Origin: a virus
Length of the DNA stretch: 64,000 nt
IMG/VR virus record: IMGVR_UViG_3300028844_001691
Location: 1-64,000 of that record
Reading direction: 5' to 3' (one strand)
In this document: positions 1 to 64,000 of the stretch, one piece after another
How positions within the stretch are numbered: the stretch's first letter is position 1
Layout of the letters: each line of letters begins with the position of its first letter
Translations under genes and position numbers: made by a program
Notes under the pieces: model-generated
Seen by the model: the letters and a program-made list of their open reading frames with translations, nothing else
Told to the model about the DNA's origin: nothing
The model's database searches: none

Positions 1-33
1 GAATTAGCAGAGAAGGAAGAAGTAAATGCTTAA
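1..33 (+). CDS. 3' end of an upstream gene (partial; ...ELAEKEEVNA*)
   Basis: Open frame from position 1 to TAA at 31-33. Confidence 0.4.
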   Translation, partial: ELAEKEEVNA

Positions 34-120
34 CCAAGTTGTTTCATTCTTTTGGAAGGTTGTGTTTACAACATTCATCGTTTGGTTTGTATTCTTTATG
101 ATTGGTTTAGGAGTAAGTTA

Positions 121-3100
121 ATGAATAAAAAGACAGCAGTTTTAGGAATGGTTAGTATGTTGGCTCTTACCGCTTGTGGCGGTGGAGGAGGTGGAGGTAG
201 TATTCCTATTTCTGCACCACAACCAATTAACTTGGGTACAGTTAGTTTCGATACACTTGCACAAGATAATTTTGCACAACTTTCAGTATTGAGAGATGTT
301 ACTGCTGACGGACATATGACTGCCACTGAAGCAGTAAAAGTTTTTAAATGGATGAATGATAATGCTAGTATGGACACTAGCGAGTTTTCAAATTATACAG
401 TTGTAGTAGACGGGCGACAAATGAACTTGCAGTCTGCTTGGAATAGATTAAAAGGTTATAAAAAAGTTTACTACGATGGTAAAGAAGATTTTTGGGAAAA
501 CATTGTCGTAAACAAACAGTTTGATGATGAACATACAGAATATTTAGATGTAAAAGCCTTTGCACAAAATGAAGAGAAGATTGATTTTGAAGCAGTAGGT
601 AAAGGTGAAAAATCTATAGATGATATTAAAAATGATATTACTCCAGTAGTTGAAGAACCTATTGTAGAAGAACCTATTGTAGAAGAACCAATTGTAGAGG
701 AACCTATTGTAGAAGAACCAATAGTTGAAGAACCAATTGTAGAAGAACCAATTGTAGAAGAACCTGTTGAGGAAGAACCTGTTGAGGAAGAAACTCCAGA
801 TCCTATTACAGTAGTTACTGAAGAAGAAATTGCTAAAGAAATGCAAAAGCAAGAAGTAACTGGTAAAGAAGCAGGCGACGTTAGTAAGTCATTTAGCGGT
901 ACTGTAGATTGTAGTAATCAAATACTTACAGATGGATCTACATACACAGGTACTTGTGACAAATATAGAGTTCAAACAAATTACAACGAAACACTTGTTA
1001 AGTATTGGAACGTAACATATAAAATTACTTACAGTGACGGTAGTGCAGAAACTAAGGTAGTTGAAGAAACTACTACACATACAGTACCAACAACTCCTGT
1101 TGTAACTTACGAATATATTAAAAATGGTACACCTATTGAAGAAGAGGATAACAACGAGGAAGAAGATAATAATGAAAATGGAGATGATAATGTTGATAGT
1201 GGTAATGACACTGTTAACTATGAAAGTGTCGAATATAATAATAGCGACTTAGGTACTGTAACAGAAGGCGCAATTAAAGATGCTAACCTTTACAGAACAG
1301 AAGAGTTTATGGCTCTTGCTAATCATGAAGCAGATAATTTACTGTCGGCTATTAAGGCAGATGCGGCATGGAGCAGAGGTTGGACTGGTAAAGGCAGTAT
1401 TGTAATTATTGCTGATAGTGGTACTAATGTAAATCATACAGACTTAGACAACCAAATTCACAGTACTAAAAACTTTATAGATGGTACATCAAATGTAAGT
1501 GACAGTAACGGACATGGTACACACGTTGCAGGTATTACTGGTGCAGAAATAAATGACACTGGTATGATTGGTGTTGCACCCGATGTTAAAATGATGATTG
1601 CTAAAGTAACTGATAGTACTTCATATAGTTTTAGCAGAGCAAGAAATGCCGCGGCTTGGGGTAGAGACCAAGGTGCTATTGCAATCAATGTTAGTGCTGA
1701 AGTAAGGTTAGACAACGGATTCAAAGCAAGTCTTACAAAAGGTGCTGATGGCAACTGGTATAGTACACATTGGTATTATGGTGTAAATGGTTATAATGGT
1801 GCTAAATCAGAAGCAGGTTATTGGAAGACTGCACTTGGTAATGAAATGGTTCTTGTTAAAGCCGCTGGTAACCAAGGGACAGATTATAGTGCTGGTATGA
1901 ATCAAATGGCAACTGCTACAGATAGTAATGGTAACTTGATACTAGATGGGCAAATGATTGTTGTTGGTAGTTGGGATATTGCTAACGAAAAGATTTCAGG
2001 CTTTAGTAATAAAGCAGGCACAGTATGTACAACTTATGTAAATGATACTTGTAAAGATTCAGCAGAGATTAAAGACTTTTATATTCTTGCACCAGGTACA
2101 GGTATTTACAGTACAGACAACAACGGTAATGGATATGTACATATGTCAGGTACTAGTATGGCGGCTCCTGCCGTAACAGGTGCATTGGCAGTGGTACATC
2201 AAATGTGGCCTCATATGAAAGGTAAGAACCTTGTAAAACTTCTTACACAAACTGCTGATAAAACTATTACAGGTTATGATGAGAACATACATGGTTCAGG
2301 ATTGATGGATATGGATAAGGCTACACAACCAGTAGGAGTAACAGGTATTCCTACTAGTGGTAGAACAAACGGTAACATTTCGACATTGTCTGGATATGTT
2401 TCAGGTAGCAGTGGTGCAATGGCAGAACTTTCTAGTATAATGGTACTTGATAGTTATGAGAGAGATTTTTATGTAGACGGTAGCACGACTTATAAAGTTG
2501 ATACAAGAGCAAACAAGTTTACAAATGAATTAGCGGCAACTAATATGTTTGCAGGTTATAGTAGTTATGACCAACACTTGCAGTTGCCACACTTTGCATT
2601 AAATGACAGTGCAGAACATCAGTGGACTATACAACCTGGTTTCTTTAACGAATCAAGTTCGTTCTTGGGTAACAGTCAAACAGGTATGTATGGTAACTTG
2701 GACAATGCTTATACAACTTATGCAAACTTGAACTATAGTGCATCATATGAAAATGTAAAAGTATTTGGACAATTTGGTTTTGGTTGGACTAAAAACTCTT
2801 ATGATAGCGATTGGAGTATGCTAGATAAAGCAGATGATATTTACAGTACAACATGGAGTGCTGGAGTTGAACAAAATGGTTTTGGTGCTAGTGTAAGTCA
2901 ACCAATTACTATTGAAAGTGCTAAAATGACGTATAACGTACCTACTAGTAGAACACTAGATGGTGCAGTTAATACAACACAAACTACAGTTAATATGAAA
3001 ACAGACAAAAGAAACCTTGACTTTACTGCATATTACAAGTATAATGTAAACAATGTAGACTTTAAGGCTTATGTAGAGCAACGAACAGGTGGCTTTACAG

Positions 3101-3138
3101 ATACAAACGCAGGAGTGCAAGTTGCCTGGAAATTCTAA
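121..3138 (+). CDS. Lipoprotein S8 subtilisin-like serine protease with Pro/Glu-rich linker and C-terminal beta-barrel-like region (autotransporter-like)
   Basis: AGGAG SD before ATG 121 (preferred to ORF-track start 52); lipobox LTAC followed by poly-Gly; catalytic motifs IADSG, HGTHVAG, AAGN, GTSMAAP; aromatic alternating C-terminus ending VQVAWKF. Confidence 0.9.
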   Translation: MNKKTAVLGMVSMLALTACGGGGGGGSIPISAPQPINLGTVSFDTLAQDNFAQLSVLRDVTADGHMTATEAVKVFKWMNDNASMDTSEFSNYTVVVDGRQMNLQSAWNRLKGYKKVYYDGKEDFWENIVVNKQFDDEHTEYLDVKAFAQNEEKIDFEAVGKGEKSIDDIKNDITPVVEEPIVEEPIVEEPIVEEPIVEEPIVEEPIVEEPIVEEPVEEEPVEEETPDPITVVTEEEIAKEMQKQEVTGKEAGDVSKSFSGTVDCSNQILTDGSTYTGTCDKYRVQTNYNETLVKYWNVTYKITYSDGSAETKVVEETTTHTVPTTPVVTYEYIKNGTPIEEEDNNEEEDNNENGDDNVDSGNDTVNYESVEYNNSDLGTVTEGAIKDANLYRTEEFMALANHEADNLLSAIKADAAWSRGWTGKGSIVIIADSGTNVNHTDLDNQIHSTKNFIDGTSNVSDSNGHGTHVAGITGAEINDTGMIGVAPDVKMMIAKVTDSTSYSFSRARNAAAWGRDQGAIAINVSAEVRLDNGFKASLTKGADGNWYSTHWYYGVNGYNGAKSEAGYWKTALGNEMVLVKAAGNQGTDYSAGMNQMATATDSNGNLILDGQMIVVGSWDIANEKISGFSNKAGTVCTTYVNDTCKDSAEIKDFYILAPGTGIYSTDNNGNGYVHMSGTSMAAPAVTGALAVVHQMWPHMKGKNLVKLLTQTADKTITGYDENIHGSGLMDMDKATQPVGVTGIPTSGRTNGNISTLSGYVSGSSGAMAELSSIMVLDSYERDFYVDGSTTYKVDTRANKFTNELAATNMFAGYSSYDQHLQLPHFALNDSAEHQWTIQPGFFNESSSFLGNSQTGMYGNLDNAYTTYANLNYSASYENVKVFGQFGFGWTKNSYDSDWSMLDKADDIYSTTWSAGVEQNGFGASVSQPITIESAKMTYNVPTSRTLDGAVNTTQTTVNMKTDKRNLDFTAYYKYNVNNVDFKAYVEQRTGGFTDTNAGVQVAWKF
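643..792 (+). repeat. Coding tandem repeat, 10 x 15 bp (PVVEE, PIVEE x7, PVEEE x2)
   Basis: Direct reading; unit cc(t/a)attgtagaagaa with synonymous variation. Confidence 0.95.
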
Positions 3139-3418
3139 AAGACAGTATACTGATACTGAAATTGAAAATATGAGAATAGGATTTAAAAACCATCTTCTAA
3201 ACACTAAACTAGATGAAGAGTTTGAAGTTTTTGATTCAGAATGGTGTGTATATAGTTGGGACAATGGTGATAAAATAGAACCAATGCACCCACATGATGC
3301 ACTTATTTTGGAACTTAAAGGTAAGACACTGGTAAACATGACAGAGAAACATGGCATGAGACCAGCACATTTAAAAATGTTAGAACGAAAAGAACAAATG
3401 GAAAGGTGGGAAAAATGA
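3089..3418 (+). CDS. Hypothetical protein (start uncertain, probably downstream of 3089)
   Basis: Fills the gap between neighbours; stop overlaps next ATG (ATGA). Confidence 0.6.
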   Translation: MALQIQTQECKLPGNSKRQYTDTEIENMRIGFKNHLLNTKLDEEFEVFDSEWCVYSWDNGDKIEPMHPHDALILELKGKTLVNMTEKHGMRPAHLKMLERKEQMERWEK

Positions 3419-3990
3419 TCAAAAGAATATTACTAGCGTCGATAATTATGCTATCTTCAACAATGACTATGGCATGGGGTTTCAATAAAGAATTTAATAA
3501 GCAAGAAGCAATTCAATCATTGCAAAATGGTGGAATGGTTGTGTTTGTAAGACACGCATATGCACCAGGAAGTGGTGACCCCGAAGGTGTTAAATGGGAA
3601 GATTGTTCTACACAAAGAAATATTAAGTCTGAAGGTATTAGACAATCGAAAGAAATGGGCAAGTTTTTGATAGCACATAATATTGTTGTTGAAAAAGCAA
3701 TGTCAAGTCCAATGTGCAGATGCTACCAAACAGGTGAGTTAATGGGATTGGATGTAGAAAAAAATAAATTGTTTGTTAACAAGAAAAACATTGATGGTAT
3801 GAAAGATGTAATTAAAAAATGGAATGGTAAAGGAAACTTGTTTGTCTTTACACATTACACAGTAATGAATAATCTTTTTCCAGGTTTCAAAGCAGATAGT
3901 GGAACAATGTTAGTTATAGACAATACAAATAAAGAAATAAAAAGAGTTGGAAGTATAGACTTCGAATACGATTTATTAAACAAGCAGTAG
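3415..3990 (+). CDS. Histidine phosphatase (phosphoglycerate mutase-like) family protein with signal peptide
   Basis: VRHA motif, SSPMCRCYQT, late TH; N-terminal hydrophobic signal. Confidence 0.8.
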   Translation: MIKRILLASIIMLSSTMTMAWGFNKEFNKQEAIQSLQNGGMVVFVRHAYAPGSGDPEGVKWEDCSTQRNIKSEGIRQSKEMGKFLIAHNIVVEKAMSSPMCRCYQTGELMGLDVEKNKLFVNKKNIDGMKDVIKKWNGKGNLFVFTHYTVMNNLFPGFKADSGTMLVIDNTNKEIKRVGSIDFEYDLLNKQ

Positions 3991-3999
3991 AGGATAATA

Positions 4000-4491
4000 A
4001 TGTTTAAGAAGTTAATGACATGGTTAGGAAGATATAGAATCATTAATGATAGGCAAACAGGTGAGCCATATTTAGAAAGATATTACTTGTTTCTTAAGGA
4101 CAGAGAGAACTTTCCTTTCAATATATTTCTACACAAATTTGTAAAAAGTGATCCGGATCAATTACACGACCACCCATGGAACTATTCTACTTTTATTATT
4201 AAAGGCGGTTATTGGGAATGGTATCCATTATTAAACGACAATGGTTCTGTTATAGGTTCTTCTAGAAAATGGAGAGGTCCTGGATCGTTTATTAAAGCGA
4301 CAGCAAATAGTATGCACAGAGTAGAACTAGAACCAGGTGTTACACCTTGGACTATTTTTATGCCTGGTAAGAAAGAAAAAGATTGGGGATTTATTGCACC
4401 AAAAAAAGTATTTAACGAACAGTTGAATATGGATACAATTGAGTATAGATGGACCGATCATAAAACGTATTTAGGTGAAGATAATATTTAA
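4000..4491 (+). CDS. Cupin-fold phage protein
   Basis: LHDHPW...GGYWE...HRVEL metal-binding cupin pattern. Confidence 0.7.
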   Translation: MFKKLMTWLGRYRIINDRQTGEPYLERYYLFLKDRENFPFNIFLHKFVKSDPDQLHDHPWNYSTFIIKGGYWEWYPLLNDNGSVIGSSRKWRGPGSFIKATANSMHRVELEPGVTPWTIFMPGKKEKDWGFIAPKKVFNEQLNMDTIEYRWTDHKTYLGEDNI

Positions 4492-4501
4492 GGAGCAATA
4501 G

Positions 4502-4990
4502 ATGGTAAAGAAACATATATATGATTGGAACGATGTAGAGAAGATGGTTACACATATCATTACAGAAATGTATAATGATAACTATCGTCCAGATTACATT
4601 GTAGGACTTACAAGGGGCGGACTTGTTCCTGCTATTATGATGAGTAATAGAACTGGTATTCCTATGTATACACTAGACGTAAGATTACGTGATAGAGATG
4701 GACTAAAAATTAAAACAGAGTCTAATGAATGGATGCCTAAAGATGCATTCAGCGGTAAAAATATTCTAATCATAGATGACATTAATGATAGTGGTGCAAC
4801 GTTTAATTGGATAACAAACGATTGGTCCAGCAAATATCCAGATGCTGGTGTACAAAAGGTTTGGGATAACAATGTTCGTTTTGCAGTATTAACTGAAAAT
4901 ATGTCTAGCGAATTTGGTAACGTAAGATACCAAGCACACGAAGTAAACAAAGCCGAGAAAGATGTTTGGCTTGTTTACCCATGGGAATAG
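4502..4990 (+). CDS. Type I purine phosphoribosyltransferase (Gpt-like)
   Basis: GLTRGG, PRPP loop ILIIDDINDSGAT, C-terminal WLVYPWE. Confidence 0.85.
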   Translation: MVKKHIYDWNDVEKMVTHIITEMYNDNYRPDYIVGLTRGGLVPAIMMSNRTGIPMYTLDVRLRDRDGLKIKTESNEWMPKDAFSGKNILIIDDINDSGATFNWITNDWSSKYPDAGVQKVWDNNVRFAVLTENMSSEFGNVRYQAHEVNKAEKDVWLVYPWE

Positions 4991-4999
4991 GAGGAACAA

Positions 5000-5269
5000 A
5001 TGGGATTCAATTGGGGTAGAGTACACAAACATGAAGAACAAATAGAAAATGATATCTTTGAAAGAGTTTCAGAACAAGTTTGTTCATATTATGAAGTGGA
5101 AAATATTGAAGACTTAACTGAAGAACAAATTAGTGAAGTTCAACAATGGGCTTTAGATGATTTAGGATCATCGTCCGTAATACAAATAGGAATTACAGAT
5201 TTAATTAATTATTGGGAAAACATTACACAAAACGACGCAGAGGCAGAAAATGACAACCACATACAATAG
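5000..5269 (+). CDS. Hypothetical acidic protein
   Basis: GGAGG SD, in operon. Confidence 0.7.
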   Translation: MGFNWGRVHKHEEQIENDIFERVSEQVCSYYEVENIEDLTEEQISEVQQWALDDLGSSSVIQIGITDLINYWENITQNDAEAENDNHIQ

Positions 5270-6242
5270 AGAAGAATTAACTGAACGTTTAAGGACAAAA
5301 GAAAGCATAGTAACCTTTACTAAACTAAATGGTGAACAACGTATTATGACTTGTACTTTAGATCCTGCACTTATTCCAGAAGAAGCAATGCCAAAAGGTA
5401 CTAAAGAAAAGAAAGAACCAAGTGCCAAACAATTAGAAAATATTGGTGTGTATGATTTAAATGCAAAAGGCTGGCGTAGTTTTAAAGTTGCGAATGTCAC
5501 AGATGTACAATCAACATCTGAAGCACATGAAGAACTTATTGAAGTTATTAAACGTCCTGTTAGACATTATCGTATTAGGCTATGGGGTTATGGCGGCGAA
5601 CAAGTATATGGTAAACTTCCTAAAGAAGCATTTGAATTTTGGGACAAAGTTGAAAACGGTAAAATCGAATTAAAAGACAAAGAAGGATACGATGCAACTG
5701 TAGAACATTATGCAATAGATCCAGAAGAGTTTAGAAAAGAACATGACATACCACAAGAAGCAGATTTTCTTTTTGACCTTGATATTGAAGGACATCGTCA
5801 ATGGTATGAAATGGATGACATTGAACATTTAAATGGTGTTGGTGTTAGTGGTTGTCATATTGAAATTGATGAAGTAGATAACGACCAGTCATGGGGTTCT
5901 AAATGGTTAGATACTATTGTTGAAAATAAATCACTAGAAACACTAGTAGAATCTACTAATAAAGAAATTGATACAAGTCATTTTGATTTAGATGAATATG
6001 CTGATGAAGATGGAAACAATTATGTATTCTTTGGTATGAGTATTGAAAAAGGAACCTTTAATGATGTGTATCTTAAAACTGAAGGTAAGCCTATAGACAT
6101 TAATAAATTGTCTTTCAAATCAATGGAAATGCCAAATGGAGATAATATTGTTACTGAAATACAGTATAATGGTGAAACTTTAGATGGTGACTTTGGTGAT
6201 ACTAACGGAAAAGGCTATATTGCTAAGGTTTGGAATTATTAA
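5250..6242 (+). CDS. N-terminal SH3/Sm-like (WYL_2-type) domain fused to an acidic domain of unknown function
   Basis: VTFTKLNGEQRIMTCTL...VYDLNAKGWRSF pattern typical of small T4-like phage WYL_2 proteins. Confidence 0.65.
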   Translation: MTTTYNREELTERLRTKESIVTFTKLNGEQRIMTCTLDPALIPEEAMPKGTKEKKEPSAKQLENIGVYDLNAKGWRSFKVANVTDVQSTSEAHEELIEVIKRPVRHYRIRLWGYGGEQVYGKLPKEAFEFWDKVENGKIELKDKEGYDATVEHYAIDPEEFRKEHDIPQEADFLFDLDIEGHRQWYEMDDIEHLNGVGVSGCHIEIDEVDNDQSWGSKWLDTIVENKSLETLVESTNKEIDTSHFDLDEYADEDGNNYVFFGMSIEKGTFNDVYLKTEGKPIDINKLSFKSMEMPNGDNIVTEIQYNGETLDGDFGDTNGKGYIAKVWNY

Positions 6243-6246
6243 AACA

Positions 6247-6276
6247 TTGACAACGGACCTAAATATAGTGTATAAT
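6247..6276 (+). promoter_or_regulatory. Sigma70-like promoter upstream of queD
   Basis: TTGACA-N18-TATAAT in intergenic gap. Confidence 0.65.
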
Positions 6277-6300
6277 AGTATTAATTATTTGGAGTAAAAC

Positions 6301-6750
6301 ATGGGAAAACATTATAGTACAAAACATTACGGACACAACATTGGATTGAGTGCCGTATTTAGACAGCCTAATGCAGATCATTCGCATTGTCATTTGCTAC
6401 ACGGATATAGTTTAGCATTTACATTCACATTTGGTTGTAATGAATTAGATAATAAAAACTGGGCAGTCGACTTTGGTGGACTGAAGCCATTGAAAGCATG
6501 GCTTGAAGATAGTTTTGATCATAAGACTTGTGTTGATATTAACGATCCGCACAAACAAGATTTTTATGATTTACAAGATAAAGACTTGTGTGAAGTAAGA
6601 GAGTTTAATGGTGTAGGTGCAGAGAAGTTTGCCGAACACGCCTTTAACTTTGCAGACAAACTTATAAGAGAAAAAACAGATAACAGATGTTATGTTATAA
6701 AAGTTGAGTGTGCAGAACACGGTGCCAATAGTGCAATTTTTGAAGGGTAA
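6301..6750 (+). CDS. queD: 6-carboxy-5,6,7,8-tetrahydropterin synthase
   Basis: HCHLLHGY, VDFGGLK, FDH, AEKFA, C-terminal EHGANSA. Confidence 0.9.
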   Translation: MGKHYSTKHYGHNIGLSAVFRQPNADHSHCHLLHGYSLAFTFTFGCNELDNKNWAVDFGGLKPLKAWLEDSFDHKTCVDINDPHKQDFYDLQDKDLCEVREFNGVGAEKFAEHAFNFADKLIREKTDNRCYVIKVECAEHGANSAIFEG

Positions 6751-6758
6751 ATAGAATA

Positions 6759-6872
6759 ATGAAGTTAAGTGAATTTAGAAAGAAGTTTGGTGAAGGCACA
6801 GACTTTGATTTAGACTGGGGTAAATTAATTATCTTAGGATTATGCATTTATATTGCAGTACAGGTGAGTTAA
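6759..6872 (+). CDS. 37-aa membrane peptide MKLSEFRKKFGEGTDFDLDWGKLIILGLCIYIAVQVS (not in ORF track)
   Basis: Fills queD-queE gap; TAATG overlap with queE start. Confidence 0.65.
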   Translation: MKLSEFRKKFGEGTDFDLDWGKLIILGLCIYIAVQVS

Positions 6873-7759
6873 TGAAATTAAGATATTCAGAAGCATTTTA
6901 TAGTGTACAGGGTGAAGGTAAATTTGTAGGAGTACCTAGTGTGTTCCTGCGTACTTTTGGTTGTAACTTTAGATGTATGAACTTTGGTTTGGATCGCAGT
7001 GAACCTAGTAGAGCAGAACGTGAATCTAAATATACACCTGAGGTAGAGAACTTACTAAATGATGGTATCTTAGATAAGGTAAATAAATTTGAAGAACTTC
7101 CAATTATTCACACTGGTTGTGATACATATGCAAGTATCTATCCTGAATTTAAAAAGTTTATGATGGATAAAACTGTAGATGAAGTTGTAGAACATTTATT
7201 AAGTTTAACACCAAATGGTAAATGGGTACAAGATAATGGACAAGATGTTCATCTTATCTTTACTGGTGGTGAACCTTTGTTAGGATGGCAAAAGTTTTAT
7301 ATTGAATTATTAAAACATCCACGTATGCAGGACTTAAAAAATGTTACATTTGAAACAAATACAACACAAAAGTTACAACCTGCTTTTGCAGAGTATCTCA
7401 ACAATCAAACGCAATTTGAAATTACTTGGAGTTGCAGTCCTAAACTTTCCGTTTCTGGAGAGTCTTGGAGTACTGCTATTCAGCCTGCTATTGCTAATAG
7501 TTATGCTAGTATATCTAACAGTAACCTTTACTTTAAATTTGTTGTTGCTGATAGACAAGATATCGAAGAGGCTGGCAAGGCTAATGAAGAATACCGAAAT
7601 GCCGGATTGGATGCACCGGTATATCTTATGCCGTTGGGAGGACGTAGCGAAGAATACAACCTCAACGTCAAAGACGTCGCAGACATCTGTATGGAAAGAG
7701 GCTGGAGATTTACCCCACGATTACATATCTCCCTCTTCGGAAACGCATGGGGAACATAA
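6872..7759 (+). CDS. queE: 7-carboxy-7-deazaguanine synthase (radical SAM)
   Basis: SEAFYSVQGEG, FLRTFGCNFRC...GCDT, TGGEP, ETN, SPKL, RLH; next to queD. Confidence 0.9.
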   Translation: MKLRYSEAFYSVQGEGKFVGVPSVFLRTFGCNFRCMNFGLDRSEPSRAERESKYTPEVENLLNDGILDKVNKFEELPIIHTGCDTYASIYPEFKKFMMDKTVDEVVEHLLSLTPNGKWVQDNGQDVHLIFTGGEPLLGWQKFYIELLKHPRMQDLKNVTFETNTTQKLQPAFAEYLNNQTQFEITWSCSPKLSVSGESWSTAIQPAIANSYASISNSNLYFKFVVADRQDIEEAGKANEEYRNAGLDAPVYLMPLGGRSEEYNLNVKDVADICMERGWRFTPRLHISLFGNAWGT

Positions 7760-7807
7760 ACCAAATGCACCTATTGATATAGATGCAATTAGAAAGCGAG
7801 GATACTA

Positions 7808-8026
7808 ATGATAAAATATTTACTAATATCAGGTGTGTTGAGTTTAAATGTTACATACCCTAATGTAGATGTATGCCAAGAAGCATTGACTCAAGTTATT
7901 AAACATGATGTGAAAGCAATTTGTATACCTGCTGGAGAAGATCAATCATCAGTTAAAATGGAAAGCATGATGGCAAGTTTCATAGACATGGTACACAGTT
8001 TACAGGCTATGGAAGGAAAGGAGTAA
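7808..8026 (+). CDS. Hypothetical protein
   Basis: Operonic ORF with C...CIP pattern. Confidence 0.65.
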   Translation: MIKYLLISGVLSLNVTYPNVDVCQEALTQVIKHDVKAICIPAGEDQSSVKMESMMASFIDMVHSLQAMEGKE

Positions 8027-8027
8027 T

Positions 8028-8414
8028 ATGGATATAAAAGATACAATTAAAAAGATGTTTGGTACAAAAGAAAACTTGGACAAAACAATTAAAGCACAAG
8101 GACCCAAAGATTCTGCTGAAGCAAAAGCATTAGCAACTAAAAATAAACAACCTTACATCGAAGTTATAGGTTTAGATATTGATGCAGATAATCCTGTACA
8201 AGGTGCATTTGAATTAGATTGGAACCAATACTTTGTAGAAGAATTAAGAGGTAAAGGCTTCCAAGGAGTTGACGATAATGCAGTTATTGATCAATGGTTC
8301 AATGCAGTATGTAAGAATGTTGCATTAAGCGAGTACGAAGCAATGGACGAAAGTACTAGAAATAGTTTCATTGAAACTACAGACTTAGGAGATGGTCGTA
8401 AGGAGGTCAAGTAA
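8028..8414 (+). CDS. Hypothetical phage protein
   Basis: AGGAG SD; FELDWN motif. Confidence 0.75.
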   Translation: MDIKDTIKKMFGTKENLDKTIKAQGPKDSAEAKALATKNKQPYIEVIGLDIDADNPVQGAFELDWNQYFVEELRGKGFQGVDDNAVIDQWFNAVCKNVALSEYEAMDESTRNSFIETTDLGDGRKEVK

Positions 8415-8620
8415 TGACCAACTATAGCTCACATGATTGGAGAAAGAACACAGACGACGCTGTCGTAATGGATGAACACGGAACTATCATTAGACCGGTA
8501 AACGAACTAAAAGTTAAGTTCACTGATCCAAAAAGTTTAAGAGTACAAGAAGTCGATGTATCTAGACTTATTAGAGTATTCTGTAATAATCGAGAGTCCC
8601 ACAGAAGAAGTGTTAAGTGA
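8414..8620 (+). CDS. Hypothetical protein
   Basis: AGGAGG SD; TAATG coupling. Confidence 0.7.
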   Translation: MTNYSSHDWRKNTDDAVVMDEHGTIIRPVNELKVKFTDPKSLRVQEVDVSRLIRVFCNNRESHRRSVK

Positions 8621-8964
8621 ATACTTGCATATCTTTGTTTATGGCATTATCAATGCACATAGGCTTAAATGGAGACTATAATTCAGTTCACCCCCATGCA
8701 AGATGTACTGTAGATAATAATATCACAGGCATCTTTTATAACTCAGAAGATAGCATTAGTGCTTATGTAGGCAGAGAAATACGTTTCGATGAATACAGTA
8801 GTTTAGAAATAGGATTAGTTTCAGGCTACGAGTATGCAGATATTGTTCCTATGGTAAGATATAAAGTAGGCACATGGTTTATTTCTCCTGCATATGAAAA
8901 GATTAGATCCACAGGCGAAGAAAATATTGGAATAGTATTAGGTTGGGAAATAGGCGGAAAGTAA
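8617..8964 (+). CDS. Small beta-strand-rich protein, possibly a PagP-like outer-membrane barrel
   Basis: GTG start; SMH...YN...GIFYNS...SAYVG...GLVSGY...P pattern of alternating strands. Confidence 0.5.
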   Translation: MNTCISLFMALSMHIGLNGDYNSVHPHARCTVDNNITGIFYNSEDSISAYVGREIRFDEYSSLEIGLVSGYEYADIVPMVRYKVGTWFISPAYEKIRSTGEENIGIVLGWEIGGK

Positions 8965-8965
8965 T

Positions 8966-9502
8966 ATGATATTTTACAATATAGGTGACGGCTACTCAAG
9001 TGGTTGTTGCACAGGTAATTTATACAAAGTCTCACAAGACGATCCAAAATACTTTGGTGCAAGAGATGTTGAACATCCAGATAATAAACCTGGAAGTTTT
9101 GTAAATCATTTAGCAGAATTATATAAAGCAAGAACAATTACTGTTGGTAGACATAACTTAACAATGAAAGATATGTTAGATAATTTAGAAAGATATGAAA
9201 GTGAAATACAAGGTCACAACGACCAAGTAATAGCATGGATTGGTATTCCTAATTTAACAGAAGATACAGATAAACAGTACTTGGAAATGTTTATTCAGAG
9301 GATAAGTAATATAGTACACAAAGTGATAGTTTACAGAACTACACACATGGAAAGTTTAGATTTAAACTTACCTAACAATGTAACCTTCCTTAATGAAAGT
9401 ATTGTAGAAACACTTTCCCAAGAGCACAAACCTTATAGAAGAGGTTACTTTGATAAAGAGGCTAACAAATCGTTAAAAGGGAGTTTTTTAAAATTACTAT
9501 GA
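8966..9502 (+). CDS. Degenerate SGNH/GDSL-like protein
   Basis: N-terminal IGDGYSSG resembles block I GDS. Confidence 0.45.
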   Translation: MIFYNIGDGYSSGCCTGNLYKVSQDDPKYFGARDVEHPDNKPGSFVNHLAELYKARTITVGRHNLTMKDMLDNLERYESEIQGHNDQVIAWIGIPNLTEDTDKQYLEMFIQRISNIVHKVIVYRTTHMESLDLNLPNNVTFLNESIVETLSQEHKPYRRGYFDKEANKSLKGSFLKLL

Positions 9503-10602
9503 GAATGGATTATAATAAATTTGATAACAAGAAACACCGAATCTTTGTAATAGGAGAAGGGTGGGACTTGCCAAGTGCCAGTTATAGTACAGAATATTAT
9601 ACTGATGAAAGATGGGCTAAAAAGAAGTTCGTAAACGATCCTAAGACATTATACGGAAGTTGGGCTGATACTATTGCTAACCATTTAGATGCTAAAGTAT
9701 ATTATGTCCAAGACAGTAATTTAAGTTTTGGAGGAACAATAAGAGAAACTATAAATGTAATAAACAATCATTGCGACGATCCAGATTATATTAATTATTA
9801 TTTTATTAACTTCCCAATGTATAAAGGTAAGTTAGATTTATTTTCTACGACTCCAAAACAGAATAAAGAATTAGAAGACCTTTCTAAGATTATATTTAAA
9901 GGACATTATTCAAAAATTGGACAAGCATTAGAAACAGTAAATGACAGAAAGAAAAATGACCTTGGATATTTGAAAGACATAATTGATGAATTTGTTGAAG
10001 TTGTAAAAGATGTATCTGACTATCATAATAGGTTTTTAATACAGTCTGTTCACTATCACGCATTTAGTAATTGGTTTGGAGAACAAATATTTTTAGATAT
10101 AAAAGCAAAAGGTAAAGACTCTGCTTGGTATCATACTGTAACAAACAAAGAAGAATTAGAAAAAGCAATAGAAGAAGTTAAAAAAATTGAACATGAACGA
10201 CAATATAGTTGGAGTTGGTCAGGTGCAAGTACTCCAAAAGAGCCAAACAAAATTTCTAAGTCGAATGTAAATATTGCTTGGCACGATCCTAAGAAAAAAG
10301 AGACATTATTCTCTGACGCTATATTCGAAGGAAAATTAAATAATATGGATTATGTACATATCTTAAACTATTCATTAGCACAACTGGTTCACTTAATGCA
10401 CAAAATCGACGATAAAACAACAGAAGACGAAAGACTTAATTTGCAATTCTATAAAGAATCAAAGACATCAGAATCATCATGGACCAGAGGACATTTCCAT
10501 GCAAGACGTAAAGTTCGCCCAATTAATGCAAAAGACCATATCAGACTTGGAGAAAAAGTGTTTTTTAACTTGACAGAAGAGACAAAATTGTTTACAATGT
10601 AG
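9499..10602 (+). CDS. Hypothetical protein (possibly degenerate SGNH-like fold)
   Basis: 367-aa ORF; VIGEGW near N-terminus. Confidence 0.6.
   Translation: MRMDYNKFDNKKHRIFVIGEGWDLPSASYSTEYYTDERWAKKKFVNDPKTLYGSWADTIANHLDAKVYYVQDSNLSFGGTIRETINVINNHCDDPDYINYYFINFPMYKGKLDLFSTTPKQNKELEDLSKIIFKGHYSKIGQALETVNDRKKNDLGYLKDIIDEFVEVVKDVSDYHNRFLIQSVHYHAFSNWFGEQIFLDIKAKGKDSAWYHTVTNKEELEKAIEEVKKIEHERQYSWSWSGASTPKEPNKISKSNVNIAWHDPKKKETLFSDAIFEGKLNNMDYVHILNYSLAQLVHLMHKIDDKTTEDERLNLQFYKESKTSESSWTRGHFHARRKVRPINAKDHIRLGEKVFFNLTEETKLFTM
10570..10598 (+). promoter_or_regulatory. Sigma70-like promoter within the 3' end of the previous gene
   Basis: TTGACA-N17-TACAAT, 5 nt before ATG 10604. Confidence 0.55.
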
Positions 10603-10603
10603 T

Positions 10604-10780
10604 ATGTTTAAAAAGACAATTCTATTAATTACATTTATGTTTACACTATCTGCTTGTAGCACATCAGTTGCAGTTGTCGATACAGTTGCTAGTACAACTA
10701 TCTATACGGCAAAGGCAGTAGTAAAAACTACAGTAAATGTAATAGACGCAGTAACACCAGACATTATCAATAAGGAATAA
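10604..10780 (+). CDS. 58-aa lipoprotein MFKKTILLITFMFTLSAC-STSVAVVDTVAS... (not in ORF track)
   Basis: Basic N-terminus, hydrophobic core, lipobox LSAC; fills the gap exactly. Confidence 0.8.
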   Translation: MFKKTILLITFMFTLSACSTSVAVVDTVASTTIYTAKAVVKTTVNVIDAVTPDIINKE

Positions 10781-10781
10781 C

Positions 10782-11771
10782 ATGGCAAAATATCTATTAG
10801 TAGACACCGCAAATACTTTTTTTAGAGCAAGACACGTTGCCTTTAGAGGCACTGACAGTTGGGAAAAATTAGGACTAGCAGTTCATATTACATTAAATGC
10901 AGTACTTAAAGCATGGACGAAGCAAGGTGCGGATCATGTTGTATTTTGTTTAGAAGGACGTAGTTGGCGTAAAGACTTCTACGAACCTTATAAGAAGAAT
11001 AGAGCAGTAGCAAGGCAGGCACTTACTGAAGCAGAACAAGAAGAAGATAAACTGTTCTGGGAGGCGTTTGATAGTCTTACAACATTCTTAAAAGAAAAGA
11101 CAAATTGTAGTGTATTACAATGTAACATTGCAGAAGCAGATGACATTATTGCACGTTGGGTACACAAACACCCTAATGATGAACATTGTATTGTCAGTAG
11201 TGATACAGACTTTATTCAGTTATTAACAGATAAGGTTACACAATACAACGGTATTACGCAAGAATTACACACAACAAAAGGCATCTTTGATGACAGAGGT
11301 AATCCTGTAATTGATAAGAAAACTAAACTACCTAAAGAAACACCTAACCCTGAATGGTTATTGTTTGAAAAATGTATGCGAGGCGATACAAGTGATAATG
11401 TCTTTAGTGCTTTTCCAGGTGTTCGTAAAAAAGGTACTAAGAATAAAGTAGGTTTATTAGAAGCATTTGAAGATAGAACTAACAAAGGTTTTAATTGGAA
11501 CAATATGATGTTGCAACGTTGGGTGGATCATAATGGTGTTGAACACCGTGTATTAGATGACTATCAAAGGAATGTACATCTAATTGATTTAACAGAACAA
11601 CCACAAGAAATTAAAGACTATGTAGATGACCATATTGATGAAACTGTAGCAATAAAAGATCATACAATGGTAGGTGCAAAGTTCTTAAAATTCTGTGGCA
11701 AATATGAATTAAACAAAGTGGCAGAGAATGCTCAAAAGTATGCAGAATTTTTACAGGCAGGATATAAATGA
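10782..11771 (+). CDS. rnh: T4 RNase H-like 5'-3' exonuclease (FEN/PIN family)
   Basis: LLVDTAN, WRKDFY.PYKKNR, EADD, SSDTDF, GDTSDN. Confidence 0.85.
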   Translation: MAKYLLVDTANTFFRARHVAFRGTDSWEKLGLAVHITLNAVLKAWTKQGADHVVFCLEGRSWRKDFYEPYKKNRAVARQALTEAEQEEDKLFWEAFDSLTTFLKEKTNCSVLQCNIAEADDIIARWVHKHPNDEHCIVSSDTDFIQLLTDKVTQYNGITQELHTTKGIFDDRGNPVIDKKTKLPKETPNPEWLLFEKCMRGDTSDNVFSAFPGVRKKGTKNKVGLLEAFEDRTNKGFNWNNMMLQRWVDHNGVEHRVLDDYQRNVHLIDLTEQPQEIKDYVDDHIDETVAIKDHTMVGAKFLKFCGKYELNKVAENAQKYAEFLQAGYK

Positions 11772-12283
11772 GTTACAGTTTAAAAACAATAATTGATAAA
11801 AAGTTTTGGATCATCGAGTCTGACGGAAAGAAGTGTGGTACACTTCGACAAGTAGATGATGAACAATACGAAGTTAGTTATAAAGATGGCATCATTAGAC
11901 AAGTTGGCAAGACAGCATTAAATGATGACTTTGGTATAGATGTAGAAACAAATGTTATCGACATTACTATTAATCAACAACAATCTGAAGTAACAAGAAA
12001 CACAGATGAGAAACACGTTGGTGATGTACATGGATACCCAAGTGCAAGTCAACCATTTAATGAAGTGTATGATGTTAGAAAAAAACTTCCGTTATATTCT
12101 AAAAATGAAAAAAGCCAAAGTATGCATTGTGCAGGTTACTATGTAGTTAGATATGAAAATGGTTGGACTAGAAGTTTTTGTCCAAAGTTGGTAACACTAG
12201 ACAAGTATGAATTCATTGGACCATTTAAATTAAAAGAAGATATGTTAACAACATTAAGAAAGAAGAGTAGAGAAGATGATTAG
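11768..12283 (+). CDS. Hypothetical phage protein
   Basis: ATGA coupling; CAGYY...FCPK pattern. Confidence 0.75.
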   Translation: MSYSLKTIIDKKFWIIESDGKKCGTLRQVDDEQYEVSYKDGIIRQVGKTALNDDFGIDVETNVIDITINQQQSEVTRNTDEKHVGDVHGYPSASQPFNEVYDVRKKLPLYSKNEKSQSMHCAGYYVVRYENGWTRSFCPKLVTLDKYEFIGPFKLKEDMLTTLRKKSREDD

Positions 12284-12362
12284 TGCTATGCTAATTCTTC
12301 TTGCTATATACTCTTTGCCTGTATTCATGTTGTGGTCAATGAACAAGGAGGATCCAAAATGA
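12276..12362 (+). CDS. 28-aa membrane peptide MISAMLILLAIYSLPVFMLWSMNKEDPK (not in ORF track)
   Basis: Overlaps both neighbours; single hydrophobic helix. Confidence 0.55.
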   Translation: MISAMLILLAIYSLPVFMLWSMNKEDPK

Positions 12363-12580
12363 GTATACAAATTACAAACTTTACACACCTAGTTTCTAGC
12401 AGTAGAGATATGCAAAAAGAACAAGTATCTATGAATACTAGCGAAGCACAATTATTAGTTAACGAAATTGTTGAACTTCAAAGTAAAGTTATCGAACTAC
12501 AAGATAAAGTTATATCTGCAATGGAACAAAATAACGCACCTATTACAGGGCAAATGGACGGCGGAACATTCGGATCATAA
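12359..12580 (+). CDS. Hypothetical coiled-coil protein
   Basis: AGGAGG SD before ATG 12359. Confidence 0.75.
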   Translation: MSIQITNFTHLVSSSRDMQKEQVSMNTSEAQLLVNEIVELQSKVIELQDKVISAMEQNNAPITGQMDGGTFGS

Positions 12581-12606
12581 TAGTAGCACTTTATTCTCCA
12601 AATAGA

Positions 12607-12612
12607 TAAATA
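12607..12612 (+). promoter_or_regulatory. T4-late-like promoter core TAAATA
   Basis: Intergenic gaTAAATA; the motif recurs upstream of several genes. Confidence 0.6.
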
Positions 12613-12636
12613 CATTTATAATTATGGAGATATATA

Positions 12637-12939
12637 GTGAGTAGACCAAAGCCAGTAATTCTAATAGAGAAAGTCGATAAGGACTATAAAACGGATCAGA
12701 TCCTTCAGAGTGAAGGTGTCTGGGCAGTCTTTTATGATAACAAACCAATTAACTTAAAAAGTTTTAATGCTATGGTTGGTTATGCGAGTCCTAAATATAA
12801 AAAAGTTTCATTTTCTAATCCAGGCCATGCAATTAACCTTGCAAAGAAAATGAATGTACTTTTTAAATGTGATAAGTTCACAGTTGTATTATTGAATGCA
12901 GGTAAATGCATATATCCGGAATCAACAAACGACGCCTAA
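12637..12939 (+). CDS. Hypothetical phage protein
   Basis: GGAG SD, GTG start, basic 100 aa. Confidence 0.75.
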   Translation: MSRPKPVILIEKVDKDYKTDQILQSEGVWAVFYDNKPINLKSFNAMVGYASPKYKKVSFSNPGHAINLAKKMNVLFKCDKFTVVLLNAGKCIYPESTNDA

Positions 12940-13292
12940 CCGAAATACTGCTGAATGAAGCAGTTGGTATAGACGAACCATTTAATGTATTGTATCCAAA
13001 GATTTGGGCCAACTTCAGAGAAGATGGTGGCTTAAGACTTACTAACTTTGGAAGACAGTTTTTTGTCAAAAACTGTGATATTGAATACACAACTCTCAAA
13101 CTTAAACAACCTGTACAAAGTATGAAAAAAGTACTTTATATGGACAAAGTATTAGAATGTCCATATTTTCTAATAGGTTCTTTATCAAACAACCACACAA
13201 AAATTGAATTATTTGGTGATCAGGTAGCAACTATGCTGTCTTTATACGATGGCGACTTAGAATTGTATCTAGAAGCCAATAAACCCTTGTAA
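12906..13292 (+). CDS. Hypothetical phage protein
   Basis: GGLRLT motif; operonic. Confidence 0.7.
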   Translation: MHISGINKRRLTEILLNEAVGIDEPFNVLYPKIWANFREDGGLRLTNFGRQFFVKNCDIEYTTLKLKQPVQSMKKVLYMDKVLECPYFLIGSLSNNHTKIELFGDQVATMLSLYDGDLELYLEANKPL

Positions 13293-13316
13293 AGTACACC
13301 CAACACACCCTTTTGC

Positions 13317-13374
13317 CCGTATACGGCCCTTATATAAGCGATTAAACTACCATATAATGGGCATTTAAGGTGCC
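13317..13374. repeat. Four tandem short inverted repeats
   Basis: CCGTATACGG 13317-13326 and CTTATATAAG 13329-13338 are perfect palindromes; CCAT-ata-ATGG 13350-13360; GGCAT-ttaag-GTGCC 13360-13374. Confidence 0.75.
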
Positions 13375-13408
13375 AAATTCTTCATATAAACTGCGATAAA
13401 ATAAAAGG

Positions 13409-13439
13409 TTGACGTATAGTCAAAAGGTGCTATTATAAT
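13409..13439 (+). promoter_or_regulatory. Early sigma70-like promoter
   Basis: TTGACG-N13-TGC-TATTAT(AAT). Confidence 0.75.
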
Positions 13440-13459
13440 AATATAACAAGGAGATATAG

Positions 13460-13660
13460 ATGTTAAGTTTTATAGGATTAATAGCAATAATTTTTGTAGC
13501 AGTAAAATACTTTCCAGAAATTATTAAATTTAGTATTAAAGCATTTATAGTATTGCTTATGATTTGGTTCTTATTCGGCACACTTGCTTGGATATTTGGA
13601 ATTAGTTTAGCAATACACATAAACGAATCAATTTTACAATTAACAACAATAGGAGTATAA
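13460..13660 (+). CDS. Small membrane protein
   Basis: Two hydrophobic helices; GGAG SD. Confidence 0.7.
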   Translation: MLSFIGLIAIIFVAVKYFPEIIKFSIKAFIVLLMIWFLFGTLAWIFGISLAIHINESILQLTTIGV

Positions 13661-13661
13661 T

Positions 13662-13865
13662 ATGGGAATGTATAATTTAATCGAAGATAACGTTAACAAA
13701 TTTTATGATGTTGCAATGGAGAAAATTGGAGAGTGCGAATCATTTGCAGAATTTGTTGATAAGATGAAAGAGCATAAAAACTTGCTTACAGGAAGTTCAG
13801 ATGAAGATCATTTTGAAGATGGACTTTATGAATGTTGGCAAGAAAAATGGTCAAAATATCTATAA
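13662..13865 (+). CDS. Hypothetical protein
   Basis: AGGAG SD. Confidence 0.7.
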   Translation: MGMYNLIEDNVNKFYDVAMEKIGECESFAEFVDKMKEHKNLLTGSSDEDHFEDGLYECWQEKWSKYL

Positions 13866-13872
13866 AAAGGTA

Positions 13873-13900
13873 TTGACAGATAACATAATGATGTTATTAT
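13873..13900 (+). promoter_or_regulatory. Early sigma70-like promoter
   Basis: TTGACA-N13-TGT-TATTAT. Confidence 0.75.
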
Positions 13901-13931
13901 AGTAATATAAGTTAATAAAGAGGAACCAAAA

Positions 13932-14276
13932 ATGAAATATAAACTTTATCAAATACGTCTTACAGATGCAGAAGTTGATATGATTAATGACAAGGGACAC
14001 AATTCGGTGCCCAAGCAGAGAGCAAGACTTGATATTCAATTTGGTGACAACGAAGGTTCACAAGCCAACGAAGCATTTAACAATGGCTTTTATGACCACG
14101 TTTCAAATATTACTGCAATGGATTTAGAAGATGTATTTCATGTAGGTAACATGGGTCCGGAAGAAAACATAGAAAGATTTTTACCAATGCATTCAGTTAG
14201 TGTTGGAGATATTGTCGAAGACCAGTTAGGTCATAAATCAGTTGTTGCAAGTTTTGGGTTTAAAGATGTTGCATAA
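13932..14276 (+). CDS. YodL-like domain protein
   Basis: YKLYQI...LEDVF...N...HSVSVGDIV motif. Confidence 0.6.
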   Translation: MKYKLYQIRLTDAEVDMINDKGHNSVPKQRARLDIQFGDNEGSQANEAFNNGFYDHVSNITAMDLEDVFHVGNMGPEENIERFLPMHSVSVGDIVEDQLGHKSVVASFGFKDVA

Positions 14277-14281
14277 AAAGG

Positions 14282-14309
14282 TTGACAATATACACAAAGG
14301 TGTTATTAT
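14282..14309 (+). promoter_or_regulatory. Early sigma70-like promoter
   Basis: TTGACA-N13-TGT-TATTAT. Confidence 0.75.
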
Positions 14310-14343
14310 TAAAATATAAACAATGACAAAAGCAGGAGAAACT

Positions 14344-15459
14344 ATGTCACAACTAACAGAAAATAGAACAGTTACAAGTATACAAGCCAACAAGGCTATA
14401 CTTAAAGCATTCGCTAAAAAGCGACCCGTGTTCCTTTGGGGACCTATGGGAATTGGTAAGTCAGAACTTATGCAAGGAATTGTAGACTCTGGCGATATTG
14501 GTAATGCATTATTGATAGATTTGAGAATGGCCCTTATGGAGCCAACAGATATCAAAGGTATTCCATTTTATAATAAAGAATTAGGTGTTATGGATTGGGC
14601 ACCTCCAGTTGATTTGCCAAGTGCAGAATTGGCAAAACAATATGATACAGTTGTATTGTTTTTAGACGAACTTAACTCTGCTCCACAAAGTACACAGGCG
14701 GCGGCATACCAACTTGTTCTTAACAACAGGGTTGGTAAGTATCAACTTCCTAGTAACGTTGTTATTGTAGCGGCGGGTAATAGGGAAACTGATAAAGGTG
14801 TTACTTATAGAATGCCTGCTCCGTTGGCAAACAGATTTGTCCATTTGGAGATGAGAGTTGATTATGATAGTTGGTTAGAGTGGGCTATTAATAATGGTAT
14901 CCATTCTGATGTAATTGGTCACATTACAGTTCACAAACAAGACTTATTTGATTTTGATCCTAGGTCTTCAAGCAGAAGTTTTGCAACTCCAAGAAGTTGG
15001 ACTTTCGTTAGTGAACTTATTGAAGATGATGAGATGGATGAAGAGACATTGGCTAACCTAGTGTCAGGTGCAGTAGGTGAAGGTGTTGGTGTTAAGTTTA
15101 TGGCTACTATGAAGAACAGTGGTAAACTTCCTAATCCAACTGATGTCTTAAATGGTAAAGTTAAAAAGTTGGATTCAAGTGTTGAAATTAGTGGTAGGTA
15201 TTCACTTACTGTTTCTATGTGTTACGAACTTCGTGAAGCATACGAAAAAGAAGGTACAAAAGGTATCGAAAAGTTTCATAAACTTGCAGACAACTTCTTT
15301 AGGTTTATGATGGATAACTTTGAAACTGAAATGGTTGTACTTGGTGCAAGAGCGGCATTGGTTACATACAAGATCCCATTAAGACCAAAGTATCTTAAGA
15401 ATTACAAAGAGTTTTATGACAGGTTTGGCAAGTATATTAAAGCCAGTCATAACGCCTAG
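14344..15459 (+). CDS. MoxR-like AAA+ ATPase
   Basis: Walker A GPMGIGKS, Walker B LFLDE, AAGN, LANRF, TPRSW; AGGAG SD favours ATG 14344. Confidence 0.9.
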   Translation: MSQLTENRTVTSIQANKAILKAFAKKRPVFLWGPMGIGKSELMQGIVDSGDIGNALLIDLRMALMEPTDIKGIPFYNKELGVMDWAPPVDLPSAELAKQYDTVVLFLDELNSAPQSTQAAAYQLVLNNRVGKYQLPSNVVIVAAGNRETDKGVTYRMPAPLANRFVHLEMRVDYDSWLEWAINNGIHSDVIGHITVHKQDLFDFDPRSSSRSFATPRSWTFVSELIEDDEMDEETLANLVSGAVGEGVGVKFMATMKNSGKLPNPTDVLNGKVKKLDSSVEISGRYSLTVSMCYELREAYEKEGTKGIEKFHKLADNFFRFMMDNFETEMVVLGARAALVTYKIPLRPKYLKNYKEFYDRFGKYIKASHNA

Positions 15460-15479
15460 TTCTCCTGCTAGGTAACTTA

Positions 15480-15510
15480 GAAAGGGGTGTAAAAACCCCT
15501 TTCATTTTTT
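15480..15510 (+). terminator. Rho-independent terminator
   Basis: GAAAGGGGT-gtaaaa-ACCCCTTTC followed by ATTTTTT. Confidence 0.85.
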
Positions 15511-15524
15511 AATAAATAATTTAT

Positions 15525-15767
15525 ATGACCGAAAAAGAAATAAAAACACTTCTCACTACAATAAACGATGAAGATTGGATGTTAGTTATATCACCCGATG
15601 GTCAATTAAAAACTGTGGTTATGCCTAAAGATAAAAACTCTGTAGCATTTACAATGAAACAGATTCTTGCTATTGCTGAATCTGGTATGGAAGAAGCAGT
15701 TTACCAGGAATTTGCTGAAGAATATCCTGCATTAGCTCATAAATTACCTAAAAAAACCATACATTAA
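15525..15767 (+). CDS. Hypothetical protein, probably a leaderless late gene
   Basis: TAAATA at 15513-15518, 6 nt before ATG, no SD. Confidence 0.7.
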   Translation: MTEKEIKTLLTTINDEDWMLVISPDGQLKTVVMPKDKNSVAFTMKQILAIAESGMEEAVYQEFAEEYPALAHKLPKKTIH

Positions 15768-15770
15768 TAG

Positions 15771-15798
15771 TTGACAAATCCTACAAAGATGCTATTAT
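15771..15798 (+). promoter_or_regulatory. Early sigma70-like promoter
   Basis: TTGACA-N13-TGC-TATTAT. Confidence 0.75.
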
Positions 15799-15828
15799 AA
15801 TATAGTAAGTTAAAAAAAGAGGAATTAT

Positions 15829-17136
15829 ATGTCATTTCAAACAAACAAAACAACTAGTAAAAAGTTCGCTTGTGAAACAGGCTTTGAGACTGATCCACAA
15901 TTGGATGCTAAGGTTAGAGAGAAACTAATACAAGCTCGTGTTAGTCTACTTATTAAACACCCTTTCTTTGGTACACTTGCTACAAGGCTTGAACTTGTAA
16001 ATGGTGATGATTGGTTGCCAACCGCGGCAACTGACGGCAGACGTTTTTATTACAATACAAAATTTGTTGATGCATTAAGTGTTGGCGAAACTATGTTCTT
16101 GTTTGGACACGAAGTATTACACGTTGTATACGACCATATGGCTCGTTTCACAGACCGTGATAAACAGTTGGCAAATATTGCCGCTGACTATTGTGTTAAT
16201 GGTGATTTGATACAAAATACAGTTGGTGATCCTATTACTACTGTAGATATGATACATGATAAAAAATATTATGGTTGGTCATTTGAAGAAGTCTATGACG
16301 ACTTATATGAGAATGCAGACAAAATTGATATTGAAAGCCTACTAGATAAAGTACTTGACGATCATCTAGATGGTGATGGTTCTGAAAGTGGAAAAGCCAC
16401 TGAAGGCGAGGGCGACGATAGTTCTAAAGGTAAAAGCAGTGGACGTCCTAAACTTTCAGAAGAAGAACGTAGACAAATTAGAGAAGAAATGAAAGCGGCT
16501 GTAATGGGTGCGGCTCAGAGTGCTGGTTCAGGTAATGTTCCTGCAGGAGTTAAAAGACTTATTGAACAGTGGACACAACCTAAAATGGATTGGAGAACAT
16601 TGCTTCAACAACAAATTGAAAGCACAATTAAAAGTGACTTTACTTTCCAAAAAATTAACAGACGTAGTTGGCATATGGATGCTATACTACCAGGCATGAA
16701 CAATGATGAAAAGATTGATATTTGTGTTGCTTTAGATATGTCAGGTTCTATTAGTAATAAAATGGCACGTGATTTCTTAAGTGAAATAAAAGGTATTATG
16801 GATTCATATGAAGACTTTAATATTAAAGTATGGTGCTTTGATACTAGTGTTTATGCAGAACAAGATTTTGATCCAAGCAATGGAGAAGAATTAATTGACT
16901 ATGTTCCAATTGGTGGAGGTGGTACAGACTTCGAATGTAATTGGGAATATATGAAAGAGAAGGGCATTGAGCCTAAGAAGTTTATTATGTTTACAGATGG
17001 TTATCCATTTGGTAGTTGGGGCGATGAATTGTATTGTGACACTGTTTTTATTATACACGGTTCTGATCAAATTGTTCCACCGTTTGGAACTTATGCATAT
17101 TATAACCAAATAGAAGATAAAAAGAAAGCGGCATAA
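15829..17136 (+). CDS. Putative metallopeptidase + VWA-like domain protein (DUF2201-type partner of the MoxR ATPase)
   Basis: TAATDG, HEVLH (HExxH), MIDAS DMSGS, GGGGTDF, FTDG. Confidence 0.88.
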   Translation: MSFQTNKTTSKKFACETGFETDPQLDAKVREKLIQARVSLLIKHPFFGTLATRLELVNGDDWLPTAATDGRRFYYNTKFVDALSVGETMFLFGHEVLHVVYDHMARFTDRDKQLANIAADYCVNGDLIQNTVGDPITTVDMIHDKKYYGWSFEEVYDDLYENADKIDIESLLDKVLDDHLDGDGSESGKATEGEGDDSSKGKSSGRPKLSEEERRQIREEMKAAVMGAAQSAGSGNVPAGVKRLIEQWTQPKMDWRTLLQQQIESTIKSDFTFQKINRRSWHMDAILPGMNNDEKIDICVALDMSGSISNKMARDFLSEIKGIMDSYEDFNIKVWCFDTSVYAEQDFDPSNGEELIDYVPIGGGGTDFECNWEYMKEKGIEPKKFIMFTDGYPFGSWGDELYCDTVFIIHGSDQIVPPFGTYAYYNQIEDKKKAA

Positions 17137-17471
17137 TGCGAGAAATTAATCCGTTGAATGTTCTTAATCAAAGAGAAGTTTCTATGATGCCAGAACATTT
17201 TACAAAAATTAAACACGAAGTAGATTACTCGTCTGGTAAAACTCACAATGATGTTGTTGATAATATCAAAACTTGGATCTTTAATAATCTAGATGGCAGG
17301 TTTACTGTAACGGATTATGAAAAATCAGATAGCGATAATGTATGGGACGAGTTCGACGACGATGGTCTTAACTCACGTATGTTTGGCGGACTCGATTACA
17401 AAGTTATGGTTACTATAGGTTTTGAACAACCTGAGGAATCTACATTCTTTTCTTTGGCTTATCAGGGCTAG
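17136..17471 (+). CDS. Hypothetical phage protein
   Basis: TAATG coupling; NPLNVL...IGFE motif. Confidence 0.7.
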   Translation: MREINPLNVLNQREVSMMPEHFTKIKHEVDYSSGKTHNDVVDNIKTWIFNNLDGRFTVTDYEKSDSDNVWDEFDDDGLNSRMFGGLDYKVMVTIGFEQPEESTFFSLAYQG

Positions 17472-17964
17472 ACTTAATCTTTTCTACACTTAAATCAATG
17501 AATGAAGTAATACCATTTTGATTTATAACACAATAAGAAGTAGAATTTAATAGTCTTGTAAAATATTCCTGAGGTATTGAAGTCATAAACAATTCAGAAA
17601 AGAAAACATTTAAATTATGATATTGATTCATTTTGTATTCTTGTGTTTCTGATTTAGGAATACTAAAACCTTTCTCAAGTATGCCTTCCATTATTTGAGC
17701 AAGTGTTAACCATGTATCAGATTGTTCTTTAGCATTGCTCATCCAATCCGCGGATGTTTGACTGCTATCTAATAAGTTTGCCATTGCGGCGTGTTTATAT
17801 TGTAACGTATACAAATAAACGCACCCACCAGCAACATCATAGAAGTATTTTGCTATAGGCTCATTAAATTCTATAGTTTTAGGCGGATTATTTGGTGTGT
17901 ATCGTTCTGCTTGTGCCATTAATGGAGTTAGCATAAGGATACATAAAATAACTAATTTTTTCAT
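17440..17964 (-). CDS. Secreted/periplasmic hypothetical protein
   Basis: Signal peptide MKKLVILCILMLTPLMAQA; TATAAATA upstream on minus strand. Confidence 0.75.
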   Translation of the reverse strand: MKKLVILCILMLTPLMAQAERYTPNNPPKTIEFNEPIAKYFYDVAGGCVYLYTLQYKHAAMANLLDSSQTSADWMSNAKEQSDTWLTLAQIMEGILEKGFSIPKSETQEYKMNQYHNLNVFFSELFMTSIPQEYFTRLLNSTSYCVINQNGITSFIDLSVEKIKSSPDKPKKRM

Positions 17965-17982
17965 AGGTTTTTCCTGTGATGA

Positions 17983-18014
17983 TAAATAATAATAGTAGTA
18001 TATAACTATTTATA
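17983..18014. promoter_or_regulatory. Face-to-face late-type promoters
   Basis: Plus-strand TAAATA 17983-17988; minus-strand TATAAATA 18007-18014. Confidence 0.65.
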
Positions 18015-18028
18015 CAATGGAGGACGTA

Positions 18029-18382
18029 ATGTCAAAAAAACCAAAAACACACCCTGTTGATAAACCAAAAACTGGAATCAACACATCTGGAACAGAATCA
18101 ACTGCACCAGCAACTGCACCTTTACCGGATCAACCTGGTTTAAGTGTAGGTGACCTTAAAAAAATTGTACAAATTGTTCAAATTTGTTCACAACGTGGAG
18201 CCTTTAAAGCAGAAGAAATGAAAACTGTTGGCGAAACTTATACTAATCTTGTAAACTTTTTAGTTGCCACAGGGGCAATTCCAAAAGGTGATGAACCTGC
18301 ACAGACTTCAGACGAAGCACCTGCCGTAGATCCAGCACCAGCACCAACAAGTGATGCAAGTACAGAAGACTCAAAGTCTTAA
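18029..18382 (+). CDS. Hypothetical protein with Pro/Ala-rich termini
   Basis: GGAGG SD before ATG 18029; SQRGAFKAEEM core. Confidence 0.75.
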   Translation: MSKKPKTHPVDKPKTGINTSGTESTAPATAPLPDQPGLSVGDLKKIVQIVQICSQRGAFKAEEMKTVGETYTNLVNFLVATGAIPKGDEPAQTSDEAPAVDPAPAPTSDASTEDSKS

Positions 18383-18399
18383 TTTAAAAGGAGCAATCA

Positions 18400-18972
18400 A
18401 TGAAACATATTGGTTTACACAAGGACCGCAAGGTCGCAGTAATCTTTAGAACAGTTCCAAATGAAAACCAGAACTGTCTAATTACATATATAGATTCTTT
18501 ACCAGAAATTCCTCGTAATGCAATTAACGAATGTTTAGCATCAGCAGATGGACAAAATTCGCCATCATTCTCTGATGCAGTTTATAGATTTAAAACTACA
18601 ATTGGAGATGGCTTACTTAATACTCTTAATGTAGGAAACATGATGGTTAAGGTTCCAACTGCGGAAGTATTTTTAACACCTAACGATAAGTCAAAAGTAC
18701 AACTGTCAGAGTTGAATGCAGAAATTGGAGACGATGTTCCACAATCTGAATCACCTTCAACACGTGATGTAAGAATGCCTGCTGATACACAGACACCACC
18801 TGCAGGAACTCCAGGAGCATTATCCGATGAGCAAATTGCGGCTAGTTTAAGATCTCAAGCGGCAACAATGCAAAAAGAAGCAACCCGTTTGTTAAAAGAA
18901 GCAGAAGAACTACACCCAGCACCAAAACGTGGTAGAGGGCGTCCTTCAAAGACTCCTTCAGCCGTTAATTAA
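18400..18972 (+). CDS. Hypothetical phage protein with C-terminal AT-hook
   Basis: PKRGRGRPSK near C-terminus. Confidence 0.75.
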   Translation: MKHIGLHKDRKVAVIFRTVPNENQNCLITYIDSLPEIPRNAINECLASADGQNSPSFSDAVYRFKTTIGDGLLNTLNVGNMMVKVPTAEVFLTPNDKSKVQLSELNAEIGDDVPQSESPSTRDVRMPADTQTPPAGTPGALSDEQIAASLRSQAATMQKEATRLLKEAEELHPAPKRGRGRPSKTPSAVN

Positions 18973-18983
18973 CGGAGGCGGAG

Positions 18984-19301
18984 TTGACCAATTCAACCAT
19001 TTGGTTATCTCAAATTATACACCACTGGGAGGATTTGTTTGAAGGAGTTGAATATCAGGATATACCTATCCAGTATGTTCAACGAATGGTTATCCATCTA
19101 AGGAATGGCGAAAACATTGATTTAAACATCAAAGAAGTTGTACAACAACACGGACTTGATTATAAAAAAATGGAAGAAGCCCTAGACGATAAATTAGCCA
19201 AAATTGAAAATAAGATTAAATATGTCGATTGGCATATTGATACATCCAAAGCCGCGGATGTAATTTCCAAAGCAACAAATCAAATCCTAGGAGACCTATA
19301 A
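18984..19301 (+). CDS. Hypothetical phage protein
   Basis: GGAGG SD, TTG start. Confidence 0.7.
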   Translation: MTNSTIWLSQIIHHWEDLFEGVEYQDIPIQYVQRMVIHLRNGENIDLNIKEVVQQHGLDYKKMEEALDDKLAKIENKIKYVDWHIDTSKAADVISKATNQILGDL

Positions 19302-19964
19302 ATGAGTAACGTTAAAATCATAAGTTATAGTAAAGCACCTGACAATATCGAATTAGATAATGTGGAGGATCTTATTGCCTTTTGTGCCAGGGTAAGTAAC
19401 CCTAGTAATCAAATGAATAAGGAAACTAATTCAAAACTAATTAAGTATTTGATTAAACATAAACACTGGTCACCACTTGAAATGGTTAGTGCTTGTTTAG
19501 AGATTCATACCACACGTGATATTGCACACCAAATTGTAAGGCATAGAAGTTTTGCCTTTCAAGAATTTAGTCAACGTTATGCTAATCCAAACGAACAAGC
19601 AGAAATGTTTGAATTACGTGACGCAAGGTTACAAGACACAAAGAATAGACAGAATAGTATTGCCACAGAAAATGTAGAACTTATTCATTCATGGATTGAA
19701 AAGCAACAACAAGTCATCGATAAAGCAAAAGAAGTTTACGATTGGGCTATTGAAAATGATATTGCAAAGGAACAAGCAAGAGTAGTACTTCCGGAAGGAC
19801 TTACTAAAACAACTTTGTATATGAATGGTAGTTTACGTTCGTGGGTACACTACATTGAATTGCGTGGTGCTAATGGTACACAACAAGAACATATGGACAT
19901 TGCTCATGCTTGTGCTAAAGTTATCGCAAATATCTTTCCACTTATAGAAGAAATAAATATATAA
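19302..19964 (+). CDS. thyX: FAD-dependent thymidylate synthase
   Basis: HWSPLE, RHRSFAFQEFSQRY (RHRx7SxR), EQARVVLP. Confidence 0.95.
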   Translation: MSNVKIISYSKAPDNIELDNVEDLIAFCARVSNPSNQMNKETNSKLIKYLIKHKHWSPLEMVSACLEIHTTRDIAHQIVRHRSFAFQEFSQRYANPNEQAEMFELRDARLQDTKNRQNSIATENVELIHSWIEKQQQVIDKAKEVYDWAIENDIAKEQARVVLPEGLTKTTLYMNGSLRSWVHYIELRGANGTQQEHMDIAHACAKVIANIFPLIEEINI

Positions 19965-19965
19965 T

Positions 19966-20493
19966 ATGAACCAGCAAGAACTTAACAAATATTTTTCTAC
20001 AGAATGGCAACCAGAAATGGAAAAGTATGCTTTGTCAGGAATGGATCTTGTACACAAATGTCGTAAAAGAGATTGGGTATTAGATGTTGGCTGTGGATAT
20101 AATCCTTTTAAAGGACACATAAAAAATTTAGTAGCAATAGATCCTGCAAATGATAAAGCAGATGTTGTTACAACTATCGAAGACTTTGAAACAGATAGGC
20201 TATTTGACGTAGCATTTTGTTTAGGTAGTATTAACTTTGGTGACGAAGCAAAAATTCGTACACAAATTGAAAAACTTATTACACATATGCAACCTTCATG
20301 TAAAATATTTTGGCGTTGTAATCCAGGACGTTTTGACCACGGAAATCTAAATACACATAAAGTTAACTTCTTTAATTGGAGTGAACAGTATCATGAAACG
20401 TTTTGTAAAGACTATGGATTTAAATTAGTAGAACTTGGTACTGAAATACCAGACAACGATAAGGTTAGAATTTATGCAGAGTGGAATAGATAA
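19966..20493 (+). CDS. Class I SAM-dependent methyltransferase
   Basis: VLDVGCG motif I, FDVAFCLGS. Confidence 0.8.
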   Translation: MNQQELNKYFSTEWQPEMEKYALSGMDLVHKCRKRDWVLDVGCGYNPFKGHIKNLVAIDPANDKADVVTTIEDFETDRLFDVAFCLGSINFGDEAKIRTQIEKLITHMQPSCKIFWRCNPGRFDHGNLNTHKVNFFNWSEQYHETFCKDYGFKLVELGTEIPDNDKVRIYAEWNR

Positions 20494-21343
20494 TTATCAA
20501 GGTGAAGATCTGATAATCATTACAGGTGCTCCTGGTACTAGATGGAGTGCAAGTATACAATCGATTACAAGTCATCCAAGTATTAACTTGTCAGACCAAA
20601 CAGAAGAACGTTCATATGAACGCACTGCATCATACGAAGATGGTAAGAAAGCAGGTATAGGTTGGCATCGTGGAGTATATTTTGGACCATGCCATGAGTT
20701 TGGTGATACGTTTGACGATTTAGAATCCTGGGATAAAAAAAGTTTACTAGAAGAATTTAAAAAAGCATTTAGTGATTGGGACTATGGCATTAAAATTGTT
20801 AAGAGTCATTGGTTTGCTTATGGATTAGAACATTTACACAAATGTTTTCCTAAGGCTAGAATTATTGCATACTACTTACCAGACGAACTATGTTTACAAT
20901 GGTGGCAAGTTGTAGGTGGATTCGATATAGAATATCCACATTATGATTGGTACAAAAGTCATAAACGTATGCTTGAACAGATTAAAATTGAAAATGCTTG
21001 TTCAATTAAATTTGCCGCTGAAAAGGGTGTACCATTTTTAAGATACAACACTCTTGCTGAAGTACATAAAGCATTAGGAATGGATCCTAGTAAAGTAAGT
21101 TATAAAGATGTATGGGATAGAGATCCTAAAATCCAAACACTAGCAGAACAACTAGGTGATGGTACTTGGGATTTAGATACACAAGAAGGTAGAGATGCAT
21201 ATACAAAACATATGCTCGATGACAGAAGTAAAGCCAACATGGCAATGATTTATAACCCAGAGACGACTTATAGCAATCAAATTATTCCACAAAGTCTAAT
21301 TGATTCTACAGTCAAAGTTATTAACAAATACGGACGAAATTAA
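20474..21343 (+). CDS. P-loop/sulfotransferase-like protein (paralog of 21719..22438)
   Basis: ITGAPGTRWS, KIVKSHWF, GGFDIEYPHY; ATG 20474 preferred. Confidence 0.6.
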   Translation: MQSGIDNYQGEDLIIITGAPGTRWSASIQSITSHPSINLSDQTEERSYERTASYEDGKKAGIGWHRGVYFGPCHEFGDTFDDLESWDKKSLLEEFKKAFSDWDYGIKIVKSHWFAYGLEHLHKCFPKARIIAYYLPDELCLQWWQVVGGFDIEYPHYDWYKSHKRMLEQIKIENACSIKFAAEKGVPFLRYNTLAEVHKALGMDPSKVSYKDVWDRDPKIQTLAEQLGDGTWDLDTQEGRDAYTKHMLDDRSKANMAMIYNPETTYSNQIIPQSLIDSTVKVINKYGRN

Positions 21344-21344
21344 A

Positions 21345-21719
21345 ATGGCTTATAGTAAAAAAGTTTTAGACCATTACGAAAATCCTCGTAATGTAGGCAA
21401 AATGGTTGAAGATAATAATGTTGGAACAGGAATGGTAGGTGCTCCTGCCTGTGGAGATGTTATGCGATTACAAATAAAAGTAAAAGAAGGCGTAATCAAA
21501 GATGCTTGTTTTAAAACATATGGTTGTGGAAGTGCTATTGCTAGTAGCAGTCTTGTAACTGAAATGGTTAAAGGCATGACATTAGATGAAGCATCAGCAG
21601 TTAAGAATATGGACATTGTGGAAGAACTTGCATTGCCTCCAGTAAAGATTCACTGTAGTGTATTGGCAGAAGATGCCATTAAATCAGCAATAGAAAATTA
21701 TAAAAGTAAGAACGTATAA
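21345..21719 (+). CDS. iscU: Fe-S cluster assembly scaffold IscU
   Basis: MAYSKKVLDHYENPRNVG, GAPACGDVM, FKTYGCGSAIAS, LPPVKIHC. Confidence 0.95.
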   Translation: MAYSKKVLDHYENPRNVGKMVEDNNVGTGMVGAPACGDVMRLQIKVKEGVIKDACFKTYGCGSAIASSSLVTEMVKGMTLDEASAVKNMDIVEELALPPVKIHCSVLAEDAIKSAIENYKSKNV

Positions 21720-22438
21720 TGGATGAAAGTAAATTAGTATTTTTCACAGGTGCCCCTGGAAGTAAATGGAGTGCAGTTGCTCATACTATTGCACAAAGTA
21801 ACAAGTATTTGTTTGATACTGGTGACTATGCTCCTGATAGACAATATGCTCACAGTGTTGATAAAGATATAGTTGCTCATAACGGAGCATACTTTGGTCC
21901 CGGTTTTCCTTTTGGAGATAGTTTTGACAAAGTTGCAAAACTACCTAAAGATGAAGTTTATAGAGAAATTGAAGACGCATGGATAACACAGAACGGCGGA
22001 CTTAAAATTATTAAATGTCATCAGTTTAGTATTGACCTAGCAGATATTCACAGAGAGTTTCCAACAAGTAAAATTATTATTTGTTATAGAAACAATGAAG
22101 CCTGTGAAGATGGTTGGTTTGGTGCTGGTGGTTTTAACATTCCTTATCCACAATATAAAGAAGCATATACCAATCGAGAAACAATGATTAAAAAGATAGC
22201 AGAAGAAAATATGCACAACTTGAAGTTCATTAGAGATGAACAACTAGAAATGCACGTTGCTAATCAAGGACACTTTAAAAATTATTGGGGTGTTGATATT
22301 AACGATAAACTAAATGCTAAATTTGTTAAATTGATTGAAGGTATTCCAATGCATTGGGATAGTAAGTTTTCTGAAACTGTTGCCATAAAGGCAAAAAATG
22401 ATGTTCTTATTTCTACATTAGGATTTAAGGAAAGTTAA
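21719..22438 (+). CDS. P-loop/sulfotransferase-like protein
   Basis: FTGAPGSKWS, KIIKCHQF, GGFNIPYPQY. Confidence 0.6.
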   Translation: MDESKLVFFTGAPGSKWSAVAHTIAQSNKYLFDTGDYAPDRQYAHSVDKDIVAHNGAYFGPGFPFGDSFDKVAKLPKDEVYREIEDAWITQNGGLKIIKCHQFSIDLADIHREFPTSKIIICYRNNEACEDGWFGAGGFNIPYPQYKEAYTNRETMIKKIAEENMHNLKFIRDEQLEMHVANQGHFKNYWGVDINDKLNAKFVKLIEGIPMHWDSKFSETVAIKAKNDVLISTLGFKES

Positions 22439-23089
22439 GACTTTATCAAAGTTAGTCTTATTAAAACTTAATTCAAATTTACTACAAACTTTTTTAAAGT
22501 TTTCTTCAGTGAAAAACTTCTCTGGTTCTGTTATGATAATATCATCTTCAGACACAAATCTACTATAATTATCTATAACTCTTTCCAAGTGTTCTAGCAT
22601 ATGCATATAGTTTCCTTCAAATAAATCATAAAACGTTTTACCTTTTTCTTCAGGGTTAACATAGTACTTGGCACTTGTTTGACAATATCTTGCAAGTAGT
22701 CTAGCCTTGTCTTTTGGTATGATTACTATATGCTTTGCACCTTCAAAGAATGCTTTAGTTTTATCTAAAGGACCATGTAATGCATACATCAAATGCTTGG
22801 GTTGAAACTGCTCAATTGGGCCTTTTAGAGCTTCATATTTGCCCGTATACAGCCCTTGACGTTCTGCCATATCAAGTACAGGGGGAATAGTAAAACCGTC
22901 TTTAAAGCGTCTATTCCAGTGAAATTTAGTAAAGTTAGCATCAATACCAAATAGTTCTTTTTCAACATAAGGTTGCCAAGGATGTTCTCCATTAGCAACG
23001 TTGTTATACCAAACAACATCATCAGAACTAGCAAGTAATCTACCTACTTGGTGTCCTTTTGCTCCCATTGGTGCACTAATTACTATCAT
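22418..23089 (-). CDS. Hypothetical protein, possible P-loop/sulfotransferase-like fold
   Basis: N-terminal ISAPMGAKGHQVGRLL. Confidence 0.55.
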   Translation of the reverse strand: MIVISAPMGAKGHQVGRLLASSDDVVWYNNVANGEHPWQPYVEKELFGIDANFTKFHWNRRFKDGFTIPPVLDMAERQGLYTGKYEALKGPIEQFQPKHLMYALHGPLDKTKAFFEGAKHIVIIPKDKARLLARYCQTSAKYYVNPEEKGKTFYDLFEGNYMHMLEHLERVIDNYSRFVSEDDIIITEPEKFFTEENFKKVCSKFELSFNKTNFDKVLTFLKS

Positions 23090-23808
23090 TTTCTTCCTTC
23101 ATAATATAAAATATTATCTTTAGATACTACTTTATCACCTGTTGCAAACCAATCATTATATACGCATATATCTCCCTTAACAATTAGTTCATTCCATTCA
23201 GATATTTGTACATCACAATAATATCTATCGCCGAGTATTGGCAATGATGCTTCTCCATCCATGCCATGTATGATTTTACTTCTGTATTCTTCTACTTTAT
23301 CTATACTATCAAAAACTGTATTAATAGCACAAGGTCCTATTTCTGTCATTCCCCAATTGGACATAAATGTTGCACCTTTGTTTACAAATGCACTTATAAG
23401 ATGCCACGGTACTCTGTCACTACCGCACGTTACCCAAAGTCCTGTTAAGTCTAAGTCTCTCCAGCCTTTAGTTTTTATTATTGCTTTGCCATGGTCTGGT
23501 GTGATATGCGTATGCGTATACTTCGTAACTTCTCTAACAAATCTATAAGCATTAAAATTTTCTATAACAACTTCTGCACCAACACGAATACCAGGTAAAG
23601 TCTGTGCTAACAAACCACCTGCGTGAGTTGTCTTACATATTGTATAAATTTTAGATTTGCTAGTAATCTTTTGACTATCAATAGCAACTTCATCAGCCGC
23701 TTTTAGTTTAGCAGGAGTTTGCTCGATTACTTTTGGAGTTCCTGTTGTGCCACTTGATTGAATACTAGTACCATTGCTGATAATATTTTGAAGTTCGTCT
23801 AGTTGCAT
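23086..23808 (-). CDS. Minimal AMP-binding (ANL adenylate-forming) protein
   Basis: SSGTTGTPK, NWGMTE, ELIVKG, WFATGD, GRK; only 240 aa. Confidence 0.8.
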   Translation of the reverse strand: MQLDELQNIISNGTSIQSSGTTGTPKVIEQTPAKLKAADEVAIDSQKITSKSKIYTICKTTHAGGLLAQTLPGIRVGAEVVIENFNAYRFVREVTKYTHTHITPDHGKAIIKTKGWRDLDLTGLWVTCGSDRVPWHLISAFVNKGATFMSNWGMTEIGPCAINTVFDSIDKVEEYRSKIIHGMDGEASLPILGDRYYCDVQISEWNELIVKGDICVYNDWFATGDKVVSKDNILYYEGRK

Positions 23809-23812
23809 TTAC

Positions 23813-24139
23813 CTATTCTTTTAACATCTTAGTTTGTTTAACAAACGGAGACTTTGTCTCTTTCTTTTCGTTTATTTTCTTTCTTAAACTATCCCAAGCA
23901 GGGTGTGTAGGAACAAAGTCATATAATTTTTCATCATACTTTAATCTAAGTTCTAATAATTTAAAATCAAATAGCGGTGGGCAAATTGCGTGAAGAATAC
24001 TTGCTATACATAATAACAATAAACTCCATGCTTCTTTTAAACTTACCCATGCGTGTTTGAAATATAGAACAACTGCATTAGTTCCACTATTACCACCATG
24101 TGCTTCGGCTTGTCTAAGGTGTTTCCAATTAAACCACAT
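23813..24139 (-). CDS. DUF6356-like small membrane protein
   Basis: HL...YFKH...LHAICPPLF pattern. Confidence 0.55.
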   Translation of the reverse strand: MWFNWKHLRQAEAHGGNSGTNAVVLYFKHAWVSLKEAWSLLLLCIASILHAICPPLFDFKLLELRLKYDEKLYDFVPTHPAWDSLRKKINEKKETKSPFVKQTKMLKE

Positions 24140-24683
24140 TAGCTCTTACCTCCATGTACATTTCTCTATTAAGTTTCCACACCGATTGTCTAGTAAAGTA
24201 TAGTTCCATATCTTTATGATGTTCGACCATTCCTAGTACTTTTAGTCTTTGAAACAAGCGATGTGTCTTGTTCATTTTACCACTAGCATCATTTGTCATG
24301 TTAGTAGTGATATAAATCTCTTTGTCTTCTCCTATAAACTCTAATTGCTTAGGTAATATATGTCTCCATGTTAAAGCATTCATATGATACTTACTTAAAC
24401 CAAATCCATAATGTCCAGGTAACTGTACACCTCTAAACATAACTCTCCATGCATTTTCATTTATTTCTGGTAAAGGGTGGCATCCTGCTAGACTTAATAT
24501 ATCTCCATAGCCTGCCTCTAACCCACCATAAGAAACACAATGCCATATACCGCCTTGTTGACGTAACCATTCATATTTCATTGCTGAAAAGGTATTATTC
24601 ATATACCCTAGTTCTTCACACTTTTTACAGAAGTTTTGTAGACATAAATCCATTTCAGGAGTTAGTTCTTTAATTTGAAACAT
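24129..24683 (-). CDS. Hypothetical protein, possibly GNAT-like
   Basis: LSLAGCH...WRVMFRGVQLPG; ATG 24683 preferred. Confidence 0.5.
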   Translation of the reverse strand: MFQIKELTPEMDLCLQNFCKKCEELGYMNNTFSAMKYEWLRQQGGIWHCVSYGGLEAGYGDILSLAGCHPLPEINENAWRVMFRGVQLPGHYGFGLSKYHMNALTWRHILPKQLEFIGEDKEIYITTNMTNDASGKMNKTHRLFQRLKVLGMVEHHKDMELYFTRQSVWKLNREMYMEVRANVV

Positions 24684-25314
24684 TAAGTAATGTGCCTTCC
24701 TCATAACGTTGTTTCACTGCTTCAAAAGTTTCCCAAGCACATTTAATTCTAAACATTACTCTGAATTCTTTTATCTCATCAACACTATGTAAAACTTTAC
24801 CATTTAGTACATTAGGTACAGTATGATCATATTCATATTCGTAATCTAATTCTGTTTCAATATCTCTGTCTGCATCAGTTCCTTTCCAAAACTTTATACT
24901 ATTAAATCCTGTATCAGGAACTAATGGAAAGAATAAGTTCCAATGCATTTCTCTATCAATATGTTTTTTAAATACAAACCCTGGTTCATATGTCATAAAT
25001 GTACAATCGATTGGCTGTGGTGTTTTTTTAATATGTTTAGTGTTCCCGTTTTTATCTTCTTTAATTAAATCTGCCCAATTAATTTGTTTTATGATATTTT
25101 GTACTGCTGGATATTCAATAAGTTCCTTGCCTTCGTAGTATGGTGCATAAATGGCTCCAAGTCCGTTATCTCCTCTAGGTTGATTACCGAAATTTGGATT
25201 ATATAATTTTTTGTAATCGTTCCATGGAACTTTACAATCTTTTAACTTATCGTATAAGTCTAACAAAGGTTGTTTATCGTATTTCATTTCTTTAATTGTA
25301 AAATGGTGTTGCAT
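24670..25314 (-). CDS. 2OG-Fe(II) oxygenase-like protein
   Basis: KHID...LHSV...RVMF (HxD...H...R). Confidence 0.6.
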   Translation of the reverse strand: MQHHFTIKEMKYDKQPLLDLYDKLKDCKVPWNDYKKLYNPNFGNQPRGDNGLGAIYAPYYEGKELIEYPAVQNIIKQINWADLIKEDKNGNTKHIKKTPQPIDCTFMTYEPGFVFKKHIDREMHWNLFFPLVPDTGFNSIKFWKGTDADRDIETELDYEYEYDHTVPNVLNGKVLHSVDEIKEFRVMFRIKCAWETFEAVKQRYEEGTLLNVSN

Positions 25315-25315
25315 T

Positions 25316-25717
25316 CTATAACCTTTCAATCTTGCTCTGTATTACTCCTATAAGATTAGAAAGACCATTACGTCTTTGAGGAGTAACTAGTTGTATAAAT
25401 CCCAGTGGTTGTAAATCTTCAGCAGTTAATTTCATTGCTTCTTCTTTAGTTGACCCAGTAAATATATCACAAATTATTGTTGTGATTCCTTTTGGTATTA
25501 ATGCATCACTATCGTAATATATGTTTATACCATTTTCTTTAAGTCCTACATCAACCCAAATTTTACTTATACAGCCTGGGACTAACCTATCTTCAGTTCG
25601 CAGTTCTTCTGGAAGTGTTGTCGCTCGTCGGGCGAGATCAACTAGATAAGACAGTTTCTCTTGTCCTTCTAAAAGTTGTAAGTCTTCAGCCCATGCATTA
25701 ATCTTTTTTTGTATCAT
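25316..25717 (-). CDS. sufE: Sulfur-acceptor protein SufE
   Basis: VPGCISKIW, DSDALIPKG, TPQRRNGL. Confidence 0.9.
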   Translation of the reverse strand: MIQKKINAWAEDLQLLEGQEKLSYLVDLARRATTLPEELRTEDRLVPGCISKIWVDVGLKENGINIYYDSDALIPKGITTIICDIFTGSTKEEAMKLTAEDLQPLGFIQLVTPQRRNGLSNLIGVIQSKIERL

Positions 25718-26057
25718 CTACTATTGGTCTTTCGAAAAATTCTTCCTCTTGCCAAGTATCATAAAATGGTGCTTGGGTATAATAAGGATCATTGAAGTTT
25801 GGGTCGTCTACACCTATTACACTTTTTACTTCTTTGATATAGTGTTTAAGCATATTCTCAACACCCATTTTAAGTGTCATTGTACTACTTGCACATCCTG
25901 AACAACTTCCGCTCATAAGCATAGTTGCTAGTCCAGTTTCCATATCAAAATCTTCTAGTGATACAGTGCCACCATGTTGTGCAACATTAGGTTGAATGTT
26001 TTGTTCCACTACTTGGTTTATTTCTTTTACTATTTCTTCTTTTGTTCTTTGAGTCAT
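25698..26057 (-). CDS. NifU C-terminal/NfuA-type Fe-S carrier
   Basis: IQPNVAQHGG, MSGSCSGCASSTMTLKMGVE (CxxC); ATG 26057. Confidence 0.9.
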   Translation of the reverse strand: MTQRTKEEIVKEINQVVEQNIQPNVAQHGGTVSLEDFDMETGLATMLMSGSCSGCASSTMTLKMGVENMLKHYIKEVKSVIGVDDPNFNDPYYTQAPFYDTWQEEEFFERPIVDDTKKD

Positions 26058-26208
26058 TTGCTTTGCCTCTGTTTTTAGATGTATTCTCTTTGTGTGGCAC
26101 AGGTTCAGTTGCACCAGTTAGTTTTTTGAGCCTAGTAAATGCATCTTCATCCATGCCTGCGAAAATCCCTCTTGGGTTTCTCGGTTGTTTGTTTTGTTTG
26201 TTTTTCAT
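25987..26208 (-). CDS. Small basic hypothetical protein
   Basis: TAATG coupling to upstream rSAM gene; overlaps the nfu gene by ~70 bp. Confidence 0.5.
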   Translation of the reverse strand: MKNKQNKQPRNPRGIFAGMDEDAFTRLKKLTGATEPVPHKENTSKNRGKANDSKNKRRNSKRNKPSSGTKHST

Positions 26209-27311
26209 TACTTCCTTTTTGGAATCTTACTGTCAGCACTGCTGACACAACTTGGGGAAATACAAGGCATAGGTTTATCAAATAATTTAAACCCTGTCTC
26301 TATATTTCCTAGTGGACTGTCACTGCAACTATAACTTCTCTTAATTGATCCATCGGGTTCTCTTATTATAATTCCTTGGAACCCTGCGTTACATTTCCAG
26401 CCTGTAAATTTGTTAAAATTAAACGCATTAAAGCGTTCTGCTTGATCCATGTACCATTTCTTGCCTTTATTATCTTCAAACTCAACTTGAAAATGTTGTG
26501 GTACTATGCCATTATCTAATTTCATTTCTGGTAAAGGCTTCCAGTTTGGCTTAGGTCTACTTACATATTTATTTTTTTGTTCTGTATAAGCACGTTGTGG
26601 CATATCATTATACAACTTTTGCTTCATTTCTTCTGTATAACCGTCTACTACTCTACTTGCCGTTGGATCACTTTGCGGCTTTAGTGTTACGTTAATATTT
26701 TGATTATGAAAGAACAATGCATTCTCATAATACTCGTCAAACTTTTCAGGTACCATAACCATATTAATTGTTACTTGTACATCATGTTCTTGACATAGTA
26801 TTAACTTATCTGCAAGGTCCTGCATTTTCTCAGGTGTATCAACGTGTTCAACGTGTAAACTACAAGTAATACTAGCACGGTGAAACTTACTTGCATAGTC
26901 GCAGTATGTTTGAAACCATTTCTTATTACGACTACAATTACTAGTCATATGTACACTTGTATAATTTGTGTTGTGTGTATCGTCACTTAAATGTTTAAGT
27001 ATATCTAAATAGCCAGGATGAAATGTTGGTTCACCTCCACTTAAACTAAAATGAAAACTATTGAAACCATTATCTCTTGCTTGTCTTTTGATCTCATCAA
27101 TAGTTCGTAAACATAATTCAGTTGGGCGATGATCTTTTCTATCACTACGAGCATAGGGCCAGCAATAACTACATTTGTAATTACAGAAGCGTCCTAGCAA
27201 CCAACTTACAGTAAATATATCTCTATGAAGTAAAGTACGTTGTCCTACACTGACTATATCGTCATAGGGTATAGCACTAAAATCGTATGCACTTGTTTTT
27301 AAATCACTCAT
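26208..27311 (-). CDS. Radical SAM protein, type C (C-terminal Cys-rich domain)
   Basis: CNYKCSYC, SGGEPT, C-terminal KCNAG...DGSIKRSYSC...LGNI...PCISPSC. Confidence 0.9.
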   Translation of the reverse strand: MSDLKTSAYDFSAIPYDDIVSVGQRTLLHRDIFTVSWLLGRFCNYKCSYCWPYARSDRKDHRPTELCLRTIDEIKRQARDNGFNSFHFSLSGGEPTFHPGYLDILKHLSDDTHNTNYTSVHMTSNCSRNKKWFQTYCDYASKFHRASITCSLHVEHVDTPEKMQDLADKLILCQEHDVQVTINMVMVPEKFDEYYENALFFHNQNINVTLKPQSDPTASRVVDGYTEEMKQKLYNDMPQRAYTEQKNKYVSRPKPNWKPLPEMKLDNGIVPQHFQVEFEDNKGKKWYMDQAERFNAFNFNKFTGWKCNAGFQGIIIREPDGSIKRSYSCSDSPLGNIETGFKLFDKPMPCISPSCVSSADSKIPKRK

Positions 27312-27453
27312 CTTTTATCTTTATATGTTGATAATCTATATACTGTGAACACCACTCATAAAAATGTTTATCTGTATCAGGCCAACACTCGGCAAATACC
27401 GGATCTTTTCTGTGTTCTTTAAACTCTGCTCTTACTTCTTTTTCACTCAGCAT
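27304..27453 (-). CDS. 49-aa peptide MLSEKEVRAEFKEHRKDPVFAECWPDTDKHFYEWCSQYIDYQHIKIKDE (not in ORF track)
   Basis: Fills the gap exactly and overlaps both neighbours. Confidence 0.75.
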   Translation of the reverse strand: MLSEKEVRAEFKEHRKDPVFAECWPDTDKHFYEWCSQYIDYQHIKIKDE

Positions 27454-27796
27454 CTAATCTACTTTTCTTTAAATTCTTAACCAATGCACCATAATTTGTA
27501 TTATGCATTCTACTTTGTTTTGTTGTTTCATAAAATGGTTTGCTACACATTCTTGTACAAGCCGGCATTGGATTATTTGTAAAAGATTGTTCTATCATAT
27601 AACTTGCTTCACTACGATTAATTTCATCTAATGTTCCACTTGTGATATGAAGTTGTTCTAGTTTATCGCCAACTACTTTTTTTAGTTGTAAAAACTCAGG
27701 TTCGCCTGCTACATGACAACAAGGTACAATATATCCATCTACTCTCATAGCAGGTACTTGGTCATCTCTGTGTTTACACTTTGGAAAAATAGTCAT
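27443..27796 (-). CDS. Stand-alone twitch/SPASM-like Fe-S domain
   Basis: PKC...VDGYIVPCC...TLDEI...CTRMC; AAGGA SD. Confidence 0.8.
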   Translation of the reverse strand: MTIFPKCKHRDDQVPAMRVDGYIVPCCHVAGEPEFLQLKKVVGDKLEQLHITSGTLDEINRSEASYMIEQSFTNNPMPACTRMCSKPFYETTKQSRMHNTNYGALVKNLKKSRLDAE

Positions 27797-28499
27797 CAAC
27801 TTCCTTCTGAATAACAGTCCATTCTTTACTTTTTAATTGCATATGTTTTGGTGTTCTACCATCGCCTATAAATATTCGTAAAGTGTGAACATCTTGTTCT
27901 TGTGCAAATTTACACATATCTAAAGTTTGATGATAGTTGTGTTCAAAAATAATATGTCTTAAATCTATTTCTGCATCACTGTTATGATCCAACAAACTTT
28001 GTTTTAAAGTTTTCATTCCCTCAATTATAGTATTCCATTTAGAGTTAACTCTGTAAATAGGATTAGTATCTTCTAATCCGTCTATAGCAAATTCACATCT
28101 GTCTCTGCCTTTTAGCACACTTCCTAAATGATGCCACCATTCTTTAGTGCGTCCACTTCCGTTTGTATGAATATTAATCCACGGACGTTTTTCTAATGTA
28201 TTCAAATGTTCTAATTGTTTTAGAAACACTCCGCTATATATAGGATCACCTAATACTAAACTAAAAGTTAAACGATGAATTTTATTCTCAGGTCTAACCA
28301 AATGTTTAAAGTCTTGTAAACTCATGTCTGTTATATCGTACATAATAGAACTTTCACCTGACTTATACTTTGCCATAATTTTTGTTCTAGCACAACCCGG
28401 ACACATACAATTACATCTTGTAGTTGACTCCACTTGCATCCGTGTACCTTGTTCAAGGTAAACTGAATTATTAAGACCTTCGTAACCTTCTTTAATCAT
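27774..28499 (-). CDS. Radical SAM core, type B, lacking its C-terminal twitch domain
   Basis: CNCMCPGC, HTNGS, FAIDGLEDTNPIYR, FEHN. Confidence 0.88.
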   Translation of the reverse strand: MIKEGYEGLNNSVYLEQGTRMQVESTTRCNCMCPGCARTKIMAKYKSGESSIMYDITDMSLQDFKHLVRPENKIHRLTFSLVLGDPIYSGVFLKQLEHLNTLEKRPWINIHTNGSGRTKEWWHHLGSVLKGRDRCEFAIDGLEDTNPIYRVNSKWNTIIEGMKTLKQSLLDHNSDAEIDLRHIIFEHNYHQTLDMCKFAQEQDVHTLRIFIGDGRTPKHMQLKSKEWTVIQKEVDDYFSKV

Positions 28500-29814
28500 T
28501 AAACAAATCTTTATATCTTGGTGCTACATCTAATATATTTTGACCTCTTGCTTTGTCTAAATACTTTGTAAACTTAACAAACGAATCTATTTCATTAGAA
28601 TAGTCTTCTGATTTACAATATTGTAACACACTGTCTAGTATTTTGCAAGCCTTTTCTGATTGTAGTTCAGTAAATTCACCTTCATAAATCTTCTTCCATC
28701 CATTATAAAACGTCTCTAAATCTTCCTTTAATTTAGGAGTTAATAATCTAATATTAGCACGTTTAGGTCCGTGTGCTACATGGTGTGTGATCACTGGTCT
28801 CTTTTTTGTACTGTTTATTTTTTTCCAGCCACTGCCGGCAACTTTCCATTGCATAAACTCTGGTAAGTGCCATATGTTATTAACTGTAACAGTAAAGGCA
28901 ACCCAAGCCATAATGTTTTTATTCTCTTGACAGAATAAATCCAACTTGTCTAGGTTCTTTTTTGCTTGTTCCCATTTAATTGGATAACGCTGATATTCTA
29001 AAACTTTACCAAACCCGTCAATACTAGCACCAACTCTAACTTGTTTAAATGACTTCCAATATTCTAAAACTTTGTCTGGTAATGTTGTCATATTAGTATT
29101 GTATTCAAGTATAATGTTTTTAGCAACATCTTTCTTAACACACTTCTCTAAAAACTCATAATGGCGTTCAATCATCATAGGTTCGCCACCTGCCATATAA
29201 ACGTGTTGTATTTTATCTAAATTCTTTTCTATATTGTTCCAAAAACTAGTAGAGCCATGCCAATTATAATCGTTAGTTTCTAATCTACCTTTAGCATTAC
29301 GATTAAGTTTAACATAACCGTGTGTATCTTGGAATCCTTCTTCTTTATGATAGTCAGTCCATTGTTCATACCAACTATGACTATCTGTTGGTCCACACAT
29401 ACGACACTGCAAATTACATAAGTTACCAAATCTTAAATCATAATAAACAACAGGTGCATCTTCAGTATTAATGCTTCCATCTTCTTTTGTAACTCGTTGT
29501 GCTTCTTTAAAATCAAAATCCCATTCAGATAATTCGTATTGACGTCTACTATTAAGTCCTACTTGTTCTTCTTGTTGACATCTTGTACATTCATCACTCC
29601 AAACACCGTTAAGCATATTCTTTCTAACAGTTTTCATTAGTTCTGCATTACGAGCCTGTGCCATACTATGCTTACCTGCATTATAAGGACTACCATCTTT
29701 ATGTCTAACAACTCCTTGGTTCTTAGTCACATTGGCTTGACAACAGATTCGAATGTCTCCGTTATTTCTAACTGCTTGGAAGTTCCAAGGTATAGGGCAA
29801 AATGTTTTACTCAT
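28492..29814 (-). CDS. N-terminal twitch radical SAM protein (type A)
   Basis: CPIPW...ICC...CTRC; CNLQCRMC; AGGEP; SIDG. Confidence 0.92.
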   Translation of the reverse strand: MSKTFCPIPWNFQAVRNNGDIRICCQANVTKNQGVVRHKDGSPYNAGKHSMAQARNAELMKTVRKNMLNGVWSDECTRCQQEEQVGLNSRRQYELSEWDFDFKEAQRVTKEDGSINTEDAPVVYYDLRFGNLCNLQCRMCGPTDSHSWYEQWTDYHKEEGFQDTHGYVKLNRNAKGRLETNDYNWHGSTSFWNNIEKNLDKIQHVYMAGGEPMMIERHYEFLEKCVKKDVAKNIILEYNTNMTTLPDKVLEYWKSFKQVRVGASIDGFGKVLEYQRYPIKWEQAKKNLDKLDLFCQENKNIMAWVAFTVTVNNIWHLPEFMQWKVAGSGWKKINSTKKRPVITHHVAHGPKRANIRLLTPKLKEDLETFYNGWKKIYEGEFTELQSEKACKILDSVLQYCKSEDYSNEIDSFVKFTKYLDKARGQNILDVAPRYKDLFND

Positions 29815-31315
29815 TTATTTGTTCCTTAATATCCTTTGCAATATCAGGATATAATTCTTCAAAGTTTTCATCTCTACTTGCATCTAATATTTTTGTAATA
29901 CGCATAAATTCAGGCAAAGCATCTGTTGTATCATTTGCATTCATAAAAGCAATCATATTGTCTAATCCTTTGCAGATTTCATTATATAAACTTTCTCTGC
30001 CGTGATCCCATTCTGTAATAATCTTTAAGTCTTTCCCTAAAACTGTTTGCATGGGTGCTTCTGCGTTCCTCATTTTATAATCTTCAGGCTTACTATCAAT
30101 CCAATTACGAAGCCAGCCTTCTTTCCATTGCTTAAAGTGTTCTTCAACTCTTTGTTTAGTTTTTTTAGGGAGAGAAGTTACACTATAATGAACTGGGTTA
30201 TGCACTGGGTGGTATGTAAAACAAGGACTTTGCGAGTATCTATTAAACTTATAAAAGTTTTGTTCTAATATCCACTCTATTAAATCTGTTACATTTAACA
30301 CATTTAATATTTGCCAAGTAAACGTAAGCCAACAATTTACATTGTTACTGCTTTCAGTATCTAACTTATGAATGTTCTTTGTTACTTGCTCCCACTTACT
30401 CGGATGTCTTATATAGTTATTTATCGGTCCAATAGCGTCTACACTTCCTCCAACATTTACTTGTTTGAAGTGTTTCCATTGATCTAATACACGTTGTGGA
30501 ATGCTTGTAAAATTTGTATTGTAATCTAATTCCATGTTATGAGCAGTACCTGAATCAATATACTTTTGTAATAATTCAAAGTTCTGTTGAATAATTAATG
30601 GTTCACCTCCACTTATAAACATTTGCTTTAGTTCAGGTGCATCTTTTTGAAGTATGTCAGCAACATCTACACGCTCGGTCCATTGATAAGGATTGTCTCC
30701 TACAATCTTTGCTCTGCTTCCGTCCATTTCTAAAGCAACTCTGTGACCATAACTTTTAAATCCTGTATAGCCTGTTGTTTTCATCCATTCAGTATACCAT
30801 TGATGACTTTCAGTAGGTCCACACATTCTACATTTTAAGTTACAAGTATTATCCATTCTAATATCTAAATCTAACAAAGGATATTCTTTTGTATCTATTG
30901 TTCCATCTTCTTTTGTGTTTGCTATTGCATCATCAACATCAAACTCATTCCAATAACGATTCATGTCAACCCAACGTCTACTCTGTGAGCCTGAATCATC
31001 TTCTTTATTACATCTTGTGCAATGTTCACTTCGTTTACCAGCAATCATATCACGTCTAGTTTCTTTCATAATCTCACTATTACGAGCATCTGCTAAACTT
31101 GTATCTTCAATACGCATTGTTTTATCGTCGCTATCTTTACAAACACCACGGACTTTTCTATTAGCCGCGGCTTGTACACACATACGATAATCACCGTTGT
31201 TGTTTATTCCTAAACTTAACCATGGAACAGGACAAAAGCCATTACAACCTTTGGCTTTTAATTCTTGTTCGTATTGTTGTGGATTATTATAATTGTTTCT
31301 GTCGAAGTGTTTCAT
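29807..31315 (-). CDS. N-terminal twitch radical SAM protein (type A)
   Basis: CPVPW...MCV...CTRC; CNLKCRMC; SGGEP. Confidence 0.92.
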   Translation of the reverse strand: MKHFDRNNYNNPQQYEQELKAKGCNGFCPVPWLSLGINNNGDYRMCVQAAANRKVRGVCKDSDDKTMRIEDTSLADARNSEIMKETRRDMIAGKRSEHCTRCNKEDDSGSQSRRWVDMNRYWNEFDVDDAIANTKEDGTIDTKEYPLLDLDIRMDNTCNLKCRMCGPTESHQWYTEWMKTTGYTGFKSYGHRVALEMDGSRAKIVGDNPYQWTERVDVADILQKDAPELKQMFISGGEPLIIQQNFELLQKYIDSGTAHNMELDYNTNFTSIPQRVLDQWKHFKQVNVGGSVDAIGPINNYIRHPSKWEQVTKNIHKLDTESSNNVNCWLTFTWQILNVLNVTDLIEWILEQNFYKFNRYSQSPCFTYHPVHNPVHYSVTSLPKKTKQRVEEHFKQWKEGWLRNWIDSKPEDYKMRNAEAPMQTVLGKDLKIITEWDHGRESLYNEICKGLDNMIAFMNANDTTDALPEFMRITKILDASRDENFEELYPDIAKDIKEQINE

Positions 31316-32516
31316 ATATTGGACTTAAATCATGGATATTTGTTTTTCTTATTTCATCGAGCCTATCGTTGTAGTCAAAGAATTCAGTTTTTAGATTTTG
31401 TAACACAGTTTCATTATTTTTAAAAGGGTTACGTTGTGTATAGTATAAAAGTGAATTACAAATATCTGGTAAAATATCTTTGTTTTTTAATTCTTTAAGT
31501 TGTTCTGCTACAACAGTCTTAAATTCTTCAGTAAGGTTTCTAACTGTTATACGTCTAGGAGCAGTAGCATCAATTACATTAAAATCAAGTTGGACATTAT
31601 GTCTCCATTTTAGTTCATCTTGTAAATTTTTTAGTTCAGGTAACCAATCTTGTACTGTAAAACAAAGATACCAACTCCAAACAATATTAACACCCATTCC
31701 AGAAATGTTTGGAATTAAGTTTGGCATTTTCAATATGTTTTCTCTTATCTTGTCCCAATTAGCATTTGTTCTAACATAGTTATATGTTGGTCCTGTACCA
31801 TCTAAACTTAATTGTATTTTACAATCTTTAAATTGTTTAACTGCTTTAACCCAATTAGGATTTACATTAGTTGCATTTGTTGTATAACGCAAGTGTAGAT
31901 TCTTTGCGTAGTCGTTTGTTGTAACCCAGTCAAGTAATTTTTGTATTTGTGGATCGATTGTAGGTTCACCGCCTAATAATTTTAAAAACGATAAGTTTCT
32001 AAATGTGGTATCGTTTGCAATAGCAGGAAGTAAATCAGAATCTGTAACGTCTAAACTATCTTCTGTCCATCTTTTTAAATCTGGGTTGGCTATTGTTTCT
32101 TTTGCGATTAAACTACTATTACTCGGACTACACATTCTACATTTAAGGTTACATAAATTTCCTGGTCTGTAGTCTAACCATTTTAGGTTAAATTCATCTG
32201 TATGTTCGTTGTACCATTCATGTGCATCTTGTTTTTTACCTAATATGTTTCTATTAAATGTTTTTCTATCAGATTCCATTCCTGCTTCTTGTTGTTCTTG
32301 ACAAACTTTACATCCAGGATGCCATTTGCCGTTTTCAATCGATTTTCTAACACTTTTAACTATGTCACTATTAAAGTAATCTTCAGGACTTTCAGCAGAT
32401 GTCCATGTATTAAAGACACAACACATTTTATATTTTTTTTGACTTTCTTTATAGTAAGAAGCCTGCCATGGAGCAATACAAAATACGTCGTGGTTAACTG
32501 GAAATTTTTTAGCCAT
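31287..32516 (-). CDS. N-terminal twitch radical SAM protein (type A)
   Basis: CIAPW...MCC...CKVC; CNLKCRMC; LGGEP. Confidence 0.92.
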   Translation of the reverse strand: MAKKFPVNHDVFCIAPWQASYYKESQKKYKMCCVFNTWTSAESPEDYFNSDIVKSVRKSIENGKWHPGCKVCQEQQEAGMESDRKTFNRNILGKKQDAHEWYNEHTDEFNLKWLDYRPGNLCNLKCRMCSPSNSSLIAKETIANPDLKRWTEDSLDVTDSDLLPAIANDTTFRNLSFLKLLGGEPTIDPQIQKLLDWVTTNDYAKNLHLRYTTNATNVNPNWVKAVKQFKDCKIQLSLDGTGPTYNYVRTNANWDKIRENILKMPNLIPNISGMGVNIVWSWYLCFTVQDWLPELKNLQDELKWRHNVQLDFNVIDATAPRRITVRNLTEEFKTVVAEQLKELKNKDILPDICNSLLYYTQRNPFKNNETVLQNLKTEFFDYNDRLDEIRKTNIHDLSPIYETLRQKQL

Positions 32517-33232
32517 TATTTTTTAACTGTCTTAAATATATCTGTTAACGGCGGATAGCCATAAACATTGTCTACATTATTTGGTATATAAGGTATTCGT
32601 TGTTCTTTTCCTGTTCTAGGATCGTCATAATTGTATTTTACACCTGGATCTTTTCCATATCCAACACCCATAATAATTACAAATCTCATTGCACGTTCGT
32701 CTTCATCTAGTTTAAATACTTTTGATGCATATTCGTAATCACTACAAATGTTTTGACATATACCTGTTTGTATTCCTCTGTTTGCTAGAGCATACATAAG
32801 TGTTACTGCCGCAATACCTACTTCAATGTTTTCAGTTTGTGTTTGTGCAACATCACTATGTTTTTTACCAGTTCCTTTACCGTCTAAATAAGCACGTGAA
32901 GTAGACTTGTCAAACATTCCTTCTCTGTCTGCAACCCATCTACTACAAAAGCCTATTAGCCAAGGTGCCAACACTTGTGGATTACCTCTGTCATTTTCTA
33001 ATTCATCAGGCCCCCATTCGCCATTACGTTGACAAATAGTCATAATGTTTTTTCTTATTTCTGGATCATCATTACGCAACAGTTTTACTTGATATGGAAA
33101 TTGTCTATTTTTTGAAGGTATGTGTTCTAATACTTCAGCAAATACATCATATAATTCTTCTTCAGTTGGTATTTTATCTTCTCTCCACGCAAAAGTTGTA
33201 TGTCTTGCGTTAATTAAATCAAGCCATTCCAT
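32516..33232 (-). CDS. Nitroreductase-family protein
   Basis: RHTTFAW, PSKNRQFPY, NPQVLAP, EVGIA, GVGY. Confidence 0.7.
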   Translation of the reverse strand: MEWLDLINARHTTFAWREDKIPTEEELYDVFAEVLEHIPSKNRQFPYQVKLLRNDDPEIRKNIMTICQRNGEWGPDELENDRGNPQVLAPWLIGFCSRWVADREGMFDKSTSRAYLDGKGTGKKHSDVAQTQTENIEVGIAAVTLMYALANRGIQTGICQNICSDYEYASKVFKLDEDERAMRFVIIMGVGYGKDPGVKYNYDDPRTGKEQRIPYIPNNVDNVYGYPPLTDIFKTVKK

Positions 33233-34493
33233 TTATGTATCTCCTTAATTCAGGAACTAGTTCCAGTACATTTGTATTTCTAATCTTATCTAATGCGTTA
33301 GTATGTCTAACGTATCTAGACTTTTCTTTTTCTGTGTCTAACTCTTGTGTTAATTCGGTTTCTAAAGTAACTAAAGATGATAACACAGGATCGTTGTCTT
33401 TATAACGTTCCTTTAATGTATTTAACTTATTACTGATAAGTTTTTTATGGTCATTATCTAACCAACCTACACACAAGTACATAGGATCAACTAAAGGTAA
33501 CAAACTTATGCCTTTGAACTTGTCTCCGCCATATGTTTTACCTAATTCATATAATTCAGGGAACCATTTGTCTATACTAAATGCATTTGTCACTTGCATA
33601 ACACAATTAATACCTTGCCATTCTAAATTCTTTATTTTAAATATATCTTTAAAGTTTTCCACACACTTATCGTAGTTTGAATTTGTTCTTAAGTAATTGT
33701 TTAACAACCCTGTACCATCAAAACTTGTGTTAATAGTTAATTTATTAAACTGTTCTAACAACGGCTGTAGTTTAATTGGATTGACTGTTCCGTTAGTAAG
33801 TAAGTGTAAATTAATACCTTTTGCATAACCCGAGTCGGCTACACGTTGTAACATTTTAATAACACGTTTGTCTACAAGTGTTTCACCTCCAGACATCTTT
33901 AACCATTTAACATTTTCTAAATCAAAGTTACTTACAATATCAAAGTCATCACTTTCCCAATCGATAGCATTAACTGTTTCCATTTGTTTTTTACTTGTTG
34001 TGATAGTGTCCCAATACCATTCTTTGCCTTGTATCTCTGGATTGGCTAAAACTTCTTTTTCAATTTTATCACTCCAAACAGTATTACAACTTCTACATTT
34101 TAAATTACATAGTTTACCAGGACGTAAGTCTATGTCTAAAGGTTTATTGTGTTTATTACCTGTTACTGTATTCAATTCTAGTTCTTCAAAGTCTAATTTA
34201 TTCTCATAACGTTTGAGTAATTGTATTCTTTGACTTTGTTCTGTGTTGCCTTTTGCTTCGTGTTCTTTACAATACCAACAAGCCTTAGGAAATTCCTCTT
34301 TCATAAAAGACTCTCTAGTCTCTTGCATAAATTCTCCGTTCCAAAAGTCTTGAAATGTTTCTTGTAAAGGTTTTGTGCCATCAAATCTGCCAACAATATC
34401 ACTCATACAACAAAGTTTGTGTGCTCTGTTGTTTGCATTGATATACCCATGTACGAAAGGTGCTGGGCAAAAATTCTTTTTATTTTTAAGCAT
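33219..34493 (-). CDS. N-terminal twitch radical SAM protein (type A)
   Basis: CPAPF...LCC...CWYC; CNLKCRSC; SGGET; ATG 34493 preferred. Confidence 0.92.
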   Translation of the reverse strand: MLKNKKNFCPAPFVHGYINANNRAHKLCCMSDIVGRFDGTKPLQETFQDFWNGEFMQETRESFMKEEFPKACWYCKEHEAKGNTEQSQRIQLLKRYENKLDFEELELNTVTGNKHNKPLDIDLRPGKLCNLKCRSCNTVWSDKIEKEVLANPEIQGKEWYWDTITTSKKQMETVNAIDWESDDFDIVSNFDLENVKWLKMSGGETLVDKRVIKMLQRVADSGYAKGINLHLLTNGTVNPIKLQPLLEQFNKLTINTSFDGTGLLNNYLRTNSNYDKCVENFKDIFKIKNLEWQGINCVMQVTNAFSIDKWFPELYELGKTYGGDKFKGISLLPLVDPMYLCVGWLDNDHKKLISNKLNTLKERYKDNDPVLSSLVTLETELTQELDTEKEKSRYVRHTNALDKIRNTNVLELVPELRRYINGMA

Positions 34494-35559
34494 CAATTGA
34501 TCCGCATTTAGAAATACATCTACTAATTCTTGGGTTTTCAGATGCATCTGTTCTGTTGTTAAAACTTTCAGTTAAATCACGTTGGAAATATTGATGGTTT
34601 AATATTTCTGTAATACTATGTTCATCTAAACTGTTCCAGTTACTAGTGTATTTATTGGTATAGTACTCATATTCTTTATATATTTTAGTGCCAGGTTGTT
34701 GATAGTTATAGTATCCAGGTAAATGACAGCATTGATATATTCTTCCACTGTGTTCAACTTGAAATCCGTAATTCTTTTCTCTACGGAACCTACAGTGTAT
34801 TGTACTTTCATTTGCAAAGTCTTTTACACTTGCTAATTCTTTTTTGGCTTGTTCAACAATGTCTTTGCTAATTGTACTATTAACATTTTTACTTGTTGCA
34901 GTAACTCCTTTATCTAAGTCTTGCAATCCCATTGCTTCTCTGATAATGCTATGTCTTACTCTAGTGTTTTTATATATAAACGCACTGAAGCCCATTTCTT
35001 TACTCATGCGTTTAGCATCTTCCAATTGATGATCATTATAATCAAAACCAATCCATTTCCATTCAGCATTGCCACCATTATTAATAAAGGCTGTAGCATT
35101 TTCAAAAACTTTGTTTAAGTCTACTCTTACTCTATATCTTTGATGCATTTCTGGATCTATACCATCTATACCAAATGTTATACAACTTGTTTTATGAAAC
35201 TTATTCATTAAAGTACCCAAGTCTTTCCAAAACTCCGGAGTCTTATACCCACCATTGCTATCAATATATAATTTAATTTTAGACGCATCTTGTGTTTTAG
35301 CAATATACTCTAACATCTCTAAACTTTGCGGATGATACATACTGTCGCCATAGTTGCCATCAATATTAATTTTAGTTAAGTTGGGCCATTTAACACCAAA
35401 CAAGTTTTGCATATGTTCTAATGTTAACTGTCTACTTCCGTGTGGAGTTATGCCACTATTAACAAAATGTTGTGTTCTGGCACAAGCAGGACATCTAGCA
35501 TTACAAGCCGATGTAAACTCTATCATCATATAATTTGTTTTATCTATTTGGTAAGCCAT
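34486..35559 (-). CDS. Radical SAM protein with C-terminal twitch/SPASM-like domain (type B)
   Basis: CNARCPAC; GNYGD; FGIDG; IHC...SGRIYQCC...CISKC. Confidence 0.9.
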   Translation of the reverse strand: MAYQIDKTNYMMIEFTSACNARCPACARTQHFVNSGITPHGSRQLTLEHMQNLFGVKWPNLTKINIDGNYGDSMYHPQSLEMLEYIAKTQDASKIKLYIDSNGGYKTPEFWKDLGTLMNKFHKTSCITFGIDGIDPEMHQRYRVRVDLNKVFENATAFINNGGNAEWKWIGFDYNDHQLEDAKRMSKEMGFSAFIYKNTRVRHSIIREAMGLQDLDKGVTATSKNVNSTISKDIVEQAKKELASVKDFANESTIHCRFRREKNYGFQVEHSGRIYQCCHLPGYYNYQQPGTKIYKEYEYYTNKYTSNWNSLDEHSITEILNHQYFQRDLTESFNNRTDASENPRISRCISKCGSIDA

Positions 35560-36224
35560 ACTACTGTATCTGTTTTTCCTGTTAAAATTTTATTTAATTT
35601 TTCCCCTATCATTTCATGTTCTTGTATAGTAAAATGATTAGGAATATCTGCTGTAGTTCTTTTGTCTGGGTTAGGTTCGTGTGCTGTTGTTAATTTAAAA
35701 AAGTTAGGTTTTACAGTAATCCCATTAGTAAAATAAAAATCATCAACACTAGATGCAAAAGTCCAATCAAAACAAAAGAAATTAATAAATTTAATATGAT
35801 TCATTTTTTTGTATAAGTGTAAGTCCACATAAAATAACAAGTCTAGTGCTTTTTCACATTCTCTTTTTTCATTAAGTATATCATGTTTAATTGCATTAGC
35901 AACAGCAAGACGTTTATCTTTGTGTACAGGTTTTGTTGTTTTAAAAAATTGTTCATCACAACTCATAGGCTCATAAGGCTTCCAGTCTCTAGCATACTCA
36001 GGAGCATAAATTCTAAAAGGATGACTCCACCCTACAATACAATATTCAATATCATTATAGTGAGGCGATTTACATAAATCTTTTACTTGTTGCAACTGTC
36101 TCCAAAACCCTGTAGCACCTATGGCTTGATTTACAACTGTATAATCTTCTGGTATACCTTGTTCTAGCCAATTATTAGGCTCAGCACTAAAGAAACTATC
36201 ACCAATTACATAACAATATTTCAT
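35544..36224 (-). CDS. SGNH/GDSL-like protein
   Basis: IGDSF, NQAIGATG, C-terminal PNHF. Confidence 0.6.
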   Translation of the reverse strand: MKYCYVIGDSFFSAEPNNWLEQGIPEDYTVVNQAIGATGFWRQLQQVKDLCKSPHYNDIEYCIVGWSHPFRIYAPEYARDWKPYEPMSCDEQFFKTTKPVHKDKRLAVANAIKHDILNEKRECEKALDLLFYVDLHLYKKMNHIKFINFFCFDWTFASSVDDFYFTNGITVKPNFFKLTTAHEPNPDKRTTADIPNHFTIQEHEMIGEKLNKILTGKTDTVVWLTK

Positions 36225-37211
36225 TTATTTTATCTCCGGTAATTCATTCTTTTTTAATGCTTTAAGGGCCTGTCTAATTCCAACTTTATAATAACGTTCA
36301 TCAATTAAAAAGTCTTTGTGCCATTCTTCTTCACCATCAGCCATTGCAATATGCATACAAGGACTGGGCATAATATTTAATTTACGACATAATTGTACTT
36401 GTAGATCTCTATAATTCTTTACTTGCCAGTCACTAGGTATATGTTTCATAATATGAATACCTACTTGAGCCGCTCCTAATACTAAATGATTATAATTATT
36501 CTGTTGTCTAATCGGTAAATTGTCTTCGTAATTACTGTAACGCACACCACTTCTGATATTACCTGTTCCAGTTCCTTTAGTTAAACTAAAACAAACTTCA
36601 GTAATCGCAGGATGTGTTAAATCAATATGTTGATCCATACAAGTACCATACCAAGCACAATCAATTAATACAGGAACCTTTAATCTCCAACAATCATCTA
36701 ATATAGCACGATATCCCAAAGGAGTTCCGCCATTGCCACAAAATGGAAAACTAATTACTACCCAATCGTTTTCTTTAATTGGATTATCACTGTCTAATTG
36801 ACTTAATTCAATATTATCTTGTTCTACACTATCTAAATATTGATAATTGGTAACAACTCTTTTATGATACGCATATTCGCCACGCAACATTCTTAAATTT
36901 CTATCTTTATATCTATAATATGCTTCATCAAATGCTTGAGTAGTTCCATTAATTAAATCACGATGCTTGAATTGATCTAAACCATGTACAGTATTAAATT
37001 CATTTTCGTGTATCCATTCATGTATACGTTCTTTATATTCATTTGCAACTTCAAAGTATCCAGGTTTATCTAGCCACTCATACCACGGAGCATCTCTTAA
37101 TGTAGTTTGAAAGAAGTAATCATAAATTGCATTATGCTTCTTACTGCTAATTAAATCTTTTTCAATTAATTCTTTTGCAAACTCATTAGTTCTGGAAATG
37201 TATCCTGCCAT
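36225..37211 (-). CDS. PLP-dependent (fold type I) enzyme-like protein
   Basis: NGTTQAF, PVLIDCAW, FSLTKG (Schiff-base Lys), IRSG. Confidence 0.65.
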   Translation of the reverse strand: MAGYISRTNEFAKELIEKDLISSKKHNAIYDYFFQTTLRDAPWYEWLDKPGYFEVANEYKERIHEWIHENEFNTVHGLDQFKHRDLINGTTQAFDEAYYRYKDRNLRMLRGEYAYHKRVVTNYQYLDSVEQDNIELSQLDSDNPIKENDWVVISFPFCGNGGTPLGYRAILDDCWRLKVPVLIDCAWYGTCMDQHIDLTHPAITEVCFSLTKGTGTGNIRSGVRYSNYEDNLPIRQQNNYNHLVLGAAQVGIHIMKHIPSDWQVKNYRDLQVQLCRKLNIMPSPCMHIAMADGEEEWHKDFLIDERYYKVGIRQALKALKKNELPEIK

Positions 37212-38470
37212 GAAGTTCCTCTTATTTTATCCATTTTATTTAAATATTCAATTAATAATGGAATATTTGTTGCTGGTTTATCTAATGCATTTATTAATGC
37301 ATCAAACTTTTTATATTTGTCTGTTACTTGCGTACCTAATTCCATGCGTAATTGAATTATATCCTGTGACGCTTTATCTTTAATTTCTTTATTTAAATTA
37401 TTAATACCTAATATACTAGGAGACCATAGGAAATGCATACCTATAGTTCCACCAAATCTTTTTATATTTAATTTTTTAAATCCCTGATCCATTTTCCAAC
37501 GCACAAATTCAGGTATGTGACTAACATTTAATGCATTAACTGTACAGTCAATATCCACTGTTGTATTATCAGGCATATCATCCCAATACTTTAATACATT
37601 TAATTGATGTTGCCAAGTACCTGGATAACGTATATATTCATAACGTTGTTGTATACCGTCCATGCTTAAATGAATTAAACAATGTTTAAATTTTTTATAT
37701 AATTCTTTTAATTCAGGATCTGTTGTTTGTCCGTTAGTATTAAATCTTAATTCAATATCTTTTGCATAGTTTTTATCTACACAATACTTTAAAAACTCTT
37801 TAAATTCTTTATTAATAGTTGGCTCACCGCCAATAATATAGATATGTTTTAAATTATGTAGTTGCTCGTATATGTCATTCCAATATGTTTTATTATTTTT
37901 CCACCAATTATATCCGCCTAATTCATTTCTATTCCAATATACTTCATTTTTTAATTCATTACTTGCACTGCTAATTAATTTATTATAATCAGGTATCCAT
38001 TGTGTACTGTCTGCAGGGTTACACATAACACAAGCAAGGTCACATTTATTACCTAATTTCATATCTACATAGTGTATACCATAACTCATTGCACCCGAGT
38101 TGTCAACACCTTTTAATACTGCTGGCACGTCTATACGTTCTTCCCACTCTTCATTTTCCCACAGTCGTTTGCTTCTATAACCTAATGCTTCTTCTTTATA
38201 GCAACTTAAACAAGCTCTTGGAGTTTTATTACTTAACATATCCGTTCTAATGGCTCGCATATAGTCAGTATTCCAATAATCCTCTGCTCTATCCTGCTCT
38301 AAATTAACAATAGTACCATCATTTTTGCGATTAACACCCGGTTGTCTATTTTTTTCCGTGCTACTGCTGTTGGCATGACAGCATATCTGCATATTACCGT
38401 CAGTTCTAGTACTTAAATGAATAAAAGGCAGTATGCAAAAGCCTTTTAATTGTTTATGATTCGTCGTCAT
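37166..38470 (-). CDS. N-terminal twitch radical SAM protein (type A)
   Basis: CILPF...ICC...CLSC; CDLACVMC; IGGEP. Confidence 0.92.
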   Translation of the reverse strand: MTTNHKQLKGFCILPFIHLSTRTDGNMQICCHANSSSTEKNRQPGVNRKNDGTIVNLEQDRAEDYWNTDYMRAIRTDMLSNKTPRACLSCYKEEALGYRSKRLWENEEWEERIDVPAVLKGVDNSGAMSYGIHYVDMKLGNKCDLACVMCNPADSTQWIPDYNKLISSASNELKNEVYWNRNELGGYNWWKNNKTYWNDIYEQLHNLKHIYIIGGEPTINKEFKEFLKYCVDKNYAKDIELRFNTNGQTTDPELKELYKKFKHCLIHLSMDGIQQRYEYIRYPGTWQHQLNVLKYWDDMPDNTTVDIDCTVNALNVSHIPEFVRWKMDQGFKKLNIKRFGGTIGMHFLWSPSILGINNLNKEIKDKASQDIIQLRMELGTQVTDKYKKFDALINALDKPATNIPLLIEYLNKMDKIRGTSWQDTFPELMSLQKN

Positions 38471-40031
38471 CTAATGTTTCAATATCCAATACTGATTGAT
38501 CTAATCCTTGTACACTTTTATGACTGCCAGGCCCAATACCTGTGCCACCTTGATGCTTGTAACGTCCTGTTTTTTGATCTTTAGGAGCATCAACTAGTTG
38601 TCCATCTTTAGTAATACCTGTGTCGTGTATTTCACTTAAATCTTTATATTCACCTGTTTTTAAATTCTGTTCATTACGGCGCATTGCTTCAAATATACCA
38701 TCTCCTAGTTCAGTATGACACATTTGTTTACATTTAGCAGGTTGCATTTCACTACTGTGTTTCCAGTCTTCTTCCAGCAAATATTCATAAAAAGGATGTT
38801 CTAGTATGCTTCTAACAGGGTTATCATCATCTGCAAAGTTATATAAACTGTTCCATTGATCATCTATACCATACTTTTTATAACTAGGAAGAGGCCAATG
38901 ATCTGATTTATTTTCATAAAATTCAATTCCACCTAACCAATTACAGGGCCATACTTTACCTGTAGCATCAACGTATATACGTGGATCACCTATGTTTTGA
39001 CATATAATGTTTTGTTTAGTACTCCAAAAGTTCTTAGCAGTTTCAGTATGCTTTAAATGAATACCTTTAATCTTTTCTCTATAAGGATGACGATGTTCAG
39101 GTTTAATGCTTACATTCACAGGCGAAAGTTCGGTGCCACCTTGTTTTGCGGCTCGGCTCGAAGAGACGCCAGAAGTGTCGGTAAGCTCAAATTTTATAGT
39201 AGTGTCTTTTCGCATTAGTTCCTGCTTAGAACTACGGTCTTTAAGCATTTCAAACTCAGCATCTTCTGCCAACTTCTCTGCTTCACGTTTGCTCATGCGT
39301 ATAGGGTTATATCTAAAACTGACCTTTTCAATAAACTCACTAAAGCCCAAGTCCTTTGCATATGCTTTGGCCTCGTCTAATTGGTGTTCATTGTGATTCA
39401 TCATAATCCATTGCCAACGTGCTCTGCCTCCTGCATTAATAAATGCAGTTACATTTTCTACAATACGATCCCATTTTGCACCCACACGATACAAATGGTT
39501 GGTATCAGCCAGTCCGTCAATGCTAAAGGTAACTCTACCGCCGTAGTAATTCTTTATATTGTCACGGCTTCCACCTTCGCCATTGATTATTGTGGCTAGT
39601 TCTGCCCACCATTCTGGACTTCTTGATGCTCCATTACTTGATATGCTTACGTTCTTTGTACCGTGTTCTCTAAAGTAACGCAGTATGTCTAGTGTTTCAG
39701 GGTGTGCTGTGGGATCACCATAATTACCGCAACTTAAAAAATAGTGTAGTTGTGCCACAAATTCGGGTGGGAAAAACCTTTTGATATCAGCAAGACTAAT
39801 TAACTTTTTACCTGCCTTCTCTAGTTCTGGATTAAATGTACGTCCACAACCTCCACAGTATAAGAAACAAGTGTTGTTGAATTCCAATTCTAAACGTTTA
39901 ACACGTTCATATTGAAACATGGTGTAGCCAGCACTGTCTTTCCATTTGTTCGCTTTACGCTCTGTCAATAGTTGCGGATTTAAAGGTGTTTGAGGATCTT
40001 TATTAAACTGTGATTTATCGTAGTTGCTCAT
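38454..40031 (-). CDS. Radical SAM protein with C-terminal twitch/SPASM-like domain (type B, extended)
   Basis: CFLYCGGC; GNYGDP; FSIDGLADTNHLYR; ICQ...TGKVWPCNW...CKQMC. Confidence 0.9.
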   Translation of the reverse strand: MSNYDKSQFNKDPQTPLNPQLLTERKANKWKDSAGYTMFQYERVKRLELEFNNTCFLYCGGCGRTFNPELEKAGKKLISLADIKRFFPPEFVAQLHYFLSCGNYGDPTAHPETLDILRYFREHGTKNVSISSNGASRSPEWWAELATIINGEGGSRDNIKNYYGGRVTFSIDGLADTNHLYRVGAKWDRIVENVTAFINAGGRARWQWIMMNHNEHQLDEAKAYAKDLGFSEFIEKVSFRYNPIRMSKREAEKLAEDAEFEMLKDRSSKQELMRKDTTIKFELTDTSGVSSSRAAKQGGTELSPVNVSIKPEHRHPYREKIKGIHLKHTETAKNFWSTKQNIICQNIGDPRIYVDATGKVWPCNWLGGIEFYENKSDHWPLPSYKKYGIDDQWNSLYNFADDDNPVRSILEHPFYEYLLEEDWKHSSEMQPAKCKQMCHTELGDGIFEAMRRNEQNLKTGEYKDLSEIHDTGITKDGQLVDAPKDQKTGRYKHQGGTGIGPGSHKSVQGLDQSVLDIETLDDDES

Positions 40032-40119
40032 ATAAACTCTTTATAATTGATTAGCATAGTATTACTCTATACAACACTGTTATTTACTCTAGTGTCACGT
40101 TAGAACCCTAGTAGGCGGA

Positions 40120-40139
40120 TAAATGAATTAATTCATTTA
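40120..40139. repeat. Perfect 20-bp palindrome TAAATGAATTAATTCATTTA
   Basis: Direct reading. Confidence 0.9.
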
Positions 40140-40184
40140 ATAGTATACACTGTGGGGAAGTTCAACAACTGTTGTGTGTTGCAT
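40137..40184 (-). CDS. Putative leaderless 15-aa peptide MQHTTVVELPHSVYY
   Basis: TATAAATA (40190-40197, minus) + 5 nt + ATG. Confidence 0.4.
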   Translation of the reverse strand: MQHTTVVELPHSVYY

Positions 40185-40189
40185 ACAGT

Positions 40190-40242
40190 TATTTATACTT
40201 TCCTTATACTGCTATTATACACAAAGAATGACTATAATGCAA
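40190..40242 (-). promoter_or_regulatory. Tandem sigma70-like and late-type promoters
   Basis: TTGCAT-N17-TATAAT (40242-40214) and TATAAATA (40197-40190); a further TAAATA at 40086-40081. Confidence 0.6.
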
Positions 40243-40248
40243 GTAAAT

Positions 40249-40350
40249 TCAATTAAAATGAATTAAATTACAAGTGAATCCGGGGTCAAATATTTTTCTT
40301 AATGGTCGGTTGCCGTCGCTCCGGTAAGCCTTTTTGTCGTGCTCGTACAC
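40249..40350 (-). CDS. Possible 33-aa peptide (M)YEHDKKAYRSDGNRPLRKIFDPGFTCNLIHFN
   Basis: AGGAG 5 nt before GTG, just after the rSAM stop; codon usage atypical. Confidence 0.3.
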   Translation of the reverse strand: MYEHDKKAYRSDGNRPLRKIFDPGFTCNLIHFN

Positions 40351-40364
40351 TGTGTCTCCTACCT

Positions 40365-41573
40365 TTAAGACACCTTGCGTATAGATTCAGTTATAAAGTC
40401 CCGTGTAAGGGGCTCTAAATAGTCTTTATAGTGTTGTTTACGGTGCTCATCCAATACTTGTATGCTCTTGACCATTATCTTTAATTGTGCCACCGTAGGA
40501 GGACTATAGTTCGCTAATAATGATTTAATTGAATTAATTAATATGTTACTGTTTGAGCAGTATTCAATATCCTTTAATGCTGTTTCTAGTATATGCTCGG
40601 GTACCATCTTTAAACTGTTGTAGTTATCGTCTGGGTGTAGTATGTTATTCATATATAACTTGTTTGCTCCCAGTCTACTCTGTAGTCTACCAAGGTTCTC
40701 TATATTAAATAACTGTGGTACACAACAGAAATCATAACTTATATCATACTTGCCACGTGTTACACTCTCTAACAGTCTTATTCTATCATTAAAATTGTCC
40801 CACCTATAGGGATATCTTATGTATTCATATGTAGTACCTGTACCATCTACACTTATATTCAAATGTACTTTGTTAAATTCATCAAATAACTCCATGAATT
40901 TAGGGGAGAATTTGGTAGCATTAGTTGTTAACTGTAGACGAATGTCTCGTGCATAGCCTTTGTCTACTATGTAGTGTAGTATATCTAACACTTCTCGTTG
41001 TACTAGAGGTTCTCCGCCTGTGAATTTAAGCACACTCACACCTTGTTCTAGTATAGTGTATACATCTTGTTGTAGTTCTTCTTTCATACTAACCAGTGTT
41101 CTGTCATTTAAATGTGCATAGTTACTTGGCGGAAGTATTTTTTTGTTTATTAGAGCATCTCTTTCCTCGGCGATTAAGTTACTGTCACTGGGACTGCACA
41201 TACGACAGCGGAGGTTACACTGATTTGTTAACTTTAAATCTAAATATTGTATTCTAGGTTTGTCTTCGACTATACTATCAAACTTGTTCTGCATACTAGT
41301 TCTTACACTAGTACCGGCGGCTTCTTCTGTACGCCAACAACGTCTACACATTGCATTCTTGACACCGTTATTGAGATCACTTCTCAATTGATTCATCTCT
41401 GCACCGTGAAACCATGACGTCAAATCGTAGTCACTGTTGCGAATGTTTGTGGGATTATCCCGGCCCTCTGCATTACAACAGGGTTTGAATGTTCCTATTG
41501 CACTGCTATGACTGTGTACCCAGGGTAATGGGCACCATGTTGTACTATCTTTATTTGGTTTCATATCACTCAT
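40365..41573 (-). CDS. N-terminal twitch radical SAM protein (type A)
   Basis: CPLPW...PCC...CRRC; CNLRCRMC; TGGEP. Confidence 0.92.
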   Translation of the reverse strand: MSDMKPNKDSTTWCPLPWVHSHSSAIGTFKPCCNAEGRDNPTNIRNSDYDLTSWFHGAEMNQLRSDLNNGVKNAMCRRCWRTEEAAGTSVRTSMQNKFDSIVEDKPRIQYLDLKLTNQCNLRCRMCSPSDSNLIAEERDALINKKILPPSNYAHLNDRTLVSMKEELQQDVYTILEQGVSVLKFTGGEPLVQREVLDILHYIVDKGYARDIRLQLTTNATKFSPKFMELFDEFNKVHLNISVDGTGTTYEYIRYPYRWDNFNDRIRLLESVTRGKYDISYDFCCVPQLFNIENLGRLQSRLGANKLYMNNILHPDDNYNSLKMVPEHILETALKDIEYCSNSNILINSIKSLLANYSPPTVAQLKIMVKSIQVLDEHRKQHYKDYLEPLTRDFITESIRKVS

Positions 41574-41589
41574 ACGATTGCTTATTATT

Positions 41590-41617
41590 AGTATACACTC
41601 TTTTGGGCCTTTGTCAA
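41590..41617 (-). promoter_or_regulatory. Sigma70-like promoter for the rSAM gene 40365..41573
   Basis: TTGACA-N16-TATACT on minus strand. Confidence 0.65.
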
Positions 41618-41651
41618 CCTATTATCCGTGTTATTATTGGAGAAAAACCGG

Positions 41652-41784
41652 TTGACAACCTGGTGTAAATGTGTTATAATATATGTATTATAATAACTAT
41701 TCTAGATCCATGATTGAATCTCCTAGTAATACTGTATTTATTGTGCAATAAACCGGTTGACAGATACTGTATATGTGCTATTAT
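41652..41784 (+). promoter_or_regulatory. Two tandem early promoters, each preceded by AAACCGG
   Basis: TTGACA-N17-TATAAT (41652-41680) and TTGACA-N13-TGC-TATTAT (41757-41784). Confidence 0.8.
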
Positions 41785-41817
41785 ATATGTATAAGTTAAA
41801 CAAAACAGGAGATACAT

Positions 41818-42069
41818 ATGTCATTTGAAACCTACAGTATATTAAAAGTAAGACAAGCCTTTGATAATGCAGATAAACCTGACCCAGATATGCATTGGAG
41901 TCATGGTACACTATGGGTAGATACCAATAGTGAAGAGGATATGGATCTAGTAGCGACTACACTAGAGAATGATGTATTAAGTTCAGACTACAAAGTAGAT
42001 ATGAACTGTCTTAAAGCAACAGAGACTGAGCCTTGGGATCAATGGGCAGTTGATATAGTACAAGCATAG
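41818..42069 (+). CDS. Small acidic early protein
   Basis: AGGAG SD; tandem promoters upstream. Confidence 0.8.
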   Translation: MSFETYSILKVRQAFDNADKPDPDMHWSHGTLWVDTNSEEDMDLVATTLENDVLSSDYKVDMNCLKATETEPWDQWAVDIVQA

Positions 42070-42294
42070 TATACCCACAGTATGAGCTAATAGGGGGGTT
42101 ATACGAACTGTATACACTATATCCTAATATAACTTGAATTCAAAAAAACTTTCTGAAATCTGACCCCAGGGGGCTACGTTTTGGCCCCACCTTGATTCCT
42201 TACCCTGGCGCAATCAAATCGGCTATCAATTTTTTTGAGGTTTTAGCAACACCTTTTCACACCTTTAAATCCGTCTACTAGAGTAAATAACTAT

Positions 42295-42552
42295 ATGTAC
42301 ACTCACATATCAATACTAACAAGTAAAAGCAATCGTGTATACAACACTGCTGAACAGTGGCACAATGAACACGGTCCTTGTGGCGTATTCAATACTAGTG
42401 TAATCAAAGGTAGTATTGTGTGCGATGGTACTAGCAGTGTTACTCGTACACTAGTATATGACAATCATTCAATGCGTACACAACACAGTGAATCAAAGCG
42501 AAGTGTCGATAAGTCATTTACACAACAACTCATACAAGAGATATTAAGTTAA
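42295..42552 (+). CDS. Hypothetical protein, leaderless late-type start
   Basis: TAAATA 42284-42289 + 5 nt + ATG. Confidence 0.7.
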   Translation: MYTHISILTSKSNRVYNTAEQWHNEHGPCGVFNTSVIKGSIVCDGTSSVTRTLVYDNHSMRTQHSESKRSVDKSFTQQLIQEILS

Positions 42553-42581
42553 TCATCAACTACGGCATAAGTACTAAACAA

Positions 42582-42752
42582 ATGGCGCAATATACAAAAC
42601 GCAATTTGAATACTAGTAGCGAATATACTTCATATCAAAAGAACAATCCTTTAACAAAATACGTTGAACGAGTTTGTGGAATTAACTGTACTAGTAGAGC
42701 TCCAACTAAACAAAATCAAAAACTTCGTCGTAAGAAATACCAGGGCAAATAA
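42582..42752 (+). CDS. 56-aa basic protein MAQYTKRNLNTSSEY...VCGINC...KLRRKKYQGK (not in ORF track)
   Basis: TAAGTA upstream; open frame filling the gap. Confidence 0.6.
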   Translation: MAQYTKRNLNTSSEYTSYQKNNPLTKYVERVCGINCTSRAPTKQNQKLRRKKYQGK

Positions 42753-42761
42753 AAATTTTTG

Positions 42762-42935
42762 CTATATATTTTTTGTGGGTTTTTGTGCGGGGTTTTTCTT
42801 TCCCATTACAGTATTTAGGTTATACTTAAAGGGCAGACCATTGTTACTGTCCATTAATGCTATTAAACAACATAGTGGCAGGGCAAACATCCATAACAGG
42901 AATACAATAGGAGCGGTGAACACACGTTTGAACAT
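42762..42935 (-). CDS. 57-aa membrane peptide MFKRVFTAPIVFLLWMFALPLCCLIALMD... (not in ORF track)
   Basis: TAAGTA (42946-42941) + 5 nt + ATG; one TM helix. Confidence 0.55.
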   Translation of the reverse strand: MFKRVFTAPIVFLLWMFALPLCCLIALMDSNNGLPFKYNLNTVMGKKNPAQKPTKNI

Positions 42936-43041
42936 ACTAGTACTTATTGTAAAAAATGGCTTTACCGACGCCTTCGTCAGGCAGACCAGCAGTTATTCGC
43001 GGAGCCAACGAAATTCGTCTGGGTTATTACGACGTCTAGTA

Positions 43042-43689
43042 TCATGTGCCTTTGCGTCCTATGTGAAATACTCTTTTAACATTGGGCAGTCTCGGTACAC
43101 TTACACTAGTGTCTCTAGGTTGGTTATGAGGTAAATCTTCTCTTGCGTGTCCAATCCCTACCATAACTCCACTTATTTTAACTCCATGGAAACCAGTTAT
43201 CATGTTAATGCTAGTATCAAAGTCACCGTTTGATTTATCAATTAATAGTTGTTGCATTACATCATTATCATAGCATTGAGTAGCACCTGCACTATATCCT
43301 AGATCCACTGCCGCAGTAATAGTCCAAGCAACTGCTAGTCCATAACTAAAACTCACGTTTCTATTTATTGTGGATTTATTTTTTATATCATCACTTTCGA
43401 TATAACGGTTGTTGTTTATGTGATTGCGAACATATTGTTCATCATGTGCAAACCATACAAGCATAGGAGCATTTAGTTGTCCTTGGTCATTGCTGATTTG
43501 TTTACTTACATTGAACATAGCAGAGATCAGTTTTGGATCTATAGTATAGTAAACATCATACCATGGAATGTTTTGTTTAGTTAATGTACTACGAACTCGT
43601 TCAGCAATCGCCTGTGCTTGTTCTTGAGTAATAGGTCGAGTTTGATCCCAGTTGCGTTGAGTTTTTGTTATAGTGTTCCAGTCAATCAT
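43042..43689 (-). CDS. Nitroreductase-like protein
   Basis: TQRNWD, TKQN, QLNAP, MVGIGH; TAAATA + 5 nt + ATG. Confidence 0.6.
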   Translation of the reverse strand: MIDWNTITKTQRNWDQTRPITQEQAQAIAERVRSTLTKQNIPWYDVYYTIDPKLISAMFNVSKQISNDQGQLNAPMLVWFAHDEQYVRNHINNNRYIESDDIKNKSTINRNVSFSYGLAVAWTITAAVDLGYSAGATQCYDNDVMQQLLIDKSNGDFDTSINMITGFHGVKISGVMVGIGHAREDLPHNQPRDTSVSVPRLPNVKRVFHIGRKGT

Positions 43690-43728
43690 AGCAATATTTA
43701 AATGCTCCCGTATGGTATTAATAAGATA

Positions 43729-45144
43729 CTATTTTAAATCGTCAAAGATATGAGTCATGTGTGGAAATGCTTGTGCAAAGTTTTGACCACGATGTTGTTC
43801 TAGTTTCTCAACCCATTCCTTCATCTCAGGTAATCGTTCACTCCAGTCTTCTGCATTCATAAAATTAACTATGTTTTCAAAACGTTTGACTCCATATGTA
43901 CTTGCTAACCAAGTGTCATAGTCTACGCCTGCTTGTTCAACTCCTGTAAACAACTTCCAGTTTGCTTTCATCCAAGGAATAAACTCTTCAGTATACTTGC
44001 GTGTTACTTCTCGTTTAAAGTCCAGTGGTAATACTTTAACGTTTAGTTGTGGTGGCCAATAAGCAAAGTGCATATTAATACCGCCAGCACCCAGAGGCCA
44101 TATGTTGATCTTTTTAAAGTTTTGTTCTAGTTTCCATTTAACAAACTCTGGAAGATAGTATATGTTCAATGCCATGATAGTAGTAGCAGTTGTTACTTCT
44201 ACATTAGGTCCTGTGTTGTCTAACAAATGAAACTGTTTCACTTGATGTTCCCAAACACTAGGGTAACGTATGTAATCATTTTGTATACCGTGTGCGTCTA
44301 TGCTATAGTGAAACCTTACACGTTTAAACTTGTCCCATAGATCAAACAGTCGTTGTGGTAATTCAACTCCGTTACTGTTGTAACGCAATTCAATTTTGTG
44401 TGCGTATCCTCTGCGTACAACTTCTTCTAACAGTGTGTAGTGTTCTTCGATAACAGTACTTTCACCGCCTGCAAAGTATAACTGATACATATGTGGAATT
44501 TGTTCATACAACTCTTCCCAAAATTTTGGATTCTTCATGTGCCAATTGTATGTAGCACCATCTACTTGTCCTTTTTGATCCCACTGCATACTGTTCTTTA
44601 GTTTAGCATTCTCCAGTGTCGGATACATCTTCTTCCAGTCTTTAACCCAACCACTGCTATCATGAGGACTACACATAACACAACCCAGTTGGCATTTACT
44701 TCCCATGCGTAAATCAATGTACCTTATCTTAGGTGGAACACTGCCATCTTCCTGTGTTTCTCTTACTAGTTCGTCTAGGTCAAATCTGTTTCCCCAATAC
44801 TCTGTCTCCCACATACGTTTGCTGGCGTGACCGGCATCTTCTTCTTTGTAACACTTTAAACAACTGGCAGGCTTTTCACCTTTAAGCATTTGCAGTCTTA
44901 CACTTCGCATATAACTATTGTTCCATGCGTCTTTTAAACCTGTGGTGTTAAAGTTAGCAGGCTTACCATCGTCGTTCTTTAGTACGCCAACTTCACCGCC
45001 ACCTACTTTTTTACTACTGTCTGCATCTTGTACTGCACTTGCATTGGCTGTACAACATACTCTCATATGTCCGTTAGGTCTACTGGATAAGTGCATCCAC
45101 GGTAAAGCACAAAATGTTTCTGAAGGGAGTTTCTTATTAGGCAT
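43729..45144 (-). CDS. N-terminal twitch radical SAM protein (type A)
   Basis: CALPW...VCC...CLKC; CQLGCVMC; AGGES. Confidence 0.92.
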   Translation of the reverse strand: MPNKKLPSETFCALPWMHLSSRPNGHMRVCCTANASAVQDADSSKKVGGGEVGVLKNDDGKPANFNTTGLKDAWNNSYMRSVRLQMLKGEKPASCLKCYKEEDAGHASKRMWETEYWGNRFDLDELVRETQEDGSVPPKIRYIDLRMGSKCQLGCVMCSPHDSSGWVKDWKKMYPTLENAKLKNSMQWDQKGQVDGATYNWHMKNPKFWEELYEQIPHMYQLYFAGGESTVIEEHYTLLEEVVRRGYAHKIELRYNSNGVELPQRLFDLWDKFKRVRFHYSIDAHGIQNDYIRYPSVWEHQVKQFHLLDNTGPNVEVTTATTIMALNIYYLPEFVKWKLEQNFKKINIWPLGAGGINMHFAYWPPQLNVKVLPLDFKREVTRKYTEEFIPWMKANWKLFTGVEQAGVDYDTWLASTYGVKRFENIVNFMNAEDWSERLPEMKEWVEKLEQHRGQNFAQAFPHMTHIFDDLK

Positions 45145-46348
45145 TAATTTTCCTGTCTTGTGTATTTAGTTGTAGTTCGGGTATGTAGTTTTGTATATTG
45201 ATTCCACGCACATGATCCATGTGTGAGCAATACTCAATTAATTTTGTTCTTGTTTCTTGATTAGTTCCTTGGTCAGCACTTTGTTGATAAAAACGTTTTA
45301 TGTTTTCTAGTTTACTTGTTATATGTTCTGGCAGTTCTCTTAACACCATGTTTAATCTAAACAAGCCTAGTTCCAATTGACTTCTTGTTAATCCATTTAC
45401 TCGTAACTGTCTAGGTTGATGTAAAGGTTCAACATGAAAGTCGAAACTTGGAAACTCTTTGTGCATCTTTAATAATGCATTTGGAAAGTCTAAATAGTTT
45501 AAACTCATTATACACATTATTAGACTGCTGTCAACACTTTTATTTTCTTGTGCATATGTATGAAACTTTTTTAAGTTAGGTAGTATACTATTCCATTGTG
45601 CAGGATAACGTATGTAATCATTTACAGTTCCCCATCCTTCTATACTATGTCCTATGCTAACTCTATTAACACGTTGCAGATAGTTGTCAAATTTAGTAAT
45701 ATCAAATGTGTTGTTAATGTTTAATACCAATTGACTGTTTGGACTTTCACCTTCTGCTACTTCTTTAAGTATTTGTTCTAGTTCGGGCATAACACTAGTC
45801 TCACCGCCATTAATTTTATAACGCCATACACGTTTGTATATGTCTTGAAACTTGTAACTGTTGTCTGGATACCAACCACCAATTACGATTGGTCCTTTAT
45901 AGTCTCTGTGCTTTTTACTTTCTAATGCAAACTGACTACTGCGATTGTTATTACACATAACACATTTACTATTACAAAAGTTACTAGGCTTTACATCTAA
46001 ATAATTAACTTCGTCGATGTCACCATGTGTAGTTTCTTTTCCTGTAAATGCAGTACCAAACTTTTTTTCGTACTTGGCAATTTCACTTAAACGTTTACTA
46101 GTAAATCCTTGGCGTTCTCTTTTGTAACATATGCGTTCACAATGTTCATTACTTTCACCATCGAGCATTTGTTGTCTTAATCTTTTGAACTGTGGCTTGT
46201 TGTATGCTTCACTTAAACTTTCTTGTACTCCCATGGGACTATCGAATTTGGTTATCTCACAACATGGACTTAAACTTCCATTAGTGTTAACGCAAATATG
46301 TTTCCATAACAGTGGACAACGTTTGTGATCTTTATGGGTAGTTTGCAT
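45137..46348 (-). CDS. N-terminal twitch radical SAM protein (type A)
   Basis: CPLLW...PCC...CERIC; CNSKCVMC; NGGET. Confidence 0.9.
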   Translation of the reverse strand: MQTTHKDHKRCPLLWKHICVNTNGSLSPCCEITKFDSPMGVQESLSEAYNKPQFKRLRQQMLDGESNEHCERICYKRERQGFTSKRLSEIAKYEKKFGTAFTGKETTHGDIDEVNYLDVKPSNFCNSKCVMCNNNRSSQFALESKKHRDYKGPIVIGGWYPDNSYKFQDIYKRVWRYKINGGETSVMPELEQILKEVAEGESPNSQLVLNINNTFDITKFDNYLQRVNRVSIGHSIEGWGTVNDYIRYPAQWNSILPNLKKFHTYAQENKSVDSSLIMCIMSLNYLDFPNALLKMHKEFPSFDFHVEPLHQPRQLRVNGLTRSQLELGLFRLNMVLRELPEHITSKLENIKRFYQQSADQGTNQETRTKLIEYCSHMDHVRGINIQNYIPELQLNTQDRKINA

Positions 46349-47240
46349 AATCCCTTTTCGCCATATATGTAATTCGTAATCCGGCTTTAGTTTTGAATTG
46401 AGGTTTAGTACCTAATGTACTACTGTGTATTTGTGCAGTGTCAAAAACGTGTAAGTCTCCAGGAGTCCAGTCGTAACTATGTTCAACTGACAATCCATGA
46501 TACCTGTCAATAGTACTTGGTGCTTTATCTAATTCATAACGCAAGAAGTCATCATACAACATTCTAGTCTTTTCTCTGTCAATGGTTGTTGGTCCATCTA
46601 ATGTATATACATTTTTAATTTGTGTATAATCTGTGTAACTGTTGTAATGTGTTGTGCTAATAAACGGTCCATAGTCAAGTGTGCAACCTGTGTCAACTAC
46701 TCGTTGATCATAGTATATCATTTTACATTTACTCTTACCTGGATTAATATACAAAGGTATTAACATACTTTTATATGTTATTAGGTCACTGTCCCAATGA
46801 TCATCAGGTGCTGGCATATCAGTGTGTACACCGTATTGATGTGGAGTATGAAAGAAGTTACCGCCTGATGTGAAAACTTTATCCCAATCCCAACTAGTAT
46901 CTTTTAATACATCTTCAGTCCATGGTCTAATAAAATCTTTTACTAACTGTCTAAAGTTACCACTAAAGAATAAGTTTCCAGTTTTACTTACTCTCCACGA
47001 ACCAGTATCTCTAAACATAAACTCGCAAAGTGTTTTAATTTTATCTTCGTCAAATACATTTTGATGTACTACACTTTCTTCCATATAGTTTTCAATGTAT
47101 TGTTTTTTAAAACCGTCATTGAATATCATACCTGCTTTGTCTTCTGATCCTGATTTGTCTTCTGATTCTGAACGCACACCTTGTTTAACATATTTAAATG
47201 TACCCAACTCCATCTCTGCATTATTCTTTTCATCTATCAT
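46332..47240 (-). CDS. 2OG-Fe(II) oxygenase-like protein
   Basis: VHTD...WTPGDLHVFD...IHSS. Confidence 0.55.
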   Translation of the reverse strand: MIDEKNNAEMELGTFKYVKQGVRSESEDKSGSEDKAGMIFNDGFKKQYIENYMEESVVHQNVFDEDKIKTLCEFMFRDTGSWRVSKTGNLFFSGNFRQLVKDFIRPWTEDVLKDTSWDWDKVFTSGGNFFHTPHQYGVHTDMPAPDDHWDSDLITYKSMLIPLYINPGKSKCKMIYYDQRVVDTGCTLDYGPFISTTHYNSYTDYTQIKNVYTLDGPTTIDREKTRMLYDDFLRYELDKAPSTIDRYHGLSVEHSYDWTPGDLHVFDTAQIHSSTLGTKPQFKTKAGLRITYMAKRDYANYP

Positions 47241-48322
47241 TTAAATTGTTCTCCAAATGGATCAAACTCTGATCCGCATTTCATTGAGCAAACTTTAAGT
47301 TTACCATCATTGCAACTTGGCTTATTCCAACTGTTAGCAATGTCTTCGAATATTCCTGTAGCAAACACTTTGTCCAATCCGTGCCTGGCATCAACTTTAT
47401 CTTTGCCACCTGCACGTTCAATGAAGTCCCATATAGGTTCTTCTTTCTTTGGATCTTTATGCCACCATTTGTACATACGTCCGGCTGTCCAGCAACAAGG
47501 AAGTGCAAGTCCTTCAGCACTAATATAGAGACTTTTAGTAGTTGCATTAGAAACTTTACATTTTATTTGAGCCGTATCGTAATACGAATCCATACTACCG
47601 TGTCTTTTGACTAGTTCGTCTTGTTGTTGTAATGCTTTGTTTAAGTATTTATTATCTGGTTTTTTAAGTTTAGTACTGTCCTGTCCTTTGCGATTCTTTG
47701 CTTGGTGCGTTTCTTTCTTATCAGTAGTTGCAGTTACAAATCGTCCTGTCTTTTTACTAACAAAACTTTCAAAGCCAATACTCTCTGCTAAGGCCCGTGC
47801 TTCGTCTACTTGATGTTGGTTGTGTTCAAATATTAAAAAGTCCCAACGTGCTTTACCGCCTGCATTAACAAAACTTCTCATACTGCGTTCAACTATACTC
47901 CAGTTAACACCTTGTCTATATAAATGGTTTGTATCTTCTAATCCGTCTACACTGAAGATAACGTGACCGTTCTTTCCAAATACATTTGCTAGTTCAATCC
48001 ACCATTCTTCTTTTTGTGCACCTGCGTTGGTATTCATACTTAACCAAATGTCTGGATTGTGTTCTCTAAAGTAACGGAACACTTCTAATGTATCGGTAGC
48101 AACAATAGGATCACCTAAGTTACCACACATAAACATCGACTTTAATTGTTTAACAAAGTCGACGTTAAATATCTTTTTGCAATCTTCTAATGTAAGTTCA
48201 TCTAAATTAATATGTGGATTAATTCCTTCTCCATTCATATTTCTATCACACATAGGACAAGCCGCTTGACACTTCTGTGTAATTTCTAAATGGATTGTGT
48301 CGATGTCTGTTATATTATACAT
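47237..48322 (-). CDS. Radical SAM protein with C-terminal twitch/SPASM-like domain (type B)
   Basis: CQAACPMC; GNLGDP; FSVDGLEDTNHLYR; IKC...EGLALPCC...CSMKC. Confidence 0.92.
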   Translation of the reverse strand: MYNITDIDTIHLEITQKCQAACPMCDRNMNGEGINPHINLDELTLEDCKKIFNVDFVKQLKSMFMCGNLGDPIVATDTLEVFRYFREHNPDIWLSMNTNAGAQKEEWWIELANVFGKNGHVIFSVDGLEDTNHLYRQGVNWSIVERSMRSFVNAGGKARWDFLIFEHNQHQVDEARALAESIGFESFVSKKTGRFVTATTDKKETHQAKNRKGQDSTKLKKPDNKYLNKALQQQDELVKRHGSMDSYYDTAQIKCKVSNATTKSLYISAEGLALPCCWTAGRMYKWWHKDPKKEEPIWDFIERAGGKDKVDARHGLDKVFATGIFEDIANSWNKPSCNDGKLKVCSMKCGSEFDPFGEQFK

Positions 48323-48725
48323 TACTAATTCTGTTTCTTAAATCCGTTGTACTAAATCTGTGATCTCTTTTATTAAAGTAAAGTTCAATGTCTCTGCGTT
48401 TACAAGTATCTTTTCCTGTAAAGTCTTTATCTCTATACTCTTCTCCAAGTATTCTAACATTGATGTTTAACGTTTGCAGAATATCTTCTAAGTCTTGTTC
48501 TGTTTGATATGGAATAACTTCATCTACATATTCAACTGCTTTTAGTTGTAAGTATCTTTCAAACATTGTTTGTACTGGTTTGTTTTTTGTATCTGGTCTA
48601 TCGATAGTTGGATCACTATGGAATCCTAATATTAAATAATCACATTGATTTTTAGCATCACGAAGCATAGCAACGTGCCCGGCGTGTAATAAATCAAACG
48701 TACTAAATGTTATTCCTACTTTCAT
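48315..48725 (-). CDS. TagD-like cytidylyltransferase
   Basis: STFDLLHAGH (HxGH), ER, VDEVIPY, RDHRFSTT; ATG 48725. Confidence 0.88.
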   Translation of the reverse strand: MKVGITFSTFDLLHAGHVAMLRDAKNQCDYLILGFHSDPTIDRPDTKNKPVQTMFERYLQLKAVEYVDEVIPYQTEQDLEDILQTLNINVRILGEEYRDKDFTGKDTCKRRDIELYFNKRDHRFSTTDLRNRISNV

Positions 48726-48886
48726 AATATCGATTTCCTTCTGCATTCTTCATATACTCTCCAAGTCCACCATGTACTAATCACTATAGGTAAACCTGAC
48801 CAACTACCATGCATCCACATCATTATTCCTGTGTGCAATAATTTACTGTGCCAGTAAATACTCAAGTAGTCGTACCATTTAAACAT
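48722..48886 (-). CDS. 54-aa Trp-rich peptide MFKWYDYLSIYWHSKLLHTGIMMWMHGSWSGLPIVISTWWTWRVYEECRRKSIL (not in ORF track)
   Basis: TAATG and ATGA overlaps with both neighbours. Confidence 0.7.
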   Translation of the reverse strand: MFKWYDYLSIYWHSKLLHTGIMMWMHGSWSGLPIVISTWWTWRVYEECRRKSIL

Positions 48887-49227
48887 TAATGGTTTCTCTT
48901 TCCGTCAAACACACATACAAAATAACATCCGTCGTTACCTGCATGGACTCTGTGAAAGTGTCCGTCTTCAATTAATATAACATCTCCCGGAGCAACAGTG
49001 TGTTCTGTCTTTACTCCGTTAGTGTTTATTAGTTCCATTGTTCCAGAACCACTTATAAAATTGTATACTTCTTCTTGTCCTACATGAGCATGACCCGTAG
49101 TACTTTTATTGGGTTTTAAATCTGTACTGCTAACAACAAGATTGTTTAGTGTCTTGTTATCTTTAAGTAAGTAAGTGTCATTGTCTTTAATTACTTCGCC
49201 ACCTATGTCTGTTACATTTAATTTCAT
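48886..49227 (-). CDS. Cupin domain protein
   Basis: GHAH...EEVY...GDVILI...FHRV. Confidence 0.85.
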   Translation of the reverse strand: MKLNVTDIGGEVIKDNDTYLLKDNKTLNNLVVSSTDLKPNKSTTGHAHVGQEEVYNFISGSGTMELINTNGVKTEHTVAPGDVILIEDGHFHRVHAGNDGCYFVCVFDGKRNH

Positions 49228-49964
49228 TGCTTAACCTTATCATTATATTCAACTGCACTTCTAAGAATACTAAAGTCTAATCCTTGTTGATGAGCAGTTT
49301 TAATTATTGCAGTTGTATCTTTAGGAAAGCAATGTCCACCAAATCCTCTATCGGCTGTTACTTTACTGTGTCCTATTCCGATACGCTCGTCATCTGTAAC
49401 AAACTTTCTCACTACTTCAAAGTTAATACCCAGTGCTTGACAAAGATCAAACACTTGATTAAAATAACTAACTTTGGTTGCAAGGAAACTGTTACGCATA
49501 TATTTTGTTACAATTAATTCTTGTACTGTTCCTGTTTTAAATTGTAAGTCTGGCTTTAGTGGATAAAACAGGTTAATCCAAAAAATAGAATTCTCATCAC
49601 TTATATACATTGTCTTTTGTGATGCAAAGTCTTGTACTGCCGTTTCAGCTCTTAGAAACTCTGGACTAAATGATATTTGTTTATTAGGATACTGATCCTT
49701 AATTACTTGCCACCCTTCTATACTAATCGTGCTTTTAATTAATACAGGAACATCTGGCGAATCACTTAATACATCTAATACATTGTTAACATTACAACTA
49801 CCATCTCTGTGTTCTGGTGTGCTAACACAAATAATTAAAGCATCACAATCATTGATTGTATTTTTGTTTACTGCTGGGTCTACTATATGAGTTGAATGAT
49901 TATGTTTTAAAAACATATCCATTGCCTTACCTACATATCCATATCCTGCTATTGTTATTTTCAT
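49224..49964 (-). CDS. Short UDP-glucose/GDP-mannose dehydrogenase-family protein lacking the C-terminal domain
   Basis: GYGYVG, CVSTP, IKST, SPEFL, GFGGHCFPKD. Confidence 0.85.
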   Translation of the reverse strand: MKITIAGYGYVGKAMDMFLKHNHSTHIVDPAVNKNTINDCDALIICVSTPEHRDGSCNVNNVLDVLSDSPDVPVLIKSTISIEGWQVIKDQYPNKQISFSPEFLRAETAVQDFASQKTMYISDENSIFWINLFYPLKPDLQFKTGTVQELIVTKYMRNSFLATKVSYFNQVFDLCQALGINFEVVRKFVTDDERIGIGHSKVTADRGFGGHCFPKDTTAIIKTAHQQGLDFSILRSAVEYNDKVKQ

Positions 49965-50188
49965 TTTGCTATCCAATATATCCAAACCAACATAGGTATA
50001 ATAATAAAGAACTGTGGAAGGAAGTTAAGTATAAGAGCCTTCTCTTTCCATTTATAGCCTACATATATCCAGCCACTTGCTCCTATCATTTGTAGTATAC
50101 TGTTCCAAGGTGTAATACCTGCAACATGAAACACCATTGCTAATAAGATAAAACAAGCACTTGTATATTTTATTATTCTAACTAACAT
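49961..50188 (-). CDS. Small membrane protein (DUF6552-like)
   Basis: Three hydrophobic segments; P.N...GW..VG..W...ALI..N pattern. Confidence 0.6.
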   Translation of the reverse strand: MLVRIIKYTSACFILLAMVFHVAGITPWNSILQMIGASGWIYVGYKWKEKALILNFLPQFFIIIPMLVWIYWIAK

Positions 50189-50400
50189 ATTAATTTAACT
50201 TCTACTCCTGGACCAACTTTACTAGGCAAGTCTCCGTGTTGTTCTACATACCAATTGATAACTGCTTTATACCAGTTATGACTATTATGGTGTGCTTGTT
50301 TATTGAACTGATGAATGTTAACACTTGTTGCATCCATAGTTGCCAATGCCCTTGCACTTTCTAATTGCAGTTCTCTAATCGATAAACTATCTAATTCCAT
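50182..50400 (-). CDS. Hypothetical protein
   Basis: Operonic; ATG 50400. Confidence 0.7.
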   Translation of the reverse strand: MELDSLSIRELQLESARALATMDATSVNIHQFNKQAHHNSHNWYKAVINWYVEQHGDLPSKVGPGVEVKLIC

Positions 50401-51569
50401 ATTTCTTCTGCCCACGGATACATATCTAAAAATTTAGTATTACATTTATAATCCCAAATGTCAAGTGCATAATGTTTGAAAGTTTTTTTATCTTGTTCTG
50501 ACATTGGTTTATATTCGTGTATACTTTTTTCTATAAAACTCTCCCAATTATATTTTTCAGATTTACTTCTTCTATACATTAAAAAATCTTTTTTAATAGC
50601 ATTCAATTTTTTTATAGTATGTTCTCTTTTATATATAGGTATATGTCTAAAATTTTGAAAAGACGGAGTTAGGATTTCATTAAATGCTATATACATTCGT
50701 TGATCAAATTGTTCAAATTGTAATGTCCATTCTAAAAACTTATCTATAGTAAGAGTATTTAAAATACCAACACATGGAACAAGTGTTACTATTAGATTTC
50801 TTGTTTTATAGTTAAGTAATGTTTTAAAGTTCTTTTCTATAGTTTCCCATTTTGCAGGATATCGCTGATATTCAAATTCTTCTCCTACACCATCTATACT
50901 ACAGTTTATAACTACACGTTCAAATTTTTGTAGTTTTTCTATTACTTTAGGTTTAATGGCTGTAACATTTGTTATAAAATCAAGATGTATATTAGTTTTA
51001 TTTTCGTTTATTAATCCGTCTATAAATTTTTCTACCTCAGGCATTATAAATGGTTCACCACCTGCAAAACGTATATGTTTTAAGTTTGGACTTTTTAAAA
51101 CTAAATTAAGCATATGTTCTACAGGATACGAATCGGGAACAGAGTGTCTTGAAATTGTATCTATACCTTTTTCTTTTTCTAATTCTAATCCATAATTAAT
51201 CCATTGATCACTATTGTAAGTCCCACACATCTTACACTTCAAATTGCATTTGTTTGTTAAACGTAAATCTAAAAAAGATACAGTAGTATCAGACGGTTTC
51301 GAATGTTTTTGCCTTTTACTAATATTTCCAATATCTTCATAGTACCAACAAGTTTTACAAGCAGGGTGTCTTATTCCGTTGTTAAGTGCATCTCTAATTT
51401 CAGATAACGAAGAGTTAGATTTATAAAATTGTTCTATATTGTCAATAGTACTCCAGTCAAGAGAACTAAAAAACTTTCTATCTTGTATACAACATTGAGA
51501 GACTTTTCCGTCTATAGAACAAAAAAGTCCGTTGTTTGCAAGTGAGCAATATGTATTATCTAATTCCAA
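50391..51569 (-). CDS. N-terminal twitch radical SAM protein (type A)
   Basis: CSLA...QCC...CKTC; CNLKCKMC; AGGEP; TTG start. Confidence 0.92.
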   Translation of the reverse strand: MELDNTYCSLANNGLFCSIDGKVSQCCIQDRKFFSSLDWSTIDNIEQFYKSNSSLSEIRDALNNGIRHPACKTCWYYEDIGNISKRQKHSKPSDTTVSFLDLRLTNKCNLKCKMCGTYNSDQWINYGLELEKEKGIDTISRHSVPDSYPVEHMLNLVLKSPNLKHIRFAGGEPFIMPEVEKFIDGLINENKTNIHLDFITNVTAIKPKVIEKLQKFERVVINCSIDGVGEEFEYQRYPAKWETIEKNFKTLLNYKTRNLIVTLVPCVGILNTLTIDKFLEWTLQFEQFDQRMYIAFNEILTPSFQNFRHIPIYKREHTIKKLNAIKKDFLMYRRSKSEKYNWESFIEKSIHEYKPMSEQDKKTFKHYALDIWDYKCNTKFLDMYPWAEEIWN

Positions 51570-52422
51570 TTCTCATATACCTTGTGTATTTGCCTAAGTC
51601 TAATTCACCTTCGTATAAAACTGTAGACATTGGCGTTTGTTCTGCAAACTCTTTTACACTGTTAACGCAATTAACGTGTTCAGGTAATTCACTGTAATTA
51701 TTATTTTGCAATACAAGTAACTTGTCTTTAGGCATTTTTGCATACCACTCACTAAAGTTTTCTATATGCTCACAACTAGTATTAATAATAGTATCAGGCT
51801 CTTCTGTTACAGCATGACTCATTCTATCGTTTGCAGTACTCCAGCAACTCCAAGTATGTCCACTGTAGTCGATGTTATGCATATCTTCTGTAATTGCTTT
51901 AAACTGCCATCCTTGTTGTACCCAATGTGCATTTACTGAGTCTGCAATTTTTTCGCATTCAGGATTAATATCAAAACTTCTAATATTATAAATTTTCAAT
52001 CTGTGAGGCCACTGTCTAGGTGAGCCGGCTCTGTCCGCCAACGTTTTGCCATAACCAGTTTTTAAGTTGTCATCTCCTTGGTAAGCCTTTCTTGTTCCTC
52101 TGTGTGTTAACATAGATGCTAGTATACCATACCAACCGCCTAATATAAAAACGTTTCCTAAAAGCAATCCTGCTTTTGATCCATATACAACAGGTAAGTC
52201 ATCACTTCTATCTTTAACCCATAGTTCATTATTAATATCAGTTAGTACTTGTACAATCCATTGTTTGCTTTTTAATTGTCCAATACTCATAGCATCGTTA
52301 AAGTCGACATCCATATTATTCATTGTATTACTAATATCTTTGAATAAAGGATCGCTTGTTAACATATACATACGAGCAAATAAATCTTTATCGTCTTTTA
52401 CTTTTAATTGTTCTTTACTCAT
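51556..52422 (-). CDS. Class I SAM-dependent methyltransferase-like protein
   Basis: ILGGWYG, SFDINP, IINTSCEH. Confidence 0.65.
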   Translation of the reverse strand: MSKEQLKVKDDKDLFARMYMLTSDPLFKDISNTMNNMDVDFNDAMSIGQLKSKQWIVQVLTDINNELWVKDRSDDLPVVYGSKAGLLLGNVFILGGWYGILASMLTHRGTRKAYQGDDNLKTGYGKTLADRAGSPRQWPHRLKIYNIRSFDINPECEKIADSVNAHWVQQGWQFKAITEDMHNIDYSGHTWSCWSTANDRMSHAVTEEPDTIINTSCEHIENFSEWYAKMPKDKLLVLQNNNYSELPEHVNCVNSVKEFAEQTPMSTVLYEGELDLGKYTRYMRIGIR

Positions 52423-53081
52423 TTTTTAAACCTTTCTTTTAACCAGTTCCAATTATTAATATTTGTATAATCTTGTTCGTACTTGCCGTACTCTGCACCT
52501 GCTATTGCACCTGCAATACTATAATCTCCAAAGTCTCCGTTGCCAACTGTGGTCCATACTTTTAATCTAGCATCATCTTCTTCGTTCTTTTGTCCAGGTA
52601 TAATCTTACTAGTGAGTTTAGTACATTCTCTAAATGCCGCTTTCCAAGTATTAAAAGGATCAGTATCATAATGCACTGTACTTCCTATTACTGGATACGG
52701 AACAAACTTTGTACTAATTGCAGTTGTAAAGTCTACAACTGTTTCAACGTCAACGTCTAAGACTTTTTGTGTAGGGAATAGTTTTATTCCACTGTATCCA
52801 TATACCAAGTCATTAACACTGTTACGAGCTCGGTATACATATACTGCATCCTTGCCGTACTTGTCTGGCTTCATAGATGGGTCAAAGTCTTCTGCTATTA
52901 AGTTGTCGCCTTCTATAACATAATACATTTCAGTACGAGCCATTTTTGCACAGGCTTGATGTGCATTTGGTAAGCCTTGTACTCCATGACTACGCCTTGC
53001 CCATGGAAACTTTTTCTTTACAATGTCCCAATGCTTATCAGCATTAGGCTCTTCATAACTCATAAAAATAATATCAAACAT
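52419..53081 (-). CDS. GT2/GT-A-like glycosyltransferase-related protein
   Basis: DIIFMSYEEP, AHQACA, VIEGDN (DxD-like), AFRECTKL. Confidence 0.6.
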   Translation of the reverse strand: MFDIIFMSYEEPNADKHWDIVKKKFPWARRSHGVQGLPNAHQACAKMARTEMYYVIEGDNLIAEDFDPSMKPDKYGKDAVYVYRARNSVNDLVYGYSGIKLFPTQKVLDVDVETVVDFTTAISTKFVPYPVIGSTVHYDTDPFNTWKAAFRECTKLTSKIIPGQKNEEDDARLKVWTTVGNGDFGDYSIAGAIAGAEYGKYEQDYTNINNWNWLKERFKK

Positions 53082-54268
53082 TATTCGTCACCCTCAAAGT
53101 TTTTTTGTCTTTCTTCTTTTACTGCAATATTAGTAGATATCGTTGGCGCTATTACTTCACCAGTTCTAAAATCTTCTAATGTCCGCATATTGGTAGCGGG
53201 CCAGGCTACTCGTTTACTACAAGTAGTTGAACATATTCTATAACGATCCTTAGGACCTAAGCCATGTTGTTTGGCTTCCCAACTATCTACTAAATCTTCT
53301 TTAAAGAATGGATGCTCCATTACTTCGTCCCAAGTGTGCTCATATAAGTTGTTAAAGTTTTTATCGTAGTTTAAGTCGATATGATCTCTTTGTTCGTCAT
53401 TACGCATATACTTTGCACTAGTAAAATAACAACAAGGCCATAGTCTACCATCATAACTTAAATGATATTGTTTTAATTCTGTTCTCCAACGACAGTCAAT
53501 TGGATCATTTGGTACTTCAGTACTATCAAGTACTTGATGATATCTTCTAATTTTTTTCATATCGCCTTTGTTCTTTAGTAAGTATTCATCTAAATTATTT
53601 AACAAAGGACTTTTATTTTCTCTTACTTTAAATTTAGTAAATCCCATAGACTTTGCTAAAACTCTTGCTTCTAATAGTTGATGTTTGTTCCACGGAAACT
53701 CTAGCATTTGCCAACTAGCTCTGCCACCTGCATCAATAAATGCTTGTGCGTTTTCCATAATCTTATCCCAACGACAATTTTTACGATACAAATGATTAGT
53801 ATCTTCTAATCCGTCTATACTAAAGTGAACAGTATGGTCGCCTGGACCTCTGCCACGTGATAATAAAACTTCAGCAAACTCTTTTAAGTACTTAGGTGTA
53901 CGCATACTTCCATTAGTGTGCATACCAATATAGATATCTGGTCTAATTGAAAGTAAGTGATCAGTTATGCCTATTAAGTCTTTATGTCCTAACGGATCAT
54001 CGATTGTACCAGTGTACTGTACTTCTTTAATATTAGTAGCACCAGTCATAATATTTGTTATTAATTCTTTAGTTGCATACTTAGGCTTTCCTAATCCGGG
54101 TCTATTCTTCATAGGCAAGTTTTCGATGTTAACATTAACACCTTCTGTTTGAAGCCTTTTCAATTCGTTAAAGTCAATAGTGTTACGTTGACAACTACTG
54201 CATAATGCATTACATACATTACTCAGTTCAAACTGAATGCCGACTGGGTTTGGTAAGTATGCACCCAT
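53081..54268 (-). CDS. Radical SAM protein with C-terminal twitch/SPASM-like domain (type B)
   Basis: CNALCSSC; GTIDDP; FSIDGLEDTNHLYR; IDC...DGRLWPCC...CSTTC. Confidence 0.92.
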   Translation of the reverse strand: MGAYLPNPVGIQFELSNVCNALCSSCQRNTIDFNELKRLQTEGVNVNIENLPMKNRPGLGKPKYATKELITNIMTGATNIKEVQYTGTIDDPLGHKDLIGITDHLLSIRPDIYIGMHTNGSMRTPKYLKEFAEVLLSRGRGPGDHTVHFSIDGLEDTNHLYRKNCRWDKIMENAQAFIDAGGRASWQMLEFPWNKHQLLEARVLAKSMGFTKFKVRENKSPLLNNLDEYLLKNKGDMKKIRRYHQVLDSTEVPNDPIDCRWRTELKQYHLSYDGRLWPCCYFTSAKYMRNDEQRDHIDLNYDKNFNNLYEHTWDEVMEHPFFKEDLVDSWEAKQHGLGPKDRYRICSTTCSKRVAWPATNMRTLEDFRTGEVIAPTISTNIAVKEERQKNFEGDE

Positions 54269-55782
54269 TAACTACACACCTTTACACCATATGCTTGTTC
54301 AAATCTATCTGCATCTGCTCTATCATTAACCATAGGCTCGCCTCTAATATTTAAACTTGTATTAAGTAAGATAGGACAACCTGTTAGTACATACCATTTT
54401 TCTAATAGTTCTCTAACTCCACTAGGAAAATATTCGTCTACTGTTTGTACACGACTTGTTCCATCAACGTGTATGATTGCAGGAAACTCGTCTGGCTTCT
54501 TACACTTTGCAACCACTTGCATATAAGGACTTGTTTGCATTTGTGGAGGCATTTCAAAATATTCATGAACGTGTTCTGCTAATATCATAGGAGCAAATGG
54601 TCTAAACTTTTGTCTGCGTTTAATCTCATTTACTTTGTCTTTGATTTCTGCTCCTCGAGGATCTGCTAATAAACTTCTATTACCTAATGCACGTGGACCA
54701 AACTCTGCTTTACCACTTGCAACTCCTACAATCTTATTCTTTTGTAGTTCATCAATTAAAGCATCTGTTGGATATGCACCTGGGATAGGTGTTCCTAAGA
54801 ATGGAGTCTCCCAATTAAGTTTACTACCATAAGCCAATGCCGCGGCACCTAAGGCACTGCCACAGTCTCCTGGGTTAGGCATAATCCAAATGTCATCAAA
54901 GAAATTACCAAGTCCTCTATTGTATAAACAGTTAAGAGCAACTCCTCCCATGTAAACTAAATTACGGCTTTTATTAAAACCTCTAGCTCTTGCCATTACG
55001 TTATCAATAAGTTGTTCTACAACTGCTTGAGCACTTGCGGCGATATCATATTCGTTAACATCTTTTAAAAAATCTTTGTCTACACCAATGTGTAAGTTAT
55101 CTTTAAATCTACCATCAGAGTCGTCGTGTAATAGTGCATCATAAATTTCTTTTTCGTGTGTAGGTTTACCCCAACCAGCCATACCCATCATAATATATTC
55201 TTCGTCTAATGGACGTAAGCCAAGTCGATGCGTTAATGCACTATAGTATAAACCAATACTGTGTGGATACTTCTGACTCCACAACTTTTTATATACTGCA
55301 TTCATCTTCTCATCGTATTCGGCGTGCCATATACTAATAGTTTCCCATTCGCCAATAGCATCGATAACAACAACAGTTGCATCATTAAATGGACTAGTCT
55401 GAAATCCAGCCGCCGCATGAGTGTGATGATGTCTATAAGTATGAAGCATCGAGTCAGGCAAATAGTTCTTGTTATCAAATGTGAATTGTTTATTAAGAGC
55501 ACCTCTGGTAGTCCATGTACTACTGCGATCGCCAAACATTCCTTGTCCAGCATATAGTTCTCTAGTCTTTTTTAACCAAGGTGTTTCGTAAAATCCAATA
55601 GCATCAAACTTTCCATATCCTTCTTGATATGATAATGCTTGTTTAATTATTGGTTCACACAAATCTTTGTCATGTTTTTTCTTACTGTATCTTTCACTAT
55701 GTCCAGCAAAAACAATTTCGCCATCTTCAACAACAGCCAAACCTGCATCGTGAAATCCTGCACTTACTCCTAGTGTTAACAT
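54268..55782 (-). CDS. Carbamoyltransferase (NodU/CmcH/TobZ family)
   Basis: HDA, HHHTHAA, DAIGE, MGMA, GGVALN, EFGPRALGNRS, FRPFAP, HVDGTSRVQTV, LNTSLN. Confidence 0.93.
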   Translation of the reverse strand: MLTLGVSAGFHDAGLAVVEDGEIVFAGHSERYSKKKHDKDLCEPIIKQALSYQEGYGKFDAIGFYETPWLKKTRELYAGQGMFGDRSSTWTTRGALNKQFTFDNKNYLPDSMLHTYRHHHTHAAAGFQTSPFNDATVVVIDAIGEWETISIWHAEYDEKMNAVYKKLWSQKYPHSIGLYYSALTHRLGLRPLDEEYIMMGMAGWGKPTHEKEIYDALLHDDSDGRFKDNLHIGVDKDFLKDVNEYDIAASAQAVVEQLIDNVMARARGFNKSRNLVYMGGVALNCLYNRGLGNFFDDIWIMPNPGDCGSALGAAALAYGSKLNWETPFLGTPIPGAYPTDALIDELQKNKIVGVASGKAEFGPRALGNRSLLADPRGAEIKDKVNEIKRRQKFRPFAPMILAEHVHEYFEMPPQMQTSPYMQVVAKCKKPDEFPAIIHVDGTSRVQTVDEYFPSGVRELLEKWYVLTGCPILLNTSLNIRGEPMVNDRADADRFEQAYGVKVCS

Positions 55783-56786
55783 TAAGCTCGTCTCTCCAAG
55801 TCTAACGTGGCACAATGATGACCTCCACCTAGTGTACGACTATGTGTTAGTTGTACAGGTATAACTTCAAACTTTGCACGTTCTAATTTTTTAATTAATT
55901 TTGGTTGTCTAGGATCTACAATAACTGTTTTAGGATCTACACTTAAAACATTCATACCAATCCAATTACTTGCATAAGGATAATTATGAAACTCCATATC
56001 CTCTACACTGTCTACCCAAATACGTTTATGCTTCTTTAAAAATTTCGGTAATTGTGAAGGTTTAACTCTTTGTTTGTTAATTAACAATGTCGATTCATTC
56101 AACGCACATATTGTACTGTCGATGTGTGCATAAGCATAAACATCTTCCCATATGTGAACTGTATACTCAGACCCGAGTACTGTACTTAACCAAGCCGCTC
56201 CAGCCGAATTACCTGTTTGACTTTTTAAGTATAACAAGTCATTGCCAAAACGTAAAACGTTTGCGGCATCAAATATAGGAGTCTTTTCTGTAAGTTTACC
56301 ATTTTCAAATACTTCGTGTACTGGTAATGCATGACGTGGAGCACTAATCCATTTAACACCAGACTTCATTGCTTCGTGTCTAATATCTCTATATGCTTCT
56401 GTTTCGTGAAACCTACTATGAAACAATACAGGAGTTTCAATTACTGTATTGCCTACTACAAGTATAACATCTCTTGGACAATAATTATAAAACCCATCTG
56501 CAAAGTATCTATATCCATGTACTGTTTGTTGAAAGTCTAATTGTCTTGGACGTAAAACTTCGACGCCTAAATCTGTTAATACTTTTTCAAATTGTCGTAG
56601 TTCATGGTCTGTTAAATCTAATATGTCTTTACTAATTGGTCCAACTGGTTGTGCAGATTCAGTCCACTTGCTATGTTTAGCAACTTCATTAAAGACATCA
56701 TCATACTTTGGAAATCTTGCACCGTGAACATCTCCTAATACAACTCTTTTTAATGGATCCCATTCATTGTGCGATTCAATAATCAT
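55782..56786 (-). CDS. Amidinotransferase (StrB1/glycine amidinotransferase family)
   Basis: NEWDPLK, YCPRD, FDAAN, AHIDST, GGGHHCATLD. Confidence 0.93.
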   Translation of the reverse strand: MIIESHNEWDPLKRVVLGDVHGARFPKYDDVFNEVAKHSKWTESAQPVGPISKDILDLTDHELRQFEKVLTDLGVEVLRPRQLDFQQTVHGYRYFADGFYNYCPRDVILVVGNTVIETPVLFHSRFHETEAYRDIRHEAMKSGVKWISAPRHALPVHEVFENGKLTEKTPIFDAANVLRFGNDLLYLKSQTGNSAGAAWLSTVLGSEYTVHIWEDVYAYAHIDSTICALNESTLLINKQRVKPSQLPKFLKKHKRIWVDSVEDMEFHNYPYASNWIGMNVLSVDPKTVIVDPRQPKLIKKLERAKFEVIPVQLTHSRTLGGGHHCATLDLERRA

Positions 56787-57481
56787 TTCGTGTTTCCTAT
56801 TTTAAAACATTTTGTAATACTTGGATACTTCACGTGTTGTGGCATTTTTTCTTTATACTGATCCAACTTAACTATACCAACTGCCGATTGTTCTGGCGAC
56901 AGATAGTAATGATATCCAATTTCTTCATATTGCTCTTTATCCCAAGGAGACACTTTTAGGTCTCTACCATCGTACCTAGAGCGAATAATCCAATCATATG
57001 CTTCTCTATTATCTAATAGTATAGCACCGCCTTTGCCAATTGTCAATGGTTTTCCATTGCCAAAGCTCAAGCATTTGAACGTTTCTGCTTCATACATATT
57101 ACGTTGTAATCTTCTAGCACTGTCAAATATAGGTAATTGTCCTAATTTATATTCGCCAATCCATTTATCTTCATTGATATTAAAAGATAAATCTAAACGT
57201 TTAAGCATCATAGGAATACTTAAATATGTTTGATCAGGTATATCAATATGTGGAACACGATTTGGGTGTTTTCTTTTATACCACCTTATACATAATTCGA
57301 TTGCGTGTGTGCAACAATCAGTTGTTATCACATATGGTGCTCCAGTATAATCAGCAAGACGTTTTTCAAATTCGCTTATAACATCATACGGATCATTCCA
57401 ACTAACACCATAATCTTTTAACATCTCTAGGATGTCAAGATTAATAATGTCCTGTAATTTGTAAGGTGTATCTTGGTTCAT
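56783..57481 (-). CDS. Compact DegT/DnrJ/EryC1/StrS-family aminotransferase (start uncertain)
   Basis: FEKRLA, CCTHAI, IFDSA, LSFGNGKPL...GKGG. Confidence 0.82.
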   Translation of the reverse strand: MNQDTPYKLQDIINLDILEMLKDYGVSWNDPYDVISEFEKRLADYTGAPYVITTDCCTHAIELCIRWYKRKHPNRVPHIDIPDQTYLSIPMMLKRLDLSFNINEDKWIGEYKLGQLPIFDSARRLQRNMYEAETFKCLSFGNGKPLTIGKGGAILLDNREAYDWIIRSRYDGRDLKVSPWDKEQYEEIGYHYYLSPEQSAVGIVKLDQYKEKMPQHVKYPSITKCFKIGNTK

Positions 57482-57965
57482 AACCTATATTGCCTGCACT
57501 GTGTGGAACTCTTCCACGCCAAAGCACGGCTCCTCCTTTGTGCCAATTCATACTATATTGGTCTACTTCAAACATATGTCCTTGTTTTTTATCTTCTAAA
57601 AATACTAAACAACGTAACACATCATCACTACTTTCGATATGAAAGAGTTCTTTATATTTGTTATAGTGATCTGCGTGTGGTGGTAGTATGTCACCTGTTG
57701 TCATTTTATAGAATGTATAACCACAGTCTTTCCATTCTAAAATTTTTCCAATGTCTTTTGCCCATTGCGGAATTGCTGACTGATCATTAAACATCATACC
57801 AGTAAAGTTATCATGTGTATGTCCAGCAGTTCTCCATTTTGCTAATTGCTCTAAGTCTCCGTAGGCAACTCGTTTATAATCAAAACTTTCAAAGTCTTTT
57901 GTTTCCCATACAGGATCAAGTTCCAGTGTATGATATTCTAAAGGACTAATCTCTTGTGTTGCCAT
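57441..57965 (-). CDS. 2OG-Fe(II) oxygenase
   Basis: LPPHAD...PHSAGNIG..PRYTLQITG. Confidence 0.75.
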   Translation of the reverse strand: MATQEISPLEYHTLELDPVWETKDFESFDYKRVAYGDLEQLAKWRTAGHTHDNFTGMMFNDQSAIPQWAKDIGKILEWKDCGYTFYKMTTGDILPPHADHYNKYKELFHIESSDDVLRCLVFLEDKKQGHMFEVDQYSMNWHKGGAVLWRGRVPHSAGNIGYEPRYTLQITGHY

Positions 57966-59094
57966 AATGTATTACTTTCACTTTTGGATCTTTGGCTGTG
58001 TATGTACGCCATGGATCGAAAACTATTGTTGCACTGTCGACATTAAAGTTATGGTCAGTTGGGTGAGTTATAACCATAACTTCAACTGCATGGTCGAAAC
58101 CATTAACAATCATTCCACCCAACTTTCCAATATAGTGTTGAACTAGTAATGCATAAGATCCATCAGTGTATGCTACTCCTGGCTTATATGTATCACTCGT
58201 AAAGCAAATTTGCTTTCCATGTTTTAATATTTCTTTTGCCATACGTTCGGCTTGTACTTCTCTACTTTTGGCAATCGCGTCGAACAAGTCATATCCTAAG
58301 TCTAATCGTTCCGCTAAATGTCTTAGGGCAATATTATCTCTAGGGTGACAAGGTCCACCGTCGCCCATGCCTGCTTTCATATAAGCGGCACTGGTTATTC
58401 GGTATCCTGCATTACTTAAACTATTTGTTACAACATCAACATTCATATTCCCAACACTTTGGGCAACGTCTTGAATCATATTAACTAGACTTAACCTTGC
58501 ACTAATAAATGTGTTGTAAAATATTTTTGTTGCTTCTGCTTCTTCCCATGTACCAATATTATAATGCGGATCATTCTCCATTACTGTTTTGTAAAATTTT
58601 ACTAATGCTTTTGCATCAGTGTCGTTTGGTTTGTTGCCTCCAATGATAACCATATCTGGATTTACCATATCCCAAGCAACTGTACCCATAGCAATTAAGT
58701 ATGGGTTATAAATTAATCTTGCTTTATCTAATAAGCCTGCGAATTCTCTTCTTGTTGTTCCTGGAAGTACTGTACTAATCAAAACAACAATAGTATCTTC
58801 TGTTGCGTATTTGTTAATTTCTTTTAAACATTCTTTAACAGGATCTAAACCAAAGTCTTTGTTTGGTAAATGTGTTATAGGAGTTTCTCCACCATAGTCT
58901 TTATGGTGTGGAGTTTGTACTGCAACAAAGACAAAGTCCTGTCCTACTACTGCTTCTTTTGGTGTCTTAGACACTCGTACAAGCCCACTAAAGCGTTCTT
59001 CTTTGTCATACCCTGTAACTGTATGTCCTTTTTTAACTAGCATCTCAGAACTAATCATTCCAAGTTTTCCTAAACCAAACCAGCCTATTTTCAT
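57946..59094 (-). CDS. UDP-glucose/GDP-mannose dehydrogenase-family protein
   Basis: GLGKLG, AVQTP, STVLPGT, KIFYN, GDGGPCHPRD. Confidence 0.9.
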   Translation of the reverse strand: MKIGWFGLGKLGMISSEMLVKKGHTVTGYDKEERFSGLVRVSKTPKEAVVGQDFVFVAVQTPHHKDYGGETPITHLPNKDFGLDPVKECLKEINKYATEDTIVVLISTVLPGTTRREFAGLLDKARLIYNPYLIAMGTVAWDMVNPDMVIIGGNKPNDTDAKALVKFYKTVMENDPHYNIGTWEEAEATKIFYNTFISARLSLVNMIQDVAQSVGNMNVDVVTNSLSNAGYRITSAAYMKAGMGDGGPCHPRDNIALRHLAERLDLGYDLFDAIAKSREVQAERMAKEILKHGKQICFTSDTYKPGVAYTDGSYALLVQHYIGKLGGMIVNGFDHAVEVMVITHPTDHNFNVDSATIVFDPWRTYTAKDPKVKVIHYGNTRD

Positions 59095-60296
59095 AATTCT
59101 AATACCTTTGTGATATGTTTTCTAATCTCACCTGTTCTAATTAAGTTGCGATTGTGTATAAGGATTGGTCTCATATGTTTCTTTATTGTTTCTAATTCTT
59201 TATATGATTGATTACTAATGTCGATAATAATATCAAATACTTTATCCATTCTTTTAATAGGATCAACTTCCTCATCGTAACTTTCATCCCAAAACTCGTG
59301 GAATGTTTTTGCTCCCCAATGCTTTAACAAGTCTAAACTATGTACACCTGCTAACAATAATACAGGTGAACCTTGCTTCATAGGGTTTAATGTTTTTTCA
59401 CTTATTTGTCCCCAGGGGTATTCGTAATTTGTTTCACATACCAGACTAGCAAACGAGTTCCAATAAGTATCTTCTAACGGATCAGAAGTAGTAATATTAT
59501 TTATGGCTCCTACTTGTGGGCTCATATAATCTTTCATGCTTACTACTTGACATTCAGTATCTTCTTTTGTTAACGGTAAATGAGTCATAAGGTCTTTACA
59601 ACCTTTGCTATAAGATTCAAAATGTTTACTGTTGTTTAATGGAAATTTTAAAAGTACATCATCTGTTTTATGATAATGCGTAATAACACTGTCCTTTGGC
59701 ATTGTGTTATATAAGAAACTAACAGCCGCGTGTCTATGCTGATCCCAGCGATATGTAAAACAGTTTATTTTATGATTAATTTCTTCTGGTAGACCATTGC
59801 TAGGTTCTCTGTTATAATGACAAGCACCTAAACTAAAAGTGTCTAATGGGTAAATTGCCCAGTCGGAATACTTTGTGTTTTGTAATTGCTCTAACATACG
59901 ATACTCATTTGTAAATATTTTAAACTTACAGTTGTGTTTATTACACCAGTTTTGTATCATATCGAATTCATTGATGCTACAATCTTCTTGTATTAACCCG
60001 TCTGGGCAACTATACCTGGAGTGATTTTGCCATACTGATAATACTTCGTACAAAAAGAAATATACTGTCGTATGGTCTACAAAGTTAATACTTGAATCTG
60101 ACCAAGATTCGAACCATTCACACGGACCGTCAAATATAAAATAAGGGGTTTTGATTTCTAAACTTTGGAGTGATTCTGCTGTTTTTCGAAATCTTCCACG
60201 TGTGTCACTAAATTTAGTGATGGTTGACGTTGCATCAACTACAGAGTGGTTTATTGCTTTGTTAATATTATTTATGTAAATTGAGTTAAATTGCAT
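59091..60296 (-). CDS. Hypothetical protein with glycosyltransferase-like C-terminus
   Basis: Y..SF.SLVCET...ISEKT..P...WDESYD motif, reminiscent of the GT10-type donor-binding region. Confidence 0.5.
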   Translation of the reverse strand: MQFNSIYINNINKAINHSVVDATSTITKFSDTRGRFRKTAESLQSLEIKTPYFIFDGPCEWFESWSDSSINFVDHTTVYFFLYEVLSVWQNHSRYSCPDGLIQEDCSINEFDMIQNWCNKHNCKFKIFTNEYRMLEQLQNTKYSDWAIYPLDTFSLGACHYNREPSNGLPEEINHKINCFTYRWDQHRHAAVSFLYNTMPKDSVITHYHKTDDVLLKFPLNNSKHFESYSKGCKDLMTHLPLTKEDTECQVVSMKDYMSPQVGAINNITTSDPLEDTYWNSFASLVCETNYEYPWGQISEKTLNPMKQGSPVLLLAGVHSLDLLKHWGAKTFHEFWDESYDEEVDPIKRMDKVFDIIIDISNQSYKELETIKKHMRPILIHNRNLIRTGEIRKHITKVLEL

Positions 60297-61644
60297 CGAA
60301 CCAAGCCATATATTCGGGAAAAACTTCGCTAAAAATGGTACTTCTACGTTTATCGAGCTCTTTAGTATATACTTTAAAGTTCTGCTTATGATTATTACTA
60401 TCTACTGTTTGTTGACTTCTCCAGTATTCAATAATACGTTCTAGTTTAGCAGTTTCACTATTATGCATTAACTCTACAATTTCCATCTGTTTCATATACT
60501 CAACTGTATTAGTCATGTATTCTTCAAATGTTTTATCTAGTATTTTAACATCCATCATCTCAGGATATCTTAAAAAAGGTATGTCAATGTACATACAATC
60601 TCTACCGTATTGTTTTCTTATTTCAACTAAATCTTTTAGGAAGTCTTTGAATGATGTTACACTTAATGCATTGTAGGTACACATGAATGTAACTACAAAC
60701 CTGTCTTCATTTTTAAATTCTTCTAATACACGTTTTACATTTTTTATAAACTTGTTATAATCTAAACCATTTCTAATATACTCTGCTTTATTACCAAATG
60801 CTTCTGCACTTGTGTAAACTTCTAGTTTACGAACTTTGCCACTTGCTAATACTTTCTTTGCTTGATTAATAAACTTATCGAATAGTTTGTCCTCAACACA
60901 AAAGTTACTATTAATACCTAACAGTAAATCTTTATTTGGTTTATCTGTTTCAATGATCCAGTCCATCATTTTAAATGTGTTCTTGTTCATAAGTGGCTCG
61001 CCACCTGTAACACGGAACGTATGCAATGCTGGATACAACTCAGGCCACCATTCCCAAAATGCTTCTACATATGGATTGTGTTCTCTTTCTGGTATAGGCA
61101 TTCTGCCTCTACGTTCTGTCCATGTTATGTCGTTGTAATTATCTGAAGTGCTAAAGCCTCCATGTTGTTTTACTTCTTGCATCCACGCACTACTAATAGC
61201 AGGACTACAATACATACATTTAAAATTACAAGCATAACCAAAACTTACTTCTACATAACTTGGTTGAAAGTTTGTACTCCAATCATTATTTTTAATTGTA
61301 TCAAAGTGTTTGTTACTCCAACTAAATGCACTCTTTAAATGTCTGTCACTTAAAGCATTTGGATCTGCATCTTCAACTCTCCAACAGTAGTCACATTCTT
61401 TAGGTCTACCACCTTCAAGCATTTCTTTACGTTGTTGTTTTTTATATATAGAGTTGTGTAATGAACTAGGGTCTAGTTTAATTTCGTCAACTGGTACTTG
61501 GTGTACCGGTGGGTGATGACAACTATGTGCAGTTCCATTTTGTAAGTTAAGTGTAAGTTGTGTCCACTTTGCTAAACAGAATCCAGGACCTACTGCATTC
61601 AGTTTGGCTTTCATTTCATGCGGATCTGTTCCGGTAAAACTCAT
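60286..61644 (-). CDS. N-terminal twitch radical SAM protein (type A variant)
   Basis: CLAKW...SCHH...CDYC; CNFKCMYC; TGGEP. Confidence 0.92.
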   Translation of the reverse strand: MSFTGTDPHEMKAKLNAVGPGFCLAKWTQLTLNLQNGTAHSCHHPPVHQVPVDEIKLDPSSLHNSIYKKQQRKEMLEGGRPKECDYCWRVEDADPNALSDRHLKSAFSWSNKHFDTIKNNDWSTNFQPSYVEVSFGYACNFKCMYCSPAISSAWMQEVKQHGGFSTSDNYNDITWTERRGRMPIPEREHNPYVEAFWEWWPELYPALHTFRVTGGEPLMNKNTFKMMDWIIETDKPNKDLLLGINSNFCVEDKLFDKFINQAKKVLASGKVRKLEVYTSAEAFGNKAEYIRNGLDYNKFIKNVKRVLEEFKNEDRFVVTFMCTYNALSVTSFKDFLKDLVEIRKQYGRDCMYIDIPFLRYPEMMDVKILDKTFEEYMTNTVEYMKQMEIVELMHNSETAKLERIIEYWRSQQTVDSNNHKQNFKVYTKELDKRRSTIFSEVFPEYMAWFDAI

Positions 61645-62348
61645 TACGAATAATCTTCTTTAAGTATATCCCAAGTATCATAAGGCCCTTTGACTTGATG
61701 CCATTTATCTCCAGGGTTTGTCATTTTGTCTGCTAATGGTTTATCGTTTCCATTAATGTGAATTCTGTCTCCAAAGAATATCATTGGTGTTCCAATAATA
61801 TCATATACTTGTGCTTTGTTCTTTCCTTTTAGATGAATATCTATACTAGTGTTACCACCTAGTTCTGCTTCAAAGCCTGGGAAAGTTTCGTTAAACATTT
61901 CACAAATACTAACACGTTCATTATTTACTTTGTCCCATTCATAATAATCATCACGTTGTTGCCCTACGGCATTTCTTCCTACAGTACTAAAGTTTATTAA
62001 CCCTGTACGTTTTTCAATATGAAGTCCATACTTGTGTTTATATTTACTGAAGTCTACTTGTTGTTCTAACCATGTGTCCATATCTTCTGGAGCATTAAGG
62101 TTACTACTCGAAACTTCAATACCATTACGCCATACACTGTTACCTGCACATTGAAATACCATTGTACAGTTGTCTACGATCTCGTGTCCTATTTGTTCTA
62201 TTGTTTTAGGTCTATCACTACCTGTAACAATAAAGACACTTTTGTTTTTCATCCAGTTTAAGAACCAGAGTCTAAAGTCAACAGGAATTACTTGCCTACT
62301 TTCAGACAAGGTTCCATCTACGTCAAATACATAATTTACACGGTCCAA
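61644..62348 (-). CDS. HAD-IIB phosphomannomutase-like enzyme
   Basis: FDVDGTL, VTGSD, INFSTVGR, GGNTSIDI, FFGD...GND. Confidence 0.88.
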   Translation of the reverse strand: MDRVNYVFDVDGTLSESRQVIPVDFRLWFLNWMKNKSVFIVTGSDRPKTIEQIGHEIVDNCTMVFQCAGNSVWRNGIEVSSSNLNAPEDMDTWLEQQVDFSKYKHKYGLHIEKRTGLINFSTVGRNAVGQQRDDYYEWDKVNNERVSICEMFNETFPGFEAELGGNTSIDIHLKGKNKAQVYDIIGTPMIFFGDRIHINGNDKPLADKMTNPGDKWHQVKGPYDTWDILKEDYS

Positions 62349-62497
62349 CTTTTCAACTGCTCCTTTGTTGGTTTCATTGGTTCAAGTTTTTCTATCTTAC
62401 CACCCTTCTCTAAAAACTTTTTCATTCGTTCATCTAGTTTTCTTTGAAGTTCAGCAGGTTCTGGTTTTGTATAATCTTTTTGTTTATTATCTATCAT
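62336..62497 (-). CDS. 53-aa protein with SutA-like motif (not in ORF track)
   Basis: MIDNKQKDYTKPEPAELQRKLDERMKKFLEKGGKIEKLEPMKPTKEQLKSWTV; ATGA overlap with RLP stop. Confidence 0.75.
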   Translation of the reverse strand: MIDNKQKDYTKPEPAELQRKLDERMKKFLEKGGKIEKLEPMKPTKEQLKSWTV

Positions 62498-63630
62498 TGT
62501 GTTACACTGTCTATTGCTTTTCTTAATTTTAATGCTCCGGCTTTCATACCGTCTGGGTGTTCGTGAATTGCTCCACCAACATTTGCCATATAGTCAACAC
62601 CAAAGCGTCTTGTTATTTCTGGAATAAGTTCTGCTGTCATGCCACAACTTAAAGCAGGCACTACATTGTTTCCACTTAACATATGCATTGTGCTTCGAAG
62701 TTCATTTTCATCATCACTTAAATATCCGCCCCACATACCTGTATGGATTGTATCCACTCCACAGATACTTGCTAACTTACATAACACATACCAACTAATA
62801 CGATATGCATTCTTTGTACTGCTTATTACTTTGTCGCCTGACTTCTGATAATGTATATACAAAGGTAAGTTTAATTTGTTAATACTCTTATAAGATCCGT
62901 GCCCACTCCAGAAGTTAACGTGTACTCCATTACCTCCGCCATCTGCAACCATTTTGGCTCTATCTAGCAAGTACAAAGGATCACTATTAATACAATAGCA
63001 ATACACAACGTTTGTTCCTGCTAACACCCGCTGTATGACGTCTATGCGAGTCTTAAGGGGTAAACAAGCCGGGTTTGCCATTATCTCATCTTCTTTGATA
63101 AAGTCAACTCCGCCTTCTACAAATGCAGTAACAATTTCGACTAATGCTTGTTCTGTTAGTCCTGTCTTGGGTTTAACAATACTACCTAGCAATGGCTTGT
63201 TGTAATTGCCTGTAAGTTTTCTAAATCCTGATAATCCGTAACGTGGTGCAACTGCATCACATAATGAAAAATCGATATCTAAATCTAATAGTTCACATCT
63301 GTGAATATAATCGATGTCCATTTGTCCACCCATTAACACACAAAGTAATTGTGCTATTCCATCAGTTTCCCAGTCAATAATTCTATAGGGCCAAGCAATT
63401 TTAACTATGCCTGTGTTCTTTCCTATAAAGTCTGCTGGCTTTCCAATAATCTTTGCTGAGTATTGTTCAATCAACTCTGGTGTTTCATATTCATTTCTTA
63501 CACTAGGGTTACCTACACTTTGCCCGACTGCTAATCCAAATGCCGCCTTGTTTAAGTCGTTACCTTCTAGTTTGTATGTTACTGTAAAGTATTCCTTGGG
63601 ATCTACTTCACTCACGTATATATCAAGCAT
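62494..63630 (-). CDS. RuBisCO-like protein (form IV)
   Basis: KPKTGL, GVDFIKEDE, PALSCG, GGAIHEHPDG; IHYQK and GGYL replace bona fide RuBisCO residues. Confidence 0.88.
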   Translation of the reverse strand: MLDIYVSEVDPKEYFTVTYKLEGNDLNKAAFGLAVGQSVGNPSVRNEYETPELIEQYSAKIIGKPADFIGKNTGIVKIAWPYRIIDWETDGIAQLLCVLMGGQMDIDYIHRCELLDLDIDFSLCDAVAPRYGLSGFRKLTGNYNKPLLGSIVKPKTGLTEQALVEIVTAFVEGGVDFIKEDEIMANPACLPLKTRIDVIQRVLAGTNVVYCYCINSDPLYLLDRAKMVADGGGNGVHVNFWSGHGSYKSINKLNLPLYIHYQKSGDKVISSTKNAYRISWYVLCKLASICGVDTIHTGMWGGYLSDDENELRSTMHMLSGNNVVPALSCGMTAELIPEITRRFGVDYMANVGGAIHEHPDGMKAGALKLRKAIDSVTQ

Positions 63631-63647
63631 AATGTATTGTACCTTCT

Positions 63648-63977
63648 TTATTCTTTAATGTCAAACATATATTTGTCATCTGTGTCACAAATATCTCTAA
63701 CTACTGTTAATTCTACATCGGTTAAGTATTCAACTTGACTAACTTCATATGGGTATAATATAAAAATGTCGCCTTCGCTAAATATTTCTCCGTTAATTTT
63801 TACTTTTCCTTTTCGCATACAGTTGATCTCTGTACCTTTTTTATGAAAGTGATCCTGATGGAATTCACCTTTTTTGTGTCTGTGAATACCAACTTCAAAG
63901 TTTGCCTTAAAAGCCGTAGGTTCAAAGTTACCTACAAACCATCCACCTTTCATATCATCTAATTTAAATTTCTTCAT
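63648..63977 (-). CDS. Cupin-fold protein
   Basis: GGWFVGNFEP, HFH...E...GDIF. Confidence 0.75.
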   Translation of the reverse strand: MKKFKLDDMKGGWFVGNFEPTAFKANFEVGIHRHKKGEFHQDHFHKKGTEINCMRKGKVKINGEIFSEGDIFILYPYEVSQVEYLTDVELTVVRDICDTDDKYMFDIKE

Positions 63978-64000
63978 TTATGTTCCTCTAACAAGTTATA

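Follow-up and report, generated by a model that had tools for sequence, protein, structure and literature searches.

A phage gene island with sixteen radical SAM enzymes that may build and edit unusual sugars

The window analysed here, a 64,000-nucleotide stretch of an IMG/VR virus record, carries an island in which 16 divergent radical SAM genes lie among genes for sugar metabolism, transferase-like proteins and Fe-S cluster supply. The island is best read as a cytoplasmic pathway of the phage which would make unusual activated sugars, edit them by radical chemistry and transfer them to an acceptor; we give this reading a probability of roughly 0.55. The product would most likely be a heavily edited sugar coat. 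Coordinates are those of the window, and features are on the minus strand unless stated otherwise.

RESULTS

The contig and the extent of the island

The source contig (79 kb, about 22% complete) has backbone proteins with 43-49% identity to those of the jumbo phages PA5oct and Phosso. The first-pass annotation had allowed for a cellular origin; the virus record and the backbone similarities indicate that the contig is an uncultured marine giant phage. The island consists of about 57 kb of densely packed genes and extends past the end of the window, reaching about 79 kb on the contig. Judged from coordinates with longest-ORF starts, neighbouring genes overlap or directly adjoin at approximately 33 of 42 junctions, in agreement with the proposal that the genes are mostly translationally coupled. 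The notion of a single one-strand island of ~41 kb was correct for the strand of the genes but not for their continuity or extent. A promoter-like gap of 1.47 kb at 41574-43041, assigned to no strand and free of minus-strand ORFs of at least 60 aa, contains consensus promoters on both strands in divergent orientation, the minus-strand one (TTGACA-16-TATACT, 41617-41590) being located ahead of the type A gene 40365. On the basis of these predicted promoters the island would consist of two or more units. The island adjoins structural-type genes (a tail-fibre PHROG match and a weak Ig-like match). No integral membrane protein was found in the island, which thus has no flippase, polymerase or polyprenol-phosphate transferase and cannot by itself assemble a polysaccharide for export.

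The radical SAM genes

A scan of all minus-strand ORFs between 22418 and 63977 for the CxxxCxxC motif returned exactly the 16 genes listed in the first-pass annotation, and no further ORF with this motif was found in the rest of the island or in the contig beyond the window. Pfam Radical_SAM matched all 16, in 11 cases above the gathering score. Four of the remaining five pass the full-length cut-off of NCBIfam NF033640 (see below), and the last one, 38454, can be aligned with the remaining type B genes. The three proposed architectures (types A, B and C), with every motif quoted for them, were present. The paralogs are old, diverged and intact. Values of dN/dS across the tested genes with orthologs were 0.07-0.15, rather than near 1 as in neutral decay, which shows these genes to be under purifying selection.

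All ten type A proteins match NF033640 (N_Twi_rSAM) end to end with 226-425 bits, the curated cut-off being 170 bits. They share four invariant N-terminal cysteines (C..C(C)..CxxC), CxxxCxxC, GGE and Y-x-R, and a nearly invariant C-terminal D-x-x-R, with a mutual identity of only 20-25%. The genes, with protein length and NF033640 score, are 28492..29814 (440 aa, 365 bits over the full length, CNLQCRMC at residue 133), 29807..31315 (502 aa, 336 bits; Radical_SAM match, N-terminal SPASM match barely below the Pfam cut-off), 31287..32516 (409 aa, 263 bits), 33219..34547 (442 aa, 243 bits; 82% identity to its ortholog in locus L060, dN/dS 0.08), 37166..38470 (434 aa, 360 bits; dN/dS 0.14), 40365..41573 (402 aa, 257 bits; the first gene past the promoter-like gap), 43729..45144 (471 aa, 425 bits), 45137..46348 (403 aa, 226 bits; N-terminal SPASM match of 26.9 bits, over the cut-off), 50391..51569 (392 aa, 233 bits) and 60286..61644 (452 aa, 326 bits). 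Among the relatives of 37166 there are also fusions of two modules, about 1400 aa long. Gene 43729 is a conserved core gene with an ortholog of at least 45% identity in 37 of the compared loci, and has 3061 metagenome relatives (64-98% identity among the 120 listed).

In a profile search the type A N-terminal domain matched the twitch domain of BtrN (E 1.3e-4). The predicted structure of the 43729 protein (pLDDT 90) had SPASM/twitch enzymes as Foldseek matches, among them BlsE and DesII, which act on sugars; the top matches, with modest E-values, were the peptide-modifying SkfB, CteB, SuiB and anSME. The best PDB sequence match of type A was TigE (8vpo).

Type B proteins have G(N/T)xxD(P) in place of GGE, the motif F-x-(I/V)-D-G followed by L-x-D-T-N-x-x-Y-R and, in the alignment, a Cys-rich C-terminal domain. 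The proposed organization of core plus C-terminal domain applies to four genes: 34486..35559 (357 aa; Pfam and type B alignment; L060 ortholog with 89% identity, dN/dS 0.07), 38454..40031 (525 aa with a long insert and tail; type B alignment; dN/dS 0.14), 47237..48322 (361 aa; Pfam and type B alignment; a conserved core ortholog with at least 45% identity in 29 loci) and 53081..54268 (395 aa; Radical_SAM 44.9 bits, C-terminal SPASM barely below the cut-off). The 34486 protein is 26-27% identical to radical SAM proteins of Campylobacter phage CP220. The fifth, 27774..28499 (Radical_SAM 30.9 bits), aligns with type B cores and consists of the core only; it is a split gene, because its C-terminal domain is encoded by the separate, overlapping ORF 27443..27799, which has a weak SPASM match and aligns with the Cys-rich C-terminal part (PCC...C...C) that the other type B proteins have. 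Type C, apart from A and B, is represented by the single gene 26208..27311 (367 aa; Radical_SAM 51.9 bits), a conserved core ortholog with at least 45% identity in 28 loci (best 80%) and a dN/dS of 0.11.

Neighbouring sugar, Fe-S and transferase-like genes

The statement that the radical SAM genes are interleaved with transferases and Fe-S genes was borne out. Sugar-related genes include a phosphomannomutase-type HAD enzyme (61644..62348; Pfam PMM 3e-20), a UDP-glucose/GDP-mannose dehydrogenase family member (57946..59094; Pfam N-terminal and central domains), a short DegT/AHBA-synthase-type aminotransferase (56783..57481; Pfam DegT 2e-17, 37% identity to SSCSM2R_305), a StrB1-type amidinotransferase (55782..56786; E 1e-83 over the full length against inosamine-phosphate amidinotransferase 1bwd), a carbamoyltransferase (54268..55815; Pfam Carbam_trans_N 6e-40, Carbam_trans_C 2e-52), a short UDP-glucose dehydrogenase-like protein that by Pfam has no C-terminal domain (49224..49985; its true start is likely to be at MKITIAGYGYVGKA) and a cytidylyltransferase-like nucleotidyltransferase (48315..48746; Pfam CTP_transf_like 1e-14), in a gene run that also holds an NTP_transferase match. 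Cluster supply is represented by an Nfu-type carrier (25698..26114; Pfam NifU 1e-21), a SufE sulfur acceptor (25316..25717; Pfam SufE 1e-27) and, adjoining the island on the plus strand, an IscU scaffold (21300..21719; Pfam NifU_N 2e-51). A RuBisCO-like protein (62494..63630; Pfam RuBisCO_large 1.3e-33) and a partial AMP-binding (adenylating) domain (23086..23808; Pfam AMP-binding 3e-12) are also encoded. The oxygenases and nitroreductases of the first-pass annotation were overstated: the former come down to a cupin (48886..49227; Pfam Cupin_2) and a small 2OG-Fe(II)-oxygenase-like protein (57441..57965), which has no PDB sequence match and is 26% identical (E 4e-21) to the cyanophage S-SCSM2R protein SSCSM2R_308, annotated as a 2OG-Fe(II) oxygenase, and the latter to one sub-threshold Pfam match. 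Numerous island proteins received no family assignment.

The protein encoded at 52419..53081 has no Pfam match but is a paralog (hhalign probability 100%) of the product of contig gene 71225-72160, whose model (pLDDT 89) had only glycosyltransferases as best Foldseek matches, with TarP, SunS and TarS on top, and aligned with B4GALNT1 in the VIA comparison (Z 10.4, 141 residues, rmsd 3.1). The family, present in 48 loci, has an invariant D-x-D within a D-G-D motif. It is assigned to GT-A by the fold of this model, a fold that is also that of nucleotidyltransferases, which are among the entries of the VIA list. Its neighbour 51556..52422 is weakly methyltransferase-like (Gly-rich GGWYG segment in the consensus; weak Methyltransf_25 matches in two relatives), and in two other phages (L057 and L081) the two families are fused. 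The 328-aa protein 36225..37211, matched in 18 loci, has no Pfam or PDB sequence match and appears as a partner of type A enzymes, a fusion of its family with a type A module being present in L074. GT-A and radical SAM genes are interleaved in an order conserved across loci.

Relatives in viruses and bacteria

Copies of the type A family, 1-10 within 20 kb, are present on at least 80 other IMG/VR contigs. Clustering at 50% identity divides the family into about 9,000 groups, and the compared loci display a conserved core with variable cassettes. This organization, in which the type A sequences of 84 loci form 104 clusters at 40% identity, fits the pattern of surface-glycan islands. The first-pass annotation knew of no characterised pathway for such an array, which holds for the chemistry. 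The array itself is neither unique nor unrecorded: besides the NCBIfam model and these contigs, smaller modules of this kind are on record in the cultured phages CP220 and S-SCSM2R (see below), and a 2020 study of pelagimyophages already mentioned radical SAM cassettes in their host-recognition clusters (Zaragoza-Solas et al., PMC7029224).

An O-antigen locus in a bacterial chromosome with DnaE and AccA contains a tandem run of four N_Twi_rSAM genes. RmlC, RmlD and Wzm lie on one side of the run and a WbsX glycosyltransferase with several methyltransferases, TylF-type ones included, on the other, and its leading gene is fused to Wzt (ABC_tran plus the carbohydrate-binding Wzt_C). In a second bacterial genome a GT2 and a sugar epimerase/dehydratase neighbour an N_Twi_rSAM gene, and in a third the array lies within a stretch holding 9 of the genome's 24 GT2 matches. 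A nearby GT2 or GT4 gene was absent at two of the six bacterial loci checked. Among further relatives there are fusions to TPR repeats and to class I methyltransferase domains, and in one relative the fused domain is an EryCIII-like glycosyltransferase (PF06722).

DISCUSSION

In the proposed pathway the phosphomannomutase and the nucleotidyltransferases would yield NDP-sugars, on which the dehydrogenases, the aminotransferase, the amidinotransferase and the carbamoyltransferase would install acid, amino, guanidino and carbamoyl groups. The 16 radical SAM enzymes would then act, each by taking a hydrogen off a sugar carbon, and the electron would be handled by the auxiliary [4Fe-4S] cluster in the twitch domain. 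Likely outcomes, as in BtrN, DesII and BlsE, would be oxidation, deamination and decarboxylation, perhaps also epimerisation, deoxygenation or C-C bond formation. The GT-A-fold proteins, in pairs with their methyltransferase-like partners, may attach the products, and IscU, SufE and Nfu would supply the many clusters required. Since no characterised NF033640 member or paper on its chemistry was found in the literature searched, the sugar substrate is proposed from context. As acceptors, virion proteins near the tail fibres seem likelier than a host envelope glycan, and the latter likelier than a free product. Several observations count against a glycan product: the closest solved folds, although with modest E-values, belong to peptide-modifying enzymes, no membrane protein is encoded, GT-A was assigned by fold, two bacterial loci have no GT2 or GT4, and there are numerous unassigned proteins.

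Most characterised SPASM/twitch enzymes act on peptides. This, together with the Foldseek and TigE matches and the adjoining structural-type genes, would suit radical SAM enzymes that cross-link, epimerise or oxidize virion proteins or a ribosomal peptide, the sugar genes forming a separate neighbouring pathway. We regard this as unlikely, taking into account that no conserved precursor-like small ORF was found beside the radical SAM genes, the conserved small ORFs being antisense shadows of real genes. Furthermore, peptide-recognition domains usually sit at the N-terminus, which in type A is occupied by the twitch domain, the fusions and bacterial neighbours (Wzt, Rml, WbsX, methyltransferases) are glycan-related rather than peptide-related, and the GT-A genes are interspersed with the radical SAM genes in conserved order. 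A free aminoglycoside- or nucleoside-like molecule with guanidino and carbamoyl groups, directed against competitors or used for host reprogramming, would account for the StrB1-type, DegT-type and carbamoyltransferase genes, for twitch enzymes like those of the butirosin (BtrN) and blasticidin (BlsE) pathways and for the lack of membrane-linked assembly genes; moreover, the homologous S-SCSM2R trio was called antibiotic synthesis genes by its authors (PMC12801897). That trio, however, sits among five glycosyltransferases, no exporter or self-resistance gene was recognised in the island, the bacterial context is O-antigen export, and a surface structure agrees better than a single bioactive compound with both the extreme cassette turnover and the location next to tail-fibre-type genes, making a free product improbable.

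Hypermodification of phage DNA, for example by edited sugars on bases, appears very unlikely. Glycosylation of phage DNA by GT-A-type enzymes is known (Pyle and colleagues, preprint 10.1101/2023.12.21.572611), and 7-deazaguanine precursor genes (QueD and QueE-like) occur on the contig; these, however, are 15 kb away on the opposite strand, no base-hydroxymethylase, DNA-glycosylase-type transferase (DpdA/TGT) or 5mC oxygenase was recognised among the assigned proteins, which cover part of the plus-strand ORFs, the thymidylate synthase looks ThyX-like (by size and PHROG match only), and the bacterial relatives lie in O-antigen context. Among the targets suggested earlier (glycans, virion proteins or DNA bases) glycans fit best, and nothing found points to DNA bases. 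The idea of a dedicated viral tailoring system stands insofar as the island is viral and its old, diverged and intact paralogs lie among sugar and Fe-S genes, its oxygenase and nitroreductase component apart.

Comparison with known systems places the island as follows. NF033640 is a catalogued family, from which the island differs in having ten paralogs in a virus. BtrN, the founding twitch enzyme and, like DesII and BlsE, a radical SAM enzyme acting on sugars, resembles type A in that the radical SAM core is accompanied by a single auxiliary cluster domain, and its twitch region can be aligned to the N-terminus of type A; its twitch domain is C-terminal, however, whereas that of type A is N-terminal, and the identity is very low. 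The O-antigen ABC-transporter pathway, with chain-end modification and Wzt-dependent export, is linked to the family by the bacterial N_Twi_rSAM fused to Wzt near Wzm, whereas Wzm, Wzt and all other membrane proteins are missing from the phage island. The hypervariable host recognition clusters of pelagimyophages show the same conserved frame with variable cassettes; those phages are T4-like with clusters averaging about 45 kb, in which the radical SAM genes were not analysed, whereas this contig is PA5oct/Phosso-like (PMC7029224). In the Synechococcus phage S-SCSM2R the DegT, 2OG oxygenase and amidinotransferase trio (37%, 26% and 35% identity to the island homologues) lies near a radical SAM gene and the five annotated glycosyltransferases, with one radical SAM gene versus 16. 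CP220, like F379, has a single-strand operon with type-B-like radical SAM proteins (24-29% identity), an amidinotransferase (26%) and two NDP-sugar-transferase-like proteins annotated with nucleotide-diphospho-sugar transferase domains. Its radical SAM genes number five or six, none of them type A, and the window goes beyond CP220 in adding Fe-S supply genes and a bigger sugar-nucleotide toolkit.

Radical SAM genes of the island

The first-pass annotation had listed 16 radical SAM (rSAM) genes in the minus-strand island, and this count was confirmed: a motif scan detected CxxxCxxC in exactly these genes and in no other island ORF. The Pfam model Radical_SAM (PF04055) matched all 16 (11 of them above its gathering score of 29.5 bits), and among the five genes below this score four pass NCBIfam NF033640, the fifth (38454; genes are named by their start coordinate) aligning with the type B genes. 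All ten type A genes (28492, 29807, 31287, 33219, 37166, 40365, 43729, 45137, 50391 and 60286), in which the Cys-rich twitch-like domain is N-terminal, are full-length matches to NF033640 (N_Twi_rSAM, 'twitch domain-containing radical SAM protein'; curated cut-off 170 bits), scoring 226-425 bits, with model positions from about 1 to 397 covered. With the same model the genes of types B and C, at 27-47 bits, stay below the 170-bit cut-off and are not members.

The type A paralogs share only 20-25% identity. All of them keep the four N-terminal cysteines, the SAM-cluster motif, GGE and Y-x-R, and at least 90% also have the C-terminal D-x-x-R; when 61 sequences were aligned, three of the N-terminal cysteines were found to be invariant and one nearly so. 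SPASM matches were obtained in the N-terminal part of type A genes, two of them above the Pfam cut-off, and the twitch domain of BtrN is a profile match to the type A N-terminal domain. Proteins of about 800 to 1,400 aa in which two type A modules are fused also exist, and in another locus a type A module is fused to a homolog of the island gene 36225. PDB sequence searches with 36225 and with 57441 gave no match.

In the five type B genes (27774, 34486, 38454, 47237 and 53081) the core precedes a Cys-rich tail, G(N/T)xxD(P) stands where type A has GGE, and there is an FxIDG-LxDTNxxYR block. The tail is a putative auxiliary-cluster domain, its C...PCC...C...C pattern being conserved and its Pfam SPASM scores (20.4 and 18.2 bits) below the cut-off. 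One of these genes, 27774, is split (27443-28499, minus strand), its Cys-rich tail being encoded by a separate, overlapping ORF in another frame (27443-27799); a frameshift or a sequencing error could explain the split, as could an enzyme made in two pieces. Type C, the single gene 26208, has a third architecture.

Other genes of the island

The island is tightly packed, about 33 of 42 gene junctions being overlapping or abutting as judged from ORF coordinates. Its single break (41574-43041, 1.47 kb) is devoid of minus-strand ORFs of 60 aa or longer, and its plus strand has small ORFs at 41818-42069 and 42295-42552. The promoter scan predicted a plus-strand sigma-70 promoter with 12/12 consensus positions and an extended -10 element at 41652-41680, a second plus-strand consensus promoter (11/12) at 41757-41784, and a near-perfect minus-strand promoter (11/12) just upstream of gene 40365 and facing it, the promoter count over the whole scanned region being not above that of shuffled sequence.

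Enzymes for sugar nucleotides and sugar tailoring are interspersed among the rSAM genes. Those within the window comprise a phosphomannomutase, a short DegT aminotransferase, a carbamoyltransferase, a cytidylyltransferase, a cupin, a RuBisCO-like protein, two UDP-glucose dehydrogenase-like proteins (one without the C-terminal domain) and an amidinotransferase of the StrB1/AGAT type, which matches 1bwd over its full length (E 1e-83, residues 2-332). Beyond the window end there are an NDP-sugar nucleotidyltransferase and two paralogs, one of which weakly matches mannosyltransferase. The nucleotidyltransferase is surrounded by three DUF6071 proteins (contig 64222-68901, positions 2222-6901 of the fetched locus L089), one of them also weakly GDSL/SGNH-like. 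The sugar part of the island includes the RuBisCO-like gene (62494-63630, minus strand; Pfam RuBisCO_large, 1.3e-33), which has a small ORF (63648-63977) as its neighbour; a copy with 59% identity was found in one related locus. The ORF 59091-60296 (minus strand), with a dehydrogenase gene on one side and a type A rSAM gene on the other, codes for 401 aa with 10 cysteines and no CxxxCxxC; neither Pfam nor PDB sequences gave a match, and none of the 83 compared loci has a relative.

At its low-coordinate end the island is bordered by genes for IscU, SufE and Nfu. The presence of three Fe-S assembly genes beside the array points to a heavy demand for clusters during infection of hosts living in oxygenated surface water, a puzzle in its own right. 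Essentially no membrane proteins were detected when ORFs of at least 80 aa over the roughly 57-kb island were subjected to a hydropathy scan.

Gene 52419 and the contig gene 71225 are conserved paralogs (hhalign probability 100%). Their membership of a glycosyltransferase family was not supported by sequence, as neither a Pfam match nor a PDB match by profile was obtained, and there was a language-model lead only, to GT2 (0.87-0.88). The predicted structure of 71225 (pLDDT 89) has a GT-A fold, its best Foldseek matches being glycosyltransferases (TarP, SunS, TarS, BcsA), and VIA comparison of this model with B4GALNT1 gave a Z of 10.4 for 141 residues with an rmsd of 3.1. A putative DxD motif is formed by D65 and D67, which are invariant within V-D-G-D-N in 17 relatives of 71225, and the 52419 group likewise keeps the D-G-D. 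Gene 51556, which adjoins 52419, is weakly similar to class I methyltransferases, and the profile of its family found no match among PDB sequences; in two other phage loci the 51556 family is fused to the GT-A family.

Viral origin of the contig

The IMG/VR record is linear and 78,996 bp long, the window being its first 64 kb; its CheckV completeness of 22% implies a genome of roughly 350 kb. The plus strand codes in the first 22.4 kb, and almost everything from there to the contig end is on the minus strand. The plus-strand proteins, among which PHROG matches point to an exonuclease, a thymidylate synthase and a tail fibre protein, resemble jumbo-phage proteins: the backbone ATPase is 49% identical to that of PA5oct, and its partner shows 44% identity to the PA5oct and Sinorhizobium phage Phosso proteins. 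This ATPase and its partner (14323-17136, plus strand; the partner has 435 aa and bears annotations as either hydrolase or HNH endonuclease) are conserved as a pair in about 800 phage records, the closest relatives being in jumbo phages of the PA5oct and Phosso/Atu_ph07 types. At the beginning of the contig (52-3138, plus strand) a protein of 1028 aa is encoded that has a subtilisin-like protease domain at its centre and is related to proteases of large Bacillus phages. A QueD gene (PTPS family) adjoins a QueE-like radical SAM gene at 6301-7759 (plus strand); the two belong to a pathway for 7-deazaguanine precursors. The plus-strand ORFs that were scanned yielded no recognisable QueC, FolE or transglycosylase, and neither tRNAs nor Rfam families were found within the window.

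The family also matched five MAGs labelled as bacteria of five phyla. A cellular origin deduced from these matches was rejected: the one examined, a 108-kb marine contig labelled Gammaproteobacteria (G001:C3, GC 35%), is syntenic with the phage contig: the backbone genes and, after them, the island frame are shared, with both flanks and the core kept and the cassettes different. In the remaining MAGs, of four other phyla, most type A copies sit on one or two contigs per MAG, and the MAG matches are likely to be mis-binned phage DNA. The first-pass annotation had considered that the contig might prove cellular. The IMG/VR virus record, the jumbo-phage-like backbone and the syntenic MAG contig, which is best read as phage, show that it is viral.

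Distribution, turnover and selection

At least 586 related stretches came out of a pattern scan of IMG/VR, and the 80 loci kept from them have 1-10 type A genes per 20 kb, often with types B and C. In public metagenomes 43729 has 3,061 relatives, the 120 listed being 64-98% identical and lying on contigs of up to 346 kb, and a full profile search of 1.8 billion representative proteins yielded 9,042 clusters (50% identity) at E ≤ 1e-30. In the samples examined the type A family was common on marine phage contigs and rare in bacteria (about 1 genome in 100): with G001 and G002, which served as queries, left aside, it was present in 2 of 400 genomes of Pseudomonadota and in 4 of 400 of Bacteroidota. 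Among cultured phages no type A array was found, weak matches being limited to Ralstonia phage RsoM2USA and Vibrio phages K566/K567, and type C had no match at all.

Across 84 loci (83 fetched loci and the window contig) the 323 type A proteins fell into 104 clusters at 40% identity. The recurrent core of these loci consists of type C 26208, type A 43729, type B 47237, the GT-A protein and its partner, and the remainder turns over. As to likeness to host-recognition clusters of the pelagimyophage type, the frame is conserved and the cassettes are variable, and the flanking genes are putative tail fibre genes, with one PHROG match and one weak Ig-like match.

Neutral decay, for which a dN/dS near 1 had been proposed as the sign, was tested on the genes common to the nearest relatives; the values were 0.07-0.15, at high dS, and the genes are not decaying. 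Marine metagenomes of at least six studies, dated 2017-2024, contain DNA nearly identical to 43700-53100 (87-98% of sampled words), so the phage population is persistent. Short contigs from four marine metatranscriptome libraries tile the island, mostly with 95-100% identity; they were not accepted as proof of transcription because they are assembled contigs and the libraries may contain DNA.

Discussion

The strongest independent clue to the function of the family comes from bacterial loci. In genome G106, a contig that also carries dnaE and accA (C19, locus L098, GC 54%) has four tandem N_Twi_rSAM genes, which are preceded by rmlC, rmlD and wzm and followed by genes for a TylF-type O-methyltransferase, a second methyltransferase and a WbsX glycosyltransferase. 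Wzt is the ATPase of O-antigen ABC exporters and has a carbohydrate-binding domain; in the 854-aa open frame at L098:8579-11143 Wzt (ABC_tran + Wzt_C) is fused in frame to a complete N_Twi_rSAM, the first of the four. This Wzt-fused array is a natural entry point to the chemistry of the family. N_Twi_rSAM adjoins GT2 and a sugar epimerase/dehydratase in a second bacterial genome, and in a third the array is inside a 75-kb stretch that has 9 of the genome's 24 GT2 matches. Other relatives are fused to methyltransferase domains and TPR repeats, and one to PF06722, which we take to be an EryCIII-like glycosyltransferase domain. GT2 and GT4 scans of two further genomes (G688 and G711) detected no glycosyltransferase near the rSAM genes.

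Taken together, the bacterial glycan context, the sugar enzymes of the island and the GT-A proteins point to radical editing of sugars and their subsequent transfer to an acceptor. That the island edits sugars by radical chemistry and transfers them is the reading we favour, with a probability of roughly 0.55. The tailoring role proposed in the first-pass annotation is upheld in part: glycan-type tailoring fits best with the sugar enzymes, the GT-A fold and the bacterial loci, and we infer substrate and target from context. As the island has no membrane enzymes, the product would be assembled in the cytoplasm, and candidate acceptors are virion proteins or a host lipid-linked glycan built by host enzymes; if the product were a free compound, there would be none.

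The type A fold alone does not decide the substrate, as the predicted structure (pLDDT 90) matched the peptide-modifying enzymes SkfB, CteB, SuiB and anSME and the small-molecule or sugar enzymes MoaA, BlsE, DesII and viperin about equally well. Modification of proteins or peptides by the rSAM enzymes, with which the first group of matches is consistent, is unlikely. No RiPP signs (precursor peptide gene, RRE domain) were seen in the ORF lists and alignments inspected. A free aminoglycoside-like product, which would dispense with an acceptor, also seems improbable to us, and modification of DNA, for which phages use 7-deazaguanine precursor pathways, has very little probability.

If sugar editing is true, it would mark out a new field of radical chemistry on carbohydrates. 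It would then also explain the role of much of the 'dark' hypervariable region in abundant ocean phages, be it in host recognition, virion shielding or a block to superinfection. A bolder and rather speculative version is that N_Twi_rSAM is a large toolkit for radical editing of carbohydrates, in which each of thousands of subfamilies would install a different sugar change, and that marine giant phages shuffle the cassettes to produce an ever-changing, O-antigen-like glycan on the virion or the infected cell surface, with C-H chemistry undescribed for polysaccharides.

The type A family is very large and mostly viral; it is catalogued as NF033640, and we found no published description of its chemistry. 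Literature searched for the family name N_Twi_rSAM and for rSAM enzymes in O-antigen loci yielded no characterised member. Phage rSAM islands have been mentioned in the literature before, and many other examples exist. For pelagimyophages, modification of the host O-chain has been proposed (Zaragoza-Solas et al., PMC7029224). The window is no one-off, it is a large example (16 rSAMs and an Fe-S kit) of a recurrent, unexplained phage island. Smaller modules are carried by two cultured phages, which are practical entry points: one operon of Campylobacter phage CP220 combines five type B-like rSAMs with an amidinotransferase and two NDP-sugar-transferase-like proteins, and Synechococcus phage S-SCSM2R has the same DegT/2OG oxygenase/amidinotransferase trio, named antibiotic synthesis genes by its authors (PMC12801897), with one rSAM among five glycosyltransferases.

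What the first reader, a model, noticed from the sequence alone, without database searches (positions are those of the whole stretch)
51556..62348. Aminoglycoside-like amino/guanidino/carbamoyl-sugar pathway in a phage
Seen in transcription order: PMM-type HAD, rSAM, GT-like protein, NDP-sugar dehydrogenase, 2OG oxygenase, DegT aminotransferase, amidinotransferase, carbamoyltransferase, rSAM, GT2-like protein, methyltransferase. Established: oxidation, transamination and amidination is the streptidine logic (StsC-type aminotransferase, StrB1); TobZ/NodU enzymes O-carbamoylate sugars; BtrN is a twitch rSAM alcohol dehydrogenase. Inference: the phage builds a guanidinylated and/or carbamoylated sugar or cyclitol. 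It would then be transferred to virion proteins, host LPS or DNA, possibly with rSAM enzymes supplying keto intermediates.
Basis: partly seen in the sequence, partly recalled or inferred. Interest (0 to 1): 0.8.

Follow-up and report, generated by a model that had tools for sequence, protein, structure and literature searches.

The report
Phage guanidino-carbamoyl sugar tailoring operon
An uncultured giant marine phage carries a tightly packed operon, built around a streptomycin-type amidinotransferase, that most likely makes a positively charged guanidino (and here also carbamoylated) sugar and passes it to phage glycosyltransferases. Such a sugar has not been shown for any virus, and its target is unknown.

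Summary

Gene assignments:
- By sequence: PMM-type HAD mutase, two radical SAM enzymes, nucleotide-sugar 6-dehydrogenase, 2OG/Fe oxygenase, half-size DegT aminotransferase, amidinotransferase, O-carbamoyltransferase.
- By predicted fold: one GT-B and one GT-A transferase.
- The methyltransferase is only a lead.

The amidinotransferase matches StrB1 (PDB 1bwd) at E 1e-83 and keeps the Asp-His-Cys triad.

Synteny:
It is dehydrogenase + oxygenase + amidinotransferase, with a GT-B gene beside them.
- Dehydrogenase and oxygenase both lie within 4 kb in 43 of 54 viral amidinotransferase lineages.
- They lie beside none of 79 cellular StrB1-like genes.
- The short DegT co-occurs in the genome but is usually unlinked.
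- The carbamoyltransferase is specific to this phage clade.

The cyclitol reading finds no support:
- A mutase and an NTP-transferase are present.
- The two near-complete distant carriers and an 87%-complete close relative have no inositol-phosphate synthase.

A BtrN-like role for the radical SAM enzymes has no sequence support. A DNA target lacks a base-activating enzyme. The acceptor remains unknown.

This scan has noted the same kind of cassette many times on other DNA. No paper I found tests it.

The parts
61644..62348 (-). PMM-type HAD phosphomutase. It probably converts a sugar 6-phosphate to the 1-phosphate.
   Evidence: PF03332 at 3e-20 over profile positions 10-217 of 221. An N-terminal DVDGT motif is visible in the translation. 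Conserved in relatives L001-L010 and L051.
60286..61644 (-). Radical SAM enzyme with an N-terminal twitch domain. Substrate unknown.
   Evidence: NF033640 at 2.5e-97, above its cut-off. A CxxxCxxC motif is in the translation. No PDB sequence match.
59091..60296 (-). GT-B-like glycosyltransferase, a member of a phage family of about 390 aa.
   Evidence: No Pfam, NCBIfam or PHROG hit. AlphaFold model: residues about 170-400 mostly have pLDDT above 85. VIA-align: FUT11 Z 9.6, HY126 GT Z 9.5, FUT9 Z 9.2, EXT1 Z 9.1, T4 BGT Z 7.8. The family lies beside the dehydrogenase in 52 of 64 distant loci.
57946..59094 (-). Nucleotide-sugar 6-dehydrogenase of the UGDH/GMD family.
   Evidence: PF03721 at 2.6e-17 and PF00984 at 2.7e-15; TIGR03026 at 1.3e-40. 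PDB UGDH matches down to 2e-16, with the catalytic Cys aligned. Invariant in 20 homologues: GxGxxG, K190, N194, C249, D253.
57441..57965 (-). Small Fe(II)/2-oxoglutarate oxygenase.
   Evidence: Invariant H97-x-D99, H155 and R165-Y-T in 29 homologues. Weak PF05118 hit at 5e-4. A profile hit to the C-terminal half of AtsK at E 0.02.
56783..57481 (-). Half-size DegT-family PLP enzyme, presumably an aminotransferase.
   Evidence: PF01041 at 2e-17, covering only part of the profile. Invariant K144 in the SFGxGKP motif and invariant D120. It is 197-240 aa in all relatives.
55782..56786 (-). StrB1-type L-arginine amidinotransferase.
   Evidence: phmmer against 1bwd at 1e-83, aligned end to end. HsvA 9e-49, SxtG 6e-47, AGAT 1e-44. 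D106, H221 and C325 are invariant in 20 homologues.
54268..55815 (-). NodU/TobZ/NovN-type O-carbamoyltransferase. The real start may be the ATG at 55782.
   Evidence: PF02543 at 6e-40 and PF16861 at 2e-52. PDB NovN 3e-51, GdmN 7e-49, TobZ 3e-39.
53081..54268 (-). Radical SAM + SPASM enzyme, variably present.
   Evidence: PF04055 at 1.8e-11 and PF13186 at 7e-4. Absent from L002, L003, L006, L007 and L009; present in L008 and L012-L016. No PDB sequence match.
52419..53081 (-). GT-A-fold transferase: a probable glycosyltransferase, though a nucleotidyltransferase is not excluded.
   Evidence: AlphaFold pLDDT 90.5. B4GALNT1 Z 11.2, STIV A197 Z 10.7, SunS Z 9.8, PBCV-1 A64R Z 9.6; IspD and MobA tie with these. 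Invariant D59 in a DGD motif. A paralogue lies at G000 71447-72133.
51556..52422 (-). Class-I SAM-methyltransferase-like protein (a lead only).
   Evidence: No HMM hit. Atlas feature hits scoring 0.96-0.97 to clusters named methyltransferase. Conserved GGWYG, IRSFDID and NTSCEH motifs.
62494..63977 (-). Upstream RuBisCO-like protein and a 109-aa ORF with no Pfam hit. They are co-conserved with the cassette and probably belong to sugar-phosphate supply.
   Evidence: PF00016 at 1.3e-33. Conserved in L001, L003, L008, L009 and L051. An NTP_transferase (PF00483, 1e-12) follows just outside the window at G000 64914-65636.
47237..51569 (-). Downstream continuation of the pathway. It holds a radical SAM gene (an insert specific to this window), two small ORFs, a second UGDH-like gene, a cupin, a cytidylyltransferase-like gene and another radical SAM gene.
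   Evidence: Pfam hits. Conservation and variability.

Best explanation
This is a soluble, phage-encoded nucleotide-sugar tailoring pathway. Its signature step is a StrB1-type transfer of the amidino group of L-arginine onto an amino sugar, which gives a cationic guanidino sugar.

Proposed order (inferred):
1. A sugar phosphate is moved to the 1-phosphate by the PMM-type mutase. It is then activated by the NTP-transferase encoded just upstream.
2. The UGDH-type dehydrogenase oxidises C6, probably to the uronic acid, because the full Cys/Lys/Asn/Asp set is kept.
3. The small 2OG oxygenase and the half-size DegT enzyme together install an amino group. One attractive route is oxidation at C4, with or without loss of the carboxylate, followed by transamination, as in the Ugd-ArnA-ArnB route to Ara4N.
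4. The amidinotransferase converts the amine to a guanidine.
5. In this phage clade, the TobZ/NodU-type enzyme then O-carbamoylates a hydroxyl. A methyltransferase-like protein and radical SAM enzymes may tailor the sugar further.
6. The GT-B and GT-A proteins transfer the sugar to an acceptor. The acceptor is most likely a phage virion protein, since the operon runs on from tail-fibre-like genes.

Shown: the gene families, the intact catalytic residues, the operon packing, and the virus-specific conserved linkage.
Inferred: the substrates, the order of steps, the product and the acceptor.
For: - Amidinotransferase: matches StrB1 at 1e-83 with the catalytic Asp/His/Cys invariant.
- Dehydrogenase: catalytic Cys249, K190, N194 and D253 are invariant.
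- Oxygenase: facial triad and 2OG-binding Arg are invariant.
- DegT: PLP Lys and Asp are invariant.
- Carbamoyltransferase: both domains score well above their cut-offs.
- Transferases: GT-B and GT-A folds.
- Sugar activation: the PMM mutase and an NTP_transferase sit next door.
- Linkage in viruses:
  - Of 54 viral amidinotransferase lineages, 43 have both dehydrogenase and oxygenase within 4 kb, and 50 have at least one.
  - The GT-B family adjoins in 52 of 64 distant loci.
  - The short DegT is present in 5 of 5 large carrier genomes, and it is paired with the oxygenase in several loci.
- Linkage in cells: profile searches find none of these partners within 10 kb of 79 cellular StrB1-like genes.
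- Phylogeny: viral and bacterial amidinotransferases separate on a tree with 2 label changes, against 53 expected by shuffling.
- Solubility: none of the 67 island ORFs is a polytopic membrane protein.
- Precedent: bluensomycin's guanidino + carbamoyl cyclitol. The S. bluensis locus holds both enzyme types within 10 kb.
- Expression: error-free short contigs from three metatranscriptome libraries cover parts of the cassette. This is a weak sign only.
Against: - No product, substrate or acceptor has been observed. Everything beyond family membership is inference.
- The DegT lacks the usual C-terminal domain and may not be a classical aminotransferase.
- In most carriers the DegT is unlinked, so the source of the amine is uncertain.
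- The role of the 2OG oxygenase is a guess. 2OG oxygenases also act on arginine or guanidino substrates and on proteins.
- StrB1's own acceptor is a cyclitol phosphate, not a nucleotide sugar.
- The N-terminal acceptor domain of the GT-B model has low confidence.
- The GT-A fold ties with nucleotidyltransferases.
- RNA-library contigs do not prove transcription.
Confidence: 0.58

Rival explanations
1. DNA hypermodification. The tailored sugar is attached to a modified base in phage DNA, as with glucosyl-hmC in T4 or arabinosyl-5-hydroxycytosine in RB69 and HY126. A guanidinium sugar would also neutralise phosphate charge.
For: - The window carries phage replication and nucleotide genes.
- The GT-B C-terminal domain resembles the HY126 DNA arabosyl-system glycosyltransferase (Z 9.5), T4 BGT (Z 7.8) and T4 AGT (Z 7.5).
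- Known DNA-sugar systems likewise pair a HAD enzyme, a nucleotidyltransferase and GTs (PMC13326640).
- The pathway is soluble.
Against: - There is no ThyA-family hydroxymethylase or hydroxylase in the own 79-kb record or in the 87%-complete close relative. The window has an ordinary ThyX.
- There is no TGT/DpdA in four records, two of them at least 97% complete.
- The fold scores to DNA GTs tie with those to fucosyltransferases and exostosins.
Confidence: 0.15
2. Remodelling of a host envelope glycan. The guanidino/carbamoyl sugar is added to host LPS, capsule or S-layer glycan during infection, for example to block superinfection or to alter surface charge.
For: - Phage-encoded GTs often modify host surface glycans (established knowledge).
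- The chemistry parallels the Ara4N and uronic-acid O-antigen routes.
- GT-A and GT-B enzymes are present.
Against: - Among 67 ORFs of the island there is no polyprenyl-phosphate transferase, flippase, polymerase or any polytopic membrane protein.
- The phage appears lytic and T4-like.
- The operon follows tail-fibre-like genes on the same strand.
Confidence: 0.12
3. A free small molecule: an aminocyclitol, aminoglycoside-like or guanidino metabolite made in the infected cell. This is the 'antibiotic synthesis gene' reading given for the cyanophage S-SCSM2R.
For: - About 50% identity to StrB1.
- The amidinotransferase + carbamoyltransferase pairing is as in the S. bluensis locus.
- PMC12801897 calls the homologous cyanophage genes antibiotic synthesis genes; this rests on annotation only.
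Against: - None of four records, two of them near-complete, has an inositol-1-phosphate synthase. Gfo/Idh/MocA hits are marginal and distant.
- The dehydrogenase is of the nucleotide-sugar type, and a mutase, an NTP-transferase and two or more GTs are present.
- No exporter or membrane protein is present.
- None of the phage partner genes lies near bacterial strB1-like genes.
Confidence: 0.08
4. Protein-directed chemistry. The 2OG oxygenase hydroxylates a residue of a virion protein to create the glycosylation site, as in collagen or Skp1. The amidinotransferase may act on a protein or glycan amine after transfer rather than on a nucleotide sugar.
For: - The 2OG oxygenase is small and unassigned.
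- In S-SCSM2R, a second amidinotransferase and a prolyl-hydroxylase-like protein were detected in purified virions (PMC12801897).
- Tail-fibre-like genes lie upstream.
Against: - The oxygenase is tightly linked to the nucleotide-sugar dehydrogenase and to the DegT rather than to structural genes.
- StrB1-type enzymes are known only on small molecules (established knowledge).
Confidence: 0.07

Closest known systems
StrB1, the L-arginine:inosamine-phosphate amidinotransferase of Streptomyces griseus (PDB 1bwd), and the streptidine/bluensidine branch of streptomycin and bluensomycin biosynthesis
   Same: - End-to-end alignment at E 1e-83, with the Asp/His/Cys triad kept.
- The logic of oxidise, transaminate with a DegT-family enzyme, then amidinate.
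- Bluensidine carries both a guanidino and a carbamoyl group, and the S. bluensis locus holds both enzyme types.
   Different: - The phage enzymes form their own viral branch.
- The partners differ: a UGDH-type dehydrogenase instead of an inositol dehydrogenase, a 2OG oxygenase, and a half-size DegT.
- None of the phage partners is found near bacterial strB1-like genes.
- No inositol-phosphate synthase is present.
- The likely substrate is a sugar 1-phosphate or NDP-sugar, and the product is probably transferred by GTs rather than released.
The Ugd-ArnA-ArnB route to UDP-4-amino-4-deoxy-L-arabinose, and the WbpA/B/E-type routes to amino uronic acids
   Same: A nucleotide-sugar 6-dehydrogenase is followed by formation of a keto sugar and DegT-family transamination. 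The result is a cationic or amino sugar for a glycan.
   Different: - Here a 2OG oxygenase stands where an NAD-dependent oxidase or decarboxylase would be.
- The amine is capped with an amidino group from arginine, not with formyl or acetyl.
- No membrane transfer machinery is encoded.
- This analogy rests on inference, not on a test.
The TobZ/NodU/NovN/GdmN O-carbamoyltransferases
   Same: Both the Kae1-like and the YrdC-like domains are present, at E 1e-39 to 1e-51.
   Different: The acceptor is unknown. The gene overlaps the end of an amidinotransferase gene, and it occurs only in this phage clade.
Phage and giant-virus glycan systems: T4 and HY126/RB69 DNA glycosylation, and chlorovirus PBCV-1 capsid glycosylation
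   Same: All are virus-encoded sugar activation plus soluble GT-B or GT-A transferases. There are fold matches to the HY126 GT, T4 BGT and PBCV-1 A64R.
   Different: None of these systems contains an amidinotransferase or a carbamoyltransferase. No base-activating enzyme was found here.
The cassette of cyanophage S-SCSM2R (PQ898602): short DegT, radical SAM, GT, 2OG oxygenase, amidinotransferase, GT2
   Same: The same enzyme types appear in one run of genes, and the amidinotransferase is 35% identical.
   Different: It has no carbamoyltransferase and no adjacent UGDH-type gene. It has been described only by annotation, as 'antibiotic synthesis genes' (PMC12801897).

Membership tests
Amidinotransferase (pentein superfamily), StrB1 type | Catalytic Cys-His-Asp triad | tested here: met
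   C325, H221 and D106 align with StrB1 C332, H227 and D108. They are invariant in 20 homologues.
Amidinotransferase (pentein superfamily), StrB1 type | Full-length similarity to StrB1 that is stronger than to glycine, polyamine or saxitoxin-type enzymes | tested here: met
   1bwd at 1e-83 over residues 2-332, against HsvA 9e-49, SxtG 6e-47 and AGAT 1e-44.
Amidinotransferase (pentein superfamily), StrB1 type | Arginine as donor and an amino-cyclitol or amino-sugar phosphate as acceptor | not testable with these tools
   This needs an enzyme assay.
Streptidine/bluensidine (aminocyclitol) pathway | Supply and oxidation of inositol (inositol-1-phosphate synthase, Gfo/Idh/MocA dehydrogenase) | tested here: not met
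   PF01658 is absent from the own record, from an 87%-complete relative and from two carrier genomes at least 97% complete. PF01408 gives only marginal, distant hits. The own record is only 22% complete.
UDP-glucose/GDP-mannose dehydrogenase family | Rossmann GxGxxG motif, catalytic Cys, and Lys/Asn/Asp helper residues | tested here: met
   G7, G9, G12, K190, N194, C249 and D253 are invariant. The Cys aligns with the UGDH catalytic Cys. The assignment of the helper residues rests on my recollection of the S. pyogenes UGDH residues.
UDP-glucose/GDP-mannose dehydrogenase family | C-terminal nucleotide-sugar-binding domain | tested here: inconclusive
   Pfam reports the N-terminal and central domains only. 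TIGR03026 aligns up to position 363 of 413 but scores below its cut-off.
DegT/DnrJ/EryC1 sugar aminotransferases | PLP-binding Lys, and the Asp that pairs with the pyridine nitrogen | tested here: met
   K144 (SFGxGKP) and D120 are invariant in 13 homologues. The Pfam hit is above its cut-off.
DegT/DnrJ/EryC1 sugar aminotransferases | Two-domain architecture of about 360-400 aa | tested here: not met
   The protein is 232 aa here and 197-240 aa in all relatives. The match stops near profile position 242 of 360.
Fe(II)/2-oxoglutarate oxygenases | HxD...H facial triad and a basic residue for the 2OG C5 carboxylate | tested here: met
   H97, D99, H155 and R165 are invariant in 29 sequences.
Fe(II)/2-oxoglutarate oxygenases | A significant match to a curated family model | tested here: inconclusive
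   PF05118 scores 20.4 bits against a cut-off of 22.6. AtsK gives E 0.02 over the C-terminal half.
NodU/CmcH/TobZ O-carbamoyltransferases | Kae1-like N-terminal domain plus YrdC-like C-terminal domain | tested here: met
   PF02543 scores 138 bits and PF16861 scores 178 bits, both far above their cut-offs. PDB relatives score 1e-39 to 1e-51.
GT-B glycosyltransferases (59091-60296) | Two Rossmann-like domains, the C-terminal one binding the nucleotide sugar | tested here: inconclusive
   The C-terminal domain is confident and matches GT10, GT47 and phage GTs at Z 9.1-9.6. The N-terminal 110 residues have pLDDT below 50. The only sequence hit is E 0.88, to a fucosyltransferase.
GT-A glycosyltransferases (52419-53081) | GT-A fold with a DxD-type motif | tested here: inconclusive
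   The fold is met (Z up to 11.2) and D59 is invariant in a DGD motif. IspD/MobA/HddC nucleotidyltransferases score within 1 Z unit.
BtrN-type twitch radical SAM dehydrogenases | Detectable relationship to BtrN | tested here: inconclusive
   phmmer against all PDB chains finds no radical SAM match for either protein. Fold was not tested. NF033640 names only a twitch-domain subfamily of unknown function.
Phage DNA sugar-hypermodification systems | An enzyme that makes the acceptor base: a ThyA-family hydroxymethylase or hydroxylase, or DpdA | tested here: not met
   PF00303 is absent from the own record and from the 87%-complete relative. PF01702 is absent from four records. The own record is a fragment.

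The most novel reading that the evidence does not exclude
Aquatic giant phages decorate a virion protein, or less likely their DNA, with a natural guanidino sugar. It would be made by a virus-specific route in which a small 2OG oxygenase takes the place of the NAD-dependent keto-sugar step and a shrunken DegT supplies the amine. A StrB1-type enzyme then amidinates an NDP-4-amino sugar. The amine and phosphate of such a sugar sit 1,4 across the ring, as in inosamine 4-phosphate. In this clade the sugar is also O-carbamoylated. It would be the first guanidino glycan known in biology.
Probability: 0.2. Interest if true: 0.8.

Novelty: new variant of a known kind. Interest (0 to 1): 0.62.

Why it matters
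If this is right, a large and widespread group of aquatic giant phages makes a permanently cationic sugar that has never been seen in a natural glycan.
- It would add a new reaction type, amidino transfer onto an activated sugar, to nucleotide-sugar biochemistry.
- It would give a function to a very common viral "amidinotransferase" gene, which the literature now lists as an antibiotic or creatine-pathway gene.
- It would point to virion or DNA decoration as a factor in host recognition or defence evasion in the sea.

The enzymes are small and soluble. The question can be tested directly by in vitro reconstitution and mass spectrometry.

Tried and rejected
- Megablast of the cassette against 50,697 phage records found no match.
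- Sigma-70 promoter-like sites and terminator-like sites are not enriched. The T4 late-promoter word TATAAATA occurs 3 times against 12 expected. The timing of expression therefore cannot be read from the sequence.
- PDB sequence searches with both radical SAM proteins gave nothing useful.
- Genes that follow the amidinotransferase in distant phages:
  - The 240-aa and 410-aa genes have no Pfam hit.
  - The 240-aa family is not related to the window's 220-aa or 288-aa proteins. Its only PDB hit is to a methyltransferase at E 0.11.
A profile search found no homologue within 10 kb of 80 bacterial strB1-like genes, S. griseus included.
- Longer forms (about 350 aa) of the GT-A family gave no informative extra domain.
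- RNA-library contigs cover the cassette in short error-free pieces. They cannot show transcription, strand or level.
- ThyA, TGT and inositol-phosphate synthase searches were negative. The own record is only 22% complete.

Full report
**What is there**

The stretch 51556-62348 holds eleven minus-strand ORFs. Neighbouring genes overlap by 1 to 41 bases, and the region has no minus-strand terminator-like site. In transcription order they are:
- a PMM-type HAD mutase (PF03332, 3e-20);
- a radical SAM protein of the N-terminal-twitch subfamily (NF033640, 2.5e-97);
- a 401-aa protein without any sequence family;
- a UDP-glucose/GDP-mannose-type dehydrogenase;
- a 174-aa cupin;
- a 232-aa DegT-family protein;
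- an amidinotransferase;
- a two-domain O-carbamoyltransferase (NovN, GdmN and TobZ at 1e-39 to 1e-51);
- a radical SAM + SPASM protein;
- a 220-aa protein and a 288-aa protein with no HMM hits.

**The key enzymes look active**

- Amidinotransferase. It aligns end to end with StrB1 (PDB 1bwd) at E 1e-83. That is far better than its matches to HsvA, SxtG or glycine amidinotransferase. Its Asp106, His221 and Cys325 match the StrB1 triad and are invariant in 20 homologues.
- Dehydrogenase. It keeps the Rossmann motif, the catalytic Cys249, and Lys190, Asn194 and Asp253 in all 20 homologues aligned. This suggests full oxidation to a uronic acid. That reading rests on what is known of UGDH.
- Cupin. 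It scores only 5e-4 in Pfam. An alignment of 29 homologues shows invariant His97-x-Asp99, His155 and Arg165, the hallmark of Fe(II)/2-oxoglutarate oxygenases.
- Short DegT. It keeps the PLP lysine (Lys144) and Asp120, and it is 197-240 aa in every relative. It is therefore a conserved half-size form, not a broken gene.

**The unknown proteins**

- The 401-aa protein was modelled with an alignment of 39 homologues. Its confident C-terminal domain has a GT-B nucleotide-sugar-binding fold. The matches are fucosyltransferases at Z 9.2-9.6, the phage HY126 glycosyltransferase at Z 9.5, EXT1 at Z 9.1 and T4 beta-glucosyltransferase at Z 7.8. The N-terminal part is poorly modelled.
- The 220-aa protein gives a confident model (pLDDT 90.5) with a GT-A fold and an invariant DGD motif. 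Nucleotidyltransferases of the same fold score almost as well.
- The 288-aa protein has methyltransferase-like motifs and an Atlas lead only.

**Conservation**

- The whole order, from the RuBisCO-like gene through the cassette to a downstream cytidylyltransferase-like gene, recurs in close relatives at 41-100% protein identity. The two radical SAM genes at 53081-54268 and 50391-51569 come and go.
- A profile-guided scan found 428 viral stretches that encode a relative of the amidinotransferase.
- I clustered the 80 fetched viral loci at 90% identity, which gave 54 lineages. Of these, 43 have both the dehydrogenase and the oxygenase within 4 kb, usually directly upstream and overlapping. Fifty have at least one of the two.
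- The GT-B family sits beside them in 52 of 64 distant loci. It is usually on the opposite strand and often present in two to four copies.
- A DegT lies within 6 kb in only 10 lineages. The same short DegT is nevertheless found elsewhere in all five large carrier genomes searched. In several loci it is paired with a copy of the oxygenase.
- The carbamoyltransferase, the GT-A gene and the methyltransferase-like gene accompany the amidinotransferase only in this phage's own clade.
- The distant carriers are phages of 290-345 kb without psbA.

**The module is viral**

- Eighty cellular loci with StrB1-like genes were fetched, among them the streptomycin and bluensomycin producers.
- Profile searches with the phage dehydrogenase, oxygenase and GT-B families find nothing within 10 kb of these genes. 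The one exception is an 18.5-kb contig binned as Haliscomenobacter, and its amidinotransferase nests among the viral ones.
- On a FastTree tree, the viral and bacterial labels need only two changes, against 53 expected by shuffling.

**Sugar, not cyclitol**

- The own record continues past the window. It carries an NTP_transferase (PF00483) just upstream of the RuBisCO-like gene. Further upstream are three DUF6071 genes and tail-fibre-like genes on the same strand.
- With the PMM-type mutase, this gives a standard sugar-1-phosphate activation step.
- No inositol-1-phosphate synthase is present in the own record, in an 87%-complete close relative or in two near-complete carriers. Gfo/Idh/MocA hits are marginal and distant.
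- The bluensomycin producer does pair a StrB1-like gene with a carbamoyltransferase. The chemical pairing of guanidino and carbamoyl groups on one ring therefore has a precedent.

**Target**

- None of the 67 minus-strand ORFs between 22 and 79 kb is a polytopic membrane protein. The phage encodes no lipid-linked glycan route.
- For a DNA target, a base-activating enzyme would be expected. The own record and the close relative have no ThyA-family gene, and the window has an ordinary ThyX. Four records, two of them near-complete, have no TGT/DpdA. The own record is only 22% complete, so this evidence is weak.
- A virion protein is the most economical acceptor, given the upstream tail-fibre-like genes. 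This is inference.

**Literature and field data**

- Among the papers retrieved with the terms amidinotransferase and phage, the only one I found describing such genes in a phage is on the cyanophage S-SCSM2R. It lists a similar cassette as 'antibiotic synthesis genes' on annotation alone.
- Phage DNA arabinosylation systems show a comparable sugar-activation logic but have no amidinotransferase.
- The cassette occurs nearly unchanged in marine metagenomes of several studies. Short error-free pieces appear in three metatranscriptome libraries. This is only a weak sign of expression.
- This scan has noted the same kind of cassette many times on other DNA. Those notes agree with my reading, but they are not independent evidence.

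**Verdict**

- The best reading is a virus-specific nucleotide-sugar pathway to a guanidino sugar. In this clade the sugar is also carbamoylated, and phage glycosyltransferases pass it to an unknown acceptor.
- The product, the substrates and the target are untested.

Noticed in passing
window 26208-61644 and 25316-26114: The cassette sits in a minus-strand run of about 40 kb that holds some 16 radical SAM genes. Many have a SPASM/twitch domain ahead of the radical SAM core. NifU-like and SufE genes lie at the far end.
   Followed up: partly
window 62494-63630: A RuBisCO large-chain-like protein (PF00016, 1.3e-33) lies directly upstream of the PMM-type mutase. It is co-conserved with the cassette in close relatives.
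   Followed up: partly
window 6842-7759: A QueE-like radical SAM gene (phrog_2076, 5e-50). The own record and a close relative have no TGT/DpdA, so its role is unclear.
   Followed up: partly
L145 (MAG contig labelled Haliscomenobacter), 1932-5861: An 18.5-kb contig binned in a bacterial MAG carries the GT-B, dehydrogenase, oxygenase and amidinotransferase set. Its amidinotransferase nests among the viral ones. It is either a phage contig that was mis-binned or a hint at the host.
   Followed up: partly
L039, L045, L050: Some giant-phage loci carry two amidinotransferase copies and two to four GT-B paralogues within 15 kb.
   Followed up: no
L017-L079, directly downstream of the amidinotransferase (e.g. 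L027:11044-11766): A conserved gene of about 240 aa follows the amidinotransferase in 22 loci. Its only hit is a weak one to a methyltransferase (PDB 2avn, E 0.11). A survey paper reports a viral 'guanidinoacetate methyltransferase' as strongly virus-enriched in the Arctic Ocean (PMC11360552). This gene could be a guanidino N-methyltransferase.
   Followed up: partly
G000 71447-72133 (L187:8226-9161), outside the window: A second paralogue of the GT-A-fold protein (profile E 8.5e-40) lies upstream among unknown genes of 240-310 aa. Three DUF6071 genes and tail-fibre-like ORFs are in the same run.
   Followed up: partly
window 55782-55815: The listed carbamoyltransferase ORF starts at a TTG that overlaps the amidinotransferase by 34 nt. 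An in-frame ATG at residue 12 (near 55782) gives a more typical N-terminus and an overlap of about one base.
   Followed up: no
window 23086-23808: A 240-aa ORF matches only the middle of the AMP-binding enzyme profile (PF00501, 3e-12). It is a short or split adenylating enzyme at the end of the island.
   Followed up: no
window 50391-51569: This radical SAM gene sits between the methyltransferase-like gene and the small ORFs only in this window's phage. Close relatives lack it at that position.
   Followed up: partly
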